Both the position numbers and the translations under genes were made by a program. DNA of 64,000 nt from an uncultured Acidobacteriota bacterium. Lineage in GTDB: Bacteria; Acidobacteriota; Terriglobia; UBA7540. Position 1 is the first letter of the stretch. The number at the start of each line of letters is the position of its first letter. The stretch spans positions 736,001 to 800,000 of the forward strand of contig CAWDSK010000005.1 of the NCBI GenBank assembly GCA_963804995.1. The letters run 5' to 3'. This document shows, one piece after another, positions 1-64,000 of the stretch. The notes below the pieces were generated by a model. That model saw only the letters and a program-made list of their open reading frames with translations. It ran no database searches and was not told the DNA's origin.

Positions 1-159
1 GAGGCTTTGATGGATAGTCAAATGATCCCCTCACAAGAGGATCTGCGGAAGATTATGGAGTACGAGGCTGCGCTTGAAAGGCAGTTTGAAAGAAAGCTGC
101 AACAGCTGGTGGCGTGGCGACGGTCTAAGGGAGAGGTTAGTGCGACCGATGTGCCATAA
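1..159 (+). CDS. 3' end of a hypothetical protein running off the window (…EDLRKIMEYEAALERQFERKLQQLVAWRRSKGEVSATDVP*)
   Basis: Open frame from position 1 to TAA at 157-159 with helical, protein-like composition; not in the ORF track. Confidence 0.6.
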   Translation, partial: EALMDSQMIPSQEDLRKIMEYEAALERQFERKLQQLVAWRRSKGEVSATDVP

Positions 160-484
160 AAGATAGACAATTTGTGATATATTACATAATGTAATAATAC
201 TGCAGTTGTATACATACGAACGGCAAGAAGTCCGAAAACGAAGCCGTTATCCCTATGAAAACAAATGGCGCGCGAAATTGGTTTTGCCAAGTCCGCGCCG
301 AGTTGAAGTTGAACCGGCCCTCAGACAAGCGGCTGGTCAATTGACACTTTCTCTATCCGCCGTCTTTCCATCAGTGAAGGGGTCTTCTCGTGATCATGCT
401 ATAAATTGACGAGCCAGAAAAATATTCAATTGGTAATCTGTCATGCCCAGGTATGGGTTACGCTTCGTACCATGGCTTGGCAGA

Positions 485-503
485 ACCACATTTGTGGTAT
501 TAT
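485..503 (+). promoter_or_regulatory. Palindromic operator ACCACA-tt-TGTGGT overlapping an extended -10 (TGgTATTAT) of the MNT-HEPN operon
   Basis: Perfect 6-bp inverted repeat at 485-498; TATTAT at 498-503 lies 8 nt before ATG 512; no Shine-Dalgarno. Confidence 0.5.
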
Positions 504-511
504 TTTACCAT

Positions 512-1090
512 ATGCTTGACTTGCGTTCCAAGGGGCGGCAGCGGCTCCTAGCCTATTACTTCACCAATCCCGGGGCCCGGTGCCATCTGCGGGACTTGGC
601 GGAGCGCCTGAGCATTGATCCCTCCAACCTATCCCGAGAGCTGCGACGTTTGGAGCGTGAGGGACTTTTCCGGTCGGAAGTAAGCGGCCGGCAGAAGTAT
701 TTTCAGCTCAACCGGGAGTATCCCTTATTCCGCGAGGTCCGTGGCATCGTTGCCAAAACAATCGGTGCGGCGCCTCTGATTGCAAATTCCGTCAGAGCCC
801 TTGCGGACATCGAGGAAGCCTATCTCTACGGGTCGTTCGCGCGAAACCAACAGGATGCTGCAAGTGACATCGATTTGCTCGTGATCGGCGCGCCGCGTGG
901 CGAAGTTCTGGCGGAAGCCATGCGGAAGCTGGAGCGGCAACTGGGGCGGGAAATCAATTATACGGTTATATCGCGCAATGAATTCCGGTCGCGCCGCGCC
1001 CGGAAAGATGCTTTCCTGGAAAGTGTCTGGAGGCATAAGCGCGTTTCGCTCGTCGCTCAACATGAAGAAGCTGAAGCCGCACACAATTGA
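512..1090 (+). CDS. ArsR-like HTH + minimal nucleotidyltransferase (MNT) antitoxin
   Basis: N-terminal wHTH (LRDLAERLSIDPSNLSRELRRLE) and GSFARNQQDAASDIDLLV (GS…DxD) motif; start moved to ATG 512. Confidence 0.85.
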   Translation: MLDLRSKGRQRLLAYYFTNPGARCHLRDLAERLSIDPSNLSRELRRLEREGLFRSEVSGRQKYFQLNREYPLFREVRGIVAKTIGAAPLIANSVRALADIEEAYLYGSFARNQQDAASDIDLLVIGAPRGEVLAEAMRKLERQLGREINYTVISRNEFRSRRARKDAFLESVWRHKRVSLVAQHEEAEAAHN

Positions 1091-1475
1091 CTGGGCGCAA
1101 ATCGAGCGCTTCCTCGCGAGCGCCGACAAGAAGTTGGCCTTGGCGCATAAAATCCTCGCGTTTGATGAGGAGGCATGCCTGCAACAAGCCTACGAAGCGA
1201 TGCTCCGGGCTTCCTTAGGGTTTATGTTCAGCCACGGCTTCCGGGCCAGGAGCCAACCCGGCCATCACATCGCCATCATCGAGTTCGTGCGGGGGCGAAT
1301 TGATCCCAAACACGCCGGTTGGCTCACCGTCTTAGACCGTCTCCGCCGAAAACGGAATATGGCTCTCTATGACGACGCAGGATTCGTCTCCCATCACGAA
1401 GCAGTGGAGGCCCTCGCCTCCGCCCTCCACTTCATAGAGGTCATCCGCACTAACGTCGCTGCAAGAAAACCTTGA
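1062..1475 (+). CDS. HEPN-domain protein, partner of the MNT
   Basis: Overlaps the MNT 3' end; AYEAML…GHH…LRRKRNMALYD pattern typical of HEPN; start ATG 1062 (MKKLKPH). Confidence 0.8.
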   Translation: MKKLKPHTIDWAQIERFLASADKKLALAHKILAFDEEACLQQAYEAMLRASLGFMFSHGFRARSQPGHHIAIIEFVRGRIDPKHAGWLTVLDRLRRKRNMALYDDAGFVSHHEAVEALASALHFIEVIRTNVAARKP

Positions 1476-1577
1476 TTCATTCTTAGTTTCGAAATTCCCG
1501 GAAAGCTCGCGAACTCACTTTACCCGGGTTGATTTCGAGGCTCATAAAGAGCAAAGAGGTTAAAGCCCGCGTAAAAG

Positions 1578-1802
1578 ATGATAGGGCGGGTCTTGGAGCG
1601 AGACGGATGGCGATGTCAGAGGTGCGGCTCGCTGGAGAAACTCCAGGTCCATCACAAGACCAAGAGAAGCCAATTGGGCAACGACTCCCTCGATAACCTC
1701 GTCACCCTGTGTGCCTACTGCCACATGGAAGAGCATGGGCAGCTTTACTATACGGGACCAGCGGTCAGAGTGTGTAACAAGCCCAAGCCACGAAGGAGGT
1801 GA
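1578..1802 (+). CDS. HNH endonuclease, 5'-truncated (repeat copy A)
   Basis: RDGWRCQRCG…VHH…DNLVTLCAYCH; lacks the N-terminal part seen in copies B, C and E. Confidence 0.8.
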   Translation: MIGRVLERDGWRCQRCGSLEKLQVHHKTKRSQLGNDSLDNLVTLCAYCHMEEHGQLYYTGPAVRVCNKPKPRRR

Positions 1803-1895
1803 GGACCCGGCCGGCAGTAATTTCTGGAGTCAACAGTCCGTGGTCCTTAGCAAGTAGCGAGAGACGAGCTCCAGAGGTTGAGCGGAATGAATTCC

Positions 1896-2327
1896 TTACT
1901 TCGCCGCTCGCAAAGGATTAACGACCTTCATACCGTCAAAGTCCTTTTCGTTGGCGGTGACCACGATGCAATCATTCGCTTTGGCCACGGCGGCGACGAT
2001 CATGTCGAGCGCGCTCCGCGGCGTGCCCCTCGCCCTCCCCTCGGCCATCAGCCGCGCCCAGAGGAGACCTGCTTTCTCGTCAAACGGAAGCACGCGACCG
2101 GCGAACAGTGCGAGCGGCCCTTCGGGGCCCGCGAACCATCTCTCCAACTGCCTTCGCTTCTTTCCGGCGGGCCTTTCCAGCACCCCCCGCCAGATCTCGG
2201 CGACGGTCAGGGAGGAAATGAACAGCTCCTGGTCAGCTTGTTCAGACATCCAGGTGATCAGAGATTGCGACGGCACGGGCTTGGTGGCATCGCTGATAAC
2301 ATTAGTGTCGAGGAGATAGCGAGTCAC
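1896..2327 (-). CDS. vapC: PIN-domain toxin VapC
   Basis: YLLDTNVISD…EI…DMIVAAVA…VTANEKDF PIN motif. Confidence 0.92.
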   Translation of the reverse strand: MTRYLLDTNVISDATKPVPSQSLITWMSEQADQELFISSLTVAEIWRGVLERPAGKKRRQLERWFAGPEGPLALFAGRVLPFDEKAGLLWARLMAEGRARGTPRSALDMIVAAVAKANDCIVVTANEKDFDGMKVVNPLRAAK

Positions 2328-2626
2328 AGATCAACCTTACGGCCGCCCGTGACCGAACGGCTGAAGTGGAGATTGGCACCCACCAAAGGCGACCGGCGCA
2401 AGGCCGTAAGGATGCCTCCCTTTTTCGGTGTTTCGCCGGAGATACTCCGGCGGACCGCGTCACGAACCCGCGTAGAGTCCGGCCCTTGCTCCGCGAGCCG
2501 CTTGGCCAGAGAACGAATCAGGTGACGATCCGTCTTGAGCCCCAGCACCTCGAAACGAGCCATGCCTCGGTGGTTGAGGCGTTGGCGGTAGTTCCTCAAC
2601 GCTCGTTTTTGTGATGTGTCGCTCAT
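2324..2626 (-). CDS. Putative antitoxin coupled to vapC
   Basis: 100-aa basic ORF (MSDTSQKRALRNYRQRL) overlapping the vapC start by 4 nt. Confidence 0.75.
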   Translation of the reverse strand: MSDTSQKRALRNYRQRLNHRGMARFEVLGLKTDRHLIRSLAKRLAEQGPDSTRVRDAVRRSISGETPKKGGILTALRRSPLVGANLHFSRSVTGGRKVDL

Positions 2627-2678
2627 CGCGTGCTCCGATATCCAGTAATATAACCATAAAATCCCCGAAGGGCAAGTC

Positions 2679-3041
2679 ATGTTCATAGCAGACCGTCCGG
2701 GATCCACGAAGCAGCAGTTGCAGGGAGCGGTGCACAAGTACTTCACAGGGGAGGAGTACGAGCCCCACCAGATGGTTTACTTCAAGCTGTTTGAGAGTCA
2801 GTTGCCGGTGGTGGAAAGGGCGCTGTACGTGGCCTTGCGGATGGTGGGGACGGAGCGCTCGCGGGGGTATTGCCTGGAACTAGTATGCGCGGATTTTCTG
2901 GCGGGGAGGGGGGAGGAGTCCTCACCTGACGAAATCTTGATGGTGATCCACCGCTTCGTGCATCTGCTGTCGCGGGAGTATCAGGCGCGTCTAGCTTGCC
3001 AGGGCGAGGGCAGGGAATTGGAGACAGCCGGAAGATGCTGA
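2679..3041 (+). pseudogene. 3' part of conserved unknown ORF X (repeat copy B)
   Basis: …YFKLFESQLPVVERALYVA…ERSRGYCLELVCADFLAG…; near-identical segments at 3969-4218 and 14080-14266; no clear RBS or start. Confidence 0.7.
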
Positions 3042-3203
3042 AGGAATTGAAGCGGATCAAGCCGGAGAGCAGATTTACCGGTGCTTGATGAAGCAGGTTT
3101 TCGAGAGCGACGAATGGCGGTGTCAGAAGTGTGGGTCAGTAGAGTACCTGCAGGTGCACCACAAGATCAAAAGGAGCCAGTTGGGCAACGACTCCATCGA
3201 TAA
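3035..3203 (+). pseudogene. HNH endonuclease, frameshifted and 3'-truncated (copy B)
   Basis: 1-nt deletion near 3063 relative to copy C; homology stops after aacgactccatcgataa, before the second CxxC. Confidence 0.75.
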
Positions 3204-3205
3204 AT

Positions 3206-3400
3206 TCAGAACTGCTTGGGGATGCCAGCCTGCTTCAGGACTGCGTTGGCGGTATGGCGGGATAGAATCTTGTGGTCTACCGGGAATTATCGCTGAGTAG
3301 TCGGGCTGTACCAAATCTCGTGATCGCCACGTCCTGGACGCTCATAATAACATCCGTGGGCGCGAAGGATTTCCTTCAGTTTCGGCGTGTAGCTCGCCAT
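3206..3400 (-). pseudogene. hicA: HicA-family toxin with an in-frame TAA at codon 38
   Basis: Manual translation MASYTPKLKEILRAHGCYYERPGRGDHEIWYSPTTQR*FPVDHKILSRHTANAVLKQAGIPKQF*; G-D-H HicA motif; TGATG-coupled to the upstream antitoxin; TAA at 3287-3289. Confidence 0.85.
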
Positions 3401-3645
3401 CAGGACTCGACGGACACCAAAGCAGTTTCTTCACTATGGGCGCGAACCAGAACGTTGACTACCTTTTGCCCCGGTTCCAGCCCGCCGTTTAGCTCAAAAA
3501 GCTCCGGCACTAAAACGCGAACCTTCTCAATCAAGGCATTCATTGACTCGGCTTCTGCCACCAAGCCTGGAATGTCTTCACTCTCCGCGACCCAAACCCC
3601 TGCCTCGGAATCCCAGTGCGCCTCGACTTGATAGGTTCGACTCAT
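3400..3645 (-). CDS. hicB: DUF1902/HicB-like antitoxin
   Basis: WDSEAGVWVAESEDIPGLVAEAES…VPELFELN signature. Confidence 0.85.
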   Translation of the reverse strand: MSRTYQVEAHWDSEAGVWVAESEDIPGLVAEAESMNALIEKVRVLVPELFELNGGLEPGQKVVNVLVRAHSEETALVSVES

Positions 3646-3968
3646 TGCCGGCCACTCCCTACTATATAGAAGACTACCATCTGCTACGGCGTATTACAAC
3701 CGCTCGCGTTCCGCGTCGCGCGAGCCTGGTGTCTTGTAGTCGATTGCTTGCTGCGCATCCCTGGCCATTTCTTCACGAGAATCCCGGAAGGACATGTGTC
3801 ACCAACCGCGCGCATAGCCGGCTGATCAGCCTCTTTGCTTGCACCTTCCAGACTTCTCGCACAACATCCTAACCGCGCACCAAAGCTCGCCCGCTCGTCG
3901 GAATGGAAAGTCCCGGCGGGAGGGCGGGGCGGGAGCCGATCCGCCATTCCCAGGTGGGAAACTCGACA

Positions 3969-4218
3969 CGAGAGCCAGATGCCGATGGTGGAAAGGGCTC
4001 TGTACGTGGCCTCGCGGATGATGGGGACGGAGCGCTCGCGCGGTTATTGTCTGGAACTGGTGTGCGCAGATTTTCTGGCGGGGAGGGGTGAGGAGTCGAC
4101 GCCAGAGGAGATCTTGATGGTGATCCACCGCCTCATGGATCTCCTGCCGCGGGAGTACCAGGCGCGTCTTGCCGGACAAACCAGGGGCAGGGAACTGGAG
4201 ACAGCCGGAAGACGCTGA
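3969..4218 (+). pseudogene. 3' fragment of ORF X (repeat copy C)
   Basis: Homology to copy B begins abruptly at gagagccag (ESQMPMVERALY…). Confidence 0.75.
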
Positions 4219-4223
4219 AGAAA

Positions 4224-4505
4224 GTGGAGCGGATCAAGCTTGGAAGGCAGGTTTACCGGCGGTTGATGAAGCAGGTGCTGGAGCGAGACGGGTGGCGATG
4301 TCAGAAGTGCGGCTCGGTCGAGAATCTTCAGGTTCACCACAAGATCAAGCGGAGCAAGTTGGGCAACGATTCCCTCAATAACCTTGTGACCCTCTGCGCC
4401 CACTGCCACATGGCTGAGCATGGGCAGCTGAGCTACACCATTCCAGCCGCCAGAATCTGCAGCAAGCCTAAACCACGTACAAAGTGCCAATCCCACCCGC
4501 AATGA
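4224..4505 (+). CDS. HNH endonuclease, the most intact copy (copy C)
   Basis: Both CxxC pairs and HH…N present; the ATG seen in copies B and E is ACG here (4213), so GTG 4224 is the probable start. Confidence 0.85.
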   Translation: MERIKLGRQVYRRLMKQVLERDGWRCQKCGSVENLQVHHKIKRSKLGNDSLNNLVTLCAHCHMAEHGQLSYTIPAARICSKPKPRTKCQSHPQ

Positions 4506-4564
4506 TTTGGTAACAATTTGGAGTTGACAAACGCTATATGGTGTCCGGTAGCGTTCTAGGTATG
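4503..4564 (+). promoter_or_regulatory. Conserved promoter-like segment after HNH (TTGACA at 4524-4529)
   Basis: Homologous segment at 15721-15781 (TTGACA 15742-15747). Confidence 0.5.
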
Positions 4565-4694
4565 AGTAGATGTATGTGCGTATTCTCGCCGGACGAAATC
4601 AAATCCAAAAAATCCCAATCGAGGTTTTTATCGCCGGACCCGTGTTGCCCACTGCCATTTCTACATGGGTTTCGAGTTAGGAGGAGTGAAAACC

Positions 4695-5177
4695 GTGAAA
4701 AATAGTAGGGATCGCACTTGCCAGAAAACCAAGGCGGACGGTAGTCGCTGCAAAGTTAGGGTAATCAATGGATCGAGTTTTTGCTACTTTCATGATCCGG
4801 CGAAAGCGCACGAGCGACAGGCGGCGCAGCGGGCGGGCGGAATAGCCCGCAGCCGCCAAGCTGCGGTTCTGCCTCTTGAAACGCCAGATTGGCAGGTTCG
4901 CAAGATTTCCGATGTCGTGGAGATTCTGGGACAAACGCTGAACCAAGTCCGCCGGGGCCAAATTGACCCAAGGGTGGCCAATTCCGTTGCGTACATTTCT
5001 GGAGTTCTGCTCAAGGCGATGGAGAGAGGACCCATGGAAGAGCGGATCACCACTCTTGAGGGGATTCTCAAGCAGCCGCCCTCACAAAGGGTGCCTTTCT
5101 TAGGTCCTTCCGCGCCGGACCGAACCTTCAGTTTCGAAACCCGAAGTACGGAGGATAACGATGGCAAAAAACAGTGA
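4695..5177 (+). CDS. Hypothetical protein with N-terminal C-x3-K-x2-G-x2-C…FC-x2-H zinc-finger (DUF5763-like)
   Basis: CQKTKADGSRC…FCYFHDP; AGGAGG RBS before GTG 4695; C-terminal MEERITTLE coiled coil. Confidence 0.65.
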   Translation: MKNSRDRTCQKTKADGSRCKVRVINGSSFCYFHDPAKAHERQAAQRAGGIARSRQAAVLPLETPDWQVRKISDVVEILGQTLNQVRRGQIDPRVANSVAYISGVLLKAMERGPMEERITTLEGILKQPPSQRVPFLGPSAPDRTFSFETRSTEDNDGKKQ

Positions 5178-6159
5178 CATGAGATTGAAAAGGCTAGAAA
5201 TGGCCATGACACCCAGCCAAGAGGCGATTGCCTATGTGCTGAGCTTATTGGAGCGATTCAATTCGGCGCTTGAGTGCTCAATCTGGTGCCTCGAGGATCC
5301 GGCTGGCGCGTCCGCTAATGACGAGCTAATTGAAAAAGTCCAACACAATGTCCTCAGGGCACTGAAGGATCAACGCCCCGATGAGAATGAGATCAATAAA
5401 GCAGTGATCGAAGCCTATTGGGACGTGGCGTGGCGGCTCAAGATGCTTGTCACAATCAACGAAAGTGTTGAGGGAAAAGTCAAGGATACCCTTCCGCTCT
5501 ATTTTTGGCTCCTCGGCCGGATGCAGTATAAGATTCGCGCTAGCTTTGGCGAAGAACTCCTTCATCGTTGGCTCATTTTGCCCAAGGGAGTTCCCGGTCG
5601 GATTTCCGCTAAAAGTGTGCCCTTTAGTATTAACAAAGAAGTGAGGTTAGGTAGCGGACAACAACACGAGGAGTGGAAGCAGGAAGTACGGAGGCTGCTG
5701 AAAACTCTTTATGCCCTTAGAATCGCTCACGATCAAATGGTGACAGAAGGTTTCGAGGGCCACCCCATTTTGTGGAAGGACACGGGTGAAGCTCTCGCTG
5801 ACCGGACTAGGGATGCGGAGAAACTGCTCGGAACATATACCAACGCGGTCACTATCCAGAGGGAATGCCTCAAAAAGGACGTGCCGTTCAACCTAGAGAT
5901 TTGGGCCATGGACAGCAAGTGGCTAGGCCATGTACGTCGGGAAGTTCAAATAAACCTAGACGAAATCAGGCAGGAAGCCAGATCGGTAGCATCGGAATAC
6001 GTTGCGCATTGGGCTGACATCGCAGGTGCTCAGGTTTTGGCGAGCAATGGTGACCCGAGTGGCGTCATACGTCTTATGAAGCGGAGCGCTGAAACTACGA
6101 AGGCCAGAGATCTAAAGTCAGGAAACCCGGACCTAGGCGGCTGCGATCGAAGTAAATAA
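5161..6159 (+). CDS. Hypothetical helical protein coupled to the upstream gene
   Basis: 332-aa ORF with GGAGG RBS overlapping the previous stop; no recognised motif. Confidence 0.65.
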   Translation: MAKNSDMRLKRLEMAMTPSQEAIAYVLSLLERFNSALECSIWCLEDPAGASANDELIEKVQHNVLRALKDQRPDENEINKAVIEAYWDVAWRLKMLVTINESVEGKVKDTLPLYFWLLGRMQYKIRASFGEELLHRWLILPKGVPGRISAKSVPFSINKEVRLGSGQQHEEWKQEVRRLLKTLYALRIAHDQMVTEGFEGHPILWKDTGEALADRTRDAEKLLGTYTNAVTIQRECLKKDVPFNLEIWAMDSKWLGHVRREVQINLDEIRQEARSVASEYVAHWADIAGAQVLASNGDPSGVIRLMKRSAETTKARDLKSGNPDLGGCDRSK

Positions 6160-6365
6160 AGCCATGCAGGACCCGCTGGTTAATCGCGAAATTGGTTAAG
6201 GTTAGACAATGTAAATAGGCTATCCAATGATGTTGAAACAGCCAGAGGCCTTCGGGGGCCGACGGGAGCTCGGCGGGACGGACGGAATGCATTTGCGAGA
6301 CAGTCTACTTCGGGGCACCAGGATGAGGAGTGCTAACGCTTTGAATAATAGATGGATCCGAGGCA

Positions 6366-6405
6366 AGAGATTACCTAGCAAGACCCCCAGGGGGTGGTAA
6401 TCTCT
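6366..6405. repeat. 10-bp inverted repeat AGAGATTACC-N20-GGTAATCTCT with an inner CCCCC-A-GGGGG hairpin
   Basis: Read directly from the sequence. Confidence 0.7.
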
Positions 6406-6472
6406 CCGCCAGTATCAATCAATTCAGACCCATTTGATTCGTGAAGGAGGACCCAAAGAGAGACTACCCAAA

Positions 6473-6627
6473 TCCACCACAAGATAAAGAGGAGCCATCT
6501 GGGCAACGATTCCCTAGATAATCTTGTCACCCTATGTGCTTACTGCCACATGGAAGAGCACGGGCAGTTGAGTTACACCATCCCAGCCGCCAGAGTGTGC
6601 AGCAAGCCCACGCCACGAAAAAAGTGA
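6473..6627 (+). pseudogene. HNH 3' fragment (repeat copy D)
   Basis: HHKIKRSHLGNDSLDNLVTLCAYCHMEEHGQLSYTIPAARVCSKPTPRKK*; the following ~50 bp matches the flank of copy A. Confidence 0.8.
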
Positions 6628-6675
6628 AGATCCTGCCTGCCGGAATCTCCGGAGTTGAAGATCTGCGGTCACTGG

Positions 6676-7485
6676 TCAATGGGGGCAGACAATCTCTTGG
6701 GGTCTTTGCAGTAGGCCTGGCCTGTAACTATACTGCCATAAGACCAGAGACCAATCCGCTCCTTCTGCTGCAACGGCCGCAACGTACCCAGCGCCTGGGG
6801 CCAGGGCGCAAAGAGACCATTGGCCGGCTTCGGTGTTGTCATTGTTGTTGATGGGCAGGTTGGTTAGTTGGCCTGGAGCGAGCGAAACTGCGAAGCTGGC
6901 AAGATCGATGCTGAGGCCTTCGCCCCGGGCTTTGATGTACGCTTCCTTGCGTGTCCAGCACTGAAAGAACGCTTCGGTTTGAGCAATCTTCGGAAGCTCG
7001 CGGAGCGCAGTGACCTCCTGGGCTGAAAAGAAGCGCTCCGCCACACGGTCGCTGTTCGGGAATGGATGGACACGCTCCAGATCAACGCCCACTTCGCGGC
7101 GCCAAGCGAACGCGAAGAGCGCAAGCCCGTGAGAATGAGAAAGGTTGAAGCGTAAGTACTCGGTTCCACTGCCGGGGACCAAGGCCGGTTTGCCGTGGGC
7201 ACCACCGCAAAATCGCAAATCACCAGGACTAGTCCGCAGATACCGAGCCAACAAAGCACGAAGGGTCCCTCGCGCGGCAATGTAACGGGCAGCGTCCGTG
7301 GGGGAGTAGAATTTCTCCGCCCTTGCCTGCTCGTCTGCTGATAGCGTCTCACGCATCTGCAGGACCGCAGTTGAACCAACATCGAGATCAGCGCGCCACA
7401 CATGCACTTCGTCATCGCGCAACGTGGCCGGCTCAAGCACAGCCTGCCATAAGGACACGGTATGTTCCATCGTTCGATTCGTCAT
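6676..7485 (-). CDS. sfp: Sfp-type 4'-phosphopantetheinyl transferase
   Basis: GKP, FNLSHS, VGVDLE and WTRKEAYIKARGEG motifs. Confidence 0.93.
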   Translation of the reverse strand: MTNRTMEHTVSLWQAVLEPATLRDDEVHVWRADLDVGSTAVLQMRETLSADEQARAEKFYSPTDAARYIAARGTLRALLARYLRTSPGDLRFCGGAHGKPALVPGSGTEYLRFNLSHSHGLALFAFAWRREVGVDLERVHPFPNSDRVAERFFSAQEVTALRELPKIAQTEAFFQCWTRKEAYIKARGEGLSIDLASFAVSLAPGQLTNLPINNNDNTEAGQWSLCALAPGAGYVAAVAAEGADWSLVLWQYSYRPGLLQRPQEIVCPH

Positions 7486-10400
7486 GTGGGCCCAAGGTGA
7501 GTCTGGGTGAGTTGGCCCTCTCCCTGAAAAGCACCCAGGTAAGTTCGAATGTAGTCGGCCACCACACCGATATGCTGTGTCCGGCAGGTAACGTGATCGC
7601 CCGGCAGCTCGTGAACATCCACCTGCGAGACCAACCTCCCCCAGCCGGCCGTGGGGTCAGTCGGATATTCGTGTAGCAGGGACTTGGTCCGTAACAGCAC
7701 GATGCGGCCCTGCAAAGGTTTTGGGCGGTAGTTCATCAAGATGGCACCAAACCGTAGATCACGAAGAGACTCCAGGGGATCATCGAAAGCCGGGGAGGGG
7801 ACACCCAACTCCTCGGGCGGAGTCCCCAGCAGCCGCAGAACCTTTCTCCTCGCCGTCTGCAAAGGGAGAGCAACGAGTGCCCCCATGCCCTGGCGCAACG
7901 CGGCTTTGGCGCGTAACACATGATTGCGAACCCGGCCGTAGGCAAGATCCTGCCCATTGTCATCGACCCTGGCCAGCCAGCCCACGCTGCGGATCAACGC
8001 CTTCAGCCAGCCGAAGTGCGCCGGAACTGCAGTGTCGAGCAGAATCACCAATCCTACCTCGCGACCCTGCTGCACCATCTGCCGCGCCATCTCATAGGCT
8101 ACATTCCCGCCGTTGCAGAAGCCGCCCAGCAAATAAGGACCTTGAGGCCGAAGTGCGACCAGGTGCCGGATATTCTCCTCAGCCATCGCTTCAACACTAG
8201 GAAGTAATGGCTCGCCGCCGAACCCATTTGGCATTACGCCAAAGAACGGTTGGTCGGGGCCGAGCAACCGCGCCAATTTCCGGCAGTAGAGCCCACCCGT
8301 CGAATCGCCATGGAGGAAAAAGAAAGGCACATGAGAACCTCCGGGTTGAATGGGCACGATCGCCGACTTCATCTCTTTACTACTCTCGGCTCGCAGGCAC
8401 TCTGCCAGATGTTGAATGGTTGCCTCGGCAAACAAGGTTGAGAGCGGAAGTCGCCTGCCGCAGGCCTCCACGATCCGGCCCATCATGCGCACGGCAAGGA
8501 GAGAGTGACCGCCCAAATCGAAGAAGTCGTGCTGGATACCAATCGGGTGCACGTCGAGAAGCTCTTCCCAGATTTCTGCCAATTGCCATTCAAGCACGTC
8601 GCGGGGCTCAACGTAGCGATCCTCAACCCGTAACTGTCGGCTCTCAACGGGTAGCGCCCGGCGGTCAACCTTCCCACTCGAGGTAAGGGGCAGGGCCTTC
8701 AAGGTTGTGTAGTCGGAGGGCACCATATAGTCGGGCAGCTTTTGCTTTAGAAAATCCCGCAACGCTTTCCAGGCGGGCGCACTTTCCGGACAACGGGGCA
8801 CCACGTAAGCTACCAGGCGCTTTCCGCCCGGGCTCTCCTCCCGAACCACGACGGCCGCGGCCGATACTGCCGGGTGCTCTGCCAAGGCCGACTCGATTTC
8901 TCCCAATTCAATGCGGAAACCCCGAACCTTTACCTGATTATCAAGGCGGCCCAAGAACTCAATATTGCCGTCCGGCAAGTAGCGGCACAAGTCGCCGGTT
9001 TTGTAGAGACGAGCCCCAGGTTGGATGCTAAAGGGATCAGGAATAAATTTCTGACAGGAAACCTCGGGCCGGTTCAGGTACCCACGGGCCAGCCCATCTC
9101 CCCCGATGCATAATTCGCCGGCAACCCCGATTGGGACAGGCTGCAAATACCGGTCGAGAATGTACACGCGGGTGTTGGCGATGGGCCTGCCGATGGGAAT
9201 CGATCTGGCCAAGGGGCTTTGGTTGCGGGGAATCCGATAGCAACATGCAAAAACTGCGCTCTCCGTCGGCCCGTACCCGTTTACCAACTCCGTGTTGGGC
9301 AGCAGCGACAAGGCACGACAAATATCAGGAACGGAAAGCGCCTCCCCTCCCACGAGCAACTGCGAAACGGGTAAGAGTGCATCCGGAGCGGCATCAATCA
9401 CCGTGCTGAACAGCGAAGGCGTAAACCACAAGGTCGTCACCTTCTCTTTCTTGATTACGGCGCGGAGTTGCCCCAGATCCGGGATACGCTGCGGAATAAG
9501 CACGCAGCGCCCTCCGTGCAGGAGGGCGCCCCAAATCTCGAAGGTGCTCGCATCGAAGGAAATCGAGCCGTACTGGAGAAACACCTCATCCGGCCCGAAG
9601 TGGATGTAATCCGTTCCACACAGCAGGCGCACAATGCCGCGGTGGAGAACCTCGACTCCCTTCGGGGTTCCTGTGGACCCAGAGGTGTACAGCACGTAGG
9701 CCACATGATCGGGCTTCACTTCGAAGCGGGGATTGTGATTATCGGCCCCGGGGTCGGAATCCTCTAACCTGTCGAGCCAGACCACCCTTAGGTCCTGTTG
9801 AGGCAGCCCATGTTTCAGTCGCTCCTGGGTCAACAATACCTTAATTCCCGAATCCCCCAACATGAAAGCCAATCGTTCTTTCGGATAGGTAGGGTCCAGA
9901 GGAACAACTGTACCTCCCGCCTTGAGAACTCCCAGTAGTCCTACCACCATCTCCAGCGAGCGATCCACGAAGAGCCCCACTCGGGTATCCAATCCAACGC
10001 CCCAGCCTCGAAGTTGATGAGCTAGCCGATTGGCCTGACGGTTCAATGCTGCATAGGTCAGACGGTGCTCTTCCAAGGTAACCGCCACGGCTTCCGGCCG
10101 TCGCTCGGCCTGCGCCTCGAACAGTTCCTGAAGGGTCGAATCTCGCGGATACTCTACGTTCGTACGATTCCATTCCACCAGAATCTGATTCCGCTCGGTG
10201 GGAGTCAGCAAGGGAAGCGAGGCCAAGTGAGCGTCGGGTTCGGTGACGATGGCCCCGAGCAGCGTACGGTAGTGGCTAGCCATGCGCTCGATCGTGCCCT
10301 GATCAAAAAGATCGGCGTTGTAAACGAAAGAACACTTCAACTCCCGGCCCCTGGGGAGGATCTCAAGGGTGAGATCGCAGGGCGCAACCGGGACCTCGAA

Positions 10401-11651
10401 CTCGAACTCACTCACCTGCAGGCCGGGAATCTCGATCTTTTCCTCAGGCAGGTTTTCAAGATTAAATACCACCTGGAAAAAGGGCGTTGTGCTCAGGTTT
10501 CGATCCGGGCGCGGAGTCTCCAGTACTTGCCCAAACGGCAAATCCTGGTGGCTGTAAGCGCCGCGGCAGGTCTCGCGAACACGCCCGAGCAGTTCCCGAA
10601 ATGTGGGATTACCCGACAGGTTTGTCCGAAGAACTAGAGTGTTGAGGAAGAGCCCGATCAACTTCTCCGTCTCCACCCAATTCCGGCCTGCTGTCATCGA
10701 TGCGATGGCTATATCTTCAGATCCCGTATAACGCGAGAGCAGCACCTGGAAGGCCGCCAGGAGTGGCATGAACAGCGTGGCATTCTCCTGCCGGCCCAGT
10801 GCTTTCAGAGCATCGGCGAGCCGCTCCGGCAAGAGGACTTCGGCACATCCGCCCTGGTGCGACTGAGCGCTTAAACGGGGCCGGTCCGTCGTTAGGTCCA
10901 CGGGAACGCAGCCGCTCAATTGCTTTTTCCAGTAAAGAAGCTGGCGTTCGAGCAGTTCGCCGCCCACGCGCTGACGCTGCCAGAGAGCGAAATTCCCATA
11001 CTGGATTGGGAGCTCCGCGAGTGCAGGCGAACTCCCCGTAGTTAATGCGCCGTAGAGATTTGCGAACTCGTCGGCAAAGACCCGGGCTGACCATGCGTCA
11101 AAAGCGATGTGGTGGAATACGAGGAGCAAGACGTGCTCCTGCTCGCATAGCCGGAAGAGCGTGGCTCGCAAAAGGGGATCCTTGGCCAAATCGAAGGGCC
11201 GGAGAGCCTCCTCCGTGGCCAATCCCTTGGCATGCGACTCGCGCTCGGTGGGAGCCAGTTTAGAGAGCTCAATTAGGCGCAGGTCCAGAGCCAGGCTTGC
11301 AGATATAACCTGTGCAGGTTGACCGTCGCGGGTAAAGAAGCGCGTGCGCAGAACCTCGTGACGATCGATGATGGTTTGCAGGGCCTGCCGGAGGGCGGCC
11401 TCGTCAAGTGACCCCGTCAGACGCCGGGCGAACGGGCGATTATATGCGGGACTCCCTGGCTCCAACTGGTCGAAAAGCCAGAGCTTCTCCTGCGCGAACG
11501 AAAGCGGTAGAGAGCCCCGGTCAGCCAGCCGCGGAATAACGCGGGGAACGCGGCGGGACTGGAGCTTCTCCCGCCAACTTGCATCGAGCTGCGTGGATTC
11601 CTGCCGGGGAGTGTCCTCAGGCTCGGGCGGGATGGCATCCGTGCTTTTCAC
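7482..11651 (-). CDS. NRPS, C-A-PCP-TE
   Basis: C: LSFAQEKLW, HHIAFDAWS; A: YTSGSTGTPKG, YGPTE, YKTGD; PCP: FFDLGGHSLL; TE: GGFCNGG, PGDH; start set at GTG 11651. Confidence 0.93.
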   Translation of the reverse strand: MKSTDAIPPEPEDTPRQESTQLDASWREKLQSRRVPRVIPRLADRGSLPLSFAQEKLWLFDQLEPGSPAYNRPFARRLTGSLDEAALRQALQTIIDRHEVLRTRFFTRDGQPAQVISASLALDLRLIELSKLAPTERESHAKGLATEEALRPFDLAKDPLLRATLFRLCEQEHVLLLVFHHIAFDAWSARVFADEFANLYGALTTGSSPALAELPIQYGNFALWQRQRVGGELLERQLLYWKKQLSGCVPVDLTTDRPRLSAQSHQGGCAEVLLPERLADALKALGRQENATLFMPLLAAFQVLLSRYTGSEDIAIASMTAGRNWVETEKLIGLFLNTLVLRTNLSGNPTFRELLGRVRETCRGAYSHQDLPFGQVLETPRPDRNLSTTPFFQVVFNLENLPEEKIEIPGLQVSEFEFEVPVAPCDLTLEILPRGRELKCSFVYNADLFDQGTIERMASHYRTLLGAIVTEPDAHLASLPLLTPTERNQILVEWNRTNVEYPRDSTLQELFEAQAERRPEAVAVTLEEHRLTYAALNRQANRLAHQLRGWGVGLDTRVGLFVDRSLEMVVGLLGVLKAGGTVVPLDPTYPKERLAFMLGDSGIKVLLTQERLKHGLPQQDLRVVWLDRLEDSDPGADNHNPRFEVKPDHVAYVLYTSGSTGTPKGVEVLHRGIVRLLCGTDYIHFGPDEVFLQYGSISFDASTFEIWGALLHGGRCVLIPQRIPDLGQLRAVIKKEKVTTLWFTPSLFSTVIDAAPDALLPVSQLLVGGEALSVPDICRALSLLPNTELVNGYGPTESAVFACCYRIPRNQSPLARSIPIGRPIANTRVYILDRYLQPVPIGVAGELCIGGDGLARGYLNRPEVSCQKFIPDPFSIQPGARLYKTGDLCRYLPDGNIEFLGRLDNQVKVRGFRIELGEIESALAEHPAVSAAAVVVREESPGGKRLVAYVVPRCPESAPAWKALRDFLKQKLPDYMVPSDYTTLKALPLTSSGKVDRRALPVESRQLRVEDRYVEPRDVLEWQLAEIWEELLDVHPIGIQHDFFDLGGHSLLAVRMMGRIVEACGRRLPLSTLFAEATIQHLAECLRAESSKEMKSAIVPIQPGGSHVPFFFLHGDSTGGLYCRKLARLLGPDQPFFGVMPNGFGGEPLLPSVEAMAEENIRHLVALRPQGPYLLGGFCNGGNVAYEMARQMVQQGREVGLVILLDTAVPAHFGWLKALIRSVGWLARVDDNGQDLAYGRVRNHVLRAKAALRQGMGALVALPLQTARRKVLRLLGTPPEELGVPSPAFDDPLESLRDLRFGAILMNYRPKPLQGRIVLLRTKSLLHEYPTDPTAGWGRLVSQVDVHELPGDHVTCRTQHIGVVADYIRTYLGAFQGEGQLTQTHLGPT

Positions 11652-11671
11652 AAAGATTTCAATCCTGCAAC

Positions 11672-13516
11672 CTAATTTGAGGATGGCCGCTCGGTCTCGT
11701 CGCGACTCACTCTCTCGCCTTCTAGCTGCAGCTTGGCACCCAGCACCAGAGTCTGGTCCGCAATCGTCGGTGCATCCAGGAAGTCGAGCAAAGTAATGTC
11801 CACGTCCAACTGTTGGCACACGCGAGCGACGGTCCGCGCAGCCAGCAGCGAATCACCGCCCAGGTCGAGAAAGCGCTGATGGATGCCGACGGAAGGGATC
11901 CTAAGCACCTCGCACCAGATCTCGGCAAGGAATTTCTCTGCGGGTGTGCGCGGAGCCACGCTCTCGCTTGATTGGTCGGAAACAGCCACCGCCTGCTCCA
12001 CCAAGCCCAGCTTTTCCGCCAAGCCGATTCGCTGGGGTTTGCCTGTCGGCCCCAGCGGGATGGCATTGACCGCGAGGATGCGGCGGGGGACCTTGAAGTG
12101 GGCCAGGCGTGCGGCCACGACCTGGCGGAGCTGCTTTTCAGTGACACTTGTATCGCGGAGGACAACCGCTGCCGCTACCTCCTGCCCAAGTGACTTATCT
12201 GGCATGGCAAAGACCACTGCTTGGGCGACAGCCGGGTGCTGCAATAAGACCTCTTCCACCTCGCGTGGCGAGACCTTTTCGCCCCCCCGATTGATGATCT
12301 CCTTGATGCGGCCCTCGATGTAGAGGTAGCCGTCCGCGTCCAGGCGGCCCAGGTCTCCCGTGCGGAACCAGCCATTAGTGAAGGCCTGGTCTGCAACCTG
12401 ATGGGCGTAACCGTGCATGACGTTCGGCCCACGCACAACGATCTCAGCCACTTCACCTTGTGCCAGCAGTCGCGCGCCGCCTTTTTCCATGATGGCAATT
12501 TCTGTGCCGGTCGCCACGCCCACGGAACCCGGCTTGCGGATTTTGGGCGGAAGCGGGCTGGATGCAATCTGGTGGGCGGCCTCGGTCATTCCATAAGCCT
12601 CAACAACCGGGACGCCGAACACACTCTCCAGCTCCGCCATCAGCGTGGGGGAAAGCGGAGAAGAGCAGGAGCGGATGAATCGCAAGCGCTCCCGGTGGAT
12701 GGCTTGGTGGTTCTGAGCACCGCGGGCCAGAATTGCCCGGTGCATGGTTGGCACGGCGGTATACCAGGTCGGTTGGAAAGCGGCCGCCCAGTCGAAAAAG
12801 CGTGGCGCATCAAAGCCGGGCGTCGTGACTACTCCTGCCCCGGCGCACAGTGAAGACAAGACCGATGCCACGAGACCGTGAATGTGGAAAAGCGGCATGA
12901 TGTTCAGGCACCGATCGGACGGAGTGAGTGCCAGCGCGTTGCGGATGTGGTCGGCGGAGGCGCACAGGTTCTGGTGGGTGAGCGGAACCATCTTCGGCCG
13001 TGACGTGGTTCCAGAAGTATGGAGCACAAGGGCGATGTCCTCCGCCTCAACAGTTCCGGGAGGGGACGCGGGCGTGGGGCTGACTCCCTGAAAACTGAAA
13101 AGTCCTGCCGCATCTTCCCATTTCGGGGCAATTTCGATTACACGAATTCCACGCCTTCGGGCTACTTCAATGGCGGGTGAGATCACTCCGGCTTGGACTA
13201 CTAGCGCCTTGGCCTCCAAGTCCGACAGGTAGAATTCAAATTCGGAGGCGCCATAGGCCGGATTCAGCGGGGCGGCTACGGCGCCGCAGGCAATTGAAAG
13301 AACCCCCACCGCCATCTCTGGACCGTTGGGCAGGACGATCGCCACCTTGTCGTTGCGATGGATGTCGAACGAGCTCAGGCAATTCACAACCTCATGGACC
13401 TGTGTGATCAACCGCCCGAAGGTTAACGGAGTACGCCCCGGCGCCAGGATCGCCTCTGAATCAGGCGAAAGCCGAGCGTGACTCTCGAGCAGTTGGTAGG
13501 TCGACGAAAACGTCAT
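11672..13516 (-). CDS. Oxalate-CoA-ligase-like (AAE3/Pcs60/Fum10 family) adenylating enzyme fused to a carrier protein (A-PCP loading module)
   Basis: LHTSGTTSRPK, PLFHIHGLV, TWYTAVPTMH, RFIRSCSS, EAYGMTEAAHQ; C-terminal FLDLGGDSLL. Confidence 0.85.
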   Translation of the reverse strand: MTFSSTYQLLESHARLSPDSEAILAPGRTPLTFGRLITQVHEVVNCLSSFDIHRNDKVAIVLPNGPEMAVGVLSIACGAVAAPLNPAYGASEFEFYLSDLEAKALVVQAGVISPAIEVARRRGIRVIEIAPKWEDAAGLFSFQGVSPTPASPPGTVEAEDIALVLHTSGTTSRPKMVPLTHQNLCASADHIRNALALTPSDRCLNIMPLFHIHGLVASVLSSLCAGAGVVTTPGFDAPRFFDWAAAFQPTWYTAVPTMHRAILARGAQNHQAIHRERLRFIRSCSSPLSPTLMAELESVFGVPVVEAYGMTEAAHQIASSPLPPKIRKPGSVGVATGTEIAIMEKGGARLLAQGEVAEIVVRGPNVMHGYAHQVADQAFTNGWFRTGDLGRLDADGYLYIEGRIKEIINRGGEKVSPREVEEVLLQHPAVAQAVVFAMPDKSLGQEVAAAVVLRDTSVTEKQLRQVVAARLAHFKVPRRILAVNAIPLGPTGKPQRIGLAEKLGLVEQAVAVSDQSSESVAPRTPAEKFLAEIWCEVLRIPSVGIHQRFLDLGGDSLLAARTVARVCQQLDVDITLLDFLDAPTIADQTLVLGAKLQLEGERVSRDETERPSSN

Positions 13517-13576
13517 GGGATTGTTGACCTAAATGGACGTGTGCTATTTGCTTTCTACCGTTTTGCGCCCAGAATG

Positions 13577-13759
13577 TTAAGCGAAAAGCACTGGCACGGC
13601 AAGCCAGACCTCCATGCTTCCTCCGCGCAGACCCACAGGGAACTCCGCGAGGCTCTCGATGGCATCGCACAGTCCGTCGAACCATTCCCGCGTCGCGCCC
13701 CGAGCGATCCCGTCGAGGTCCCGCTCAGCCCGCTTTCGATATAGGACGCGGTACGCCAA
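13577..13759 (-). pseudogene. parE: ParE/RelE toxin, truncated after about 41 aa
   Basis: MAYRVLYRKRAERDLDGI…WFDGLCDAIESLAEFP followed by unrelated sequence. Confidence 0.7.
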
Positions 13760-14021
13760 AGTGTTTCTTTCTCAATTGTGCATGAACCTGTTTAGCAGGA
13801 CGGCCCTCCCCCTTTTCCGCCAGGGCTTCGTTCACGGCCTCGATGGTTTCGAAGCGATCTTTCCACTCTTCATAAGCTTCGGCATCGAACACGACGAAGC
13901 GCGCTTTGCCCTGCACAGTCAATACCAGGGGCCTATGGGTTTTCTTGAGCAGGCGGGCGAACCGGGCCGTTTGGCGTTTGAAGGTCGTCAGAGGATGGAT
14001 GTCCTGGGCTACGTCAATCAT
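13725..14021 (-). CDS. Phd/YefM antitoxin
   Basis: MIDVAQDIHPLTTFKRQT…PLVLTVQGKARFVVFDAEAYE. Confidence 0.85.
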   Translation of the reverse strand: MIDVAQDIHPLTTFKRQTARFARLLKKTHRPLVLTVQGKARFVVFDAEAYEEWKDRFETIEAVNEALAEKGEGRPAKQVHAQLRKKHFGVPRPISKAG

Positions 14022-14079
14022 TTCTACGCACCTGAAAAGCATCTTATCAAGTGCTAAGCAGGGAGGCAAGGTTTTCCAC

Positions 14080-14514
14080 GCGCTCGCGGAGGTACTGCCT
14101 GGAACTGGTGTGTGCAGATTTCCTGGCGGGGAGAGGTGAGGAGTCGACACCCGAGGAGATCTTGATGATGATCCACCACCTCGTGCATCTGCTGCCGCGG
14201 GAGTATCAGGCGCATCTTGTTGGCCAAATCGCAAGATGGAAATTGGAGACCCCCGGAAGATGTTGAATAAAGTCAAGCGGATCAAGCTGGGAAAGCAGCA
14301 GATCTACCGGCGGTTGATGAAGCAGGTCCTGGAGCGAGACAGTTGGCGATGTCAGAAGTGGGGCTCGCTGGAAAACTTCCAGGTCCACCACAAGATCAAG
14401 AGTAGCCAGCGGGGAAATGACGCGCTCGAAAGCCTCGTGACCCTCTGTGCTCACGAACATGGCAGAGCGTGGGCAGCTTTTCTACACAGTCCCGGCTGCC
14501 AGAGTGTGCAGCAA
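14080..14514 (+). pseudogene. ORF X 3' fragment + HNH pseudogene (repeat copy E)
   Basis: YCLELVCADFLAG… ends at 14266; HNH starts at ATG 14260 with Cys>Trp (CQKWG) and a frameshift in the second CxxC. Confidence 0.8.
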
Positions 14515-14624
14515 GGTGACCGATTCCGCCAGAACCGCGCCTTTCAGTGAAACGGTCGGGATTGGCCTTGAATGAAGGGTTACCTGCGCTCATTGAATGC
14601 GAAAGTCGGTAAGCCTGGTCATTC

Positions 14625-15017
14625 TCACCAGATCGTGTGAAGCGCTTTCGACCGACGGATATCACGATCGGCCGTAACCAGAGGTAGGGCCTCAGCCAGC
14701 GCGGTAGCCCCGATCATTCGATCCGCCGGATCACTGGGATAAGCTGCGGGGAGTCCATGGGCGCGCACACAGGCACGGCCAGTGATTGGCAGGACAACGA
14801 ATCGGCTCTCGACTTCACTCAAGAAGGATTCCAGGCTGATGTCGAGATGGATGCGTCCTTTACTCGCGAGGGTTGTCAACTCCAAGAGAGTGATATCGGA
14901 AATTGCCACGCCATCTCCCTTCGCACGCGCCTTGTCGATGGCGGTTCTTGCCTTCCTGGAGAGCTGGCTTGGATCAAACGCCAGCCAGACGACTACGTGT
15001 GTGTCGACGAGAATCAC
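14625..15017 (-). CDS. vapC: PIN-domain toxin VapC
   Basis: ILVDTHVVVW…ISDITLLE…DPADRMIGATA…LVTAD. Confidence 0.92.
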   Translation of the reverse strand: MILVDTHVVVWLAFDPSQLSRKARTAIDKARAKGDGVAISDITLLELTTLASKGRIHLDISLESFLSEVESRFVVLPITGRACVRAHGLPAAYPSDPADRMIGATALAEALPLVTADRDIRRSKALHTIW

Positions 15018-15241
15018 TTGAGGTTCCCCCAGTCTTCGATAGCGGGCGAAATGACGTTGCCGATAACCGCCCCCTTGCCACGGAGGAAGTGGTAGATCTC
15101 GTCTGTACCTTTGCCGGCGGGGACAAGCTTCGCCACGGGCCTGCCGTGTTTAGTGATCACTACAGTCTGTCTCTTGGCCTGAACCTCGTCCATGACCGCA
15201 AGGCAATGTGCCTTGAACGAACCCGCTGCCATTGTTTTCAT
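15014..15241 (-). CDS. Phd/YefM antitoxin
   Basis: FKAHCLAVMDEV…VVITKHGRPVAKLVP. Confidence 0.9.
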   Translation of the reverse strand: MKTMAAGSFKAHCLAVMDEVQAKRQTVVITKHGRPVAKLVPAGKGTDEIYHFLRGKGAVIGNVISPAIEDWGNLK

Positions 15242-15611
15242 CCAGGACTCCTTATCATAGTCATTATACCATGGTCATAATCGCGTCCGACTAAGAAACG
15301 CCCTCCTATGGCCGGGACCGTGGATGGAGCGCAGAGCCGCTGGCTCCACGCTGCCGGGGAAGTGCTGCCTCTGGACGCAAGCAACGAAGCCCAGGGGATC
15401 CGATTCGATATTAGACCCCCTCAAGACAGCCTGGCGCGTCTTGGCCTACCAAAGCTGTAAACACCGCGTTCGTGTGGGCCACCATGCGCGTCTGCTTCCA
15501 ATTTGGGCTACCCGTTCTTTAGACTCTCCCGCCTGTTTCCACGAAGCACTCATGGCAGAAGCAGGTCAGGGAAGGTTTCTCACACCAGTCCTCCTGCGAG
15601 AACAGGAATCT

Positions 15612-15781
15612 TGTGCTCACTTTCATATGGGCTGAGCATGGACAGCTTCTCTATTCAGTCCCAGCCGCCAGAGTGTGCAGCAAGCCCAAACCACGTACGA
15701 AGTGCCAATCGCAGCCGCGGTGATTTGGTGACGGTTTCGGGTTGACAACCCATACATGGTGTTCGGTACGTTCTGAGTATG
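15612..15781 (+). repeat. HNH extreme 3' fragment plus promoter-like tail (repeat copy F)
   Basis: Matches 4394-4564, including …KPKPRTKCQS and the TTGACA-containing tail. Confidence 0.8.
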
Positions 15782-16047
15782 CTCCCGCTCGCGTGTGTTT
15801 TAGCGGGTGAAAGGAAAAGACAAATCAGCGAGCTAAGCAATGCTAACATGGCGTTTAGGGTGAGGGCCGACACTAGAAAATGTCAATTGTTTTCAGCCTG
15901 ACGTGGTATTGGCGAACGACAGGGGGCGGTGGGTAACCACCGTCGCTACCGCGACCCCCGTCGGGAGGGACCTTGGCCCGCGGGAGTATGCGGAGCGGAA
16001 GCCGTTCGGTGCTCCGCTCAGCTTGACGGTGTTTTGTGGCGCCGGGA

Positions 16048-17430
16048 TTAGTTCGCAGCCTTCGTCCCACCCGGCCAGTGCATGTCGACCGGGCCCTTGT
16101 CGCCGGTAAGTTCGCCCTTCTCCGCGTTCCAGAACACTCGCTGCTTTTCGTGGTAAGAGATATTGGCCATATGGCATGCCACCGCGGTACCGCAGCCAAA
16201 ATCCACATTTTCGATCGGCTGCGTCCGCGTCTTGATAGCCTCGAACCAGTTGCGCATGTGATCCACGGTGCCCTCGGCGGTCTGGCGCATGGATTGCGGC
16301 TGGCGGTGCGGCTGTTTTGCATAAGTACCGACATCCGCCGTCGGGTCGTCCTTGCGCGCCGCGATGAACGCATCCTTGGTGTCCTTGGGCCAGGACTCCA
16401 GCGGATAGCTGAACTCCCATCCCTCATCGTACGGCTTGAACTCTGCGGACTCCTCGGTCAGCACCACCGTACCCTTGTCGCCCATAAAGCGCACAATCTC
16501 ACCGCCGTCCCAGTTGGAGACCAGATTCGCCGTCACCACCACCTGGAAAGTGCCATAGTCGTAAAGCGTGTTGTGGATGTCGGGCACTTCGCGGTCGCCG
16601 GTCCACTTGTAGATGCCCCCGTTCGCGACGCCGCTCAGGGGATACTGGACGTTCATCAAGTAGTGAACACGCGAGAGAAGGTGGACGTACTCGTCGCCCG
16701 CGATGCCGGTGCCGTAGTCCCACCAATTGCGGAACTGGAAGAAGCGCGCGGCGTCGAAAGGCCGCTGGGGCGCATTACCCAGGTAACGCTCCCAGTCGAC
16801 CGTCTGCGGCGTGGCGTCGGGCGGCACGGGATACTTCCACGCGCCCACGGGGTCAGGCCGATAAATCTCGCACTGCACCATGAAGACCTTGCCAATGTCG
16901 CCCGCGTCCAGGTGCTGCTTGCCCCAGGCCGTGGACTGCATGCTCAGGCTCTGGCTGCCCACCTGCACCACGCGGCCGGTCTCTTTTGACACCTTCACCA
17001 TTTCCAGCGCTTCGGGAATGGTATGCGTCATGGGCTTTTCGCAGTAAACATCCTTGCCGGCTTTCATGGCTTCGACGGCAATCGGCTTGTGCCAGTGGTC
17101 GGAAGTGGCAATCAACACGGCATCGACATCCTTGCGATCAAGCACTCGGCGATAGTCACGCGTTGTCGGGGTGTTGGCCTGGATTTCCTGCGCGCGACGG
17201 AGGTGGCCGTCGTAAAGGTCACAGACCATGGCCACATTGGCGCCCGCATCCAACAAGCTCTGCATGTTTTCGAGCCCGCGGATGCCGGCCCCGATCACGC
17301 CCACCATGATCTTATCGTTGGGCAACGTCGCACGGCCAAGTGCCGGCGCCCCGAATCCCAGGCTGGCTGCTGCCGCGCCCCCTACGGTGCGCCCGATGAA
17401 CTCACGACGGGAAATTTCCTGCTTGGACAT
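16048..17430 (-). CDS. Gfo/Idh/MocA oxidoreductase with Tat signal
   Basis: SRREFI twin-arginine; GVIGAGIRG, DHWH and YCEKP motifs. Confidence 0.9.
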   Translation of the reverse strand: MSKQEISRREFIGRTVGGAAAASLGFGAPALGRATLPNDKIMVGVIGAGIRGLENMQSLLDAGANVAMVCDLYDGHLRRAQEIQANTPTTRDYRRVLDRKDVDAVLIATSDHWHKPIAVEAMKAGKDVYCEKPMTHTIPEALEMVKVSKETGRVVQVGSQSLSMQSTAWGKQHLDAGDIGKVFMVQCEIYRPDPVGAWKYPVPPDATPQTVDWERYLGNAPQRPFDAARFFQFRNWWDYGTGIAGDEYVHLLSRVHYLMNVQYPLSGVANGGIYKWTGDREVPDIHNTLYDYGTFQVVVTANLVSNWDGGEIVRFMGDKGTVVLTEESAEFKPYDEGWEFSYPLESWPKDTKDAFIAARKDDPTADVGTYAKQPHRQPQSMRQTAEGTVDHMRNWFEAIKTRTQPIENVDFGCGTAVACHMANISYHEKQRVFWNAEKGELTGDKGPVDMHWPGGTKAAN

Positions 17431-17709
17431 AATTCCTCCTCGCTTAAGGGTCAGAATGCACCAGCGGATTCTAACACAGCGGTGGGTAGGGGCATTCATA
17501 ACCACACATGGACGGGAGGGTTCCCCCACTGACATCACGGTTCAACTGAGCTGACCGGGATTTTATACCGCCGCAAGCGGGAGAGTCTACCCAGGTCTGG
17601 CGCGAAACGACGGAGATGCAATTGTTGGTAAAATCGAGGACTGGCGCGGTCCGCACCGGAAAGAGGCCAACGCTTCTTCCTTTTTAGGAAGCGATTGAGT
17701 TTTGATCAA

Positions 17710-18168
17710 TCATTGATCTTGGTAGACATTCAAGAGCTGTAGCCGCGTGGCCTCAAGGCGCTCCTCGACGACATGCGCGAATCGTTTCAGGAGTTCGTAA
17801 CCCAGATCGTGGTCGCGTTCGGCTTTTTCGCGAAGACACTTTCCATCCGCGGCAAAGGCGCGAGTGCCCTCGATTGTTTGGGCGGAGAACTTCCAACGGT
17901 AAGGAGGAAAAAGCCAAGACCACCCCAGGATTTCACCGGCGTGGAGGGTTAGGATAGTTAGGGGGCCACGTCGTTCGGAATGTATCCGCAGCGCCACTTT
18001 CCCTTGGCGGATCAAGTAGAAATGATTGGCCTCTTCGCCTTCCTGGAAAATAATCTTTCCAGCCTCGAAGCGCACGTTGGAAACACAGCCGACGATGGTC
18101 TCGATGTGTCGCGCGGGCAGATCATGGAAAAACGGATGCGCACTCAGAATACCTTGTAGAGTTTCCAT
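17710..18168 (-). CDS. Stand-alone cyclic-nucleotide-binding domain protein
   Basis: IFQEGEEANHFYLIRQGKV…GEILGWSWLFPPYRWKF; no HTH. Confidence 0.88.
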   Translation of the reverse strand: METLQGILSAHPFFHDLPARHIETIVGCVSNVRFEAGKIIFQEGEEANHFYLIRQGKVALRIHSERRGPLTILTLHAGEILGWSWLFPPYRWKFSAQTIEGTRAFAADGKCLREKAERDHDLGYELLKRFAHVVEERLEATRLQLLNVYQDQ

Positions 18169-18377
18169 GATGCCCCTCCTCCATCGATGGGATCAGATTG
18201 GGTTTTGGTTCTTCCCCCGACCTTGGCGCCACGGCTGGATGCGACTTCCGCCCGTACGCGCCTTTCCTGGGAGGAGGCGGATTTTGTTACGCCCCGCACT
18301 GCGCCCACCCACCTGTTTTAATCCGGTTGCGGCGTAACGCGCCCACACAGAATGGGACTTCGGGTTACCCGAGCCCG

Positions 18378-18836
18378 CTACTTTTCGACCGCCACAAGGT
18401 GCACTGAAAGTGCCTCTACGCGATTCTCGATAATTTGCGCAAATCGTTTCATGAGTTCGTACCCAAGGTCGTGGTCTTCGTCACATCTGGCACAAACGCT
18501 CCTTCCGTCCAAGGAGATGGCCCGTGTGACATCGAGCGCTTTGGCCGTGAATTTCCAGCGGTAGGGCGGAAAAAGCCACGACCATCCGATGATGTCTCCT
18601 TCTTCGAGGGTCATCAGCGTCAAGGGTTCGACACGGTAGGAAACAAGTTGCAATGCCACCCTGCCGTTCCGAATCAGATAACAACGCTGCGCCGGTTCAC
18701 CCTCTTCGAAGATTAAGTCTCCGGGCTCGAACCTCACGACGGTTGCGCTCTCGACGAGGGTTCGGAGATGTTGTTCCTTCATACCCCTAAGCAATGGATT
18801 TTCGCCCAACACCTTCTCTAAAGTTATAGTCTCCAT
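18378..18836 (-). CDS. Stand-alone cyclic-nucleotide-binding domain protein (paralog)
   Basis: IFEEGEPAQRCYLIRNGRV…GWSWLFPPYRWKF; start at ATG 18836. Confidence 0.88.
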   Translation of the reverse strand: METITLEKVLGENPLLRGMKEQHLRTLVESATVVRFEPGDLIFEEGEPAQRCYLIRNGRVALQLVSYRVEPLTLMTLEEGDIIGWSWLFPPYRWKFTAKALDVTRAISLDGRSVCARCDEDHDLGYELMKRFAQIIENRVEALSVHLVAVEK

Positions 18837-18849
18837 GGTTCTCCTCCCC

Positions 18850-19368
18850 TTAAGATTCTTTGTCGACACACTTACCCGTGACGATGGATTTACCGCACGC
18901 TAACTCTTCGAGGGTCTCCTGATACAGCTTTTCCTCGGTAACTTTCTTGGGCGCCAACCCCAAGGCAACCGCCACCCCGTAAAGGATGGCCTCGGGTCGT
19001 GGCGGACACCCGGGAACGTAAAAATCAACCGGAATAACCTTGTCTGCGCCTCCCATCACGTTATAGGTGTCGAACCAGCAGCCGCCTCCCGTCGCACAGG
19101 AGCCGATAGCGAACGTAAGCTTCGGATTGGGAACGGCCTCTACCAACCTCTTGAGCGCCGGCGCAACCTGTCGTGTGACGGGGCCGCTAACCAAGAGGAC
19201 ATCCGCGTGCCGGGGAGAGCCCACGAGCTTGATCCCGAAACGCTCGGCATCATAATAAGGAGTGAGAACATTGATAACTTCGATATCACACCCGTTGCAC
19301 GCCCCGCAGTTGGCGTGGTACACCCAAAGCGCTTTGGGAAACGCCTTCTTGCAGAGACCTTTTAGCAT
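18850..19368 (-). CDS. hyfI: Group 4 [NiFe]-hydrogenase small subunit (HycG/HyfI/NuoB-like)
   Basis: CGACNGCDIE, SPRHAD, GSCATGGG, VPGCPPRP. Confidence 0.9.
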   Translation of the reverse strand: MLKGLCKKAFPKALWVYHANCGACNGCDIEVINVLTPYYDAERFGIKLVGSPRHADVLLVSGPVTRQVAPALKRLVEAVPNPKLTFAIGSCATGGGCWFDTYNVMGGADKVIPVDFYVPGCPPRPEAILYGVAVALGLAPKKVTEEKLYQETLEELACGKSIVTGKCVDKES

Positions 19369-19427
19369 GCTCGCACCTCATGCAAATAGATCAACCACGA
19401 TCGGCTGACGGGAGGCAGAGAATCGCG

Positions 19428-20939
19428 TCACCTTCGCAGGGTAGCCAGCACTGCCGCCGCGCGGTCCAGCAGCGGGTATGGCATTTGGGGGTAAATTCCA
19501 AGCAATCCGCACATTCCCGCCAAAAACACCATGGGGAACCACATTCGCGCCGGCACTTCCCTTACCACCGAGGCGGAGTTACTGCTCGATCCTGGGTCAC
19601 CCCAAAACACTCTGTACGCTGCTCGAACCATCACGACCATGGTCAAAATACTCACCAGGACGGCGATGACTGCCGCCCACCACAACCCGGCTCTGGCGAG
19701 GGCCAAATACACGGTCAGTTTGCTCCAGAATCCATTGAGTGGCGGAAAGCCCGCAATCGCCAGTGCCCCTAGAAAGAAACAGGCGCTCGTGATCGGCATC
19801 TGCTTTCTGAGCCCGCCCAGCTCGCTGATTCGCCGAGCGCCCGTGGCATACATCACTGCGCCCACGCACATGAACAACAGTGACTTGTAAAGCGCATGGT
19901 TGAGTAAGTGAAAAAGGCCGCCATAACATCCCAGGTAAGTCCCAAGCCCGATGCCGACCAGCACATAGCCCATCTGGCTTACGGATGAATACGCCAGGAG
20001 CCGCTTGAGGTCGTTTTGGGGCAAAGCCAGGATGATGCCCAGCAGCATGGTGAACGTGCCCAGCGCCACGAGGAAGATCGTGACCTGAGGCCAGGCGGGG
20101 TAGAAGATGCTCACCGTGCGGGCCAGGGCATACAGCGCCATCTTGATCATCACGCCTGACAGCAGCACGCTAATCGGCGTCGGCGCCTCGGCGTGCGCGT
20201 CTGGGAGCCAGGGATGAAACGGCGCAATGCCCGCTTTGGTCCCAAATCCAATCACGAGAAACGCGATGGCAATCGCCGCCGTGCCGCTGGGTATGAATTG
20301 CACCACGTTGCGGATGTTGCTGATCAGCAGGGCGCTCGCTCCTCCCAGCTTATCCGTGGCCGCCGCACCGGCGTAGAGCAACACGCAACCGAACAGGGCG
20401 AAGGTAATCCCAATGGTGAGCAACATGAGGTACTTGTAGCCCGCTTCCAGCGCGCGGCGGTCCCAATAGAAGGCCACCAGCAGGCCTGAGGTGAGTGTGG
20501 TGGCTTCAATGGCGACGTAGAGCATGATCACGTTGTTGGTGACGCATCCCCATAACATGGTCCCGAGAAACCACATCAGCAGACCATAGAATATGCGAAG
20601 GCGGCGCGCGGTCGTGTCCTTGGCCAGGTGCTCCTCGAGGTATCGTACGGAGTAAATCGAGGTGAGCAGTCCGACCCCGCCGATGATGACCACCATTAAG
20701 GCACTCAAGGCATCGACGCGGAGTTCGCCGCTCCAGGTTGTCAGGACCGCCCCCTGCATGATCCGGTAGGCCATCCAAGCGCTCAACCCGGTGACAAGCG
20801 CCGCTGTACTAACGGATAACCATTGTTGAAAAGCGCGACCCAGGCGCGTTGCCGAGAATATGATTGCGCCCGTCGCTAGCGGCAAGAGGAATATAATCGC
20901 GGGTAGGACGGATGTTTCGTTGAGCGGCTCGCTCGCCAT
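19428..20939 (-). CDS. hyfF: Antiporter-like membrane subunit (HyfF/NuoM-like)
   Basis: LEAGYKY, WLPDAHAEAPTP, LKRLLAYSS; many TM segments. Confidence 0.85.
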   Translation of the reverse strand: MASEPLNETSVLPAIIFLLPLATGAIIFSATRLGRAFQQWLSVSTAALVTGLSAWMAYRIMQGAVLTTWSGELRVDALSALMVVIIGGVGLLTSIYSVRYLEEHLAKDTTARRLRIFYGLLMWFLGTMLWGCVTNNVIMLYVAIEATTLTSGLLVAFYWDRRALEAGYKYLMLLTIGITFALFGCVLLYAGAAATDKLGGASALLISNIRNVVQFIPSGTAAIAIAFLVIGFGTKAGIAPFHPWLPDAHAEAPTPISVLLSGVMIKMALYALARTVSIFYPAWPQVTIFLVALGTFTMLLGIILALPQNDLKRLLAYSSVSQMGYVLVGIGLGTYLGCYGGLFHLLNHALYKSLLFMCVGAVMYATGARRISELGGLRKQMPITSACFFLGALAIAGFPPLNGFWSKLTVYLALARAGLWWAAVIAVLVSILTMVVMVRAAYRVFWGDPGSSSNSASVVREVPARMWFPMVFLAGMCGLLGIYPQMPYPLLDRAAAVLATLRR

Positions 20940-20974
20940 AGGGTCGTCCCTCTGCACTTACCGTTTGACCGCGA

Positions 20975-21649
20975 TTACCACCTTAGTTCCCGCAGCCGAA
21001 ACGTATCCGTGGATCCAAATGCCATTCGTACTCCGCCTATCACGTACAGGAGAAGGAATACGGTCACCACCACTTCCGTCGCGACGCCGAAGAGCGCGGT
21101 TTCCGGCAACCCGGGAGCTAGGCTCACCAGACTCAGGTGTACGCCGTTTTCAAGCAGGCAGAGCCCGATCACCGTTTTGATTGCGTCGCGACGTGTCAGC
21201 ACTGCGTACAGGCCCAGCGCGAAAACCGTGGACGCCACCGCCAGATTCGTTCGGAACACATCGAGTTGCCCCAATGCGGTGGGCGCGAGAAGCGTGGTTC
21301 GAGCGTGGGTGAGATGGAAGAAGCCTAACATCAGCAAGGCGGCGATCACGGCGGAGGGGCCAAAGCCAATCACCGGCTTTAATTCCTTGTCATCCACATC
21401 ACGAATCGCCCGGAACAGGAACCAGGGTGTAAGGATCGCCTTCGTGACCAGGGCGGTGGCAGCCCACCAGTAGAGGGCGTGGTTGACCGCCGCAAAGCTC
21501 AGGAGCAGACCCACAATCAGGAGCGCCTGACAGAGGTAGGCGACAATCGAAAACTTGAGCCGCCGCATCTCCACCGCCGCCACCGAAGTAATCACCAGGG
21601 TCAGGCTCAGGGTCTCGATTAAACTTGCGTGCAGCGCCTCCGGGTTCAT
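20975..21649 (-). CDS. hyfE: HyfE-like membrane subunit
   Basis: Hydrophobic; TKAILTPW and GLCLLENG motifs. Confidence 0.8.
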   Translation of the reverse strand: MNPEALHASLIETLSLTLVITSVAAVEMRRLKFSIVAYLCQALLIVGLLLSFAAVNHALYWWAATALVTKAILTPWFLFRAIRDVDDKELKPVIGFGPSAVIAALLMLGFFHLTHARTTLLAPTALGQLDVFRTNLAVASTVFALGLYAVLTRRDAIKTVIGLCLLENGVHLSLVSLAPGLPETALFGVATEVVVTVFLLLYVIGGVRMAFGSTDTFRLRELRW

Positions 21650-22098
21650 GCCCTTCCTCCGTCCTCGCCACCCCTGAAACCGGTTTTCATCATCCGGTCA
21701 AGCGCCGTGGGGGGCGGGAAGCACCGGCCGCATCTTTGGCAGGGCCCCATGAAAACCTCCAGCCGCATGTACATGTCCTGGGGAGCGTTGGTGGCGGTTT
21801 CGAATTGTTGGCTGAGGCGGATTGCCTTTTCGGGGCAGACTTCTTCGCACCTGCCGCAATACGTGCACCGGCGCCAGAAAAACTCCAGCACCCTTTTGTA
21901 CTGTTCCGCGTCCGACAGCACAATCACGCCGGCCGGGCAGACGTTTGCGCATCCGCCGCATCCGAAGCAGAGATCGGCATCGAGCGTGATCTTGCCGCGG
22001 AACCCGGGTTTGGGATCGTGGGGCGCAAACGGGTATCCGAGGGTCACCCGTCCGGCCTTCAAGCAAATCAGCGCTTCTCGCAGCTTGCTGAGGAACAC
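21646..22098 (-). CDS. hyfH: 2x[4Fe-4S] ferredoxin subunit (HycF/HyfH/NuoI-like)
   Basis: FRGK, CFGCGGCANVCP, CTYCGRCEEVCP, CQRCG. Confidence 0.88.
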   Translation of the reverse strand: MFLSKLREALICLKAGRVTLGYPFAPHDPKPGFRGKITLDADLCFGCGGCANVCPAGVIVLSDAEQYKRVLEFFWRRCTYCGRCEEVCPEKAIRLSQQFETATNAPQDMYMRLEVFMGPCQRCGRCFPPPTALDRMMKTGFRGGEDGGRA

Positions 22099-22122
22099 CG
22101 TAACCTCCTGCCAGTCTCAGTT

Positions 22123-22178
22123 GATGTAGCGCCGACCTTCAGGCCGGCATGTGCTGACCTCAAGGTCAGCGCTACATC
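22123..22178. repeat. REP-like palindrome (GATGTAGCGC…GCGCTACATC)
   Basis: Intergenic inverted repeat with internal hairpins. Confidence 0.7.
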
Positions 22179-22196
22179 CGACGGCCGCGTTCGGCC

Positions 22197-23114
22197 CTAC
22201 TTCCCAATCACCGCAAAGGCCAGGGCGGCCAGCGACGATACCCCGACCCGCATGAAATAACCCATGGCCTGATCGATGCGCAGCCGCGGATTTACGACAT
22301 CGACCAATGTCACCAGCGCCAGCACCACGAGCACCTTCACGATGGTCGTGACGAGATCGATCAGATAGATTCCAGAGTGCGGCCAAGGGAAGAACACTTC
22401 CACCAGCAAGAAAGCGAGCACGAGTTGCTTCACCCACATCGCCCAGCGGAAGAGCGCCAGGCGTGGACCGCTTTGCTCGACCAATGGACCGCCCATGATT
22501 TCCTGGTCGGCCTCGGCAATGTCGAATGGCAACTTGCCAGCCACGGCTTGCAGCGCCAGGAAAAACGCCACGCCCCCTATCGCCATACTGATGCTGGGTC
22601 CGTCCTGCACCTGCCAGTCGGCGATGCCGCCCAGCGCCAAGGTTCTGGCCTTGAACGCCCCCACCGTGAGAGCGATGGCCAGGATGGGTTCAACCGATAG
22701 AAGCATCATCATCTCGCGCGAACTGCCGATCGACGCATAAGGGCTAGCACTGGCAAACCCTGCCAACATAATCGCGACACTGCTCATCGCCGCGACATAG
22801 AGCACCACAATCAAATCGCCGGCGAAGGCGAGCGGCGCGACCGTTCCCATGGGAACCAAGGCGGCAAGCAGCAGCACTGATCCCAGCGTGAAAGCCGGCA
22901 GGCTCGCGTAAACGATTCCACCCGTACTTCGCAGGTCCTCCTTGCCCAGGAGTTTCAAGAGGTCCCAATAGGGTTGCGTGATGGGGGGCCCGATTCGCGA
23001 ATGGATTGTGGCGCGAAGCTTGCGCATAAGGCCTTCCGCAAGTGGCGACAACAACAGAGCGGCCGCCACGTTCAGCAAGCAGAGCAGAAGAATCTTAGCG
23101 AGCCAAACGATCAT
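22197..23114 (-). CDS. hyfC: Membrane subunit HycD/HyfC/NuoH-like
   Basis: RIGPP…DLLKLLGKE, PFDIAEADQE. Confidence 0.9.
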   Translation of the reverse strand: MIVWLAKILLLCLLNVAAALLLSPLAEGLMRKLRATIHSRIGPPITQPYWDLLKLLGKEDLRSTGGIVYASLPAFTLGSVLLLAALVPMGTVAPLAFAGDLIVVLYVAAMSSVAIMLAGFASASPYASIGSSREMMMLLSVEPILAIALTVGAFKARTLALGGIADWQVQDGPSISMAIGGVAFFLALQAVAGKLPFDIAEADQEIMGGPLVEQSGPRLALFRWAMWVKQLVLAFLLVEVFFPWPHSGIYLIDLVTTIVKVLVVLALVTLVDVVNPRLRIDQAMGYFMRVGVSSLAALAFAVIGK

Positions 23115-24817
23115 CGCCGTCCTCCGCCGCGAGGATTCTTTCTGGACATCTCCAGAATCTCCGCGCGGGAATACACCTTGACCTCATTCGTTCTTCGATC
23201 CACTGTCTCCAGGCGTTCCGTGCAGGAAAAACAGGGGTCGAGACTCCCCAGCGTGATCGGCACGTCCGCGATGTTTCCATCGGTGACCATTGCCGGCAGA
23301 GCCTGCAAGTTGGGATAAGTTGGGGCACGTACTCTCCAGCGATACGGCCGATTATCACCGCCCGTCAGCACAAAGTGGACGGCCTCGCCCCGCGGCGCCT
23401 CGACCACCGACACCCCAATTCTCCCCGGCGGTATCGCCTCCTTGATCTCCGTGCAAATTGGCCCCTCGGGGATTGCCGACAGAGCCTCGCGCACCAGGCG
23501 AATGGATTCCATCAACTCGGTGATGCGCACCAGCACGCGCGCCCAGGTATCACCCGCCACCTCGGTGGCAATCCGGGGGGGGAGTTCGTCATACGCCGCG
23601 TAGGGGTGATCGAGCCGCGCGTCGATGGCCACCGCCGAAGCTCTGGCCGGCGGGCCCACGGCACAGGTTTTTTTCGCCCAGTCGTTCGTGAGCACGCCCA
23701 CTCCCTTGGTGCGGGCATGCAGCGTGGTGTCTCCCACCACCGCGTCGCGAACTGCCACGGATTGCTTTTCCACCTCGGCCAGTATCTCCAGGAGCTTGGG
23801 CTTCATTTCATTTGAGAGATCGCGCCGCAGCCCGCCGATGGTATTCATCCCATAGGTTTTGCGGTTTCCGGAGATCTCTTCACAAAGCCACATCACAGGC
23901 TCGCGAATCCGCCAGGTCTGCATGAGCACCGTTTCAAAGCCGATGATGTGCCCGGCAATACCCAACCAGAGCAGATGGGAATGGATACGTTCCAACTCCA
24001 GCATGATCGTGCGGATGAACCGGGCCCGGCGCGGCGCCTCGATGCCCGCTGCCTTCTCCACCGCCTGGCAATAGGCGGTGGAATGAATGAAGCCGCAAAT
24101 CCCGCATATTCTCTCGGCCAGATACGGGATTTCGTTGTAGGTCAAAACGCTGTCACCGAGTTTTTCAATTCCCCGGTGGTTATAGAAGAGGCGGGTGTCG
24201 CATCCCACCACCGTTTCACCTTCGACGAACATGCGCCAGTAGGAAGGTTCCTCCAGGACCGGGAAGAACGGCCCCAGTGGCAACACACTGGCGCCAGCGG
24301 GAGGGTCACGCAGTTGCGGAGCTACATTTTCAGCGCGCGGAGGCCGGTAGTTATAAGGAAAATCCTTGCGCAATGGATAGACGCCCTCCGGCCAGTCGTC
24401 GGCCAGGAGCAGGCGGCGGGGATCGGGATGGCCTTCGGGATGCACTCCGATGGCATCGCGGAATTCCCGCTCCGCCCAATTGGCCCCCGGGATGATCTCG
24501 GTAATCGATTCAATCTTGAGGTCCGTTTCGGACACGGGAGATTCCAGCAGAACGTAGAGATGCGCACGGTCCAGGGAGAAGAGGTGTAAAACTGCGAAGT
24601 TGCCGGTAAGGGATCGGGTATCCGTGCCCACCGAAATCATGAAGCGCGCACCCAACTCGTTGACCAGCGCGTCCACCACCGCTCGCATGGCCTTCTTATC
24701 GATCACGAAGTGAAGGGTATCGGCGTGAGGTTGCGTCCCTGACAGGAAAGCCTCGTCGCTGCGTGCGGCGACTGTTTCCTCAACCTGCGTAACCGTCCGC
24801 TGCTCGGTAATAATCAT
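23111..24817 (-). CDS. hyfG: Group 4 [NiFe]-hydrogenase large subunit (HycE/HyfG, NuoC+D fusion)
   Basis: Ni-binding ERICGICG and DPCFSCTER followed by a cleavable C-terminal extension; GHPDPRRLLL in the NuoC part. Confidence 0.92.
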   Translation of the reverse strand: MIITEQRTVTQVEETVAARSDEAFLSGTQPHADTLHFVIDKKAMRAVVDALVNELGARFMISVGTDTRSLTGNFAVLHLFSLDRAHLYVLLESPVSETDLKIESITEIIPGANWAEREFRDAIGVHPEGHPDPRRLLLADDWPEGVYPLRKDFPYNYRPPRAENVAPQLRDPPAGASVLPLGPFFPVLEEPSYWRMFVEGETVVGCDTRLFYNHRGIEKLGDSVLTYNEIPYLAERICGICGFIHSTAYCQAVEKAAGIEAPRRARFIRTIMLELERIHSHLLWLGIAGHIIGFETVLMQTWRIREPVMWLCEEISGNRKTYGMNTIGGLRRDLSNEMKPKLLEILAEVEKQSVAVRDAVVGDTTLHARTKGVGVLTNDWAKKTCAVGPPARASAVAIDARLDHPYAAYDELPPRIATEVAGDTWARVLVRITELMESIRLVREALSAIPEGPICTEIKEAIPPGRIGVSVVEAPRGEAVHFVLTGGDNRPYRWRVRAPTYPNLQALPAMVTDGNIADVPITLGSLDPCFSCTERLETVDRRTNEVKVYSRAEILEMSRKNPRGGGRR

Positions 24818-24966
24818 GCCCATCTCCTCAGCGCCTGTGCAAAAACGTCGGACTGGAGCAGCAGTCTCTGCGGCTCTGCCGCCCCGCTGTGCGGAAAGGC
24901 TTCGCCTTTCCGGACCACATGTGCCCGAACCAACCTCCTTCGTGCGGAGGTCCATTTGAATCTACT

Positions 24967-25147
24967 TCCCTCGCCCCCTTGGGGGAGAGGGTGGCCCGCT
25001 GCCGGCGCTTTCATCAGCCGGGGCGGGACGGGTGAGGGGGTCTAAACCGTAGGGCCTAATTCCGAATTGGCCCAGTGCATTCATGTCGGTACTAACCCCC
25101 TCACCCACCGCCTTGCGGTTCCCCCTCTCCCCCAAAGGGGCGAGGGC
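24967..25147. repeat. Pair of REP-like elements (CCCTCGCCCCC…GAGAGGG…GGGTGAGGGG family) in inverted orientation
   Basis: Same family at 55324-55720, including the shared tcatcagccggggcgggacgggtgagggg. Confidence 0.75.
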
Positions 25148-25181
25148 AGTAATTTCAAAATAATGCGCCCAGTCCGCACAC

Positions 25182-25437
25182 CGCCCGGCACAGCCGCCCT
25201 CGGACCAGGTTTTGACATGGTAAATCAGCACCACCCCGGCGCTCGGCGCGCCACCCCTCCTCATCTGAGGAGGGGAGCATTTTCGTGATAGCGCCCGGCA
25301 CAGCCGCCCTCGGACCAGGTTTTGACATGGTAAATCAGCACCACCCCGGCGCTCGGCGCGCCACCCCTCCTCATCTGAGGAGGGGAGCATTTTCGTGACA
25401 GCGCCCGGCATAGCCACCCTCGGACCAGGTTTTGACA
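25182..25437. repeat. 110-bp tandem repeat, about 2.3 copies, each full unit with a CCCCTCCTCA-tc-TGAGGAGGGG hairpin
   Basis: Units start at 25182, 25292 and 25402; nearly identical. Confidence 0.9.
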
Positions 25438-25445
25438 CAGGCTCC

Positions 25446-27440
25446 TCACCCCCTCACCAGCAGGAGGATCGTCGTCACAATGACGGCGCCAATCACGATC
25501 CACAGAAGATAGATCTGCGGGGTTCCCACGTGCGTTCTGCTCACGCGGTCTGCGGCCCTATCGATAAGTTTGACGACCGGCGTATACAGCCACCGGTCAA
25601 AATCGAGCGCGCGGCGAAGGGGAGCCGGAAACTTCGGTACATGGACTTGTCCGCTGGGATAGATTCCCTGGAACGCGTGTTTGAAGGGCAAGTAAAAACT
25701 GCTGGCGGGATAGCGGACCGTAGCCGGAACGTGTTCTTCTCCGCAGTACCAGACCGGCGCCGACCGCACTTCGGCTCCACCCGCGCGCTGAATGCCATAG
25801 GAAATCAATGCCAGGATTGCCAACGCTGCCAGCATGGCGAGGGGTGACCAGAATCCGGATCCATCCGTGAGTGACAGGCCACCCCATAACCGGCTCGCAT
25901 CCACACCCACTGCTGCCATGCCCGTAACACCCTCGATAGCATTCCCGACGAAACGCAACATAAGCTGGGGAAAGATGCCGAGCAGAACGCAGAGGGCGGC
26001 AAGCACCACCTGCGGCACGACCATGGATATCGGCACTTCCTTAATTGCCCGGCGCTCATCACCGTTGCCGAAAAAGACGGAGCCGAGCACCTTCAGGAAG
26101 GAAGCGAGCGTGGCGAGCGAAATGAAAAGCGCTACCAGACCCAGCACGAGGAATAAGGGAAATCGCATTCCGGCCAAGAGGCACCCGGCGACGATCAGCC
26201 ACTTGCTCGAGAACCCGTTGAAGGGTGGCACCCCCGCGATGCTCAAGGAGGCGATGGTGGTCGTGCCGGCGGTGTACGGCATGAAACTCCCCAGGCCCCC
26301 CAGCTTGTCCATGTCGCGCAGGCCGGTGCGGTAAAGGACTGAACCCGCTCCCAGGAACAAGCATGACTTGAAGCAGGCATGGTTTATCGCGTGCAAAATT
26401 GCACCCGCGAGAGCAATCGAGGCCAGGGCCGGGTACATCTCCAGACAATAGGCGCCCACACCTAACCCGAGGCAGATATAACCGATTTGTCCGATGGTGT
26501 GGAAGGCCATCAGCCGCTTGGTGTCGGTCTGCCGCAGTGCGGTCAACGTCCCTACGAAAAGCGATCCGGTGCCCGCGAGGGCCAGAATAATTCCCCAGAT
26601 CCGGAGCGACGGTGACGCCGCGAGAAATGAGCAGAAGAGGCGAACCAGGCCATAAATTCCCAGTTTGACGAGTGCACCGGAAAGCGTGGCGCTCATCCCG
26701 GAAGGTGCAACGGGATGGGCGTCGGGGAGCCAATCACCCATGGGCAGGATTCCTGCTTTGGTGGCAAATCCCAAGAAGAAAAGGAAGACGACGGAGTGAG
26801 CGAGGTACGGCCGGGTGTCGAGCAGCGCGGTCAACGTTTGCCGGATGGAGTCGAAAGAAAATGACCCGGACGTCCTCCAGAGCAACAGTGCCGCGGCCAC
26901 CATGCACAGCGTGGCGCCGTGGGTGATGATGAAATACTTCAAGCCCGCCCGCTGGCTCGCCGGGTTCTCGCTCTCAAACGTCACCAGGAAATAGGAGGTC
27001 AGCGTCATGGACTCCCAGAAGATGAGGAAAAACAGGAAATCCGTACACACCAGGACTCCGGTCATGCTGGCCACGCAGAGAAGAAGCAGCGGGAAGAACT
27101 TTGCGACCTTATCGTGCTTGTAGTGCTCCATGTACCGCACGGAGTAGAGCGTGCTCAGCAGAGCAATCACGGCCACGATGGTAAGGAAAATGGCGCTCAG
27201 TGGATCAACCCGCAGGGTGAAGCGGGCGCCCAGTTGGGGTAGCGAAAGAAGCGAATGTTCGTCTGAGGCCACCGTCGAGGCCCCTACCACCGCGAGCCCC
27301 GTAAACACCGTGGAGGCGCTAACGAAAGCGAAGCTGACCCAGCCACACACTTTCCGGTTGCGCGCAAAGAGCAGGCTCACCAGTGACCCTAGGACCAAGA
27401 TCACAATACTGGCTTCGATGTTGCGAACGGCATTCATCAT
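25446..27440 (-). CDS. hyfB: Antiporter-like membrane subunit (HyfB/HycC-like)
   Basis: 664 aa; WLPDAHPVAPS, KRLMAFHT, NHACFKS, WYCG tail. Confidence 0.85.
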   Translation of the reverse strand: MMNAVRNIEASIVILVLGSLVSLLFARNRKVCGWVSFAFVSASTVFTGLAVVGASTVASDEHSLLSLPQLGARFTLRVDPLSAIFLTIVAVIALLSTLYSVRYMEHYKHDKVAKFFPLLLLCVASMTGVLVCTDFLFFLIFWESMTLTSYFLVTFESENPASQRAGLKYFIITHGATLCMVAAALLLWRTSGSFSFDSIRQTLTALLDTRPYLAHSVVFLFFLGFATKAGILPMGDWLPDAHPVAPSGMSATLSGALVKLGIYGLVRLFCSFLAASPSLRIWGIILALAGTGSLFVGTLTALRQTDTKRLMAFHTIGQIGYICLGLGVGAYCLEMYPALASIALAGAILHAINHACFKSCLFLGAGSVLYRTGLRDMDKLGGLGSFMPYTAGTTTIASLSIAGVPPFNGFSSKWLIVAGCLLAGMRFPLFLVLGLVALFISLATLASFLKVLGSVFFGNGDERRAIKEVPISMVVPQVVLAALCVLLGIFPQLMLRFVGNAIEGVTGMAAVGVDASRLWGGLSLTDGSGFWSPLAMLAALAILALISYGIQRAGGAEVRSAPVWYCGEEHVPATVRYPASSFYLPFKHAFQGIYPSGQVHVPKFPAPLRRALDFDRWLYTPVVKLIDRAADRVSRTHVGTPQIYLLWIVIGAVIVTTILLLVRG

Positions 27441-27441
27441 G

Positions 27442-28908
27442 CTATTTCCCCATTAACTGCACTAAGGGCATGCCCACCAGCGGGGCTACCACGCAGCCGA
27501 TCATCAGGATGACCAAAGTGGAATCCATGGGCCACGGTGGATCAACCGGGACTTCCACCGGCACCAGGGGCGCCCCCAGGAAGATTTTTTGGGCGATGTA
27601 AAGCATCCATCCGAAGGAGACCAGCGTTTCGACAAGGATGAAAATAACGATGAGCGGTCCGAGGGGGCCGGGAAGACGCATGGCGCCCGAGAGAATCATG
27701 AACTTGCTCCAGAAGCAGGCGAGCGGAGGAACTCCGGTAACACTCAGGAGCCCCACGAAAAATGCCGTAGCCGTGAGGGGCAAGATTTTTCCCAGGCCGC
27801 GCAGCGCTGATATTTTGCGCGTTCCGGTGACATAGGCGATGCTACCCGCGCAGAAGAAGAGGGTCGCCTTGCTGTAACCGTGACAGATGATGTGCAGTAC
27901 AGCGCCCCGGAAACCCAGGGTTGACCCCATCGCTCCGATGGCGATGCCCAGGAACACGTACCCGAGATGAGCAATGGTTGAATAGGCAAGCAACCGCTTC
28001 AGATCATCCTGAACGAAATAGAAGGAGAGAGCGACGAAAATGGTGAGCAGCGCCATGCCGGCCATGAGCAATGCTATCTTCGGTGGAATGTCCCACCCGC
28101 TACTCACCGTCCTGGCCATAAGGAAGACGCCGGCTTTGACCATCGCTGCGGCGTGGAGGTAGGCGCTGATGGGAGTCGGCGCCTCCATAGCATCCGGCAA
28201 CCAGGTATGCAGGGGCACCTGCGCTGCCTTGGCCCAGGCTGCAATCAGGATAAAGAGCAAAACCCAGGATTTGAGACCCTCGGGCAGCCGGCTGAGAGCA
28301 GAGAACTCAAAGGAATTGGTATGAGCAAAAATAATAAGAATGGCCAGCAGCAGGAAGGCGCTACCGACATGCGTCATCAAAAGGGCTTTGAATCCGGCCC
28401 GTAAGCTGCGCTCGTTCTGGTGAAAAGAGATCAGGGCCCACGAACACAAAGTGGTCATTTCCCAGAAGACGAGGAACTGAAGGAAATTAGGCGAAACCGC
28501 CACACCCGCCATGCTGGTGATGAACAACAGGAGCCAGAAATAGTACCGGCCGTAATGCTCACTCCCTACCGGGTGCTCCCGGTTCTTGTCGGTAAGGTAG
28601 GAAGTGGAATAGAGGACGGTCAGCAATCCGATGGGCACCGCCACCAGCAGCATCAAGCAAGCCAGGGGATCGATCAGAATCCCCAAAAGGGGCGCATCGA
28701 CGATGCCATGCAGCCAGGGAAGGCTTCCCAACATTTGGGTGGAAGCGGCGCCGAAGGTGGAAACTGCCAGCCATGCCGCAAGGCCGGTGACTATGGCGGC
28801 AATTGTTACCGCCGCGGGGCGGGCGCGTTCTTTCAGAATCACGCACAGCAGGGCTCCCGCCGCGGGCAGGATCAGCATGAGGACGGCAATTGAGGTGGTC
28901 AGGTCCAT
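27442..28908 (-). CDS. hyfD: Antiporter-like membrane subunit HyfD
   Basis: WLPDAMEAPTPISAYLHAAAMVKAG. Confidence 0.88.
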   Translation of the reverse strand: MDLTTSIAVLMLILPAAGALLCVILKERARPAAVTIAAIVTGLAAWLAVSTFGAASTQMLGSLPWLHGIVDAPLLGILIDPLACLMLLVAVPIGLLTVLYSTSYLTDKNREHPVGSEHYGRYYFWLLLFITSMAGVAVSPNFLQFLVFWEMTTLCSWALISFHQNERSLRAGFKALLMTHVGSAFLLLAILIIFAHTNSFEFSALSRLPEGLKSWVLLFILIAAWAKAAQVPLHTWLPDAMEAPTPISAYLHAAAMVKAGVFLMARTVSSGWDIPPKIALLMAGMALLTIFVALSFYFVQDDLKRLLAYSTIAHLGYVFLGIAIGAMGSTLGFRGAVLHIICHGYSKATLFFCAGSIAYVTGTRKISALRGLGKILPLTATAFFVGLLSVTGVPPLACFWSKFMILSGAMRLPGPLGPLIVIFILVETLVSFGWMLYIAQKIFLGAPLVPVEVPVDPPWPMDSTLVILMIGCVVAPLVGMPLVQLMGK

Positions 28909-28936
28909 ACCTTTTTTCTCATCGGCGCGAGGCGCC

Positions 28937-29025
28937 TTGGAGTGCGGTAGCAGCAGCTACCGCCTTTCCACATTTGCCGTATGAACCGAAGGCGGAAGGC
29001 GGTAGCTGCTGCTACCGCACTCCAA
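28937..29025. repeat. REP-like inverted repeat (TTGGAGTGCGG…CCGCACTCCAA family)
   Basis: Overlaps the 3' end of hycI; the family recurs at 29547-29675, ~63436 and ~63735. Confidence 0.8.
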
Positions 29026-29508
29026 AGCTCGCCTGCGGCGAGCCGCCTCAAAAACTTCGTTCAACACCTCGGCAATGCTCGCCACGCTCGAGTGCACCTC
29101 GCCGCTCATCGGTTGCATAAAAGCCGTGTGCCGCGGCTGAATCGCAATCAGACAGAGGTGCGCGTGCGTTTCCCGCTCGAGGTAGTCCATGAGCAGGGTT
29201 ATGGGGACGCGGTGCGTGCTCGGCCAGTAACCCGCCACTTGCTCCTTATCCAAAAGCGCTACGGAGCCAGGGGCGGAATTCAAATCGACGGAGTCAATCA
29301 GCACCACGGTGTCGGGCCGCTCGTCTACCACTTGGCGAAAGTAATTTTCGGGAACCTCCTGGGCATCGATCACACGCACTCCGGGGGCGTCGCTGAGCAG
29401 TTGGGCCAACAGGCTGCCGGCGGCGTCATCGCCACGGCAGGGATTGCCTATGCCCATGATTACGACGTTGCCTTGAATTGCGGCGGCGAGTTGTTCTTGT
29501 AAGTCCAT
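28957..29508 (-). CDS. hycI: Hydrogenase maturation endopeptidase HycI-like
   Basis: GIGNPCRGDDAAG, PEN, IDSVD and STH motifs. Confidence 0.88.
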   Translation of the reverse strand: MDLQEQLAAAIQGNVVIMGIGNPCRGDDAAGSLLAQLLSDAPGVRVIDAQEVPENYFRQVVDERPDTVVLIDSVDLNSAPGSVALLDKEQVAGYWPSTHRVPITLLMDYLERETHAHLCLIAIQPRHTAFMQPMSGEVHSSVASIAEVLNEVFEAARRRRALECGSSSYRLPPSVHTANVERR

Positions 29509-29546
29509 ATTGCCGACTCGTGCGAACTCCTGCGCGAATGCGAACC

Positions 29547-29675
29547 TTTGGAGTGCGGCAGCTCGCTGCCGCTTTCCTCCCCGCGAGCTTGCTCGCGGGA
29601 ATTGCAACAGAGAACGTAAATGTCAGCCAACAACCTGGCTGGTGCAAAAGCGGCAGCGAGCTGCCGCACTCCAAA
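29547..29675. repeat. REP-like inverted repeat (TTGGAGTGCGG family)
   Basis: tttggagtgcggcagctcgctgccgcttt…aaagcggcagcgagctgccgcactccaaa. Confidence 0.8.
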
Positions 29676-29679
29676 ATCC

Positions 29680-30501
29680 CTACTCCACCAACCCCGCGAT
29701 CTCGCGATAATTGAAAACCGGCCCATCGCGGCATACGTAGCGATGGCCGATGGCGCAGTGATTGCACTTGCCGATGCCGCACTGCATCATGCGTTCCAGG
29801 GTGGAGATGACCGCCTCTTCCTTAAACCCGCGCGTAAGGAGGTCACGGACCACGAACCGGATCATGATGGGCGGGCCGCAAACATAGGCCAGAGTGGATT
29901 CCGGATGCAGGGTGACCTTCTGGAACAAAACGGGGACCACCCCCACATTTCCCGTCCAATCGGGCTCGGCCACGTCCACCGTCACGAGGAGTTTCACATC
30001 GGAGCGCTTTCCCCACACTTCCAATTCATCCTTGTAAACCAGGTCATGGGGCGTCCGGGCGCCGTAGAGAATGGTCACCTTGCCGAAGCGGTCGCGCTCA
30101 TCCAGGACGTTCCAAATCAGGCTGCGCAGCGGGGGCAATCCAATGCCGCCGGCCACAAAGAGCATGTCCTTGCCGCGCGCCGCCTGCACGTCGAAGCCAT
30201 TGCCGAAGGGACCTCGGATGCCCACCTCGTCACCATTTCCCAGCTTGTGCAACTGATCGGTCAACTGCCCCGTGCGCCGCACCGTCGTTTCCAAGGCCCC
30301 GGGCCGCGTGGGGCTGGAGGCAATGCAAAACGGCGCCTCGCCGCAGCCGAACACGGAAAGTTCCAGAAACTGTCCGGGAAGGAAATGAAAATGATTCCCA
30401 TTCTCGTGGTCCCGGAAGCGCAAAGTGAAGGTCTTGGTGTCGGGCGTCTCATCCCGGACCTTCTCAAGGCAGGCAATCTCCGGAAGGAAAACGTCATTCA
30501 T
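29680..30501 (-). CDS. FAD/NAD(P)-binding [2Fe-2S] subunit (sulfhydrogenase gamma HydG/AsrB-like)
   Basis: PGQF, RGPFGNGF, AGGIGLPPLRS, CGPPIM, MQCGIGKCNHC…VCRDGPVF. Confidence 0.9.
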   Translation of the reverse strand: MNDVFLPEIACLEKVRDETPDTKTFTLRFRDHENGNHFHFLPGQFLELSVFGCGEAPFCIASSPTRPGALETTVRRTGQLTDQLHKLGNGDEVGIRGPFGNGFDVQAARGKDMLFVAGGIGLPPLRSLIWNVLDERDRFGKVTILYGARTPHDLVYKDELEVWGKRSDVKLLVTVDVAEPDWTGNVGVVPVLFQKVTLHPESTLAYVCGPPIMIRFVVRDLLTRGFKEEAVISTLERMMQCGIGKCNHCAIGHRYVCRDGPVFNYREIAGLVE

Positions 30502-31534
30502 GCCATTTCCCCTTCCTGATGGCGGCCACCACCGCCGGCATGTGGGTCGTGCCTAAGCACGTCTTGATGCATCTCCCGCAACCCACACAGCCCACCGTGC
30601 TGTCGCGGGTGAAATACTGCGCACTCACTTTGTGGAAGAAACGGCGCTTCATCCGCTCCTTGCGATTTGCCCGCGGATTGTGTCCGGAAGCTTCGAGAGT
30701 GAAGGCGGTGTACTGGCAGGAATCCCACGTGCGGCAACGAACCCATGTGCCATTCTGGCGGAGATCCTTCACGCTGAAGCAGTAGCAGGTGGGGCACACA
30801 AAGTTGCATCCGCCACACTCGAGACACCAGTCCGCCATCTTCTCCCACAGCGCATCTGGCACACGGCCGGTTGAGATGCGCCTCATAGCCGAGGCGAAAT
30901 GGCAGGTCTCTGGCCCAAAACGGGCTTTCGCCGCTACCTCCAGTGCCTGACGCTGGGCGATTGCATATTCGCTGGCTTTCCGGAAGAGGTCCGGCGCCTT
31001 GGCCATCCCCGCCTCACCCTTTGCGCTGCCTACCTCGACGAGAAAGAGCCCGCCTAGATCCGTCAATTGCAGGTCGTAACTGTTACTCAAGAAGGGTCCT
31101 GAATCCGTACAGACACAGAAACCCGGAGGGCACGGAGTGGTGCAGGCCAGGCTGATGATCGTGAGGTTGTGGGCACGGCGAAGGTAGGAAGCGTCCGCGG
31201 GCTCCGCTTCGTGCATGCGCGTGAGGAAGGCGATTCCCTTCACATCACAGCTACGCACGTTGAAGAGGGTGCGGGGGGCGTTGTCGTAAACGGGCTCGAC
31301 TTCGTGGCGTTGACCGTTGAGCTTGATTTTAACCAGGGGGTCGGTCTGAGGCAGGACAAATTGCTTCGGTGGGTGAAGGGGGTTCTCAAAATCCCACAGG
31401 ACCTGACTGGGGGAACTGAGCGTCGAAAAGATAACATCCCCGCAGGGGCCACGCACCGGAGCGATGACCTCTCCAGCCTCTAGCAGCTTTGCAAGCCATC
31501 TGGTTGTGCCTTCTCTTGGTATCGTGAAGACCAT
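30494..31534 (-). CDS. Fe-S subunit (sulfhydrogenase beta HydB/AsrA-like)
   Basis: RSCD, CLECGGCNFVCPTCYC, WDSC, CVGCGRCIKTC. Confidence 0.9.
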   Translation of the reverse strand: MVFTIPREGTTRWLAKLLEAGEVIAPVRGPCGDVIFSTLSSPSQVLWDFENPLHPPKQFVLPQTDPLVKIKLNGQRHEVEPVYDNAPRTLFNVRSCDVKGIAFLTRMHEAEPADASYLRRAHNLTIISLACTTPCPPGFCVCTDSGPFLSNSYDLQLTDLGGLFLVEVGSAKGEAGMAKAPDLFRKASEYAIAQRQALEVAAKARFGPETCHFASAMRRISTGRVPDALWEKMADWCLECGGCNFVCPTCYCFSVKDLRQNGTWVRCRTWDSCQYTAFTLEASGHNPRANRKERMKRRFFHKVSAQYFTRDSTVGCVGCGRCIKTCLGTTHMPAVVAAIRKGKWHE

Positions 31535-31544
31535 TGCTGGCCTC

Positions 31545-33455
31545 TTAGGCCTGTTCTACCTTAACGGCCGTGACACTGTGCGTTCCCAACACGTCGACAA
31601 GATAATCGCGAAAAGCATAAGGCACATGTAGCACGCCGGGCTGGATATCCGACCTAACTCGAATCGGAACCACCGCACTTCCATGGAGGGAGGTCAACCT
31701 GACCGGCCGTCCCGGGTGCACACCGATTCCGTCAGCATCCTGCTTCGAGACCTCGACAAAACCCTTGGGGAAGAGCTTTCGCTCGGATTGGGAGTCACGA
31801 CATAATGTCGGCGAAAACGAGACAAGTGGGTCGCGACCCCAATCATAAGCGCAATCACGGACGAGCACATGCTGGCCCTCAGTAGGATTTAGACACAGTG
31901 GTTCCGCGACATGGAGTCTGAACTTTTCGCCATTTGAGCTTTTTGCCGCACCTCTGAGGTCCCACTTATCGTCCCACTTGTTCGCCTCCGAGCGTCTTAG
32001 CGCGCGTTGTCCCACCTCATTCAGAAGGTCCGCAAGTGAAGTGTATGAAGCACTGGCGTCAAATCGCGCACAGAGCTCCGCGAGCACTTGCCACCCAGGT
32101 CGCGCGTCGCCCGGCGGATCCGTGGCCACATGGAGTTCTTGGATTCTGCCTTCCATATTGGTGATGGTTCCTTCCGTTTCCGCAAAGCTCGCAATCGGCA
32201 GTACGACGTGGGCCATCTGTGCAGTGGGTGTGAGGAAGGCATCCAGCACCACAAGGAATTCCATTCTCCCCAGCGCAGCTAGGGCCCGCTGCCCAATCGG
32301 AAGGACCGCAAGGGGATCGTCGGCCAAAACAATCAGAGCGCTCACGGATTGCAAGATGCTCTCTGCATCCAAACCAGGAGTTGAGGGCAGTTCCTTTCCC
32401 CAGAGATCTTGCAGGCGCTGCCGAGCACGTTCGTCATCCAAGCGTTGGTGCCCGGGCAAGCGATCCGGAGCGATTCCCATGTCGCAGGCCCCTCGCACAT
32501 TGCTCCGCGCGAGAAGCGGCAATAGCCCGGAACCAGGCCTGTCCAAATGCCCCGTGACTGCCGCCAACGTGGCAAGGGCCGCGGCAACTCTCCGACACTG
32601 GTGGCCCTCTCCGCTGACCGGTGGAATCAAGAACGTCGCTCGCGTGGCACGCGCGATCCACTCCGCTGCCTGGCGCATCTCTGCGGATGCCTTGATGGTC
32701 CCGAGGTTCCGCCGCAGTGCGTCATACCCTTCGCAACCGACCCCAACTGACGCCCGATCTTCCAGCCCGAGGTGCAGCACCGCGGCGAGCAGCCCATCGA
32801 TTACTTCACCTTCATTCCCCGGCATCGCGGTCAACAGCAGGGAAGCCAGTCGCGACATCTGCGTTCCGGTATAGCCTATGGTTATAAGGTGGGCGCCTTT
32901 TTCTACTGCGGCCATCACCGCCGAAGCAGCGCGCGGGTGAGTAGTAGCCAAATCACCTTCCATCAGCAAGATCGTTTGGCTTGATTCGATGTCATTCAGA
33001 CTGAGGGACGGAGTGCATTCGCCACAGACTTCTTCAAGACCTGCCAATAGCGGGCCACACACGGAGTGGTAGGAAAAATCTAGGTTGTTGGTTTGGAGGC
33101 CAGCCCGTGCCAGCTTGCCAGCCAGGTAGTTCTCCTCATTGGTTGCCCGGGCAGAACCAAGAACGCCCACAGATTTCCCCGCGGCGATTAATTCCTTGAT
33201 GCGCCCTGCAACGAGGTCAAGAGCCTCAGACCACGAGGCAGAGTCCAGCTTCCCGTTCCGGTTAACCAGTGGCTGCCGCAACCGTTCACCCCACAAGGCA
33301 GCCTCATGGGCACTCCACCCCCGGGCGCAAAGCTTTCCCAGGGACACCGGATGGCTTTCACTCGGCGCCACGCCCACCAATCTTGCTTGGTTCGCTAACA
33401 AGTAAAACCCGCAGCCACAAGCGCAAAACGGGCACGTGGTGGGGACGGGTAACAT
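31545..33455 (-). CDS. FdhF-like molybdopterin-oxidoreductase-fold protein with a degenerate active site
   Basis: TTCPFCACGC…KLCARG Fe-S motif, TNEENY, NVRGACDMG, PIASFAETEGTITNMEGR; GGAGG RBS before ATG 33455. Confidence 0.85.
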   Translation of the reverse strand: MLPVPTTCPFCACGCGFYLLANQARLVGVAPSESHPVSLGKLCARGWSAHEAALWGERLRQPLVNRNGKLDSASWSEALDLVAGRIKELIAAGKSVGVLGSARATNEENYLAGKLARAGLQTNNLDFSYHSVCGPLLAGLEEVCGECTPSLSLNDIESSQTILLMEGDLATTHPRAASAVMAAVEKGAHLITIGYTGTQMSRLASLLLTAMPGNEGEVIDGLLAAVLHLGLEDRASVGVGCEGYDALRRNLGTIKASAEMRQAAEWIARATRATFLIPPVSGEGHQCRRVAAALATLAAVTGHLDRPGSGLLPLLARSNVRGACDMGIAPDRLPGHQRLDDERARQRLQDLWGKELPSTPGLDAESILQSVSALIVLADDPLAVLPIGQRALAALGRMEFLVVLDAFLTPTAQMAHVVLPIASFAETEGTITNMEGRIQELHVATDPPGDARPGWQVLAELCARFDASASYTSLADLLNEVGQRALRRSEANKWDDKWDLRGAAKSSNGEKFRLHVAEPLCLNPTEGQHVLVRDCAYDWGRDPLVSFSPTLCRDSQSERKLFPKGFVEVSKQDADGIGVHPGRPVRLTSLHGSAVVPIRVRSDIQPGVLHVPYAFRDYLVDVLGTHSVTAVKVEQA

Positions 33456-33747
33456 TGTTAGACCTCCCCCCGAAACTGGGAGCGTGGACGTTGGGATTCG
33501 CGCGGATGGAAAGGGAGTGCAGGCTGGTTCAACTGGAGTGGCAGTCTCAGCCATCCACGCTGACCCTGCTCTCGGTCTGGCTTTATTGATGGGTTTACAA
33601 GGCTTGAATTACCCGCTGACCGCTGTATTGCGGCCCTTTCACCGGGGAAATCGAGAGTATTGCCTTGGGTCGTGAAGACCCTAGGGCGCCCGATCGCCGA
33701 CATGGGGATAACACCCCCACCCGGGAGATAATACCTGCTTCACGCGT

Positions 33748-33764
33748 AGCACTGCCGTTGCCAA
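33748..33764 (-). promoter_or_regulatory. Putative sigma-54 (-24/-12) promoter of the hydrogenase operon
   Basis: Minus strand TTGGCAACGGCAGTGCT has exact GG-N10-GC spacing. Confidence 0.55.
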
Positions 33765-33942
33765 AGCATGGATTCGGCGCAATGCTTGAAGATCACGATA
33801 AGGAACTGGTTGTCCTAGCCCCCCCGCCGTTTTCGTTGAGGATTTCAACTGTCCTTGCTAACTGCTGGGAATCGAGGAACTAATTGAGTGAAACCCCCCA
33901 ATCTTAAGGAGGGCGACAGCTCAGCTAGGGCTGTTTGTGGCT

Positions 33943-35283
33943 TCACGACAACGCCGCGGCGTTGCTGTGAACTTTATCGAGCGCTGCCGCGATGTCGTCC
34001 ATGTCGCTCTTCGATCCCATCAGCATATGATGGCCGAACTCCATGGCCGTGGCGGTCAGCTCGTCGTTGTGCGGGCAAAGGTTCTGTTCCCGATATCGCG
34101 CCAAGCGCTCTTTGGAATAGATCCGCTGATACCCCCGGGAATTGAGGGTTTGTTCCAGATACGGTTCGCGATTGAGTGCGGGTCCGTAAGCCCCGCCTAT
34201 CGGGATTCCTTCTGCATTGATTGCCTTAACGATCATGTCGCGGGGCACGCCGTTGAAATGCGCCGGGTCATAGCGCATGCCAAAGTGGTAATAAGTCTGG
34301 TGCTCCGTCTCCGGGTATTGCTCCTGCGGATAGATCCCCGGTATCTTTCTTAGTTGCTCCTTGAGATAAGCGGCATTCTCCTCCTGTATAGCATGGACCT
34401 TCTGGTAGCGAGTGATCTGTGCCATCGCCACGGCGGGAGCGAAATCGGAGGTTCGGTACTTGGCCCCCCGCACCACGAAGGTTTCGTGGCGGGCGTCCAG
34501 CGATAGGCCGAAGTTACGCCAAGTGTAAGCCTTCTTAATCAGTTCCGGATCATTACTAACCATAGCGCCCAGTTCGCCGCCGGGCAGAACCTTGCTCTCC
34601 TGGAAGCTGAAACAGCCGGCCGTTCCCAGCGTTCCCAGCCGCTTGCCCTTCCAAGTCGTGGTGTGCGCCTGGCAGGCGTCCTCAATCACCGGGAGATTAT
34701 GCTTTTTGGCGATGTCCAGAATCTTGTCCATATGCGCCGCGTTACTCAGCATGTGAACTGGCAGAATCGCCCGCGTGTCCTTGGTGATGCGGTGTTCGAT
34801 GTCGTCCGGGTCCATGGTAAAAGTTTTCAGGTCGGTGTCCACAAACACCGGCAGCGCAAAATTGAGGAGGATGGCGTCAATCGTGGCGATGTAGGTGTAA
34901 GGGGCCACCAGAACTTCGTCACCGGGGCTAACGCCCACCACTTCTAACGCAGTATGAAGAGCATGCGTGCCACAAGGAGTCGTCACGCAGCCACCCACCC
35001 CCAACTCTTTTGCCCACGCCTTCTCAAACTCGGGAATGAAATTCCCCTTGTCGTAGGTGCACCAACGATGGCTGCGCAGGGATTTGAGAATGTTCGCTTC
35101 GTCCAGCTCGAACGTCTGGGGCCACTGGGTAAAGGGCTTAGTTCGAACCGGGGTGCCGCCGTGAAGGGCCAGAGCGTTGGGATTCCCCGAAAGCGCAGGC
35201 GCGCGCGGTACAACGCTTGCCGCGGCCAGGCCCGCCGATGTCTTTTCCAAGAACTCTCGACGAGTAAAAGTGATTCTTTTCAT
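33943..35283 (-). CDS. DegT/DnrJ/EryC1/StrS aminotransferase with Tat-like signal
   Basis: TRREFL; GTHALH, IEDACQAH, FSFQESK (PLP Lys). Confidence 0.9.
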   Translation of the reverse strand: MKRITFTRREFLEKTSAGLAAASVVPRAPALSGNPNALALHGGTPVRTKPFTQWPQTFELDEANILKSLRSHRWCTYDKGNFIPEFEKAWAKELGVGGCVTTPCGTHALHTALEVVGVSPGDEVLVAPYTYIATIDAILLNFALPVFVDTDLKTFTMDPDDIEHRITKDTRAILPVHMLSNAAHMDKILDIAKKHNLPVIEDACQAHTTTWKGKRLGTLGTAGCFSFQESKVLPGGELGAMVSNDPELIKKAYTWRNFGLSLDARHETFVVRGAKYRTSDFAPAVAMAQITRYQKVHAIQEENAAYLKEQLRKIPGIYPQEQYPETEHQTYYHFGMRYDPAHFNGVPRDMIVKAINAEGIPIGGAYGPALNREPYLEQTLNSRGYQRIYSKERLARYREQNLCPHNDELTATAMEFGHHMLMGSKSDMDDIAAALDKVHSNAAALS

Positions 35284-35617
35284 GGGGCTCCTTTCCATCG
35301 AAACTTCGTTAGAGTGGAAAACTATTTTCTTTGCTTGGGTAATCTTTAGCCTGTTTGACTCCACTGTCAACAAGAGAACTCGTTCAGCAAACCACTCCGT
35401 AGGACAAATTGTTTCTCGGAACCGGACGCGCGATGCTACCTCGGTCCCAGACGCAAGTATTGAACAGTCTGCGAAAATAGGTGACACAAATGCGCCACGT
35501 CTACAAAGCTCGTTTGCGATAAACTGAGCAACGCGGACGCAAGTCGAAACTCGCACCCGAGAGCTGTGCATTGGAACCAGCACATCAAGAGAAAAAGGCT
35601 ATGGAGGGCTCAAGCGA

Positions 35618-37306
35618 GTGACTAGAGAGCAGCGGTTTGACGCCATCCGCCGTCGGCCGGAGGTCCCGGTCCTGATCGTGGGAGGTGGGATCAATGGCGT
35701 TGGCCTGCTTCGTGAGTTGGCTCTTCAAGGAGTGGTTGCGCTGCTGGTGGAAAAATCTGATTTCTGTTCCGGCGCCAGTGCTGCTTCCACGCGCGTCATC
35801 CACGGTGGGTTGCGATACCTCGAAAACGGCGAATTCCGTTTGGTCAAGGAATCCTTGCGGGAGCGAAACCGATTGCTGAAGAATGCTCCTCATTATGTGA
35901 GGCCACTCCCCACGGTCATTCCGGTCTTCAACTGGGCACATGGCCTGCTTCCCTCCCTGGGGAGGTTCCTGGGGTTCAAGGTGCCCCCCAATGACCGAGG
36001 CGCCCTGCTGTTCAAAATTGGACTGTCCATGTACGACCTTCTCTCTGGACATCAAGCGGTTTTACCTCGACATCAATTCCGGTCCCGTCGTGCTTCTCTG
36101 GCCTTGCGTCCTCAGCTCCACGCGGGGATCGTCTGCACGGCAATCTATTACGACGCCTGGATCAGCTACCCCGAGCGGCTCTCTGTGGAATTGGTTCTGG
36201 ACGCGGAAAGACATTGCTCGGACGCCTGTGCGTTAAATTACGTTCGCGTCAAAGGCGCGAATGGAGAAATGGTTGACCTGGAAGATGAGATTACTGGTCG
36301 GAGGGTTGAGATCAAGCCCAGGATTGTGGTTAATGCGACTGGGGGTTGGATCGATTTCACCAACCGCGCCCTGCAGCGAGAGACTCAATACATTGGGGGC
36401 ACCAAAGGCTCGCACATTGTTATTGACAACCCTGAACTGCTGCTCGCGACCCAGGGACAGATGCTCTACTTCGACAATGCGGACGGCCGTATCTGCATCT
36501 TTTATCCCTTCTACGGTAAAGTCATCGCCGGCTCTACTGACATCCCGGTAAGGAATCCCGAGACCGCGGTTTGTGAGGCAGACGAGGTGGACTATATCCT
36601 GGATTCCATCCGCCGGGTTCTTCCTGCCATCCAGGTGGATCGATCCCACATTGTCTACAAGTTTTGTGGAGTACGTCCCCTACCTCGCAGCGATTCCTCC
36701 ATGCCGGGAGCGGTTAGTTGAGACCATACCTGCGCCATCATTCCCGCCGGAGATGGAATTCAATTTTCAGTTTATTCCCTGATCGGTGGGAAGTGGACCA
36801 CCTTCCGGGCTTTTGGCGAGCAAGTGGCGGATAAGATTCTCAGCCACCTCGCGACACCACGGCGGGCAAGTTCCGTGGATTTACCCATTGGTGGCGGTAG
36901 GGATTACCCGCAAAGTGTGGCAGAGAAGGTTGCATGGCTGGCTTCCCTGGAAGGAAAAACCGGGCTACCGATGGAGCGATTGGGGATCTTGCTGGATCGT
37001 TACGGAACTCGCGCCGAAGAGGTTGCTCAATTCTTGACCGCTGCGCCAGACCAGCCCCTGCGTGCGCTTCCCCAATACAGCCGAAGGGAAATTCAGTTCA
37101 TGGCCAATTATGAGAGCATTGTCCATCTGGATGACCTCATCTTGAGAAGGACAATCATGGCTCTCATAGGTCAGTTGAGCCTTGAACTGTTGGAGGAGCT
37201 GGCGGGCGAGCTGGCTCCGGTGTTGGGGTGGCCGCAGGCGAGAACCCGGCAGGAAATCGATCGCACGGTGAAACTACTGAGTGACGTTCCATGGGGTAAA
37301 TTTTGA
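35618..37306 (+). pseudogene. glpD: Glycerol-3-phosphate/polyol-phosphate dehydrogenase (GlpD/EryB-like) with an in-frame TGA at 36719-36721
   Basis: IVGGGING, HGGLRYLE, GVRPL; the frame continues after the stop as DHT…LIGGKWTTFR. Confidence 0.85.
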
Positions 37307-37383
37307 GCAAGTGCGCGCGCCGAACCTGGCAGGGCAAGAAAACGCGATTGAATGACCCGCCGCGTCTGATCGAAATAACTCCC

Positions 37384-38136
37384 TCATCCCATCACGAGAC
37401 CGCCACTCACATTGATCACTGCGCCGGTAACATAACTGGCTTCTTCCGAGGCCAGGAATGCTATGGCCGCAGCCACTTCTTCCGGCCGACCGAAACGTCG
37501 CAGCGGAGTCTGGCGAATCCATTCCTCCTCGCGCCCAGCCATTCCCTCCAAAAGTAAATCGGTGACGATTCGCCCCGGCGTCACCACGTTTACCGTGATC
37601 CCACAGGCGCCCAGTTCCTTGGCCAAGGAAAAAGAGAATCCCATCAACCCCGCTTTTGCTGCCGCGTAGTGAGCATGATTGTTCGATCCCGTCAATGCTG
37701 CCTGCGAGGAGACATTGATGATGCGCCCCCAGCGGCGCTCCTTCATCGAAGGAATGCACGCACGCGCGTAACGAAACGCCAACGTCAGGTTGACAGCAAG
37801 AGATTGCTCCCAATCGTGATCTTTCATATCGGTAACCGGAACGTGCGTCAACTCGCCGGCATTGTTCACAAGAATGTCAACTTTCCCCAACCGGGAGGCG
37901 ACTTCCTCCACCGATTGCTTAATCGCGCTGGGGTCCATCACATTGGCTTCAATGGCCAGAGCTCGCTCACCGCTGGCGGAAATCTGCTCAACCACTTCAT
38001 TCGCCTGATCGCTGCGACTCCGGTAAGTTACCGCTACCGCTGCGCCCTTGGCAGCCAACGCCAGGCAAGTGGCGCGCCCAATGCCCCGTGATCCACCTGT
38101 AACTAACGCCACATGGCCACCCAAGCTCTTGTGCAC
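37384..38136 (-). CDS. SDR family oxidoreductase
   Basis: TGGSRGIG, NNAG, YAAAK. Confidence 0.92.
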   Translation of the reverse strand: MHKSLGGHVALVTGGSRGIGRATCLALAAKGAAVAVTYRSRSDQANEVVEQISASGERALAIEANVMDPSAIKQSVEEVASRLGKVDILVNNAGELTHVPVTDMKDHDWEQSLAVNLTLAFRYARACIPSMKERRWGRIINVSSQAALTGSNNHAHYAAAKAGLMGFSFSLAKELGACGITVNVVTPGRIVTDLLLEGMAGREEEWIRQTPLRRFGRPEEVAAAIAFLASEEASYVTGAVINVSGGLVMG

Positions 38137-38212
38137 CGAATTGCCCTCCGCGCTATTGCGATAATCCCGTGCCAGCCCTTCGTGCACCGGACCGGCAGAG
38201 ACCCCATGCCTT

Positions 38213-39739
38213 CTACGGGGCCAAACCAGCCATCTCATCAAAATCGGTCCGCAGGTGCTCGTAAAGGTTGCGAAAAACTCTGTAAAGCCCTTGATACTTT
38301 AAGTGATTCTCCAAGTTCGGCTCAAATCGCGTTTTGAGTTTCACCATGTCACGGAGCGTGCTGGAGACATCGGGATAAAGGCCTAAGCCCATGCCAACCA
38401 GGACAGCGTCGCCAAATGGAGCCCCCACTGGTGCCTCGGGCAAGTAAACGGGGATGCCGAGAACATCGGCCTTTATCTGATTCCACAGTGCGCTGCGAGT
38501 CCCGCCGCCGACCGAGCGCAGCTGGCTCAACTGAATCCCCGCACGCTTGGCCACTTCTACGTTGTGGTACAAAGCGAAGGTTGTACCCTCAAGGATTGCT
38601 CTGATCAAGGCGGCTTTGGGAGTGGCCAGAGAAAGTCCGAAGAACACGCCTTTGGCGTTAGTGTGCCAGAGGGGTGACCGCTCTCCCGCCATGTAGGGTA
38701 AGAAAACGACCCCGCGGCTCCCTACTGAAATCTGAGCTGCCTGCTCGGTCAAGAGATCAAACGGATCCACACCCAGCCGAGTAGCCGTTTGAACTTCGAA
38801 TTCTCCGAACTCGTCTCGAAACCATCGCAAGCTTGCCCCAGATGCAACCATGGCGCCCAAAAGCAGGTGGACTCCCGGGATGGCGTGGGGCATCGCAATA
38901 AAGGCCGGCTCCGTGATCCCGCCGTGGTTCGGCATGATCAGTACGGTAGATGTCCCTGTCATTTCGGCTGCTACACCAGGCTCCACAGCTCCGGCTTCCA
39001 GCGCCGCCGCCGCACTATCGACGGTACCCACCATGACCGGCGTCCCCGGTCGCAGGCCGGTGGCCTCAGCCGCCCTGGGGCTAACCTCTCCGTGATAACA
39101 ATGGGCAGCCTTCACCTCGGGAAATTGCGTTGGCTCAATGCCGCAGGCATCACATAATGGCCTGTACCATTCCCCGGTCAAATAATCGCGGAGCTGCAGC
39201 AGAACGGCATGCGCCGAATCGAGACTGAATTCCCCGGTCAGCCGATAGTTGATATAACCATTAACCTGAACGAACTGAGAAGTCTGCGCTAGGAGGTGAG
39301 GCTCATGAGTTTTAAGCCAAAGCAATTTAGGCGCGACGTAGAAAGCGTCCGGTCGGTTGCCAGTCACCCGGTAAATCGTTCCCTCCCCGAGAATCTCATC
39401 CAACCTTCTTACTTCAGCTTCCGCCCGCCGATCCATCCAGATCATAGCGGGTCGCAAGGGAACACCGGTGCGGCCAAGGGGCAGCAAAGCGGGAGCTTGT
39501 GAACTGACCGCCAGGCCCACCACACGCTCTGCAGCCTTCTGGTCGGAGGCAAGAACCTGACGGATGGCGGAGCAAACCGCCTGCCACCAATCTTCGGGGT
39601 CTTGTTCCACCCATCCAGGCCGGACGTGATGAAGCACGTATTCGGATCGGCCCACGGCCTGCAGCCGCCCCTCGGGGCTGACCAAGGCAGCCTTCGCCCC
39701 TGTCGTCCCTACGTCAATCCCCAGAAATAATTCGTCCAC
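38213..39739 (-). CDS. FGGY-family carbohydrate kinase (xylulokinase-like)
   Basis: GIDVGTTGAK, EQDPEDWW, WMDRRA, FLPYMAGERSP. Confidence 0.92.
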   Translation of the reverse strand: MDELFLGIDVGTTGAKAALVSPEGRLQAVGRSEYVLHHVRPGWVEQDPEDWWQAVCSAIRQVLASDQKAAERVVGLAVSSQAPALLPLGRTGVPLRPAMIWMDRRAEAEVRRLDEILGEGTIYRVTGNRPDAFYVAPKLLWLKTHEPHLLAQTSQFVQVNGYINYRLTGEFSLDSAHAVLLQLRDYLTGEWYRPLCDACGIEPTQFPEVKAAHCYHGEVSPRAAEATGLRPGTPVMVGTVDSAAAALEAGAVEPGVAAEMTGTSTVLIMPNHGGITEPAFIAMPHAIPGVHLLLGAMVASGASLRWFRDEFGEFEVQTATRLGVDPFDLLTEQAAQISVGSRGVVFLPYMAGERSPLWHTNAKGVFFGLSLATPKAALIRAILEGTTFALYHNVEVAKRAGIQLSQLRSVGGGTRSALWNQIKADVLGIPVYLPEAPVGAPFGDAVLVGMGLGLYPDVSSTLRDMVKLKTRFEPNLENHLKYQGLYRVFRNLYEHLRTDFDEMAGLAP

Positions 39740-39883
39740 CGAGGAGTCCCTCCTCAACAAAAATCAGGAGTGAACAAACTTCTTGAGAGGTTCGAATGTC
39801 GCGCCAACCCACTTGCGCAGGTTCGGTATCAGAGCTCGATTCTCTCTTGGTCGTATCCTATGAAGAGAATGCAAGACAGTTTC

Positions 39884-40876
39884 TTACCACGTCACAACCG
39901 GAGCCAGAGCGACCATGGTCAGCCCGGCAATAAAGAATACGAACATAAACGCAAGCAGGAGCTTAACCCCACGGTCCGCACCACGGAATTCCTTCCGTAC
40001 GAACACCCCCCAGATAGCGGCCACCATCGTAGCTCCCTGGCCAAGGGCGTAGGAGGTGGCGGGGCCAACCATTTGCGCAAAGGATGCGACGTAGTTCGAG
40101 ATGGTTCCTACCATCCACGCGAACCCTCCAAACAGGCCCCAGAAGTGGGCACCCGGTGAGCCGGCGAAATACTCTCTTACGGCGATCGGGGGGCCACTTG
40201 GAGCGAACCGCATATAAAGGTAGTTGAACAGGAAGTTACTCAAGACTATGCCCACGGCAAACAAGAACGCTACAGTGTATGGTCCCAGGTGGCCCTCGCC
40301 AGTTGTGGCCTTGACAACGAATGGGTAGAACAATCCCATCAGTATCCCGCCCACCCCGGCCAAAACGAGGCCTTTCGCCGTTCCTGCCGGACTGCCCGCG
40401 CGCTTACGGTAAGCCACCCCATCCATGACAATGGCAAGACAAACGAATCCGACTCCTCCAAACAAGAGCCACGGATTTGCTGTAGGCTGCAGGACGTAGT
40501 TAAGGACGCTCCCAACCACCAAGGCCAAACCAATGCCTACGGGAAACCCTACCGCCATTCCCGCCACGCTGATGGCAGCAACCACCAGGATGTTCGCCGC
40601 ATTGAAGACAATCCCTGCCACGACCGCCCACGCTTGATGTCCAACGCTGGCACTTGCCAAGTTGCGAAAGAAACTTTCTGGATTCGTCGGGTCCGTCCTG
40701 CCCAAGGTCACACCGACCAATAAAGCGCAGAGCATGATTCCCCAGACATAGTCCCAGTACAGGAGTTCAAAACGCCATCCCTTGCAAAGCTTGGTGACAT
40801 TGATCCAACTACCCCAGGCAATCATAGTGATAATCATCATGAAAAGCGCCAAGCTATACACCGAAGGAGTGAACAT
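39884..40876 (-). CDS. DMT-superfamily sugar/ureide-permease-like transporter
   Basis: WGSW…WRFELLYWDY, SYALGQGATMVAAIWG; about 10 TM segments. Confidence 0.8.
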   Translation of the reverse strand: MFTPSVYSLALFMMIITMIAWGSWINVTKLCKGWRFELLYWDYVWGIMLCALLVGVTLGRTDPTNPESFFRNLASASVGHQAWAVVAGIVFNAANILVVAAISVAGMAVGFPVGIGLALVVGSVLNYVLQPTANPWLLFGGVGFVCLAIVMDGVAYRKRAGSPAGTAKGLVLAGVGGILMGLFYPFVVKATTGEGHLGPYTVAFLFAVGIVLSNFLFNYLYMRFAPSGPPIAVREYFAGSPGAHFWGLFGGFAWMVGTISNYVASFAQMVGPATSYALGQGATMVAAIWGVFVRKEFRGADRGVKLLLAFMFVFFIAGLTMVALAPVVTW

Positions 40877-40889
40877 AAGTTGTTTCGTC

Positions 40890-42305
40890 CTATCCCCTAA
40901 TTTGCCGAGCTTCCTCATCCCACTTCGCCACGGTTTGCTGGAAGTAGGCATAGTTGGCCAGATGGCAGCCCAGGGCGGCGTTATTCCCGAAGACTTCGTT
41001 CTCCACCGGCGGCCGCCGCGTTCTTACCGAGCTGAAGAAGTTGGCGACGTGATCAGGGACATCACTATATCCGGATGGCGGCAGAAAGCTCTCCGATTCC
41101 TGATCGACCGCTGACTTTAGTGGCCCCGCCAGGGGATGCTCCTCTCGGAACTTCCGGAAATACTCCTCCCGCATTGCCTTCGGCCAGCCGAAAACCGCGT
41201 AACTCTCCGGCGCCGGCCGCGTGTCTTGGGGCGTAAAGGTCAGAACCGGACTCCTCAGTCCCCCCACAGCGCCAAAGCCAAAGGCCGGCATCGAAACGAT
41301 GTCTCGAATGACCAACGTGCCCTCCGTGCCGAAGAACGCCATGTACTCCCCGCTCTCATTGTTCTGGTTGCAGCGCAAACTGACCCGAAAGCTTGGGTAT
41401 TCGAACAGGGTGACCAGCAAGTCAGGGAACTCCCGTTTCTCTTTCCAGCGGAACAGGTCTCCTGCGGATTGGGCGCGCCGGGGGGGAGTACTGGTCCCGG
41501 TAATATAGTGAATACCGGAGAGCATGTGCACAAAGAGGTCGCCTGCCAGGCCCAGTCCGTAGTCGGTAAACCGGCGCCAGGAGACATAGCGCACCGGGTC
41601 AAACGGTTTCTTAGGAGCATCACCCAGGAAGCGCTCCCAATCGATGGTTTTCTCGCTTGCGTCAGGAGGAACCGGTACGACCCAGGCACCGCCGGGTGTA
41701 TTGCGGTCCCAGTGGGCCTCGATCATGGGCACTTGGCCGAGCCTGCCGGAGCTGTAAATTTCCTTGGCTTTGGCGTAAATGATGGAACTAACACGCTGGC
41801 TTCCCACTTGCAGGACGCGCTTGTTCTTCCGGGCAGCCTCCACCATGGTGAAGCCATCCTCCACGCTGTGGGACATGGGCTTCTCGCAATAGACGTCTTT
41901 GCCCGCTTCGCAGGCGGCCACGGCGATAGGACGATGTTGGTGATCAGGAGCCGCGATGATCACAGCGTCGATGTCCTTGCGGTCGAGGATTTGCCGGTAG
42001 TCGCGTGTGAAGGGAATGTCTTTGTCCCCCAACGCTTCGTGTGCGGAGATGCGCCGCGTGTCGTACACATCACAAGTGGCTACACACTCAATTCCCGGAA
42101 CCACTCGCGTGGCCTGCAGAACCTCGCAGCCGCGTATACCCGTTCCAATGCTTGCGAACCGCACAGTGTCTGAGGGTGGCACGGCACGCGGCGATGCCCG
42201 CAGAGTTGCAGGTTCCAGAATGGCACACTTGCCGGAAACGCCGATCGCCGCCGCACCCATACCCCGCCGCATGAAGTCCCGCCGATTAATTCGATTGAGT
42301 GGCAT
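40890..42305 (-). CDS. Gfo/Idh/MocA oxidoreductase with Tat signal
   Basis: NRRDFM; IGTGIRG, PDHQH, YCEKP; paralog of 16048-17430. Confidence 0.9.
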   Translation of the reverse strand: MPLNRINRRDFMRRGMGAAAIGVSGKCAILEPATLRASPRAVPPSDTVRFASIGTGIRGCEVLQATRVVPGIECVATCDVYDTRRISAHEALGDKDIPFTRDYRQILDRKDIDAVIIAAPDHQHRPIAVAACEAGKDVYCEKPMSHSVEDGFTMVEAARKNKRVLQVGSQRVSSIIYAKAKEIYSSGRLGQVPMIEAHWDRNTPGGAWVVPVPPDASEKTIDWERFLGDAPKKPFDPVRYVSWRRFTDYGLGLAGDLFVHMLSGIHYITGTSTPPRRAQSAGDLFRWKEKREFPDLLVTLFEYPSFRVSLRCNQNNESGEYMAFFGTEGTLVIRDIVSMPAFGFGAVGGLRSPVLTFTPQDTRPAPESYAVFGWPKAMREEYFRKFREEHPLAGPLKSAVDQESESFLPPSGYSDVPDHVANFFSSVRTRRPPVENEVFGNNAALGCHLANYAYFQQTVAKWDEEARQIRG

Positions 42306-42545
42306 TGGCAGAAGACCTCCTCACAGAGTATCAAAACAGAAATTAAGGACCTCCTACAAAACGCCCTAGTGTGCCAGAATTAACGGGTGAGTAAAAGCTT
42401 TCCCTCGTGTTTACCTCCCAGGTTCTTAGCTCCTCCCCTCGTAATCATCCTGCCGACTGCCTTTTGATGGTCTCCGCTTGCTTGCCATCTTCGTGCTAGA
42501 CTCTGTCGGTGATTCCAGGGATGGTCCTCGGCTGGGGGTGCTTCA

Positions 42546-43406
42546 ATGAGAATCTTCAATTTCAAGAAACGTCTCCTAAAGAGCGTTGGGGCGTTAGCGT
42601 CGGGGGGAGTTCTCCTGGATACCCAAGTAGGAAGCCGTGCTGTCCCAACCAATGGCACCCGCCCGCGGGTTCTTGCCCTCATCGGCGACCGCTATCACAA
42701 CGCCGACTACATCCGGGTCGCCCTAAATAGACTATTCCACGAACTGAATCTCCCCATCGATTACACCATTAACTATGATCAAATCTCCGCGCGCCTTCTG
42801 GCATCCTACCACCTGTTTGTGGTTTTGCGGGATGGGATGATCTGGCCCAAGGGATATCTTGAGCCCAACGACTACGAATACTCGCACGATCTGGAGAACA
42901 ATAGGGACTGGCCGCAGGAGCAGTCCGAGCCGTGGATCACGGAGGAGCAGGGGAGGGCCATTAAAAACTTCGTGGAGGCGGGTGGGGCGCTGTACGCCTT
43001 ACACAACAGCAGTCACATTTCTCTTTCTTCCAAGGACTATCGCGCGGTGATGGGTGGGGCGTATATCGATCATCCGGCCCTGCGTCCCTTCAAGGTGTCG
43101 GTGGTGAACAAGGAGCACCCGATTACGCGGGGCGTGCAAGACTTCATCGTTAACGACGAACAACATTTCGTAACCTATGACAAGGACCCCAAGTACATTC
43201 TGTTGCAAAGCGAGAATATCGATGGCCTGACTGACATCAGCGAAGGCAAGGACCTGGGCGCCAAGGCGATTGCGGGCTGGGCATACGATTTCGGCAAGGG
43301 CCGTGTGGTCTTCACCGCCGTCGGCCATACACTGCACGCTATGTGGCAACCTGAGTATTTTAAACTTCAGAAGAACGCAGTCGGGTGGCTGCTGAGGACG
43401 GAATAG
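42546..43406 (+). CDS. ThuA-domain (class I GATase-like) protein
   Basis: LIGDRYHN, FVEAGG…LHN, HPIT, DE, GKGRVVFTAVGH. Confidence 0.85.
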   Translation: MRIFNFKKRLLKSVGALASGGVLLDTQVGSRAVPTNGTRPRVLALIGDRYHNADYIRVALNRLFHELNLPIDYTINYDQISARLLASYHLFVVLRDGMIWPKGYLEPNDYEYSHDLENNRDWPQEQSEPWITEEQGRAIKNFVEAGGALYALHNSSHISLSSKDYRAVMGGAYIDHPALRPFKVSVVNKEHPITRGVQDFIVNDEQHFVTYDKDPKYILLQSENIDGLTDISEGKDLGAKAIAGWAYDFGKGRVVFTAVGHTLHAMWQPEYFKLQKNAVGWLLRTE

Positions 43407-43565
43407 CCGTGCCTTTCAGCGCATCAGAAAGTCTGGCCGACCATAGAGAACACGCTGTTGTCCAAGAACTATACCGTTCTGTTGTTTGACGTAGTTTAGT
43501 GGCAAGCCTTGGCCGCCAATGGTGCACCGTCGACTCCTCACTACGCCCGTCACCCTGGGGTGTTC

Positions 43566-44264
43566 ATGAATCTTTTCGAAAAGTTCCAATCCACGCTTCG
43601 AGGAAGACTCCTGGTGTCTTGCCAAGCCGCGGAAGACAGCGCCCTCCGGGATTCATCCACCATGGCGCGTTTCGCACGAGCCGCCGTGGAGGGTGGCGCA
43701 GTGGGGATCCGCGCCAATGGGTGTGATGATGTCCGGGCGATTCGGCAGGCCGTTAGCGTTCCAATCATCGGCATCTGGAAGGCCCAGCAGGATGACGGCG
43801 AGATTCTTATTACCCCCACTTTTGAAGCAGCGCGGCAGTTAGTTGAGGCAGGAGCAAGCCTCATTGCACTGGATTGCACGGCCAGGGGCGCAAGATACGG
43901 GGCCTTGGAAAGACTCCGACAGATCAAGGAGGAACTTGGAGTTCCGGTTCTTGCCGACATCGCCACGGTTGACGAGGCGGGTCGGGCAGCGGAAGCAGGC
44001 GCCGACGCAGTTCTCTCCACACTGCGGGGTTACACGCGGGAAACCAGCTACGTAAAAACTTTCGAGCCGGCCTTCATTGCGGAGCTCGTTCATGCTGTGA
44101 GCGTGCCGGTAATTGCCGAGGGCCACATCCAGACTCCCCAGGAGCTTTGTGCCGCACTTGATGCCGGGGCCTTCGCGATCATTGTGGGAACTGCCATCAC
44201 CCGGCCGGAGGTGATCACTCGAGGATTCGTCTCGGCCCTCGAGAACTTGGTGCCGCCGTCATGA
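43566..44264 (+). CDS. nanE: N-acetylmannosamine-6-phosphate 2-epimerase
   Basis: LLVSCQA, GIRAN, PIIGIWK, ITPT, STLRGYT, GTAITRP. Confidence 0.92.
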   Translation: MNLFEKFQSTLRGRLLVSCQAAEDSALRDSSTMARFARAAVEGGAVGIRANGCDDVRAIRQAVSVPIIGIWKAQQDDGEILITPTFEAARQLVEAGASLIALDCTARGARYGALERLRQIKEELGVPVLADIATVDEAGRAAEAGADAVLSTLRGYTRETSYVKTFEPAFIAELVHAVSVPVIAEGHIQTPQELCAALDAGAFAIIVGTAITRPEVITRGFVSALENLVPPS

Positions 44265-44280
44265 CCCCCAGGGCGTTTTC

Positions 44281-45198
44281 GTGGGCATCGACCTGGGGGG
44301 GACCAATACCAAGTACGGCCTCGTCACCTGTCAGGGGGAGTTACTCTTCCACTCGAAAGCTCCCACCCCCTGGAAAGGTGGGCGGGACGCATTGCTATCC
44401 CACCTGCGCGAGATAGTCTCCGCCTGCCTGGAGGAGACTCGCCGCCGGGCCCTAAAGGTCGAGGCCATAGGCCTTGCCACCGCCGGCTGGGTTGATCCGG
44501 GATCGGGCCAGGTTGTCTACGCGACTGAAAACCTCCCCGGCTGGACGGGCTCGAACCCCGGCGCTTTCCTGCACGAGGCGTTTGGTCTTCCCGTGGCGGT
44601 GGAGAACGACGCGAATGCGCTCGCGGTTGCCGAAAAGCACTTCGGTGCGGCGAAAGCTATCTCCGACTTTGTATGTATCACGCTGGGCACTGGAGTGGGC
44701 GGCGGTTGTTACGTCGGTGGCCGGCTTAACCGTGGCCCTCATTTCTTTGCCAATGCCCTGGGTCATATCCCCATTGAGCCAGAGGGAAGGCCCTGCACGT
44801 GCGGCCTGGCCGGGTGTCTGGAACAATACACGAACGCTTCGGCGCTTGTGGGCTATGCGACTTCCGGAAATTACACCTCAGGGGAGCAGGTCATCGCGGC
44901 GGCTAATGCGGGAGATCCTAGTGCCCGGCAAGCGATTCACACCTATGCAAAATATCTGGCGGTCGGGTGTGCAGCCATCGTGAGCCTGCTGGACCCGGAA
45001 CTGCTGATTCTGGCGGGCGGCCTCGCGCAGAACAATCCAATCCTTTTGAGCGCTCTCACCGCTGAGCTGGCCAAACGAGTTACGGTATGGCAACAACGCA
45101 AGCTGCGAGTGGAATTCTCTTCGCTCGGCTACGAGGCTGGAGTGCTCGGCGCCGCGGCTGTGGCCTCAGATGGACTTGCGGAGAGCAAGGAACCTTGA
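44281..45198 (+). CDS. ROK-family sugar kinase (5' end uncertain)
   Basis: GIDLGGT, ENDANA, TLGTGVGGG, CTCGLAGCLE. Confidence 0.9.
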   Translation: MGIDLGGTNTKYGLVTCQGELLFHSKAPTPWKGGRDALLSHLREIVSACLEETRRRALKVEAIGLATAGWVDPGSGQVVYATENLPGWTGSNPGAFLHEAFGLPVAVENDANALAVAEKHFGAAKAISDFVCITLGTGVGGGCYVGGRLNRGPHFFANALGHIPIEPEGRPCTCGLAGCLEQYTNASALVGYATSGNYTSGEQVIAAANAGDPSARQAIHTYAKYLAVGCAAIVSLLDPELLILAGGLAQNNPILLSALTAELAKRVTVWQQRKLRVEFSSLGYEAGVLGAAAVASDGLAESKEP

Positions 45199-45223
45199 CC
45201 CGGACCCGTAGCGGGCAGCCGCC

Positions 45224-46192
45224 TCAAAACCCGTAGAGCCGGGCCGGGTTGTCCACAAGAATCCTTTTGCGGACCGCCGGGTCGGGCGCCCAAACCACGA
45301 GTTGGTTGAGAAGGCGCCCGTCGTCGATTTGGAACACCGGCGTCACGTCGGTTGCCTTGCCGCCGGGAGGGGGATGGGGGTTGGGATGAGGCCAGTCTGT
45401 GCCCCAAAGAACGCGATCAGCATTGGCCGCGATCAGGGCCCTTGCGAATGGCGCCACATCCGCATAATCCGGCGCCTGCTTCGACGAGCGATACGCGGCG
45501 GAGATTTTCACGTAAGCCTTGCCTGAGCGGACGAGTTCGACCAGGTCCGCGAACCCCGGCTGCTCAAGTCCCAGTCCCGCCTGCGCCCCACCAAAATGAT
45601 CGAACACTACGGGAACCGGTGAGTCCCGAACCTCCTCCTTGATGCCTGAGACGACGGCCAAAGTCCCATAGATTTGGACATGCCATTGACGGCTCTTCAT
45701 GCGGTCGGCGGCCATCCGGAACTGCCGTCGAGCGACAACGGTGTCAAGCTGGTGGGAGGTGACGAGGTTAAGGCGGATGCCTCGTATCCCCGCCGCAGCC
45801 ATCGCGTCGAGATCGCTTTCCCGCGTCTTATCGTCTATGACCGCCACGCCACGGGCTTGCGCACCGCGCGCCTTCATGCCGAACAGCGTGGTTGAGTTGT
45901 CCGGCCCGTAGACACTCGGCGTCACGATCACGACCCGGTCAATATGCAAGGCTCGATGGAGCGCTGACATCTCCTCCGGTAACGCCATCTCCTCGGGTGT
46001 ATAGACACGGCCCGGCCAGTAAGGGAACTGGCGAGGGTCGCCGAAAATGTGCGTGTGGGAGTCGCAGGCGTTTGCCGGGACGTCAAACTTCACCGCCGTA
46101 GCCGGCTGGGACGCCTTCGCGAAGCTTGCCCGGCCGCCGCCCAAAGCTCCTGCCGCCAAAGCTCCGATCAACGCCTCGCGTCTGGTTAGCAT
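45224..46192 (-). CDS. Amidohydrolase family protein (LigI/lactonase-like) with Tat signal
   Basis: TRREAL; CDSHTH, DHFG, WGTDWPH, DNPARLYGF. Confidence 0.88.
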   Translation of the reverse strand: MLTRREALIGALAAGALGGGRASFAKASQPATAVKFDVPANACDSHTHIFGDPRQFPYWPGRVYTPEEMALPEEMSALHRALHIDRVVIVTPSVYGPDNSTTLFGMKARGAQARGVAVIDDKTRESDLDAMAAAGIRGIRLNLVTSHQLDTVVARRQFRMAADRMKSRQWHVQIYGTLAVVSGIKEEVRDSPVPVVFDHFGGAQAGLGLEQPGFADLVELVRSGKAYVKISAAYRSSKQAPDYADVAPFARALIAANADRVLWGTDWPHPNPHPPPGGKATDVTPVFQIDDGRLLNQLVVWAPDPAVRKRILVDNPARLYGF

Positions 46193-46227
46193 GATTTCCT
46201 CCGGTGCGAAATCCCCTGGGAAGCGGC

Positions 46228-47667
46228 CTAATGCCGTTGCATATAGACCGTGTGTGTTTGCATGAATTCATAGAGGCCGTGTTTGCCATCCGCGCCACCG
46301 ATCCCACTCTTACGCCAGCCGGCGTGGAACCCCTGCATCGCTTCAAAGTTCTCACGGTTGACATAAGTCTCACCGAAGCGCAGCTCCTGACACGCTTTCA
46401 GCGCGACGTTGATGTCTCGAGTGTAGATCGACGAGGTAAGTCCATAATCGGAATCGTTGGCGTAGGTAATGGCCTCATCAAGATCATTGAACTTCACAAT
46501 GGGCACCACCGGACCGAATATCTCGCGATGGATGATTTCCATGTCTTGACGGCAATCGCTCAAGACCGTCGGTTCGTAGTAATATCCGCCCTCACCAGGA
46601 GCGCGCTTGCCGCCCGTCGCGACAGTGGCGCCCGCTTGGACGGCGCCGCGGACGAGGGTGTCGACCTTGCGGTACCCGGCTTCGTTGATGAGCGGTCCAT
46701 AATCAACGGTCTCGTCGACCAGCGGATTTCCAAAGCGCGTTCGCTTCATGGCGGCGGTAAGTTTATCTACAAACTGATCGGCAACACTGCTCTGCACGTA
46801 GACTCGTTCGGCGCAGTTGCAGACCTGGCCGCTATTGATGACCCGGGAAGCTTTGATTGCTTCCACGGCCTGATTGATGTCGGCATCGGCCATAACCAGG
46901 GCGGGCGCCTTTCCCCCCAATTCCAGATTCACCTTTGTAATGTTGGGCGCGGCTGCTGCCATGATTGCCGAACCTGTCTCCACGCTGCCCGTGAAGCTGA
47001 CCAGGCCAAGGCGTGGTGAACCGGCAAGGGCCTTACCCACGGAAGGGCCACGGCCGTGGACAACATTGAAAACTCCGGCGGGCAAGTCGGTCTGCGCCAC
47101 CATCTCGCAGAACTTTACCGCATTATGAGGAGTCTCCTCGCTGGGCTTGACCACGATGCTGTTACCCGTCACGAGGGCGGGAGCAGCCTTGCGCGCGATG
47201 AGGAAGAAAGGGAAATTCCAGGGAAGAATGCCGCCGACCACGCCAATCGGATGACGGAAGAGGAATATCGTCTCGCCTTGCCGGTCGCTCTCCAGGATTT
47301 CGCCCTCAATGCGCCGCGCCCACTCCGCCGTGTAATCGAGATAGTCGGCGGTAAAGTTTACTTCGACGCGCGCCAGTGAGAGCGGTTTACCCTGCTCTTC
47401 CGTAATGATGTGGGCGAGCGATTCGACATTCTGGCGAATCCTTTCGGCAATAGCACGGAGGGCCTTTGCACGTGCAATGGCCGGACGCTTTGCCCAGTTT
47501 CGTTGGGCCGTCTCGGCGGCCGAAACCGCCGTCTCAACATCCGCGCCAGCACTTTCGGGGACAGTGCAAATGAGTTCGCCGGTGGAGGGATTGCGTACCT
47601 CTACGCGATCAGTCCCGGCCGAAGGAACGAACTTACCGTTAATGAAATTATCGTAGTCTGGCATCAT
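46228..47667 (-). CDS. aldA: Aldehyde dehydrogenase A (lactaldehyde/glycolaldehyde type)
   Basis: PWNFPFFLIARK, LELGGKAP, GQVCNCAER, ENFEAMQGFHAGWRKSG. Confidence 0.88.
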   Translation of the reverse strand: MMPDYDNFINGKFVPSAGTDRVEVRNPSTGELICTVPESAGADVETAVSAAETAQRNWAKRPAIARAKALRAIAERIRQNVESLAHIITEEQGKPLSLARVEVNFTADYLDYTAEWARRIEGEILESDRQGETIFLFRHPIGVVGGILPWNFPFFLIARKAAPALVTGNSIVVKPSEETPHNAVKFCEMVAQTDLPAGVFNVVHGRGPSVGKALAGSPRLGLVSFTGSVETGSAIMAAAAPNITKVNLELGGKAPALVMADADINQAVEAIKASRVINSGQVCNCAERVYVQSSVADQFVDKLTAAMKRTRFGNPLVDETVDYGPLINEAGYRKVDTLVRGAVQAGATVATGGKRAPGEGGYYYEPTVLSDCRQDMEIIHREIFGPVVPIVKFNDLDEAITYANDSDYGLTSSIYTRDINVALKACQELRFGETYVNRENFEAMQGFHAGWRKSGIGGADGKHGLYEFMQTHTVYMQRH

Positions 47668-47746
47668 GCTCTCCTTAAGATCAGAATCCAATTCGTTTCA
47701 ATCTCTGTATGTACTTTGCAGGCCGAAGAATCTATTCCAAAGGCCG

Positions 47747-49492
47747 TCAGGGCTTTACACGCACAACATGCAACAGCCAATCTTTATAGTGGGGAAATTT
47801 CGGAAACTCCTCGTCCGCGTGGAACTCCCGCAGCGCGCCGCCCGGAACCGTCCCGCTACTCCGTTCCTTTCCCTCGGCCAGATCGATCCAGGTATATCGA
47901 AATGTGTCGCTCTCCGCGGAGGGCCGCAGGTCCACGTTCACCTTGCCTCCCCACCTGAGATAAGCGACGTATTCCTGTCCCGGGACGGCGGCGCAGAACT
48001 TGGGATTGTAGTCAGACAGCAGCTCCGGATGCGGCTCCAGGGTCCACCACTTAATGCTCCTTAAGAAATGCGCCAGGAAGCTCATAGAGACCGCGCCCGG
48101 GTAGTCGAGCGTATCGTTTTCGTAGCCCGCCTCATGCGGCCAGGGGTCCTGCTTGGCTGGCGCTTCCGGCACGTCGGCCCACCACACGTGACCACCTCCG
48201 TAAGTGTGCCCCGCCGCGCCGGAGAGCAACGCGGACCACGCTCCGAAGCGGATATCCTACGCGGCCGGATTGCCCCGCGTGAACTCGTACCAGGGCTCCG
48301 TCACCACGATGGGCTTGGCGGGTGTGCGGGCATAGTCCGCAGCGACCACCAGCGGAATCAGCTCATTCGCCCACTTGTCATGGCCCACCTGGCTTTGGTT
48401 GTAATCGAGCCACGGTTCGTTGTGGAGCACCGCGCCGGTCGACCACTGTGGGGCCTCTATGCCACCCCGCCAACTGGGAGGCGTGGGGTGCGCTCCGATG
48501 ATGCGCTGATAGGGGTCCTCGCGGCGGATCATGGCGCCCAGTTCTTTCCAGAACGGCAGGCCCATACCGCCGTAGTTGTTCATGTTGTATTCGCCCGCCA
48601 GCACCCAGATGACATTGTACGCCCCCAGCCGGTGGATGACGTAACGCCACCAGCGGCGGACTTTCTCCGGTCCGGCAGTCTCGTTTAGGCCCTTGCGGCT
48701 CCACCAGGCGTGAATCCAGACGGTAATGCCCTTGCTGTTGGCATAGGCGATGAACTGTTCGACCTGGCGGATCTGCTCGAGGTCAGGGGCCTCGTGCTTC
48801 ACATCCAGCAGCCACCCTTGCCCTGAGAAGTACATCTGGCCGACGGAGAAACCCTTCGCCGCACGGTCGTCGGCCAGCTTCTTGAAGCTGGAAAACAAGA
48901 TGCCCTTCTTCGACCAGGCCCACCACGTGTCGCCGACCCACAAGAATGGCGTGCCGTCGGCATATTCGAAATAGCGGCCGGGCCGGGGGCCGCCTTGGGC
49001 CACGTGCACGAATCCATGCCGAGAGGGATTAGCCTCGAGCCCGGCAGCCGTCCACGGCGTCGCGCGGAGCGTGCCCTTTACGCCGTCGAGTCCAGCGTCG
49101 GTCGAGGCGCTGACATAGGACCACTCCCCCGGGGCTGGCGGCGCAAAGCGGACCTTCCAGGTCTGGCCTCCATCCCAGAAACCGGCGAGGGTGTAGCGCC
49201 GTCCTTGCGCTTCGCCACTCATCCCGGAAAAGGTGACCCGCACCAGTGGCGGGCCATTCGGGGGAAGGCCATCGACATAGGCATTGGCGTACGCGTTGCG
49301 GGCGGTCAGGCTAATTTCGAAGACTTCCCACTGGCCCACCGTCTGCTCCGCGGCCGGAGCAGCCGCCAGTGAGAATCGGGCAGCAAGCAGCGAGAATAGA
49401 AGCGCCAAAAACACTTTCCGAATTTGCCGAGCAGAAGCCTGCGATTTCAGGGTTTGGAAAAATCCGTAAAATGACGAGCGCTGGATGGCCAT
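47747..49492 (-). pseudogene. Secreted DUF5060/DUF4038 (apiosidase-like) glycoside hydrolase with an in-frame TAG at 48257-48259
   Basis: GFWDGGQTWKVRF, ADGTPFLWVGDTWW, AGEY, EPWYE; the frame continues *DIRFGAWSALLSGAAGHTYG. Confidence 0.8.
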
Positions 49493-49807
49493 ATTCCGAA
49501 CCTCCATGAGAGCAGCTCTTACCAAACGGCCGTCGCCTTAGTCCGAATGCGAGAAGAGAATACCCCAAAAGGGAAGCGTCTGCCTTCCCAGAATTTGCGC
49601 CCGTGCGTGGCAGATTCATGTACGCGCCGGTTGGCCATCGGCTGTAGACTGTGCAGGCGCCACACCGGCTGCGGGTCGGCTTGCAGCCGGCGAAGCGACG
49701 GCGCTTCTGTGATTACCAGACCAGGCTCTGGCATGCAAAGGTGGACTTTACCAAAGCATCGAGCCTGGAGACATGCTGGTTCAGGATTTAAGGTTGCGGA
49801 GATTAAT

Positions 49808-52192
49808 ATGCCGAAAAAATTGACAACTGGTATTTTGCTCATCGCGAGTATGTTCTGTGCATCCCTCCTTTTTGCAAAAGAGCCCGGCAGGACATATTCC
49901 CTACAAAATAAATTTGGCATTTCTGTTTCGGTTGAACCGGATGCAGGTCGTTATGACGTGAGATACAACGGGCAATCCTGGTTTGGCCCAGGGATCGTGA
50001 GCGTCCTGGCGAACAAGCGCTGGTACCGAAGTCGCGATGTGAATTTCCCGGAAGCCGCTGCTTACGGTCAGCCCTCGGGCAGGCTGACTCTCGAAGACGC
50101 CAAGAGTGCTTCCGGAACGGATCGCTGGGGAGAGTACGGAACTGTTGATTTGAGCTGGGGAGTGCCTGGCTCGGAGATAGTCCTGGGGACTGAATTCCGG
50201 CTCTATCGTGAGCATCCTTTTTTGGTATTCGTTCAAAAATTCCCCAAGGGCTTCAAGAACTACGCCAGCGGGAACTGGATCATTCCCTCGGTGGCCTTCC
50301 CGCAATTCCTGACGATGTTTGATGATCGAAATGATCTTTATTCCTGGACCAGCGGCGGGATGTTTACCCACCGGTTCAGTTATGGAGCGGCCTCCAGCCT
50401 GGGAGGGACGGTCGATCTATTGCTGCTGACCGACAGAGACTACTCCACGGCCATTCTTTCGCCTTTTGCCAATTATCTGGTGGCCACACAACAGAGCCAG
50501 CCGGCGGCCTCGCGGGATGAGACGAATCCGAACAAGCTGGCCATCAGTTGTGGCATCGAAGGATTGGTGGAAGAGATTCCCGCTGGATTCGAGCATGCTC
50601 ATCTTCTCGTGGTGGGCCAGGGAGTCGGGAAGACGTTTCAATCGTGGGGCGAGGCGCTGCTGGAGCGGGCGAGTAAAAAGATTCCGTCCAAATACGAAGG
50701 CGAGACCCTGAAGTACCCCGTGTATTGGGATGACTACGGCGCCTACTATCGCGAGCATGGTTTCAAGGAAGAAGGATATAAGTCATACGAGGACATCGTC
50801 CTGGGAATAGCTGAGGACGCCAAGAAACACGGGTTGCGGTTCGGCGCCTACGCGGTTCAAGACGAGGACCAATTACACGACCATGAGGGGTTATTTGAGC
50901 CCAGGGATGACTTCTTTCCGCATGGTCTCGCCTGGCTGCGTGAAAAGCTGGGCGTCCCGCTTGAGGCTTATTACTGTTGGTTGGCTCCCAAGGGGCCGTA
51001 TCCAAATGAATATCCCCATTTCACCACTCCGTCCGGTCGGACACCCGGCGACGGCATGGGAGATGTCTATTACTCGCTCGACTATTGGAAGCATACAGCC
51101 GATAAGGTGGCTTCCTGGGGAGACATCTTGCTTCAGCACGATTACCTGAGTGTCTACGAAGGTGATCCGGTGATGATGGCTGGCATCAATCGCATGGACA
51201 CTTACTTCAAGAACATGGCCAAGGCTCTGCAGGCCAAGGGCCTCACCATGCAGTACTGTATGCAACTTCCGCGCAACATTATGGAATCGACCGAAAACCC
51301 GATAGTGGTGTCGGTCCAGGGTTCTTGGGATCACCATATTCCCACCCCCGGACAGGACAACGATCCCTATGTCTGGAAACACTTGATTTTCGCCAGTGCA
51401 TTTTATGGGGCGGTGGGGATTTGGCCCTCGCGGGATAACATTCAGACCATGGCCGATGCCAATGCTTTCGAGGACGTGCTGCTGGCCAACTTGCTGGGGG
51501 GCGAAATCCAATTAGGCCACAGGATTGGGGAGTGCAATTTCGGCCTGGTGCGCAAAACCTACCGGGAAGGCGATGGCCTGGTCCTGAAAGCCGACCGCCC
51601 CATCATGCCCCTGGACCGGTGTTATTTAGAGGGTTGCGCGGTGGGTTACACAACCTCGCAGCGGAACGGTCAGACGTGGTTCTATGTGCTGAGTCTTCCC
51701 AGGGCAGGCTATCTCGGCGCCTTCAGCATCTCGGACCTGGGGCCAGGGGGGCGCTGGATGGTCTACAACTTTGATACCGGCCAGGGGTCGATCGTGGATT
51801 CGTCGACGCCGATCCCCCTGCGGCGGGAAGCCAAGCACGAATACTTTGTGGTTGCGCCGCTGCTGGCGAATGGCATGGCGATAATCGGGGATACGGAGAA
51901 GTTTGTGACGATGGGGGAAATGCGGGTGGCCTCGGTGGAAGCGACAGGGGATGGCGTACGGGTAGGGGTGATATCGAACCAGGAATGGAATCCAGTGACG
52001 GTGGGCTATGCGGAGACGCGACCAGCGGGAGTGGAAGCAGGGAACACGAAGCTGGAGGAAGTGGTGAGCCGGGATCAACTGAAGGGGGCAAAGGCGGGGT
52101 GGTTCTGGGATCATCAGACGAAGCTCTGGTATGTGAAGGTGGATTTTGCCGGAGCTGCCAACATGGAAACCCGGTTTTTCAGCATCCGTTGA
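49808..52192 (+). CDS. Large secreted protein, putative glycoside hydrolase
   Basis: Signal peptide MPKKLTTGILLIAS…; YWDDYGAYY, QHDYL and MQYCM motifs; lies among GH genes. Confidence 0.6.
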   Translation: MPKKLTTGILLIASMFCASLLFAKEPGRTYSLQNKFGISVSVEPDAGRYDVRYNGQSWFGPGIVSVLANKRWYRSRDVNFPEAAAYGQPSGRLTLEDAKSASGTDRWGEYGTVDLSWGVPGSEIVLGTEFRLYREHPFLVFVQKFPKGFKNYASGNWIIPSVAFPQFLTMFDDRNDLYSWTSGGMFTHRFSYGAASSLGGTVDLLLLTDRDYSTAILSPFANYLVATQQSQPAASRDETNPNKLAISCGIEGLVEEIPAGFEHAHLLVVGQGVGKTFQSWGEALLERASKKIPSKYEGETLKYPVYWDDYGAYYREHGFKEEGYKSYEDIVLGIAEDAKKHGLRFGAYAVQDEDQLHDHEGLFEPRDDFFPHGLAWLREKLGVPLEAYYCWLAPKGPYPNEYPHFTTPSGRTPGDGMGDVYYSLDYWKHTADKVASWGDILLQHDYLSVYEGDPVMMAGINRMDTYFKNMAKALQAKGLTMQYCMQLPRNIMESTENPIVVSVQGSWDHHIPTPGQDNDPYVWKHLIFASAFYGAVGIWPSRDNIQTMADANAFEDVLLANLLGGEIQLGHRIGECNFGLVRKTYREGDGLVLKADRPIMPLDRCYLEGCAVGYTTSQRNGQTWFYVLSLPRAGYLGAFSISDLGPGGRWMVYNFDTGQGSIVDSSTPIPLRREAKHEYFVVAPLLANGMAIIGDTEKFVTMGEMRVASVEATGDGVRVGVISNQEWNPVTVGYAETRPAGVEAGNTKLEEVVSRDQLKGAKAGWFWDHQTKLWYVKVDFAGAANMETRFFSIR

Positions 52193-52286
52193 TATCTTTG
52201 CCCAATGCTGCGGAGGCGGAGATTGGCCTCCAGAGAAGCAAAACTCGATCGAGAAGGGAAGGAGATCCCATTCGGGAGGGAGTGTC

Positions 52287-53831
52287 ATGAGACTATCCAG
52301 AGGTGTTCATTTCTTTGTTCTATCCTTGATATGCGCATTGATGATCGTGACTTCGTGCTCAAGAAAAGAAACTGCTTCAAAGCCGGAACCGGAAAAAGCC
52401 CAGGTCCAGGTCAACTGGGAGAAGGTGGTTACGGTTTCGAAGACCGTGCCCTCGCTGCAAGTGGTCGTCAACCCTCCCTTGCGCCGGGGCTCGAAGATTC
52501 ACGATCGTGTCTTCCAGGCTTTGCACGACCTGGGGGCCGACTACGTTCGTTACGTGCCGTGGCTGCCCTATCCCAAGCTGGGAGTTGCCGAGCTCGAACC
52601 GCCCCAGGACGGGAAGACTTCCTGGGACTTTTCGCTTATTGATCCCATGACGGAAGACTTTCTGAACGCGACGGCGGGGCACTCGGTGATTCTCAACTTC
52701 AGCACGATTCCCGAGTGGATGTTCAAGACGGAGAAGCCGGTGCCGTATCCCGCCGACCCGGACCAGCCGGTTTGGAATTACCAACAAGGAACGGAGGCGC
52801 GCGACCCCACCTTTAAGGAAGTCGCGGACTACTACGCGCGGCTGGTGAGTTGGTACACCGCAGGCGGATTCACGGATGAATACGGCAAGCGCCACGAGTC
52901 CGGTCATCACTACAAAATCGACTATTGGGAAATCTTGAACGAAGTGGACTCCGAGCACTCCATGACGCCGGAGACTTACACGCGCTTGTACGACGCGGTG
53001 GTGGCCGCGCTTCACCACGTCCAGCCGCAAATGAAGTTCGTCGCCATGGCCCTGTCGTTTCCGTCCCTGGCGCCCCGGTATTTTGAATACTTCCTCAATC
53101 CCAAGAACCACAAGCCGGGGACTCCGTTGGACATGATCTCCTACCATTTCTACGCGACACCGGAACCTGACGAGACCCCCGAAATCGAGCCCTACGTGTT
53201 CTTCGAACAGGCGGACCAGTTCATTACCACCGTACGATATATCGAAACGATCCGGCAGCGTCTCTCTCCTCACACGCGCACGACTGTGGATGAGATTGGC
53301 TCCATTGACTCGAGCGACTTCGCCCAGAAGCTCCCGGGCTACGTCTTTAAGGATCTACCCCAGGCTTACTGGAATCTGAGCGGCGCGACTTTCGCCTACG
53401 TCTATGCAGAGCTCGCCCGGCTGGGAATCGACGTGGCCGGCCAATCTCAAATGGTGGGGTATCCGACCCAGTTTCCCAGCGTGTCCTTGGTGGATTGGAA
53501 TACCGGGCAACCCAATACTCGTTACTGGGTATTGAAACTGTTGCATGACAACTTGGGCCCCGGGGATAAGCTGATGGACACTACCTCCAATCTTCCCTAT
53601 GTCTACGCCTATGGTTTCGTGACGCGCGACGGCAAACACAAACTGTTGCTCATCAACAAGCGCAACCGCAGCTTTGAGGTTTCGATTCCCGGCGGCGCCG
53701 GCGCGGCGATCGCCTACGTTGATCAGACCACTGGTTTCAACCCCCCCGGCGTGGCGCACCTGAACGGCGACCAGACGACTCTCGGAGGACTGGCGGTGGC
53801 CGTCGTGACACTTTCCGGAGAAAATAAATGA
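52287..53831 (+). CDS. GH39-like glycoside hydrolase lipoprotein
   Basis: Lipobox VTSC; YWEILNE acid/base, ISYHFY, VDEIG nucleophile. Confidence 0.8.
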   Translation: MRLSRGVHFFVLSLICALMIVTSCSRKETASKPEPEKAQVQVNWEKVVTVSKTVPSLQVVVNPPLRRGSKIHDRVFQALHDLGADYVRYVPWLPYPKLGVAELEPPQDGKTSWDFSLIDPMTEDFLNATAGHSVILNFSTIPEWMFKTEKPVPYPADPDQPVWNYQQGTEARDPTFKEVADYYARLVSWYTAGGFTDEYGKRHESGHHYKIDYWEILNEVDSEHSMTPETYTRLYDAVVAALHHVQPQMKFVAMALSFPSLAPRYFEYFLNPKNHKPGTPLDMISYHFYATPEPDETPEIEPYVFFEQADQFITTVRYIETIRQRLSPHTRTTVDEIGSIDSSDFAQKLPGYVFKDLPQAYWNLSGATFAYVYAELARLGIDVAGQSQMVGYPTQFPSVSLVDWNTGQPNTRYWVLKLLHDNLGPGDKLMDTTSNLPYVYAYGFVTRDGKHKLLLINKRNRSFEVSIPGGAGAAIAYVDQTTGFNPPGVAHLNGDQTTLGGLAVAVVTLSGENK

Positions 53832-55210
53832 TCAACTCACGTCGCCGCTTCCTGTTGAGTGGAGGAGCCACCACACTTGTCTTGGCCACTCAATGCCTCC
53901 GGGCTCGTTCGTCCCTTCCAGAATCAAGTAACCCGGACTTGCCCCAAGGCAATCCAATCGTGACGGGAAGAGGCTTATGCGATCCCCATGTGCGGATCTT
54001 TGGTGAGCAGGCTTACCTTTACGCGACGCATGATGCGGTACCCGGGAGCAGGGACTTTATTATGAATGATTGGTGGGTTTGGCGCTCCCCTGATCTCGTG
54101 CATTGGGAGCAGGTGAGCACCCTCAAGCCCGAAGACACCTACTGGCGCAAACCGTCACCCGAGTGCTGGGCGACGGACGCGATCAGCCGCAACGGAAAAT
54201 ACTATTTCTACTTTTCACGCGGCCCCGAAGAAATAGGAGTTGTGGAAGGCAACACGCCTGCCGGTCCCTGGAGGGACCCCTTGGGCAAACCTCTCATCGC
54301 CAAAGGATCCACTCCCACCCTGGCTCGCGATCCCGGGATCTTCCAGGAAAAAGATGGCACAAGCTACATCGTCTTCGGCTGCTGGGATTACTACCTGGCG
54401 CGGCTGAATGATGACATGATCTCGTTGGCCGAAACCCCACGCCTGATACGCCTGGACCGCAAGATGGGCCCGTACGGTCCGGGAAAGCTTGACAACAAGC
54501 CTTACCTGCACAAGCGGAATGGTATTTATTATCTGTCCTGGGGTTGTTATTACGCGATGTCTGACCGCCTTTACGGACCCTACGTTTACAAAGACTCGGT
54601 GCTGAAGAGTAATCGTACCGCCCCGGAGTTCCGCAAAAGACTGACCTTCGACCGGCACGGATCGTTCTTTGAATTCAAGAATCAATGGTATTTCATCTGC
54701 AATGATCAGGATTGGCCCGGCACGTCGGAGTTCTATCGCGACTCGGTCATCAGCTACGTTCATTACCGAAACAACGGAGAAATTGAGACTGTAGATCTGA
54801 ATCGTCTGGGGGTGGGAAGGTACGATGCGAGGGAACCACACATCGAGGCTGCTAACTACTTCAGTGGCGCCGGCGTCACCGTAAGGGAATGTCTTCCCAG
54901 TGGTTATGAGGTGCGTGACATCCAGGATGGTAGCAGTCTTGTGTATTCGAATCTAAGCAATATCCCTCCCCAGGCTTCGTTGTTACTGCAATACGCCTCC
55001 GGAAATCCGGGCGGGGCAACCGTTGAGATCCGTGACGGCCGAAAGAGCAACCAACTCCTCGGCAGTTGCAAAGCTCCCTTCACCGGAGGATGGGAGTCTT
55101 ATCAATCCGCAGTTTGTCGGCTGACGAGTGGGGCGAACGAGGTGGACTTGTGCCTCACCTTTCGAGGCGGCAAGGGCGAACTTCTCCGCCTCAAATGGCT
55201 TAGCTTCTAG
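53828..55210 (+). CDS. GH43 glycoside hydrolase + CBM6, Tat signal
   Basis: SRRRFL; CDPH, WATD, RDPG; C-terminal IEAANY…TGGW. Confidence 0.85.
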   Translation: MINSRRRFLLSGGATTLVLATQCLRARSSLPESSNPDLPQGNPIVTGRGLCDPHVRIFGEQAYLYATHDAVPGSRDFIMNDWWVWRSPDLVHWEQVSTLKPEDTYWRKPSPECWATDAISRNGKYYFYFSRGPEEIGVVEGNTPAGPWRDPLGKPLIAKGSTPTLARDPGIFQEKDGTSYIVFGCWDYYLARLNDDMISLAETPRLIRLDRKMGPYGPGKLDNKPYLHKRNGIYYLSWGCYYAMSDRLYGPYVYKDSVLKSNRTAPEFRKRLTFDRHGSFFEFKNQWYFICNDQDWPGTSEFYRDSVISYVHYRNNGEIETVDLNRLGVGRYDAREPHIEAANYFSGAGVTVRECLPSGYEVRDIQDGSSLVYSNLSNIPPQASLLLQYASGNPGGATVEIRDGRKSNQLLGSCKAPFTGGWESYQSAVCRLTSGANEVDLCLTFRGGKGELLRLKWLSF

Positions 55211-55264
55211 TGTTCTATAACAGAGGTTCGCTCACCGAGTCTCTGACATGCGGAGGCCGTTCCG

Positions 55265-55720
55265 TGCCCTGTCAGGGGCGTAAGATCGTAGCCCAGGGCG
55301 CAAGCCCATAAGCGTTAATCTAACCCCTCCGAGGGGAGAGGGTGGACCGCAGCCGGCGTACTCATCAGCCGGGGCGGGACGGGTGAGGGGTTACTTCGTC
55401 AGCTTCGCATCGCCGAAGGCCAGACCATTCAGCGCCAACCCACTGGAGATTCGCAACCAGCCTACGCCTAGAACTCGCAAGTAATCGTATTTTTCGCCGC
55501 GTCTTTTCGTACTTGAACAGGCTGCCAGTGGATACTGCTGAATTGCCCGCCAGAACTAACCCCTCACCCGTCGTGCTCCGGCTGGTGAAAGCGCCGGCAG
55601 CCCGCCACCCTCTCCCCTCGGAGAGGGCTATGAATTCAAGTCCCTCTCTCCTCCACATAAATTCAAATTAACTCTCCCCTCGGTTGCCGCGGCGACAGAG
55701 GGGCCGGGGATGAGGGGGTT
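55265..55720. repeat. Cluster of REP-like palindromes
   Basis: gccctgtcaggggc…agcccagggc and several ccctctcccc/gggtgagggg elements like those at 24967-25147. Confidence 0.7.
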
Positions 55721-55767
55721 CTCTAATAATCAGAGAGCTTTGTTGACCTGCGCTGAATTTCCTCTCT

Positions 55768-55950
55768 TCACTGCTTGATAATGGTTCCGTCGAGGCGGCG
55801 AATTTCCCTCCCACCCCCCGTTGTATTGTTTTTGCTCCGGCCCCTCATCCGTGCCATAGGGGAATCTTGCGGCCAACTTCTCATCTACTTCAATGCCGTG
55901 GCCGGGGGCTTCGTTGACATACCAGTAGCCGTCCTTTATTTTCGGACAGC
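55768..55950 (-). pseudogene. C-terminal remnant of an enolase-superfamily sugar-acid dehydratase (RspA/ManD-like)
   Basis: CPKIKDGYWYVNEAPGHGIEVDEKLAARFP…, then frameshifted EIRRLDGTIIKQ*. Confidence 0.7.
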
Positions 55951-55952
55951 AC

Positions 55953-56345
55953 TTACGTGATAGCGGGGGAAAGGTCCGTATGTGTGAAATCATCGCCCTT
56001 GAACAAAATCGGTTCGCCCATTACCTTCGCCAAGGCATACGCGAAGCAGTCCCCAAAATTCAAACCTGCGGCATGCCGGCCCTTACCATATTTACGCCAT
56101 GCTACGCGCGCAATTTCTATCTGGTCGGAATCCACCGGGACAATTTCGAGTTTTGCACGATGCAGGAAAAGATCAAACTCGCGACCTGCAGCTTCGCCGC
56201 GCCGTGCTTCCAGCACAATACCTGTTTCGAGAACATTGGCTGCAGAGATGTACCGTGTATCCCCCTGGGTTATCAGATCCAAGAACTGCTTTCTCTCTGG
56301 CTCCGCCAAGAAGATGGCGAGTAATGCGGAGGTGTCAACGACCAT
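55953..56345 (-). CDS. vapC: PIN-domain toxin VapC
   Basis: MVVDTSALLAI…GKGRHAAGLNFGDCFAY…LFKGDDF. Confidence 0.93.
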   Translation of the reverse strand: MVVDTSALLAIFLAEPERKQFLDLITQGDTRYISAANVLETGIVLEARRGEAAGREFDLFLHRAKLEIVPVDSDQIEIARVAWRKYGKGRHAAGLNFGDCFAYALAKVMGEPILFKGDDFTHTDLSPAIT

Positions 56346-56599
56346 TAGCGGGGCACCCCCTGATCGTCATATCCCAAAATCTCAGCCTCGGGCCGGGTGT
56401 CCAGCGTTGGGAGACTGTCGACGCGGCGCAATATATCATCAAGTTTCTCGGTCATGATGTGTCCCTGGTGTCGCCGTTTTAGTCGTTGCAAGCGTTCCTT
56501 GAGAGCACTCTCAATTGCTTCGGTGAGAGACTCCCCCGCCTCTCTAGCAACTTGCCGGGCCAGACGCTCGGTCTCGATATTCTTTATGCTCAAAGCCAT
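56345..56599 (-). CDS. vapB: VapB antitoxin (Rv0623-like)
   Basis: MALSIKNIETERLARQVA…GESLTEAI…ILGYDDQG. Confidence 0.9.
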   Translation of the reverse strand: MALSIKNIETERLARQVAREAGESLTEAIESALKERLQRLKRRHQGHIMTEKLDDILRRVDSLPTLDTRPEAEILGYDDQGVPR

Positions 56600-56870
56600 T
56601 TCTTATCCTCCGCACCCTATTATAGCATTCTGTATGAATGTCTATAGTTATATATTTAGTTCGAAAGAAGATTGTATTCCCTTGGTTTTTAACCTCTTAC
56701 ACCAACGCTAACATTAGGTTCGCGTTGGATGAATCCTGGTGAGCCCGTCAGGAAGGCAACCTGGCACCCCTACGAGTCGGGGCGACTTAGTGTGGATTAA
56801 GCCAGCCGGCCGCAACCAGAACGTGCCACGGCCGACCTGTCCCGATGCATCGGGGTCCTGGCCTTCCCAG

Positions 56871-57626
56871 TCACGTGGGGGGGGATCCCGATGAATTGGG
56901 GCAGGCTGCCCATGCCACGACGTAGGGGCCAGCGCCCTGCGCCCCAGAGCCGGCTTCGGGGGGCGCCGGGGGAGCGCTGGCCCCGGGCCTGGTCAAGAGG
57001 AACAGGGCCCGCCCGCTGACTTCCTCGTCGAATTCCACACCGCCTCCCTCGAATTCGAGCCTGATCCCTTCCACGGGGTGTTCGGGAGGCACTTTGCCGA
57101 GGGCGCAGTTCACTTCGAGCGTCGCGTTTTTCGCCAGCCCCCACACTGGCAGGAGGCGGATGCGGAAGACGGCCAGACCTCCTGCCGGCATGGAGCCGGA
57201 GAACATTCGCGAACGCATGGGGCCGAACTGTGGGGGGCCGAGTGCCCGGCCTTCGCGCCTGAGTGCACCCGGCGCGATCCCGTACGAATCAAAGCTAACG
57301 AGTTCACTCGCAATCCAGACACCCGTCTCGAGCACCAATCCGTCAGTGGACTTGTGGGTGAAAGTTCCGGCGGCGGTGACCGACTTGCCTGGTGTGCTGA
57401 GCGTGCCTGCGCCGCTCATCTCATAGCTCGCGCCATCGGCTGACCTGACCACCGCCGGGCAGGCCGAGGAGTCGCCAGAATCGCAAAGTAACCCCGCGCC
57501 CACCAGGAAGATGTAATTGCCTGTGCTGCTTTGGGCCACCGCCGGAAGGACAGCCAGAAACATCGGCAAGCTCGCGAGTATCAGCCGCTTCATCGCCAGG
57601 CTCGAAAACACAGTTCGGCGTGACAT
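56871..57626 (-). CDS. Secreted hypothetical protein
   Basis: GGAGGTGA RBS, signal peptide (…LPAVAQ), beta-rich body. Confidence 0.65.
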   Translation of the reverse strand: MSRRTVFSSLAMKRLILASLPMFLAVLPAVAQSSTGNYIFLVGAGLLCDSGDSSACPAVVRSADGASYEMSGAGTLSTPGKSVTAAGTFTHKSTDGLVLETGVWIASELVSFDSYGIAPGALRREGRALGPPQFGPMRSRMFSGSMPAGGLAVFRIRLLPVWGLAKNATLEVNCALGKVPPEHPVEGIRLEFEGGGVEFDEEVSGRALFLLTRPGASAPPAPPEAGSGAQGAGPYVVAWAACPNSSGSPPT

Positions 57627-57910
57627 ATTCACCTCCCGTCGTTGGGAGACATCCCCCTCGCCATTCCCACGAACGCGGGAATCCAGTCTCCCCTGGACAC
57701 ACATCGACTGCCGCTTCACAAATGTGCTGCTCGCATCGCCCTTATTCAGCCTAGCCGGGCGGATGCGCGGTGAGTACGAACCGCAGAGTTACAGAACCCG
57801 CCGCGGCGGGCGCTACCTTGCTCTCTGACGCGCCGCGCAGCCGCGCGGAGCATCAGCCTGAGGGGGAAAACACGATGTATGCTACATCACGACAAAAATC
57901 GCCGGCGGGC

Positions 57911-59158
57911 TTACGGGATTCGCAGGAAGCCGTGGGACACACCGTTCGCGTCCACGTACGGTCCGACGATCGCCCCCGCAGGGTTGTTGCCGTAGGGGAT
58001 AGTACCTTGGTAGGCTCCTGTGCCCGCCCCCGGAACGTCGAAGGTCGTGAGCGTGCCGTCAGGAGCCCGCAGGAAGCCATGATTGACATCGTTCGTGTCC
58101 GTGTAGTTTCCCGTGATCTCCCCCGCTGGGTTGTTGCTAGCGGGATAGGTGCCCTGGAAGAAGCCTGTGCCTCCCCCCGGAACGTCAAAGGTGGTGATGG
58201 TGCCGTGAGGAGCGCGCAGGTAGCCATGAAACACACTGCTCCCATCAAGGTAGAATCCCGTGACCGCCCGCTCTGGGTTCAGGGCCATAGCCACGGTGCC
58301 CTGGAAGTTGCCTGTGCCCGCGCCCGGAGCGTCGAACGTGGTGACGGTACCTTTAGGAGCGCGCAAGTAGCCGTGAAACGCACCGCTAGCGTCTACGTAC
58401 CATCCGCTGATTGCCCCCTCCGGGTTCAGGGCATAGAACGTTGTGGTCCACGTGCCCTGGACGTCCCCTGTGCCCGCGCCCGGAGCGTCGAACGTGGTGA
58501 AAGTCCCGTGAGGAGCGCGCAGGAAGACGTGACCCACACCGCTCGGGTCAGTGTAAATTCCCGTGATTGTCCCCGCGGCGTTGATGTTTTGGGCCGAAGT
58601 GCCCTTCATTACTAGCCAAAACAGCCCTGTTGAGCAGTCGCCCCCAACTGTGCCCGCGCCCGGAACGTCAATCGTCGTGAACCGGCCATCAGGAGCGCGC
58701 AGGAACCCGTGATACCCACAACTCGCGTCGAAATAGTTTCCCGTGATCGCCCCCTCCGGGTTGATCGCGAAGGCCGCAGTTCCCTGGCCCGCGCCTGTGC
58801 CCGCGCCCGGAACGTCAATCGTCGTGAACCGGCCGTTGGGAGTGCGCAGGAAGCCGTGATTCACATTGCCCGCGTCCACATACCATCCCACGACCGCCCC
58901 CTGCGCGTCTATGCCATTGGGGGTGGTGCCTTGGCCGGGATCTGTGCCCGCGCCTGGAGCGTCGAAGGTGATGATTGTAGCCTTCCGAGCACCCGCGGAA
59001 ACGCCCACCCCTAACATGCAGACGGCCAGGCATAGCATCGCCGACGCCATGGACCTTCTTACAACTTGGTAGACTTTCACTTTTTGAGCCCAGGTCCCTT
59101 GGCCGCTGACGATCAGCGGCAGGACCGCCGAAAACACCATGCTGAATGATTTACGCAT
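57911..59158 (-). CDS. Secreted tandem-repeat (probable beta-propeller) protein
   Basis: About seven ~45-aa repeats TFDAPGAGTG..QGT…IN..G.ITG.Y.D..G..HGFLR.P.G after a hydrophobic leader. Confidence 0.8.
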   Translation of the reverse strand: MRKSFSMVFSAVLPLIVSGQGTWAQKVKVYQVVRRSMASAMLCLAVCMLGVGVSAGARKATIITFDAPGAGTDPGQGTTPNGIDAQGAVVGWYVDAGNVNHGFLRTPNGRFTTIDVPGAGTGAGQGTAAFAINPEGAITGNYFDASCGYHGFLRAPDGRFTTIDVPGAGTVGGDCSTGLFWLVMKGTSAQNINAAGTITGIYTDPSGVGHVFLRAPHGTFTTFDAPGAGTGDVQGTWTTTFYALNPEGAISGWYVDASGAFHGYLRAPKGTVTTFDAPGAGTGNFQGTVAMALNPERAVTGFYLDGSSVFHGYLRAPHGTITTFDVPGGGTGFFQGTYPASNNPAGEITGNYTDTNDVNHGFLRAPDGTLTTFDVPGAGTGAYQGTIPYGNNPAGAIVGPYVDANGVSHGFLRIP

Positions 59159-59275
59159 AAACTCACCTCCAAGGATTGAGAGACTAATGATGCTTCTTCG
59201 TTTCTTTTCTCATTGCACGGTAATGAACAGGTCGAGATTTCGATTTTAGGAGCCGCAGAGGTAGGCTAACTGCGC

Positions 59276-59461
59276 CTAGCTCTGCGCTGACCGCTTTTTG
59301 GCGCCTACGATGCCCAGCATCGCGATGCCCAGCAGGATCAGATTTGACGGCTCGGGTGTGGTGGCTAGATTCGGGCTGAACCCGAAACTATAGTAGTCTG
59401 CCAGCGGAAATGTGTTCCCGCCCATCTCAGCGTCGAACGCGGCTTGATCGGACTCGAACAC
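59276..59461 (-). pseudogene. Orphan C-terminus of a PEP-CTERM protein
   Basis: TTPEPSNLILLGIAMLGIVGAKKR: PEP, TM helix, basic cluster; no N-terminal part or signal peptide. Confidence 0.65.
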
Positions 59462-59473
59462 AGGGTCGGCAAC

Positions 59474-60280
59474 TCAGACCATGTGGGTTCCTTCAAGTAG
59501 CATCCAGTCGAGCGCAGGATCACGTCGTCGGCGACGGAATGCCTGTTCGGGTGGCACGTATGGCATAGGCCGGTCGTAGTCCCAACAGAAGAAACCTCGA
59601 AACGGATCTCCCTTCGAATGTTGCGGCGATAGGCGGCTTTGGCTCTGACCGAGCGTGAATCCAAGCGTCACGTCGTCATGGTCCGGGTAGTTGGGATCGT
59701 AGATGTACAGTTCGACCCGCCTTGTGGCATTGTCGAATGTGTAACCCCATGCTGTCACTTGGTGATTTTTCCAAACGTCGATGAAGCCCCGTACTCGAAT
59801 CACGCAGAGCGATGCTGGGAAGCCTCGGTCCAGCAGGTCCTTGGCATGTGGCCACTCTTCCGATTGCGTTAGGTGGCCAATGCTGTGGCGATCGTGCCAG
59901 TGGCCTTCGTCGGGTCGAGCCATCCAGTCCGCGCAGCGTCCAGGTAAGCTGCCGTGCGCAACCAGCGCGTCCAACTGGCGGTCAAACAGCTCCTTAAAGA
60001 GAGGCGTGCCGTTGTCGGGGGAACTCGTAGTGAGCGGGATAATGCCGGGTCTATGGCCGAAGTAGCGGTCGAGCGCAGCCCAGCACATACCGCCGCAGAG
60101 ATGATCGATCTTTCGGGGCCATGCAAGCGCGGCCAAGCCCCCGGTCAGCACAATCCCTGTGATGGTCGTGCAGCGGTCTCGGTCCCACGCGATATCACCG
60201 AGTGAGACGTCGAAGTCATTTGGGAAGTGGAATCCGTGCCAGTGTGGTCGGAATGTTGTGTCGACACGCACGACTGTCAT
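59474..60280 (-). CDS. Hypothetical protein with papain-like peptidase motif order (C…H…D)
   Basis: GFHFPN, LCGGM, NHQVTAWGY, IYDPNYP. Confidence 0.6.
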   Translation of the reverse strand: MTVVRVDTTFRPHWHGFHFPNDFDVSLGDIAWDRDRCTTITGIVLTGGLAALAWPRKIDHLCGGMCWAALDRYFGHRPGIIPLTTSSPDNGTPLFKELFDRQLDALVAHGSLPGRCADWMARPDEGHWHDRHSIGHLTQSEEWPHAKDLLDRGFPASLCVIRVRGFIDVWKNHQVTAWGYTFDNATRRVELYIYDPNYPDHDDVTLGFTLGQSQSRLSPQHSKGDPFRGFFCWDYDRPMPYVPPEQAFRRRRRDPALDWMLLEGTHMV

Positions 60281-60314
60281 ACAGGCCTCCCGGGGCTACG
60301 GTCAGGGGCTACGA

Positions 60315-60791
60315 TCAGCGTCGTGTGGTTCTGCGGCGACTGGTAGTTGTCGCGCGACGAGGACGTGGTCGAGCAATGGGCCGGCCCGTTACATCCACAG
60401 CCGAACCCGCTTGCACCGTGTAAAGGTAATCCCCGCTTCGCTCGCTTAGAGTTACAGAGAAGAGTTCGATATGCTTATGCTGCGGCCACCCACCTGTCGC
60501 GAGGACCCGCTTGCGGTTGATGTATGCGTCCTTCAAAGCAGAAGCCGCAGCGACCTGCACGCTGCTAAACGGAAGCCCTTTCCACGGAATGGCTGGGTTG
60601 TCGCTATCGTAGTGGCTGTCCCGGGACATCACGAAGGTGACTGGGTTGAACATACCCTGGATGTCGTCCGTTAGCGTGAACCGGAAGAACGTCATGCGGC
60701 CAGCAGCATCCCTGTTTTCGTTGACCTCAATGGTGAACTCGCTGATGAAGCCAGTTTTCGTAACAAATCGTGGGACGATCGGGGCTGCCAT
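60315..60791 (-). CDS. Hypothetical protein
   Basis: AGGAGG RBS; 158 aa; upstream of and co-oriented with 59474-60280. Confidence 0.55.
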   Translation of the reverse strand: MAAPIVPRFVTKTGFISEFTIEVNENRDAAGRMTFFRFTLTDDIQGMFNPVTFVMSRDSHYDSDNPAIPWKGLPFSSVQVAAASALKDAYINRKRVLATGGWPQHKHIELFSVTLSERSGDYLYTVQAGSAVDVTGRPIARPRPRRATTTSRRRTTRR

Positions 60792-60820
60792 AGTTGTGTA
60801 CCTCCTAAGCTGGAATTAGT

Positions 60821-61125
60821 TTATTGGCCCTCCGGTTGTTGTAACCATAGGTCCGCAAAGGAGAACCGCGCATTGTTTTCCCGCGAGTCAGTCAGATATT
60901 GTTCGATGAGTTCTCCGAATCCCAATCGTTCCTCCAACTCCCGGACCAGAATCAAACCACCGTCGGACGTGACCCGCGATCCCTGCAATGCGACTCGCAG
61001 AAACCGGTTGAACGCAACCTCACCCATCCCGTGCCGCCATGTGTGCGCCCACACTGCTCCAGACCCATCTCGGCGTCAATACTCTGCGGGTAACACGGAG
61101 GTGAAATGTTTGTATCTGGCTAACT
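60821..61125 (-). mobile_element. IS1380-family remnant (transposase N-terminus and leader only)
   Basis: FNRFLRVALQGSRVTSDGGLILVRELEERLG…LTDSR, truncated after about 60 aa. Confidence 0.75.
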
Positions 61126-61230
61126 CCCCGAGAAGAGGTGGCTTGCCCTCCAATGTACTCTTAGTGGTTGGCCTTTCATGGGAACGCGTGTAGTGTTACA
61201 CTTGCCGGCCACAGGGGGGAAGCCGCCCCA

Positions 61231-63147
61231 ATGATAGACATTAACGCCCGCCCGCGCTTGTTGCGGTTCGGTGTTTTCGAAGTTGACCTTCGCACCGGAG
61301 AACTGCGCAAGCAGGGACTGAAGGTCAAGCTGCACGGCCAGCCCTTTCAAGTCCTCGCCCTGCTGCTGGAGCGTCCCGGTGAACTGGTGACCCGCGATGA
61401 AATCCGCGAGAAGCTGTGGCCGGGGGACACGTTCATTGATTTCGAACACAGCGTCAACAGCTCGATCAAAAGGCTGCGCGAGGCCTTAGGGGACGATCCG
61501 GCAGCGCCGCGCTTCATCGAAACCTTGCCCCGGCACGGGTATCGCTTTATCGCCCCGGTGGAGGGAGGGGCAACGCAGGAATTGCCCCCGCCGGCAACCG
61601 CCCCGACGGCGACTCAGGAATCGTCCCCACGAAGACGCTGGGCTGCCGCGGTGGCAGCCGGCTTGGTGGTATCCGTGGTGGCAGTGCTTTTCGCCCTCAA
61701 TGTCGCCGGCCTACGCGAGCGCGTTTTACGGGCTGCAAGGGCGGTTCGCGAACCGCCCCTACAAATCCAATCCATCGCCGTGCTGCCGCTGGAAAACCTC
61801 TCCGGCGATCCCGGACAGGAATACTTCGCCGATGGCATGACCGAGGCGTTGGTCACGGACCTGGGCCAGATCGGCGCCCTGCGGGTGATCTCACGGACTT
61901 CCGTGATGCAGTACAAGGGAACCAAGAAGCCACTACCCCAGATTGCGCGCGAATTGAACGTGGACGCCATCGTGGAAGGCACGGTACAGCGCTCGGGTGA
62001 CCGGGTGCGCATCACCGCCAACCTGCTGCACGCGCCTACCGACCGGCACCTTTGGGCTGCAACCTACGAGCGCGATTTGCACGACGTGCTGACGCTGCAG
62101 GACGAGGTGGCACGCGCCATCGCCGATGAGGTCAAAGCTAAGTTGAGGCCGGATGTCCGGGCGCGCCTGGCCAGCGCCCGCCCGGTCAATCCCGAGGCGT
62201 ATGAAGCCTACCTAAAGGGGAGCACCATTCTGGAAAATTTGACTCTGGAAAGCGGCCGATCGGCCATCAAGTACTTTGAGCAGGCGCTTGAACGAGACCC
62301 CGGTTCCGCGCCCGCCTTCGCCGGCTTGGCCGATGGTTACATCTTCCTGGGTCGGTTCGGCTACCTCCCAGCGAACGAGATGTTCCCAAAGGCGAAGCAG
62401 GCGGCGCGCAAGGCTCTTGCCCTGGATGCGAACTCGGCGGAGGCGTATGCCTCCCTTTGCAGTGTCGCAATCTTCTACGACTGGGACTGGCGGGCAGCAG
62501 AAACGGCGTGCTTGCGAGCGATCGAGCTTAACCCCAGTTACGGCCGTGCTCACCACATGTATTCACACTATCTCATTTCGACGGGTCGGTTTCCTGAGTC
62601 CCTTCACGAGAGTCTGCGTTACCTTGAGCTTGACCCGCTCAGCCCCGCGGCGAAAACGCACCTCGGAACGCATTACAAAATGGCCCGTCAGTACGACCTC
62701 GCCATCGAAGTATTGCGCGGGACCGTCGACCTCGATCCCAACTTCCCGGATGCGTATTTCGAGCTAGCTTCGAGCTACCTTGGAAAGGGAGCGTATCAGG
62801 AGGCTGTTCCTCCAGCGCAAAAGGCCGTGGCGCTCACGGGGGGCAAAGGATACCTTTACTTGGGACTATTGGGGGAAGCGTATGCCATGGTTGGTAGGCG
62901 AACCGAGGCCACCAAAATCCTGGAGGAGATAAAAGGCGTCTGGCGCGGAAGGCTGGTGGACGCTGAGAGCACAGTTCCAGTCCTTATTGCCTTGGGGGAA
63001 AGGGATCGGGCGGTCGAGCGGCTGCAAAGGGCCTTCGAGGAACACGATCAGTTAATTTCCTACCTCAAAGTAGACCCCAAATTCGACAGCCTGCGCTCCG
63101 ACCCACGCTTTCAAGACCTGGTGCGCCGCATGAACTTCCCGCCGTAG
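61231..63147 (+). CDS. CadC-like wHTH - TM - TolB-like - TPR regulator
   Basis: RFGVFEVDLRTGELRK, LREALGD…FIETLPRHGYRF, SIAVLPLENLS…YFADGMTE, TPRs, LRSDPRF. Confidence 0.92.
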   Translation: MIDINARPRLLRFGVFEVDLRTGELRKQGLKVKLHGQPFQVLALLLERPGELVTRDEIREKLWPGDTFIDFEHSVNSSIKRLREALGDDPAAPRFIETLPRHGYRFIAPVEGGATQELPPPATAPTATQESSPRRRWAAAVAAGLVVSVVAVLFALNVAGLRERVLRAARAVREPPLQIQSIAVLPLENLSGDPGQEYFADGMTEALVTDLGQIGALRVISRTSVMQYKGTKKPLPQIARELNVDAIVEGTVQRSGDRVRITANLLHAPTDRHLWAATYERDLHDVLTLQDEVARAIADEVKAKLRPDVRARLASARPVNPEAYEAYLKGSTILENLTLESGRSAIKYFEQALERDPGSAPAFAGLADGYIFLGRFGYLPANEMFPKAKQAARKALALDANSAEAYASLCSVAIFYDWDWRAAETACLRAIELNPSYGRAHHMYSHYLISTGRFPESLHESLRYLELDPLSPAAKTHLGTHYKMARQYDLAIEVLRGTVDLDPNFPDAYFELASSYLGKGAYQEAVPPAQKAVALTGGKGYLYLGLLGEAYAMVGRRTEATKILEEIKGVWRGRLVDAESTVPVLIALGERDRAVERLQRAFEEHDQLISYLKVDPKFDSLRSDPRFQDLVRRMNFPP

Positions 63148-63384
63148 GGCCGCCGTCTTGGCGGCTGCGCTCCATGTGGCGCAGAGCGGTAGAGCCGCTA
63201 GCAACGAGCCTCGTTGGGGCAGGCCTCGCCCTGCGGCACAGAGCCTTCGGGCGACGGGTCGTGCCTGCCCTCCCCCGTCGGCGTGGCCGACTTCAGGGCG
63301 CCCACAAGGGGTGCCCCTACGAGACGTGCCATGGGCATCTTGCCCATGCCGGGTCACGGGCAGGATGCCCGATGGATCGGGGCA

Positions 63385-63782
63385 GGATGCCCGCGCCACA
63401 AAACAGCGTGGCGCCGCATCGAGTTGCGGCGAGGGAAAGCGGCGACGAGTCGCCGCACTCCAAAGCGGGCTGCGCCCACAAAAAGCGGTCGTGCCATGGG
63501 CATCCCGATAAAGACCATCGGGACAGGTCTTGCCCATGCCGGGTCACGGGCAGGAGAAGCTGTGAAAAAATCCCACCAAACCTTTCACCGCGGAGACGCG
63601 GAGGCGCAGAGGTTTGAAAACAAAGGGTGATTTCTCTGCGTCTCAGCGTCTCAGCGGTGAAAATGGTATTTTTTCACACCTTCGGATGCCCGCGCCACAA
63701 AACAGCGTGGCGCCGCATCGAGTTGCGGCGAGGGAAAGCGGCGACGAGTCGCCGCACTCCAAAGCGGGCTGCGCCCACAAAA
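63385..63782. repeat. 99-bp direct repeat (63385-63483 and 63684-63782) flanking other palindromic elements
   Basis: Identical units containing aaagcggcgacgagtcgccgcactccaaag. Confidence 0.85.
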
Positions 63783-64000
63783 GCCGCAGGGCTGGCACCT
63801 GTCGCCAGCGCGCGTCTTTTCCCCGCCGTGACACGGGAAAGGCAGGGGTTAGGGAGTGGGGATTAGGGATTAGGGGAATTCGACCTTCCCCCAACCAACC
63901 CCCGTCGCAGACACACACTCCCCCGTATCGCTTATCGGTGGTGTCGGATGAGAAGATGAATCAAACGCTGGCTTCGAAAATCGGAAATCACCAATCGCAA

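Follow-up and report, generated by a model that had tools for sequence, protein, structure and literature searches.

The locus described here is probably a displacement array lying behind a mobile five-gene recombination module. A full head of this module comes first, and each repeat downstream of it preserves the 3′ part of a related head, still joined to that head's former cargo. We analysed a window of 64,000 nt (positions 736,001-800,000 of the continuous contig C5 of the source genome G000, which is 92% complete) and the segment directly upstream (L001; G000:C5:716001-736000). A preliminary description had proposed six plus-strand pieces carrying the genes X and HNH (A-F) with cargo between them, and nhmmer, alignment to a full head and Pfam showed that this arrangement is real; with nhmmer E-values of 4e-19 to 1e-155, the repeats are not due to chance. 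Numbered on a reference head in which the X ATG is position 1 and HNH spans 693-968, the pieces are 5′-truncated parts of such heads, and all six starts differ (Table 1). They are the remaining 3′ ends of a widespread DNA-recombination module of Acidobacteria that is apparently undescribed; a literature search by title and abstract start, with subscription journals outside its reach, found no description of it.

Table 1. Features of the array and of its head (L001 coordinates where marked, otherwise window coordinates)
Feature	Position	Strand	Head reference	Basis
XRE HTH repressor	L001 14149-14526	-		Pfam/PHROG
Sigma70-type promoter, 11-bp inverted repeat behind it	L001 14520-14548			
O189, Rad52/Sak-fold annealase candidate	L001 14573-15142			Fold comparison, self-association model
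O145, DUF669-like	L001 15033-15470			
PD-(D/E)XK exonuclease	L001 15506-16294			Pfam/PHROG
X, full-length, 232 aa, ParB-type HTH fold	L001 16287-16985			
HNH, intact	L001 16979-17254			
Uma2, sense cargo	L001 17408-17989			
HNH remnant, roughly 50 nt	L001 near 18200			
Phd + truncated ParE, sense cargo	L001 18748-19198			
O246, last gene of upstream part	From L001 19260; 3′ end at window 1..159	+		
HTH-nucleotidyltransferase (MNT-like) + HEPN-like partner, sense cargo	512..1475	+		Pfam; partner without Pfam match, labelled by inspection
Piece A, HNH + tail	1579-1908	+	745-1076	Alignment
VapC (PIN, 1896-2327) + putative antitoxin without Pfam match	1896..2626	-		Pfam
Piece B, frameshifted, HNH truncated	2700-3192; HMM to ~3207	+	357-851; to ~866 at 3203	
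hicA + DUF1902/HicB-like antitoxin	3206-3645	-		Pfam
Piece C	3969-4508; to 4604 with 3′ extension	+	450-989	
DUF5763-like ORF (weak match) + 332-aa ORF of no known family, sense cargo	4665..6159	+		Pfam/PHROG
Piece D, tail homology overlapping sfp 3′ end	6468-6704	+	809-1045	
Sfp-type PPTase, NRPS (C-A-T-TE), A-T gene	6676-13516	-		Pfam
Phd antitoxin + degenerate ParE-like ORF	13577-14000	-		Phd 13725-14000 by Pfam
Piece E, frameshifted	14080-14515	+	513-947	
Phd antitoxin + VapC (PIN)	14625-15241	-		Pfam
Piece F, decayed, frameshifted, last of array	15606-15726; to 15781	+	869-989	

The complete module was found 2.7-5.9 kb upstream of the window, where the preliminary description had suggested searching for a full-length X; the description itself had missed this head and its annealing and exonuclease genes. 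Only half of the locus falls within the window, the array starting upstream of it with cargo in sense orientation. The head consists of a divergent XRE repressor followed by O189, O145, the PD-(D/E)XK exonuclease, X and HNH, and the G000 locus showed no virion or replication genes. This module is common: X falls into at least 5,103 protein clusters and was found in 20 of 151 genomes of the class, and O189 into at least 8,000 clusters.

O189 is a candidate SSAP of the Rad52/Sak fold, with weak fold scores and no Pfam match. Foldseek ranked RAD52 first (E 0.015), VIA gave Z 7.8 and rmsd 5.0 with 97 aligned, level with dsRBDs, and the nearest named ESM clusters were Slr1353_N (0.88) and SSAP_Sak (0.85). 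Head-to-tail self-assembly was predicted with a score of 0.65 compared to 0.00 for the best control (model only; the mark was reached by 20/30 solved pairs and 1/23 monomers), the runs agreeing in at least 76% of contacts with pLDDT of at least 79, and this score may reflect resemblance to solved rings. None of the 62 members of the O189 alignment matched PF04098, PF06378 or PF04404, and the O189 profile found nothing below E 0.28 among PDB sequences. In the available text on phage SSAP-SSB-exonuclease(-HNH) modules of the Rad52/Erf/Sak3 superfamily (PMC8093625), the components correspond to those of the head: an annealase with a dsRBD-like fold (here a candidate), an SSB-like gene, a PD-(D/E)XK nuclease, an HNH and a divergent repressor. 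Unlike the modules of that text, the head has no Pfam SSAP match and stands alone among host genes, in up to 12 copies per genome.

The minus-strand vapBC, hicBA, NRPS with phd/parE, and phd/vapC cargo read earlier from the sequence was supported by Pfam, except for ParE and the antitoxin in the vapB position. For the ParE-like ORF (13577-13759), similarity was found to an ORF of the same type in L113 (E 2e-5) and, at a weaker level (E 0.008), to the L001 ParE that Pfam recognises; hicA carries an internal TAA at codon 38. Most pieces had been called frameshifted, which holds for B, E and F; in C, two indels compensate each other and the HNH ATG is gone, and A and D show no frameshift in their coding part. 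As for the very tight junctions reported, piece B extends to about 3207 by the HMM (hicA stop at 3206), and the homology of piece D enters the 3′ end of sfp by about 28 nt instead of stopping 3 bp short. Beyond reference position 989, pieces C and F have a further ~100 nt in common, the 86 nt upstream of piece D are common to L027, where they are joined at position 611, and the MNT/HEPN-like cassette also follows a head piece in L031 (82% identity). What follows HNH as a conserved tail is the decayed remnant of an MNT antitoxin gene (47% aa, E 1e-9) and therefore former cargo; a role of the tail as recombination site or RNA was rejected on this ground.

The pattern of pieces and cargo recurs in other Terriglobia genomes. 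In dereplicated loci of the close clade, the full copy comes first and co-oriented, 5′-truncated pieces lie downstream in 14/21 heads compared to upstream in 0/15 (Fisher p = 6e-5, the loci not being fully independent); the downstream count covers heads with at least 3 kb of downstream sequence, L110-112, L131, L147, L160 and L176 having been dropped as duplicates. None of the 37 downstream pieces in close-clade loci is antisense to its head, and the genes between pieces are mostly toxin-antitoxin (TA) genes. Solitary copies, named beforehand as a sign against the capture reading, do prevail in the distant clade (21/23 heads), in contrast to the close clade; the two distant loci with pieces, both in G034, are adjoined by TA-like genes on inspection of the gene calls. 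Antisense cargo is not the rule, since 17 other loci hold 18 sense and 5 antisense Pfam-supported TA modules.

In three pairs (L134/L161, L153/L088, L175/L096), one locus has a full head and the other a piece in front of the same cargo and 3′ junction, which identifies the pieces as displaced former heads. In four further pairs, the same cargo and 3′ junction stand behind pieces with different starts, and cargo-to-piece junctions are common to different array contexts in L113/L151, L145/L155, L158/L089 and L085/L096. Frameshift indels amount to 3.7/kb in 39 pieces compared to 1.6/kb in 42 heads.

According to the displacement model, an incoming related head with its cargo would recombine by homology inside the resident head; the far end of the incoming DNA would be joined non-homologously within the resident X/HNH, by homology-facilitated illegitimate recombination (HFIR); alternatively, the incoming DNA could be a circle holding a head fragment. 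The new cargo would end up proximal to the head, and the old cargo would be displaced downstream with a 5′-truncated head piece. Once several pieces are present, homologous recombination among them could move whole blocks of cargo and piece between strains, and the X-HNH sequence, as proposed at the outset, would provide a scaffold of homology between the units of cargo. TA modules resist loss, and arrays would last where the cargo consists of them, addiction preserving the relics. The exonuclease, the O189 annealing protein and the DUF669-like partner of the module are the likely catalysts because phage systems of this kind tolerate diverged DNA, according to the available text (PMC8093625); host RecA is also possible. 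A role of the HNH as nickase of the module is speculative.

The starts of 114 non-edge matches lie inside X/HNH in 78 cases, at the head start in 32 and between the two (O145/PDDEXK) in 4. The 78 piece starts are scattered over reference positions 32-925 and the ends range from 310 to beyond 1068, and this variation of both breakpoints does not support a fixed site as in integrons. A fixed recombination site was rejected, the start clusters at ~447-474 and 688 being inherited junctions or edges of conserved blocks. Junction microhomology averaged 1.2 nt compared to a null of 0.65 nt (21 rows, partly redundant or misplaced); HFIR usually shows more. Ku was not found in 5/5 genomes searched, and Ku-type end joining was rejected. 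Rank along the arrays was unrelated to identity (rho = 0.03, p = 0.86, n = 39 pieces), and they show no age gradient or chronological polarity with older distal pieces. In no same-species comparison was a single addition event captured.

An origin by tandem duplication in place or by an assembly error, the TA genes having dropped into a neutral junk region, is very improbable and largely refuted. Such an origin would fit a TA-rich genome (59 PIN and 23 Phd matches), the finding of no metagenome contig, record or sequencing run that spans the whole array (the organism is carried by two DNA runs, at a small share, with no RNA run listed), and a test that did not reject monophyly for five G000 pieces (p-AU 0.19). 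The pieces are, however, only 67-90% identical to each other (10-33% diverged) and often closest to copies in other genomes, and the A|vapBC, D|sfp and E|vapC junctions are each spanned by contigs of an independent metagenome; a misassembly of separate loci, raised in the preliminary description, is for these reasons not evident. The same architecture and common cassette junctions in many assemblies also argue against it.

We consider it unlikely that whole integrative elements (remnants of prophages, satellites or ICEs) accreted in tandem at one site and were then reduced by deletions that spared the TA genes and the adjoining head end. Some heads do lie near integrase, T4SS genes or terminase (L041, L088, L089, L106, G054), L035 has a decayed second whole head behind the first, O189 5′ pieces occur upstream of the head in 4/15 loci, and copy j of G110 is an insertion of ~7.4 kb exactly at the 3′ end of a tRNA-Leu, all of which would suit accretion. 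Copy j shows no att duplication, however, and a recombinase matched at just 3/35 head loci (8 queries). The earlier statement that the array has no integrase was borne out, none being found within 400 kb of the G000 locus (nearest PF00589 matches on C5 at 107,476 and 1,173,257, nearest PF00239 at 1,173,966); L003, L001 and the window, 104 kb together, likewise contain no tRNA. The scarcity of match starts in O145/PDDEXK (4/114) and the single distant match (32%) of the X query among viral contigs also speak against accretion.

Another reading, to which we give still less credence, takes the head as an element that is mobile on its own, without an integrase, and duplicates itself and its flanks through its own HNH, exonuclease and annealing protein, the arrays being re-insertions into a resident copy; it overlaps the displacement model and adds autonomy to it. 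The 12 dispersed copies in G110, 87-94% identical with ragged ends, point in this direction, as does copy c, which replaces most of a ~3.8-kb host gene intact in 4 relatives and shows no fixed end. The five-gene set, strictly conserved with repressor and promoter, is also consistent with autonomy. Against it, one of the two empty sites examined is a tRNA site, and G000 has a single head; for G000, the locus flanks showed no synteny in 28 genus relatives for an empty-site comparison. More broadly, and tentatively, the head could represent a mobile element of a new, integrase-free class that abounds in Acidobacteria and whose HNH, exonuclease and Rad52-like annealase give ragged-end insertion, host-DNA replacement and transport of flanks, with re-insertion into a resident copy yielding shufflable TA/defence arrays. 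Through its association with polysaccharide clusters, such an element would drive island turnover.

Integron arrays consist of TA-rich small units downstream of a fixed head, and the present locus is alike in its TA-rich array of small units; it differs in having cargo in both orientations, no IntI tyrosine recombinase beside the array and, judging by the scattered piece starts and ends, no fixed crossover site (attC) bounding each cassette. The analogy to orphan polymorphic-toxin cassettes, drawn from the start, fits. In the available text on Rhs C-terminal displacement arrays (Jackson et al. 2009, PMC2935791), an intact gene is likewise followed by variable-length 3′ core fragments with different payloads, including frameshifted relics, and the model has no dedicated recombinase. 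There, by contrast, the anchor is a toxin core, the cargo consists of in-frame tips and the fragments are identical to the core (PMC2935791), whereas here the anchor is a DNA-binding gene and HNH that end a recombination operon, the cargo consists of independent genes (TA, NRPS and others) of either orientation, and the pieces are diverged. For Vibrio T6SS effector-immunity arrays, the available text (Kirchberger et al. 2017, PMC5361080) proposes, as we do here, a homologous upstream anchor and an illegitimate join by which a 3′ gene remnant is displaced downstream together with the older genes, with later block transfer via homologous recombination, and reports HFIR as rare. The Vibrio anchor in that text is a sedentary T6SS cluster with immunity genes retained; here it is a mobile multi-copy module, apparently with its own annealing and exonuclease genes. 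In Rhs/CDI orphan arrays the repeat is the core 3′ end of a secreted polymorphic toxin fused to variable tips; the repeat here is composed instead of X (ParB-type HTH fold), HNH and the decayed MNT gene.

To our knowledge, displacement arrays are known only from secreted-toxin loci, and the present case would add a mobile recombination module that, lacking a neighbouring integrase, gathers TA and abortive-infection genes. Many illegitimate, one-sided joins would be recorded naturally in the arrays, and the module is a candidate native recombineering system for Acidobacteria. The model also suggests how TA modules without mobility genes might spread, by a route that can be tested; in G000, 77 of the 82 PIN/Phd matches lie outside the array, which indicates that TA genes also spread by other routes.

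All six X-HNH pieces and the cargo named in the preliminary description were found in the window by alignment and Pfam, and tBLASTn with X and HNH across the assembly holding it (G000; 7.55 Mb, 9 contigs; window at C5:736001-800000) gave three further matches outside the window: a full X-HNH and 2 X pieces on either side of an antisense TacA/GNAT toxin-antitoxin (TA) pair. The proposed search upstream of the window for a full-length X located a complete head, whose operon (O189-O145-PDDEXK-X-HNH) lies behind an XRE repressor and has a sigma70 promoter close to the consensus, accompanied by an 11-bp inverted repeat. Among known proteins, those nearest to X are from Terriglobia/Acidobacteriota, and X is present in 20/151 class genomes.

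Coordinates of the features (L001, 20 kb directly upstream of the window; L003, further upstream; other L-numbers, metagenome or genome loci; C5 and C6, G000 contigs)
Feature	Location	Observation
Complete head	L001:14149-17254	
Full X-HNH	C5:732287-733254	tBLASTn
Two X pieces	C6:361817-363339	tBLASTn + Pfam
ORF Y, 175 aa, no known family	L093:5729-6250; L027:9391-9918; L025; L028; L097; L184	joins X at ~474 (X ATG = 1) in many genomes
Y-X junction, G000	C6:363337	no full ORF
O189 5'-end pieces	L151:4485-7259; L155:4983-5393; L088:5839-6260; L089:5890-6330; L161:342-715	upstream of heads, separated by small uncharacterised ORFs
O246	L001:19260 to window 159	no Pfam/PHROG match; 9 additional tBLASTn matches in G000; family divergently upstream of several distant-clade heads
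hicA	window 3206-3400	internal stop, antitoxin intact; other-sample contigs differ in letters near the stop
PIN/antitoxin pair	window 55953-56599	no X-HNH piece close by
Crp-type regulators, membrane hydrogenase-like cluster	window 17710-33296	labels by inspection; cluster start kept in genus relatives, no relation to array
Polysaccharide-biosynthesis cluster, then PqqD/radical-SAM/S24/ABC-transporter (RiPP-like) cluster	L003 and L001:1-13641	present in few genus relatives
DUF5681 + large terminase, or VirD4/VirB11-like pair + integrase	L106:13736-15659; L041:7533-10758; L198:3300-5465	downstream of some heads

X residues 1-128 resemble the DNA-binding core of Spo0J/ParB/KorB (104 residues aligned, Z 8.8, rmsd 2.6). 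O145, which presumably binds ssDNA, is DUF669-like, with an ESM similarity of 0.95 to a cluster in which 27% of members carry DUF669. The O189 model matches RAD52 and dsRBDs about equally (Z 7.8 vs 7.9), with 97 residues aligned to RAD52 vs ~70 to dsRBDs; RAD52 is the top, but weak, Foldseek match. Modelled as 4 copies, O189 self-associates via 2 different faces (0.65 vs 0.00 for the best control). Because O189 matches no SSAP Pfam family, it is a good candidate annealase rather than a demonstrated one.

The whole-head DNA profile was searched in G000 as well as in 80 loci from metagenomes and 9 from genomes; head and piece counts include G000, follow removal of 7 duplicate loci, and draw some loci from one contig or sample series. 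Of the 21 heads with 3 kb or more of downstream sequence, 14 are followed by X/HNH/tail pieces, 37 in total and all co-oriented. No such piece precedes any of 15 heads, 4 of which carry upstream O189 5' pieces instead, a mirror pattern that suggests displacement on the left side as well. Locus L155 holds 6 pieces, and most of the gaps between them contain TA modules. Antisense cargo, previously noted in the window, did not hold as a general rule: among 86 gap ORFs from 17 loci, the 23 Pfam-supported TA/Abi modules, tallied by hand, comprised 18 sense and 5 antisense, and the cargo nearest the G000 head (Uma2, Phd/ParE, O246, MNT/HEPN-like) is sense.

Piece breakpoints vary at both starts and ends. 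Cargo and piece-to-cargo junction are common to 8 locus pairs (1 near-identical duplicate, 3 of full head vs truncated piece, and 4 with differing piece starts, one offset by just 28 nt), and cargo-to-piece junctions are also common to arrays of different order. Since the same cargo and junctions stand behind heads and pieces and across arrays, the pieces are earlier heads truncated at their 5' end, and cargo-plus-piece blocks move between strains. A decayed MNT gene makes up the conserved tail; no decay gradient was found along arrays.

Contigs from an independent metagenome reproduce 3 window junctions; G000 pieces are mutually 67-90% identical, the nearest copy is often in another genome, and a single-clade tree for them was not rejected. 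Artefact or local duplication is, in our judgement, highly improbable. The 18.5-kb array, a region picked post hoc, holds 5 of the 82 PIN/Phd matches of G000 (0.2 expected); PIN matches in G000 total 59.

We favor, with some reserve, construction of the array by homologous pairing inside the head plus a non-homologous join within resident X/HNH, or by integration of a circle bearing a head fragment; the data fit both routes alike. TA retention would afterwards keep the relic pieces. Microhomology at joins is weak, several joins have short unaligned linkers, and Ku was not found in the 5 genomes searched; like the lack of a decay gradient, these results tell against the model in its simple form. 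The module's own proteins may be the catalysts, as suggested by gene content and the tolerance of SSAPs for sequence divergence (PMC8093625). The 2 routes parallel the homology-facilitated illegitimate recombination model for T6SS immunity arrays (PMC5361080) and the circle model for Rhs (PMC2935791). The array functions like an Rhs/T6SS displacement array yet belongs to neither family, and it is no integron.

No tyrosine/serine recombinase was detected within 400 kb of the G000 locus and no tRNA across the 104 kb scanned there. In another genome, G110, 2 copies were compared with empty sites: copy j is an insertion of ~7.4 kb sitting at the 3' end of a tRNA-Leu, with no duplicated att, and at copy c most of a ~3.8-kb host gene, intact in 4 relatives, is replaced. 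G110 (L185-L207; 99% complete) carries 12 dispersed, solitary head copies, 87-94% identical with ragged ends, and the stretches around them gave no recombinase match; the head is also solitary at 21/23 distant-clade loci. Descent of the array from decayed tandem integrative elements is unlikely, and a fully autonomous integrase-free element seems slightly less probable still. A literature search by title and abstract start, covering journals other than subscription titles, returned no description of the module. The possibility that the head represents a novel kind of mobile element is a serious one. The terminase genes, or the VirD4/VirB11-like pair with integrase, downstream of some heads hint that such copies have satellite or ICE hosts.

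Polysaccharide-cluster genes, queried from G000, occur at 9/35 head loci, which are not independent, vs 7/300 G000 control windows. One G110 copy lies ~180 bp upstream of tRNA-Pro.

Follow-up and report, generated by a model that had tools for sequence, protein, structure and literature searches.

Does the first module of a minimal nonribosomal peptide synthetase (NRPS) cassette from an uncultured Acidobacteriota bacterium activate oxalate, and what would such a cassette make? An earlier note on this DNA had suggested an oxalate-CoA-ligase-like loading module and an N-oxalyl amino acid as product. We examined the cassette in its window (the whole stretch of DNA that was analyzed, 64,000 nucleotides), in the host genome (92% complete), and among related loci.

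The cassette consists of three adjacent minus-strand open reading frames (13516-11672, 11819/11651-7482, and 7485-6676), and the proposed order of A-PCP, then C-A-PCP-TE, then Sfp is borne out by intact frames and Pfam domains. Gene 1 (11672..13516, 614 aa) is the starter module, with AMP-binding and AMP-binding_C matches in an AAE3/Oxs-type acid-activating A domain (aa 1-505, typed from sequence and fold matches) followed by a PP-binding carrier (T) domain (11756..11932) that has its phosphopantetheine serine, Ser556, at 11851-11849. Gene 2 (7482..11651) encodes a C-A-T-TE module of 1,389 aa counted from a likely GTG start: Condensation (10179..11516; HHIAFDA at 11114-11094), AMP-binding (8670..10121), PP-binding (8394..8585; GGHSL, Ser at 8504-8502), and Thioesterase (7557..8297), the last with motifs for a Cys nucleophile (GFCNG at 8123, Cys at 8117-8115), an Asp (LLDT), and a His (GDHVT). 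The ORF finder placed the start of gene 2 at 11819; we rejected this in favor of GTG 11651 as most likely, because it lies 20 nt past the gene 1 stop, behind AGGA, as in relatives L083 and L085. Gene 3 (6676..7485), whose start overlaps the gene 2 stop (ATGA at 7485-7482), carries an ACPS domain and encodes a Sfp/HetI-type phosphopantetheinyl transferase (PPTase); its best NCBIfam match is PPTase HetI, below the cut-off of that model, and it is the sole match to gene 3 in the genome assembly. No reading frame is broken and no catalytic residue is missing, and the features of an acyl-loading NRPS are all present (ligase-carrier, C-A-T-TE, intact HHxxxD, carrier serines, thioesterase triad, and PPTase). 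Domain order, catalytic motifs, pocket residues, and family architecture are direct observations throughout this report. The motifs quoted earlier for gene 1 were located at aa 250 (TWYTAVPTMH), 279 (RFIRSCSS), and 311 (TEAAHQ), and those for gene 2 at the positions given above. The neighbors are Phd, PIN, nucleotidyltransferase, HNH, and unknown ORFs; as the note had also claimed, they include no gene for transport or tailoring.

The best solved relatives of the starter A domain by sequence are AtAAE3 (393 bits), LsOCS (388 bits), and Pcs60 (334 bits), and the next non-NRPS matches are FadD13 (216 bits) and MatB (200 bits). The predicted fold (pLDDT 81.7) gives the same picture, with AAE3, LsOCS, and Pcs60 structures at ranks 1 to 7. 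The domain therefore does not resemble fatty- or aryl-acid ligases more than the AAE3/Pcs60 group; oxalate ligases lead by both measures. When aligned to AtAAE3, the pocket residues (12038..12883, minus strand) are I212, H213, C284, S285, G309, M310, H315, and K493, corresponding to V215, H216, C288, S289, A313, M314, H319, and K500, with six of the eight identical. According to PMC8905533, Ser289, His319, and Lys500 of AtAAE3 contact oxalate, and conservation of Ser289 and His319 is limited to oxalyl-CoA synthetases. All three contacts are kept in gene 1 (S285, H315, and K493); they are present in 68/68 free-standing and 235/247 carrier-fused homologues, and the Ser and His pair occurs together in none of the six other ANL-family matches of the host genome. 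The proposed kinship with AAE3/Pcs60 thus holds by sequence, predicted fold, and pocket residues, and gene neighborhood provides independent support. The enzyme is not free-standing but fused to a carrier with an intact Ser556, so we file the starter as a carrier-loading relative rather than as a CoA ligase. On these sequence features, the A domain of gene 1 is likely to activate oxalate as the starter.

The fusion of an oxalate-ligase-like A domain to a PCP, which the earlier note had singled out, is present; it is not peculiar to this locus, which belongs to a large carrier-fused family. The starter type recurs in many environmental bacteria and is widespread. Among 7,994 scored proteins, 1,644 long ones reached E<=1e-100, but we do not equate this number with the size of the family, since conventional multi-module NRPSs could also score this high; our family counts rest on the 120 long homologues listed. 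Among these, the starter domain stands first in 119, as expected of an amine-free starter, and both window genes are joined in one chain in 40, of which 16 carry glycine-type codes. Free-standing relatives, 55 to 62% identical to the starter, have the same pocket. A PanE-type gene, recovered among neighbors by motif search and BLAST, lies within 5 kb of 59 of the 69 free-standing loci (within 300 nt in 46), and an OxlT-family gene lies near five; neither was found beside any of 42 carrier-fused loci. PanE is the oxalyl-CoA reductase of Methylobacterium extorquens (PMC9485241). In a tree of bacterial homologues and four host-genome paralogues, 68 of 69 free-standing domains fall into one clade (support 0.855), separate from the carrier-fused domains; the remaining one, L015, is counted as free-standing from a 1.7-kb contig fragment and groups with the fused domains. 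The outgroups are 26 to 33% identical and make the root unreliable, so we claim no direction of evolution. A plasmid search returned two free-standing matches, one of them adjoining a 2-dehydropantoate reductase gene.

The free-standing/fused split means that the specificity of the fused domains may have shifted, and the alternative that survives best is a starter that takes a small acid other than oxalate (glyoxylate, malonate, or, in the manner of Fum10, a tricarboxylate) and gives a different N-acyl-valine. The carrier-fused domains sit on their own tree branches, and 12 of the 247 lack one of the three contacts, which indicates that the family can drift. The host genome adds weight to this alternative: Oxc and Frc gave no match over cut-off, OxlT and PanE-type genes gave no match, and no oxalate decarboxylase was found. 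Glyoxylate, in contrast, could be supplied by a GlcD-like glycolate oxidase subunit (527 bits against a cut-off of 568). The sole PF13714 match in this genome, considered as an oxalate source, reads as PanB. The ICL family includes oxaloacetate acetylhydrolase; an ICL-family lyase or Oxc was matched in 0/11 cassette-bearing genomes, in a search run without a positive control. Fum10 offers a precedent, as it supplies activated tricarballylate in fumonisin biosynthesis (PMC7711896), and LsOCS takes glyoxylate, although with 61-fold lower efficiency (PMC8905533). Against another acid, the same enzyme drops four orders of magnitude on malonate and is inactive on succinate (PMC8905533), the pocket of gene 1 is the same as in the PanE-linked free-standing enzymes, and an ICL-family lyase adjoins 2 of the 42 fused loci. 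We therefore regard a different starter acid as unlikely and retain oxalate.

The condensation domain of gene 2 has Txo1, Txo2, DhbF, and TycC as its closest solved relatives, which we take to be elongation-type C domains; it scores 306 to 310 bits to Txo1, Txo2, and DhbF, compared with 112 bits to AB3403. Its HHIAFDA motif is present as noted earlier, although it is common in the family and does not distinguish this locus. Motif mapping reproduced the code DAFWLGGVFK for the second A domain, and the valine-type reading is supported by a 9/10 match to DAFWLGGTFK, which is given as valine for malacidin MlcM (PMC9113097). The exact code was absent from the literature searched. In the nearest relative, L162, the A domain is 79% identical and has the code DALWLGGTFK. 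The second residue is very likely to be aliphatic and is probably valine itself. No MbtH-like gene was found in the host genome.

Both synthetase genes are present in ten close relatives, and in six of these a segment of the second A domain (9190..10100, minus strand) is exchanged for a beta-alanine-type core. The swapped-core sister cassettes carry the code VDWVWSLADK, presumably a beta-alanine code, a reading for which we found no support in the literature searched. Across the ten loci, with their differing specificity cores, gene order is retained at a DNA identity of 66 to 81%, suggesting that the cassette is under selection as a whole. Gene 2 has frame breaks in three of the ten (L133, L160, and L162) and one further genome (L165) has a broken carrier; these reflect either decay or assembly error.

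The Cys nucleophile of the thioesterase, which the earlier note had also pointed out, is indeed there, but it is common in the family: it occurs in 10/10 close relatives and 40/75 family thioesterase matches. Because it follows both alpha- and beta-type A domains across the ten close relatives, it favors release without use of the side chain. ObiF1 and SulM are ring-forming Cys thioesterases; we set ring formation aside here, as the Cys is present but the code implies a residue without a side-chain nucleophile. The prevalence of the Cys would also fit a thioesterase that passes oxalyl-valine to an outside acceptor (an amine, an alcohol, or a surface glycan), so that the pathway would end in something other than the free acid. 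Consistent with such transfer, glycosyltransferase or hexapeptide-acyltransferase genes lie around the fused starters of L006, L008, L029, L047, L083, L139, L141, L146, and L167, and in L026 a hexapeptide-repeat domain is fused to the starter. However, no glycosyltransferase matched among the scanned neighbors in the window and in 9/10 close relatives (L083 is the exception), and the flanks vary widely, which argues against an acceptor pathway moving together with the cassette. Transfer is thus a minor and quite unlikely option, and release by plain hydrolysis is the probable outcome. In L164, the product of one neighbor is GH99-like and matches WbsX below the threshold.

The cassette sits in a toxin-antitoxin-rich array of degenerate HNH repeats, with one repeat copy downstream (6404..6648, plus strand) and another copy of the same repeat upstream (14018..14515, plus strand). 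An upstream leader common to relative L083 (13517..13605, minus strand) likely marks the 5' edge of the cassette, and a truncated ParE-like toxin ORF of 60 aa (13577..13759, minus strand; weak Pfam match, E 0.055) runs into it, preceded by a Phd antitoxin gene (13725 to about 14021). This setting raises the explanation that the cassette, though intact, is carried idly in a mobile region and yields no product in the host. Its patchy presence in the genus (6/28 other genomes), the absence of any oxalate supply found in the host genome, and a search of 13400-14300 that found no minus-strand sigma-70-like promoter would all fit, but the intact frames and catalytic residues and the gene order conserved over ten loci despite different specificity cores make idle cargo very unlikely. 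A sequencing-run search listed no RNA run and one DNA run, with a share of 0.07.

We give hardly any credence to a conventional ligase for fatty or aryl acids (FAAL, FadD, or DhbE type) producing a lipo- or aroyl-amino acid. In its favor, the top NCBIfam names for the starter are those of fatty acid-CoA ligases, although none reaches its cut-off (best FadD7, 429 bits, cut-off 650). Against it, the FadD7 label has no discriminating power, as free-standing PanE-linked relatives receive it too, and fatty, aryl, and malonyl ligases score ~120 to 180 bits or more under the oxalate ligases and also rank under them by fold.

Returning to oxalate as the starter, the three genes form a self-contained two-module NRPS cassette, for which all substrates, the release mode, and the product are predicted. 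The PPTase would arm both carriers. The AAE3-type A domain would likely activate oxalate with ATP and then likely load it onto its own carrier, and the C domain would join the oxalyl group to what is likely valine, or else a small aliphatic residue, on the second module. The Cys thioesterase would then free N-oxalyl-L-valine by hydrolysis. The oxalate would need to be external to the cell or else to arise as a side product when glyoxylate is oxidized. Counting against this scheme are the lack of any oxalate source, importer, or catabolism found, the tree split of the fused domains, and FadD7 as the best NCBIfam name; on balance, we lean toward N-oxalyl-valine (or the amide of another aliphatic residue) as the product.

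We found no description of oxalate as an NRPS starter in the literature searched, which covered few subscription journals and was queried partly in loose terms. More tentatively, and with rather less confidence than for the product itself, we suggest that an oxalate-CoA ligase has been turned into a portable bacterial NRPS starter in many phyla, giving rise to a family of N-oxalyl amino acids and peptides. The cassette may be its minimal form, diversifying by swaps of the second A core (N-oxalyl-valine here, N-oxalyl-beta-alanine in sister genomes), and the glycine-code single-chain relatives (16 of 40, among the matches listed) may be N-oxalylglycine synthetases. N-oxalylglycine is the standard 2-oxoglutarate mimic, and the products might act as natural inhibitors of 2-oxoglutarate enzymes or as small metal chelators made from environmental oxalate. 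If so, N-oxalyl amino acids and peptides, including the predicted N-oxalylglycine, would be a compound class predictable from sequence, and there would be a biosynthetic sink for soil oxalate beside the known catabolic sinks. Because NCBIfam names the starter domains fatty acid-CoA ligases, such clusters would be predicted as lipopeptide makers. At 6.8 kb, with three intact genes, a PPTase of its own, and cheap substrates, the cassette lends itself well to testing, and the sister cassettes with a swapped core offer a built-in control as well as an example of natural A-subdomain recombination.

Among known systems, the oxalate-CoA ligases (EC 6.2.1.8) AtAAE3 (PDB 5IE0/2/3), LsOCS of Lathyrus (6QJZ), and yeast Pcs60 (8AFF) are the top sequence and fold matches of the starter, with 36 to 43% identity in fold alignments. 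These enzymes stand alone and use CoA as the oxalyl acceptor, whereas gene 1 is carrier-fused and heads an NRPS. The Oxs-PanE2 route of oxalate assimilation (M. extorquens type), likened here by gene context, resembles the free-standing relatives of the starter, which are likewise PanE-linked and share the pocket. That route is catabolic; the cassette has a biosynthetic context, with no PanE in the genome or at the 42 fused loci, and its starter lies on a separate tree branch. SidE of Aspergillus fumigatus has a two-module layout with an NRPS-type A domain as its starter. As predicted for the cassette, this small NRPS couples a dicarboxylic acid to an amino acid as an amide, in its case fumarylalanine (bioRxiv 10.1101/2020.12.01.406157). 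It differs in being fungal and in using fumarate, and it is likened by description, not sequence. Fum10 is a putative member of the AAE3/Pcs60 family. In the Fum10/Fum14 pair, a carrier/condensation protein likewise receives its polycarboxylic acid from an acyl-CoA-ligase-type enzyme (PMC7711896), and the fumonisin cluster paper draws no link between Fum10 and oxalate ligases. This pair, also likened by description, differs in its tricarballylate substrate, its ester bond to a polyketide, and a ligase unfused to the carrier. AB3403 of Acinetobacter (PDB 4ZXH) is the best solved thioesterase match, with a Cys at the same position and the C-A-T-TE order of gene 2, but its C domain ranks near the bottom of the matches to that of gene 2 and its starter is different. 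In the fusadapamide paper, oxalyl appears only with beta-ODAP. The beta-ODAP pathway of grass pea (LsOCS plus a BAHD acyltransferase) also activates oxalate and joins it to an amino acid nitrogen (PMC9485241); it does so through CoA with two free enzymes and no thiotemplate, acylating the side-chain amine of diaminopropionate.

The cassette consists of three consecutive minus-strand genes, all with unbroken reading frames. Pfam assigns A-T to gene 1 (13516-11672), C-A-T-TE to gene 2 (11651-7482, refined start) and a phosphopantetheinyl transferase (PPTase) to gene 3 (7485-6676), the same A-PCP, C-A-PCP-TE, Sfp order that an earlier note had read from the sequence; the motifs quoted there were all located where expected. 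Genes 1 and 2 are separated by 20 nt, genes 2 and 3 overlap by ATGA, and motif location shows that each carrier has its serine and that the thioesterase has its Cys, Asp and His. With the window domains as tblastn queries, we detected no further C, TE or Sfp match elsewhere in the assembly. In our view the cassette is real and intact, and it represents in minimal form an NRPS variant that has apparently not been described.

The starter domain matched 102 solved sequences at E<=1e-30. Oxalate-CoA ligases take the first four places (AtAAE3, 393 bits; LsOCS, 388; Pcs60, 334; and a Pcs60 fragment), followed among non-NRPS proteins by FadD13 (216 bits) and MatB (200). A fold search with an AlphaFold model (mean pLDDT 81.7; residues 310-324, including H315, below 50) retrieves the same ligases at ranks 1 to 7, so the kinship with AAE3/Pcs60 enzymes claimed earlier holds by sequence and by predicted fold. 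The AtAAE3 oxalate pocket is described as eight residues, three of which touch oxalate directly and two of those contacts being stated as conserved only in oxalyl-CoA synthetases (PMC8905533). In the window starter, six of the eight are identical (I replaces V215 and G replaces A313), and all three direct contacts (S285, H315 and K493) are kept. All 68 free-standing homologues have these contacts, as do 235 of the 247 carrier-fused ones, and none of the six other ANL-family matches of this genome has both the Ser and the His. Speaking against a clean oxalate label, the best NCBIfam model for the starter is FadD7 fatty acid-CoA ligase, under its cut-off; the free-standing relatives also receive this label.

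The best 80 loci among the matches listed comprise 69 free-standing and 11 carrier-fused starters; the fused set examined comprised 42 loci. A PanE-type reductase lies within 5 kb of 59 of these 69 free-standing loci (within 300 nt in 46), and an OxlT-family gene occurs at five; neither is found beside any of the 42 fused loci. The reductases belong to a single NCBIfam subfamily, PRK06522.1-4 (three representatives checked), and we infer that they are orthologues of PanE, which is described as acting in M. extorquens as oxalyl-CoA reductase (PMC9485241). Because of these neighbors, the nearest free-standing kin, 55 to 62% identical to the window starter, look like oxalate-assimilating enzymes. 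The fused forms share this pocket and lack the catabolic partner gene. In a FastTree analysis of 126 domains, 68 of the 69 free-standing domains form one clade apart from the fused ones (support 0.855). Only five alignment columns distinguish the two groups, none within the acid pocket; at a guess, these could map to the CoA-binding surface.

In this genome, which is 92% complete, we found no Oxc, Frc, OxlT, PanE-type reductase, oxalate decarboxylase or ICL-family lyase, and 11 cassette-bearing genomes gave no match to an ICL-family lyase or Oxc. A GlcD-like gene is present and could be a source of glyoxylate, which LsOCS is reported to take 61-fold less well than oxalate (PMC8905533). In fumonisin synthesis, Fum10 is described as supplying tricarballylate (PMC7711896). 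Because no oxalate route was found, glyoxylate is possible and Fum10 offers a precedent, we put the starter acid no higher than probably oxalate.

The code of the second A domain, DAFWLGGVFK, was reproduced by motif mapping and is near valine-type as first proposed, differing at one position from the valine code DAFWLGGTFK reported for malacidin MlcM (PMC9113097); we saw no published instance of the exact code in the literature searched. The C domain retains HHxxxD, with Txo1, Txo2 and DhbF as nearest solved relatives. The thioesterase nucleophile is indeed Cys, as in its best solved match, AB3403, and Cys occurs in all ten close relatives, in 40 of 75 family matches and in 15 of 40 single-chain forms. 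Since the same Cys thioesterase follows alpha- and beta-type A domains alike, and valine has no side-chain nucleophile, release by hydrolysis is the simplest reading; transfer of the product to an outside acceptor is a less likely alternative, in line with several more distant fused starters that sit among glycosyltransferase genes. The likely product of the cassette is N-oxalyl-valine.

A match to the gene turned up in 6 of 28 further genomes from the genus; at family level the figure was 12 of 132. Genes 1 and 2 occur in the same order at ten loci (L081, L083, L085, L086, L133 and L160-L164), with the PPTase next in seven. DNA similarity sets in and breaks off at the two ends of the cassette (about 6732 and 13515-13605). 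Most flanking genes differ from locus to locus; L133 and L163 share theirs. In six of the ten (L081, L083, L133, L161, L163 and L164), similarity is lost over window 9190 to 9860-10100; their pocket region is 34 to 38% identical, compared with 60 to 69% at the A-domain end, and we infer a core swap, the pattern expected of recombination inside the A domain. The gene 2 code of these six is VDWVWSL..K, which we take to be beta-alanine-type, and their predicted product is N-oxalyl-beta-alanine. The other four have aliphatic-type codes (DALWLGGTFK in L162) and pocket identities of 70 to 79%. Gene 2 frame breaks in three of the ten may reflect decay or assembly error. At L086 (8864-13809), the genes directly after the cassette encode an FTR1 iron permease, permeases of the FtsX type and an ABC ATPase that carries an iron-repressor domain, which hints at a metal-related role in that one relative. 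Two loci from the window's family, L134 and L135 (genomes G242 and G294), carry an extra module, code DPRLLSQMTK, ahead of a valine-type C-A-T-TE with a Cys thioesterase.

More widely, all 120 homologues of similar length among the matches listed (query counted) have a PP-binding domain. Among the best 120 longer homologues, the starter is the first domain in 119, and 40 carry ligase-T-C-A-T-TE, that is genes 1 and 2 fused, on a single chain; glycine-type codes occur in 16 of these 40. The residue after the starter varies, with 88 different A-domain codes among long proteins, and source names include Cyanobacteria, Chloroflexota, Ca. Electrothrix, Poribacteria, Binatia, Brocadiia, Gemmatimonadota, Verrucomicrobiota and Bryobacteraceae. 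An ICL/PEP-mutase-family lyase gene neighbors 2 of the 42 fused loci and 1 of the 69 free-standing ones; we take this family to include oxaloacetate acetylhydrolase, which forms oxalate. At locus L026 (4882-9344), a starter-carrier-hexapeptide-repeat fusion stands between two near-identical (94%) genes of this family and adjoins a UDP-sugar dehydrogenase gene. Four proteins (P0167, P0208, P0219 and P0220) join the starter to a divergent C domain, a presumably cysteine-type code and a nitroreductase-family domain; their product would be an oxalate-derived thiazole. Three other long homologues (P0185, P0217 and P0234) end in an aminoglycoside 3-N-acetyltransferase-family domain in place of the thioesterase. 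Because all three lack the His315 equivalent, their starter acid may differ.

The cassette is embedded in an array of degenerate repeats that are 65 to 86% alike and reach about 500 nt; the unit joins the tail of an unknown ORF to an HNH endonuclease ORF (PF01844), which is intact at 4224-4505. Six copies lie in the window (1562-1823, 2793-3225, 3970-4550, 6404-6648, 14018-14515 and 15430-15768), one just before it (G000:C5:732737-733196) and two partial ones on another contig (C6:361920-363337); the repeat is absent from 13 of 13 relative loci tested. The repeats alternate with toxin-antitoxin-type genes, and the cargo comprises a nucleotidyltransferase and HEPN-like pair (443-1475), a PIN toxin and partner (1896-2746), a DUF1902/HicB-like gene (3400-3645), two overlapping plus-strand ORFs of 170 and 332 aa with lower GC and no match in Pfam or NCBIfam (4665-5177 and 5161-6159), the NRPS cassette with a Phd/ParE remnant, and a second PIN gene (14625-15017). 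The array looks like a cassette-collecting hotspot. The ParE-like ORF behind the Phd gene ends after 60 codons, within the cassette leader, which suggests arrival of the cassette by insertion or recombination at this site. Unrelated to the cassette, a minus-strand hydrogenase/complex-I-like membrane operon with two cNMP-binding genes occupies 17710-22260 (PF01058 and PF00027, each found on one representative).

N-oxalylglycine mimics 2-oxoglutarate. No oxalate-primed NRPS was found in the literature searched, which was incompletely covered; the conceptual precedents for such a cassette are beta-ODAP synthesis, Fum10/Fum14 and the fumarylalanine described for SidE (bioRxiv 10.1101/2020.12.01.406157).

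Follow-up and report, generated by a model that had tools for sequence, protein, structure and literature searches.

Gene organization of the locus

The window, a 64,000-nt stretch of an uncultured acidobacterial genome, carries 14 ORFs on the minus strand in the order fdhF-like, hydB, hydG, hycI, hyfD, hyfB, hyfG, hyfC, hyfH, hyfE, hyfF, hyfI, cNMP, cNMP. ORF positions and the families assigned by Pfam and NCBIfam profiles agree with the one-strand arrangement of the initial annotation. The first three genes encode an FdhF-like protein (FdhF*; 31545..33455, 636 aa), a HydB/AsrA/FlxB-type Fe-S protein (30494..31534, 346 aa; NCBIfam) and a HydG/AsrB/FlxA-type FAD/NAD/[2Fe-2S] protein (29680..30501, 273 aa; Pfam and NCBIfam). 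They are followed by a HycI-type maturation protease (28957..29508; NCBIfam), whose 3' end enters a genome-wide palindromic repeat, and by the hydrogenase and membrane-arm genes. Two stand-alone cNMP-binding-domain proteins (18378..18836 and 17710..18168; both Pfam) complete the order. Homologues of the second also occur inside 3b operons, and bacterial 3b operons are likewise flanked by cNMP-domain genes. The gene for the first accompanies the operon in 10 of 17 Acidobacteriota versus 2 of 21 Armatimonadota loci; we rejected the cNMP genes as core parts and regard them as accessory.

The likely true starts of fdhF-like, hycI, hyfG and cNMP1 are 33455, 29508, 24823 and 18836, respectively. Junctions are tight at fdhF-hydB (10 nt) and hyfD-hyfB (1 nt), and genes overlap at hydB/hydG (8 nt), hyfG/hyfC (4 nt) and hyfH/hyfE (4 nt). 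The larger gaps (hyfB-hyfG, hydG-hycI, hycI-hyfD and hyfC-hyfH) contain palindromic repeats with many copies genome-wide. The unstranded insertion between hyfB and hyfG (24955..25437), which is not part of the system, comprises a 110-nt tandem unit and a 45-nt inverted repeat, with hundreds of matches in the genome; in relatives, hyfB and hyfG abut, and the insertion is missing in most. An operon break at this gap was rejected because the gap consists of inserted repeats. Scanning the operon for promoters and terminators gave promoter-like sites at chance level and short, uninformative terminator-like matches.

The host genome is 92% complete, and absences are therefore reported as "not found". 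A Ni-Fe maturation set is present, comprising HycI within the operon and Hyp-like ORFs elsewhere (HypF-, HypB-, HypE- and HypD-like at C3:946-952 kb, named from reading of the sequences).

Hydrogenase core and membrane arm

The group 4 [NiFe] large subunit HyfG (23111..24823, 570 aa; Pfam) is of the fused NuoC+NuoD type. As initially annotated, it keeps both Ni CxxC motifs: ERICGICG, with Cys codons within 24095-24106, and DPCFSCTER, at 23222-23233 and followed by a HycE-like C-terminal extension. The four Ni-ligand Cys are present in 25/25 family large-subunit rows, distinguishing them from Ehr, in which the Ni ligands are lost. Both CxxC motifs, together with the NuoB-, NuoI-, NuoH- and antiporter-like proteins that the operon encodes, place the enzyme in group 4. 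The large subunit shares ~40% identity with E. coli HycE and HyfG, and its best PDB match is HycE (422 bits, versus 285 for Mbh). In a tree that included no other group 4 references, family large subunits branched as a clade separate from E. coli HycE/HyfG; the SbA1 orthologue has been called 4a (PMC6018796).

The HyfI/HycG small subunit (18850..19368, 172 aa; Pfam) retains four cluster Cys and is ~80 aa shorter than its E. coli counterparts. The HyfH/HycF ferredoxin (21646..22098, 150 aa; AlphaFold model pLDDT 66) carries two [4Fe-4S] motifs and a family-specific C120-x2-C123-x2-C126, the third Cys of which is invariant (34/34 and 19/19); it has no counterpart of the second CxxC present in E. 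coli HycF and HyfH. It also lacks the C-terminal part, which in HycF touches HycB and faces FdhF according to the section consulted of PMC9474812.

The five-subunit membrane arm of FHL-2, HyfBCDEF, is present. It comprises the NuoH-like anchor HyfC/HycD (22197..23114; Pfam), HyfE (20975..21649; NCBIfam) and three antiporter-like subunits assigned by NCBIfam, namely HyfD (27442..28908; over cut-off), HyfB/HycC (25446..27440) and HyfF (19428..20957; start at 20957 or 20939). The central-axis Glu and Lys are kept in all three antiporter-like subunits.

Loss of catalytic residues in the FdhF-like subunit

FdhF* keeps the [4Fe-4S] ligands C8, C11, C15 and C43, and its AlphaFold model (pLDDT 89) has the FdhF fold (TM 0.86). 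Residue alignment placed Val132 at the Mo-ligand position, Cys133 at the catalytic His position and Leu315 at the Arg333 position, a loss that the initial annotation had overlooked. The Mo ligand was found in 0/47 orthologues, Arg333 in 0/47 and His141 in 1/47, versus at least 90% for each in 66 catalytic FDHs, and the four cluster Cys were retained in 94-100% of the 47. Altogether, the conservation seen among catalytic FDHs is lost at 48 positions, including K44, D202, P203, Q335, N336, G402, T579, R581 and K679, which we take to be cofactor contacts in FDH. FdhF* thus lacks the Sec/Cys-His and Arg set of the catalytic FdhF of formate hydrogenlyases (FHL) and, judged by its residues, is a pseudo-enzyme that has lost its Mo site. 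Neither FdhD, PFL, a FocA-family channel nor any other or catalytic FDH was found in the host genome; FdhD is present in 3 of 20 carrier genomes.

The complete FdhF fold and the conservation of Cys133 (116/120) and Arg317 (119/120) among close homologues would suit a variant of FHL, the annotation given to "Ca. Sulfotelmatobacter" SbA1 in PMC6018796 (Table S2j), in which Cys133 acts as a shifted ligand of a Mo/W cofactor, formate or another substrate is oxidised, and electrons are split between H2 and NAD+. We consider such an enzyme very unlikely. Cys133 occurs in 27/47 wider orthologues and is missing from the majority of distant ones, on which ground its role as a shifted Mo ligand was rejected, and the 48 lost positions and the unfound FdhD, PFL and formate channel weigh in the same direction. 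With FDH catalysis lost, a pyridine nucleotide donor becomes more plausible, and a cluster whose FdhF look-alike has no catalytic residues likely links NADH, not formate, to H2.

The HydB/HydG flavin module

HydB contains 15 Cys that are invariant in 47/47 orthologues, and its only PDB relative is sulfhydrogenase 1 beta (9nez_B). At least 110 HydB-HydG fusions occur among long HydB relatives (120 listed of 156). Two single records, P0326 and P0318, are chains that combine FdhF-like and HydB segments; because their matches are partial and a frameshift may have produced them, they were left out of the fusion count.

NCBIfam scores of HydB and HydG all fell below equivalog cut-offs. In a quick HydG tree with an unresolved base, 54 operon rows lay on one side of a branch (support 79), the 3b rows fell outside this group in several groups, and FlxA adjoined operon HydG with weak support. 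The module is of a generic AsrAB/HydBG/FlxAB type, and the group 3b-type origin first assigned to it gains no support from this tree, which places operon HydG apart from 3b HydG.

Asp176 of HydG is invariant (46/46), and an Asp at this strand-end position is, as a rule, associated with NADH preference. The NADH-linked NqrF and PyrK carry Asp at the same strand end, and NADPH-dependent SHI gamma has Thr-Arg there. Asp176 points to NADH, although bacterial 3b HydG and FlxA carry the signature too, which weakens this argument; of the NAD(P)H donor originally proposed, the pyridine nucleotide is thus retained, on the loss of FDH catalysis, and NADPH is disfavoured. An NADPH-specific enzyme would drive H2 evolution with export of one ion, or use the gradient to reduce NADP+ from H2 for biosynthesis. 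Midpoint potentials give NADPH -> H2 149-268 meV at 1-10 Pa H2, the closest solved relative of HydG is NADPH-dependent SHI gamma, and Arg/Lys149 is conserved; against the invariant Asp176, we still give this version little chance.

Synteny and distribution

Among dereplicated loci, hydB and hydG followed a non-catalytic FdhF in 70/72 and a catalytic FDH in 4/59 cases. A group 4 large subunit followed in 59/61 and 0/41 cases, respectively (loci long enough), and no HycB/HyfA match was found in 117 dereplicated loci. The adjacency of hydBG to hyf genes, which the initial annotation had singled out for a synteny search, is conserved across two phyla, Acidobacteriota and Armatimonadota. HydB matches occurred in 34/181 Armatimonadota genomes and, patchily, in 8/301 Acidobacteriota genomes of the class. 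In Gemmatimonadota there was 1/251, the starting genome only, and in Omnitrophota 0/181 at E 1e-85 in a search without a positive genome. The counts cover these four phyla.

HydG is kept in every family locus long enough to tell. The divergence of FdhF*, HydB and HydG tracks that of the large subunit (rho 0.94-0.96, 22 loci), which reflects shared descent and is no proof of contact.

Other partners were sought in the host and in carrier genomes. The other host NiFe large subunits are HoxH-like and MvhA-like, each in its own operon. HycB/HyfA, soluble HydA/HydD and AsrC are missing from the operon, as had been noted; two weak HycB/HyfA matches in the genome sit in other gene clusters. A soluble hydrogenase or sulfite reductase served by hydBG finds no backing, since the host genome yielded no 3b HydA and no AsrC over cut-off, AsrC exceeded the cut-off in 0/20 carrier genomes, and 8 of the 9 carrier genomes (among 20) with a 3b-like HydA encode hydBG of its own.

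The three proteins might instead form a separate soluble diaphorase that is merely co-expressed, with another partner (e.g. Hdr or Mvh) or a link by soluble carrier only. Four catalytic fdhF-hydB-hydG loci lack hyf genes and, where read, lie beside genes labelled from their sequences as mobA-, fdhD- or moaA-like, so the trio exists also as a stand-alone module. Several distant loci adjoin Hdr/Mvh or 3b operons, and the HydG tree places FlxA close to the family, at weak support. However, in every family locus of sufficient length the non-catalytic trio came with group 4 genes, no HycB is available to feed a HyfH that is remodelled family-wide, and the host Hdr-Flx cluster has its own FlxAB. We regard a separate diaphorase as improbable.

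Proposed electron path and energetics

With somewhat better than even confidence, we propose that the operon product is a membrane-bound [NiFe] hydrogenase of group 4 that likely works as an NADH:H+ oxidoreductase, with HydG and HydB taking over the electron input from formate and HycB. The genes, their motifs, the lost catalytic residues and the conserved linkage are observations, from which we infer docking, NADH specificity, electron path, direction and ion coupling. Electrons from NADH would pass to the FAD and [2Fe-2S] of HydG and on to the [4Fe-4S] clusters of HydB. From there they would reach the two HyfH clusters by way of the FdhF* cluster, a new cluster at the CxxCxxC of HyfH, or both, and continue via HyfI to the Ni-Fe site. 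FdhF* may take the place of HycB, serving without a cofactor as scaffold or relay, like the C-terminal half of NuoG in complex I. We know of no binding mode that joins HydB to a HycF-type protein, and our literature search found no experiment on any family member.

From midpoint potentials, NADH -> H2 yields +49 meV per 2 electrons at pH 7, 1 Pa H2 and an NAD+/NADH ratio of 10; a yield of 150 meV requires ≤1 Pa H2 together with a very reduced pool or an acid cytoplasm. This covers the export of about one ion at most, and only at low H2. Antiporter subunits vary from one to four among loci, and eight loci with a single one share the same input module; ion pumping through three antiporters, as first suggested, thus gains no support from the family or the available energy. 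The likely role would be to reoxidise NADH by releasing H2 where conditions are anoxic and H2 is low, exporting about one ion at most per H2; in reverse, the ion gradient would drive NAD+ reduction from trace H2. The host also encodes a soluble Hox-type NAD-linked hydrogenase, so the cluster is not needed for plain NADH/H2 exchange.

The energy shortfall would be solved in a branched, ferredoxin-fed enzyme (Ech-like, Rnf-like or confurcating), in which electrons from reduced ferredoxin, delivered to HydB, FdhF* or the HyfH motif, power H2 evolution with ion pumping and HydG trades electrons with NAD(H). Four POR_N-family oxidoreductases and no RnfC over cut-off were found in the host genome, HydB has three invariant Cys beyond its three four-Cys sets, HyfH has three spare Cys, and the Saganbacteria version has been likened to Mbh (PMC6349859). 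The operon, however, contains no ferredoxin gene, and HydG would be superfluous for a simple ferredoxin-fed Ech although every locus long enough to tell keeps it. HydG carries a single FAD of the FNR/PyrK type, and we know of no bifurcating flavin of this type. This alternative seems unlikely.

Comparison with known systems

The cluster shares HyfB, C, D, E, F, G, H and I homologues (28-40% identity) with FHL-2 of E. coli/Pectobacterium (hydrogenase-4, HyfABCDEFGHI + FdhF; PMC13645896), as well as three antiporter-like subunits, a fused large subunit and an FdhF homologue. Unlike FHL-2, it lacks HyfJ, FocB and the HyfA/HycB/HydN protein that links FdhF to HycF in FHL-1 and FHL-2; its FdhF is non-catalytic, HydB/HydG are added, HyfH and HyfI are truncated, the gene order differs, and the large subunit falls in a separate clade. 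HydB and HydG homologues are shared with group 3b sulfhydrogenase (P. furiosus SHI, PDB 9nez), AsrABC and FlxAB; unlike 3b and AsrABC enzymes, the cluster has no soluble HydA/HydD or AsrC.

Similar clusters were known earlier, filed as formate-splitting or enigmatic enzymes, and the arrangement can no longer be called unseen. Table S2j of PMC6018796 (rows SBA1_80004-80015) lists a "formate hydrogenlyase, group 4a" for the peat bacterium "Ca. Sulfotelmatobacter kueseliae" SbA1 with the same 12 genes, order and lengths and an FdhF (P0100) 62% identical to ours; it is the same system. Only the interpretation differs: there it is filed as FHL with "putative subunits hyxB, hyxC", and the part of that source at hand does not discuss Mo-site loss or NADH input. 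Saganbacteria RX5A and RX6A carry group 4 hydrogenases that PMC6349859 (section 8; Supplementary Note 5) calls "enigmatic" and that resemble ours by description only: group 4 genes with an unclassifiable FdhF-like gene and AsrA-like/AsrB-like genes, proposed as an oxidoreductase module. That version has two Mrp subunits and a CooF-like ferredoxin, the latter absent from the operon studied here, and the sections consulted state no NADH:H+ mechanism. Nothing on the operon was found in the accessible part of PMC10564751.

Complex I with its NuoEFG input follows the same plan: an NADH flavoprotein, an Fe-S relay, a cofactor-less molybdopterin-fold subunit with one [4Fe-4S], a NuoBCDI-like core and three antiporter-like subunits. 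Unlike complex I, the flavoprotein here is of the FNR type with FAD, not NuoF with FMN, and the acceptor is Ni-Fe, not quinone; the likeness is best read as a convergent solution, not membership. More tentatively, and with distinctly less confidence than in the NADH:H+ assignment, the family may form a widespread and so far unrecognised group 4 class whose members pass electrons directly from NADH to H+ and couple this to ion translocation. Its complex-I-like input would have arisen independently, when an FdhF-HydB-HydG FDH lost its Mo site and was wired to HyfH via a new inter-subunit Fe-S cluster at CxxCxxC.

Implications

The donors tabulated by HydDB for subgroups 4a-4i are formate, CO and ferredoxin, with no pyridine nucleotide in the table as consulted (PMC5037454). 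If docking and NADH use hold, the cluster would add a fourth input type for group 4 hydrogenases and offer a living analogue of the hydrogenase-to-complex I step, with a cofactor-less FdhF in NuoG's part. As the cluster is common in Armatimonadota and patchy in Acidobacteriota, FHL annotations in wetland and sediment genomes would then need correcting. The same input module with one, three or four antiporter subunits provides a natural series for the question of membrane arm size versus pumping. If the more tentative reading of a new class is true, NADH alone could sustain energy conservation in anaerobes when H2 is at trace levels, or the gradient could drive the reduction of NAD+ with such traces of H2.

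Operon organization and the large subunit

The gene order proposed in the initial annotation was recovered in full: the minus strand carries all 14 genes, arranged as fdhF-like, hydB, hydG, hycI, hyfD, hyfB, hyfG, hyfC, hyfH, hyfE, hyfF, hyfI and two cNMP genes, and each label was backed by both Pfam and NCBIfam. HyfD and HyfI passed the NCBIfam cut-offs, and HydB, HydG and FdhF scored below the equivalog cut-offs. Neighbouring genes overlap or are spaced by 1–10 nt at several junctions, and the four larger intergenic gaps (window 24955–25437, 29547–29675, 28934–29028 and 22123–22178) are short palindromic repeats of several families, each with tens to hundreds of matches in the genome. Because the junctions are tight, the gaps are filled with repeats, and hyfB adjoins hyfG in most relatives, the natural reading is that the 14 genes would form one operon. 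One of the gap repeats lengthens the hycI reading frame. The closest named relatives of the operon are Terriglobia MAGs.

The group 4 [NiFe] large subunit, HyfG, carries both Ni motifs, as had been claimed, and a HycE-like tail. Its Cys252 (long-ORF numbering) was invariant in 25/25 large subunits of the first set; the position is Ala in E. coli and in several Armatimonadota members.

In two related genomes, G1140 and G1154, each with a full-length SelB, both Cys codons of the N-terminal Ni motif in the family large subunit read TGA (L220:11545 and 11554; L221:11888 and 11897), and a hairpin (about −15 to −17 kcal/mol) lies directly downstream. Known NiFeSe enzymes have a single selenocysteine, in the C-terminal motif; here the N-terminal motif may hold two, which would make the enzyme of these genomes a group 4 NiFeSe hydrogenase. 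At L210 (G1210) and L211 (G1274) the HydB match contained one in-frame TGA. In G000, the genome containing the window, the SelB match (C5:338047–338958) spans profile positions 1–299 only in a 365-aa frame, and SelB may be split or truncated.

The FdhF-like protein

The FdhF-like protein was compared with HDCR FdhF (7qv7) and E. coli FdhF. Val132 aligned to the Mo ligand, Cys133 to the catalytic His and Leu315 to Arg333. When 47 family proteins and 66 catalytic FDHs taken from the fetched loci were aligned together, the family retained the Mo ligand in 0/47, the catalytic His in 1/47 and Arg333 in 0/47. Forty-eight positions were conserved in at least 90% of catalytic FDHs and in no more than 20% of family members; many of the lost positions presumably contact the cofactor. 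Fifty-three of the positions conserved in catalytic FDHs, including the four [4Fe-4S] Cys, were kept in at least 80% of the family. Cys133 occurred in 116/120 closest homologues and 27/47 of the wider set, and was missing from most of the distant ones. The predicted structure (pLDDT 89) had an intact fold, with a TM score of 0.86 to FdhF. These features identify the product, at the sequence level, as a pseudo-enzyme. The only other PF00384 match in G000 (92% complete) was NuoG, and searches of that genome for FdhD, PFL and a formate channel were negative; FdhD was present in 3/20 carrier genomes.

Conservation and distribution

Seven of 24 same-genus genomes had a close FdhF-like protein, and gene order was kept in 6/6 fetched same-genus loci, one of which has frameshifts. 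Scans with a profile of the FdhF-like protein returned at least 80 genome loci and at least 80 metagenome loci. The tally comprised 206 loci, 205 with a readable motif and 192 after dereplication (117 non-catalytic and 75 catalytic); many stop 10 kb downstream, related loci are not independent, and about 30 were picked by HydB, for which only the links to the FdhF-like protein and the hydrogenase are informative. Non-catalytic FdhF was followed by hydB and hydG in 70/72 loci that extend at least 4.2 kb downstream, and by a group 4 large subunit in 59/61 extending at least 10 kb, so that the synteny on which the initial annotation depended is conserved; the two loci missing the expected genes (L081 and L177) were other proteins. 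Catalytic FDH loci had hydB and hydG downstream in 4/59 and a group 4 large subunit in 0/41. HycB/HyfA matches were found in 0/117 non-catalytic versus 3/75 catalytic loci.

Class-wide, HydB matched in 8/301 genomes, and the seven fetched loci were six full operons and one short contig. Phylum-wide, with three candidates per genome scored, the FdhF-like profile matched in 14/401 genomes; five of the 10 fetched belonged to the family. In the phylum of G437 (labelled Armatimonadota by one source), HydB matched in 34/181 genomes; 20 of these, chosen for long contigs and a range of scores, had non-catalytic FdhF upstream (20/20) and the hydrogenase in 19/19 that were long enough. A full operon was also found in one Gemmatimonadales MAG (1/251 genomes of its phylum), and 0/181 Omnitrophota genomes matched.

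Antiporter content varied: eight loci (L180, L181, L184, L185, L203, L218, L219 and L224) combine the FdhF-like protein, HydB and HydG with one HycC-type subunit, and some (L207, L170 and L173) have four. The cNMP genes are accessory, since they are patchy near the operon (10/17 Acidobacteriota and 2/21 Armatimonadota loci) and also flank 3b operons.

In four loci (L026, L037, L044 and L063), hydB-hydG follow a catalytic (Cys/Sec-His) FdhF and hyf genes are absent. The catalytic trio is, judged from its genes, likely a soluble NAD(P)-linked formate dehydrogenase and a plausible ancestor of the pseudo-enzyme module. Such loci have mobA/fdhD-like neighbours in some cases and no hydrogenase. L179 has the genes in another order; in Clostridium and Desulfovibrionaceae catalytic-FdhF loci hydB-hydG are fused, with a non-Asp residue at the position of HydG Asp176.

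Alternative partners

A soluble hydrogenase or sulfite reductase encoded elsewhere, raised at the outset as an alternative partner of HydB/HydG, was not borne out: AsrC was absent above the cut-off from 20 carrier genomes, and 3b-like HydA, present in 9/20, had its own hydB/hydG in eight. In the ninth, G485, neither gene was found within the 10 kb fetched. The remaining NiFe enzymes of G000 are Hox-like and Mvh-like, each in its own cluster, and the Hdr-Flx cluster of that genome encodes a separate FlxAB.

One cluster of G000 (C3:946000–968500) holds hoxEFUYH-like, hdrCBA-mvhDGA-like and hyp genes; its HoxF is part of a fusion with a long flavoprotein (1095 aa). An HdrABC-Flx cluster with an MvhD-FlxC-like fusion lies at C5:390345–399214 and C3:1742888–1746844, and sat and dsrMK-like genes lie elsewhere. 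No dsrAB was found in G000 (92% complete), because the PF01077 search gave one 772-aa protein only.

Electron input and energetics

HydG keeps its FAD, NAD and [2Fe-2S] motifs. Its Asp176, which we take to indicate NADH preference, was invariant in three sets (46/46, 59/59 and 20/20); the NADPH-dependent HydG homologue of P. furiosus sulfhydrogenase I has Thr-Arg there, and the Asp is also common to bacterial 3b HydG and FlxA. HydB has 15 invariant Cys. The HycF-type ferredoxin HyfH has lost its second Cys pair and forms CxxCxxC through an invariant third Cys (34/34 and 19/19), a candidate site at which another subunit would complete a new cluster. The three input genes and the large subunit diverge in parallel (pairwise, rho 0.94–0.96, 22 loci). 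In a quick HydG tree, a branch of support 79 set off the 54 operon rows with three or four antiporters, 3b rows fell elsewhere, and FlxA was near operon HydG with weak support; a 3b origin of the module is thus not supported.

The axis Glu and Lys residues are retained in each of the three antiporter-like subunits. The proposal that all three pump finds its main objection in the energy yield, estimated with an assumed 150 mV gradient. NADH to H2 was computed to yield +49 meV per two electrons (pH 7, 1 Pa, NAD+/NADH 10), +108 to +167 meV when the pool was more reduced or the pH was 6, and a negative value above about 10–100 Pa; NADPH gave +149 to +268 meV at 1–10 Pa. By this calculation the yield cannot pay for three ions per H2, and export of one is possible at trace H2 only. 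A ferredoxin-fed enzyme, which we consider unlikely, keeps its weight because the NADH yield is too small for multi-ion pumping.

Relation to described enzymes

The tested features set the operon apart from FHL, 3b, Asr and Ehr. An identical 12-gene operon of Ca. Sulfotelmatobacter kueseliae SbA1 is entered as a group 4a formate hydrogenlyase, two of its genes, hyxB and hyxC, being named as putative subunits; in incubations 12/12 genes were detected (frequency 0.21–0.75), and fdhF and hyxB were marked as increased in one treatment (PMC6018796). In Saganbacteria, group 4 enzymes described as enigmatic are accompanied by an FdhF-like protein that resisted classification, and by AsrA-, AsrB- and CooF-like genes (PMC6349859). 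FHL-2 is defined in PMC13645896, and the consulted passages of PMC5037454 name no group 4 subgroup coupled to NAD(P). A search largely of openly available papers found none describing a group 4 enzyme that is fed by NADH and carries an inactive FdhF. The operon is real, conserved and uncharacterised, and already present in genome tables under another interpretation.

The encoded enzyme is predicted to work like a hydrogenase with complex-I-style NADH input. G000 also has a soluble Hox, and the membrane enzyme must therefore contribute something more, most simply coupling to the gradient.
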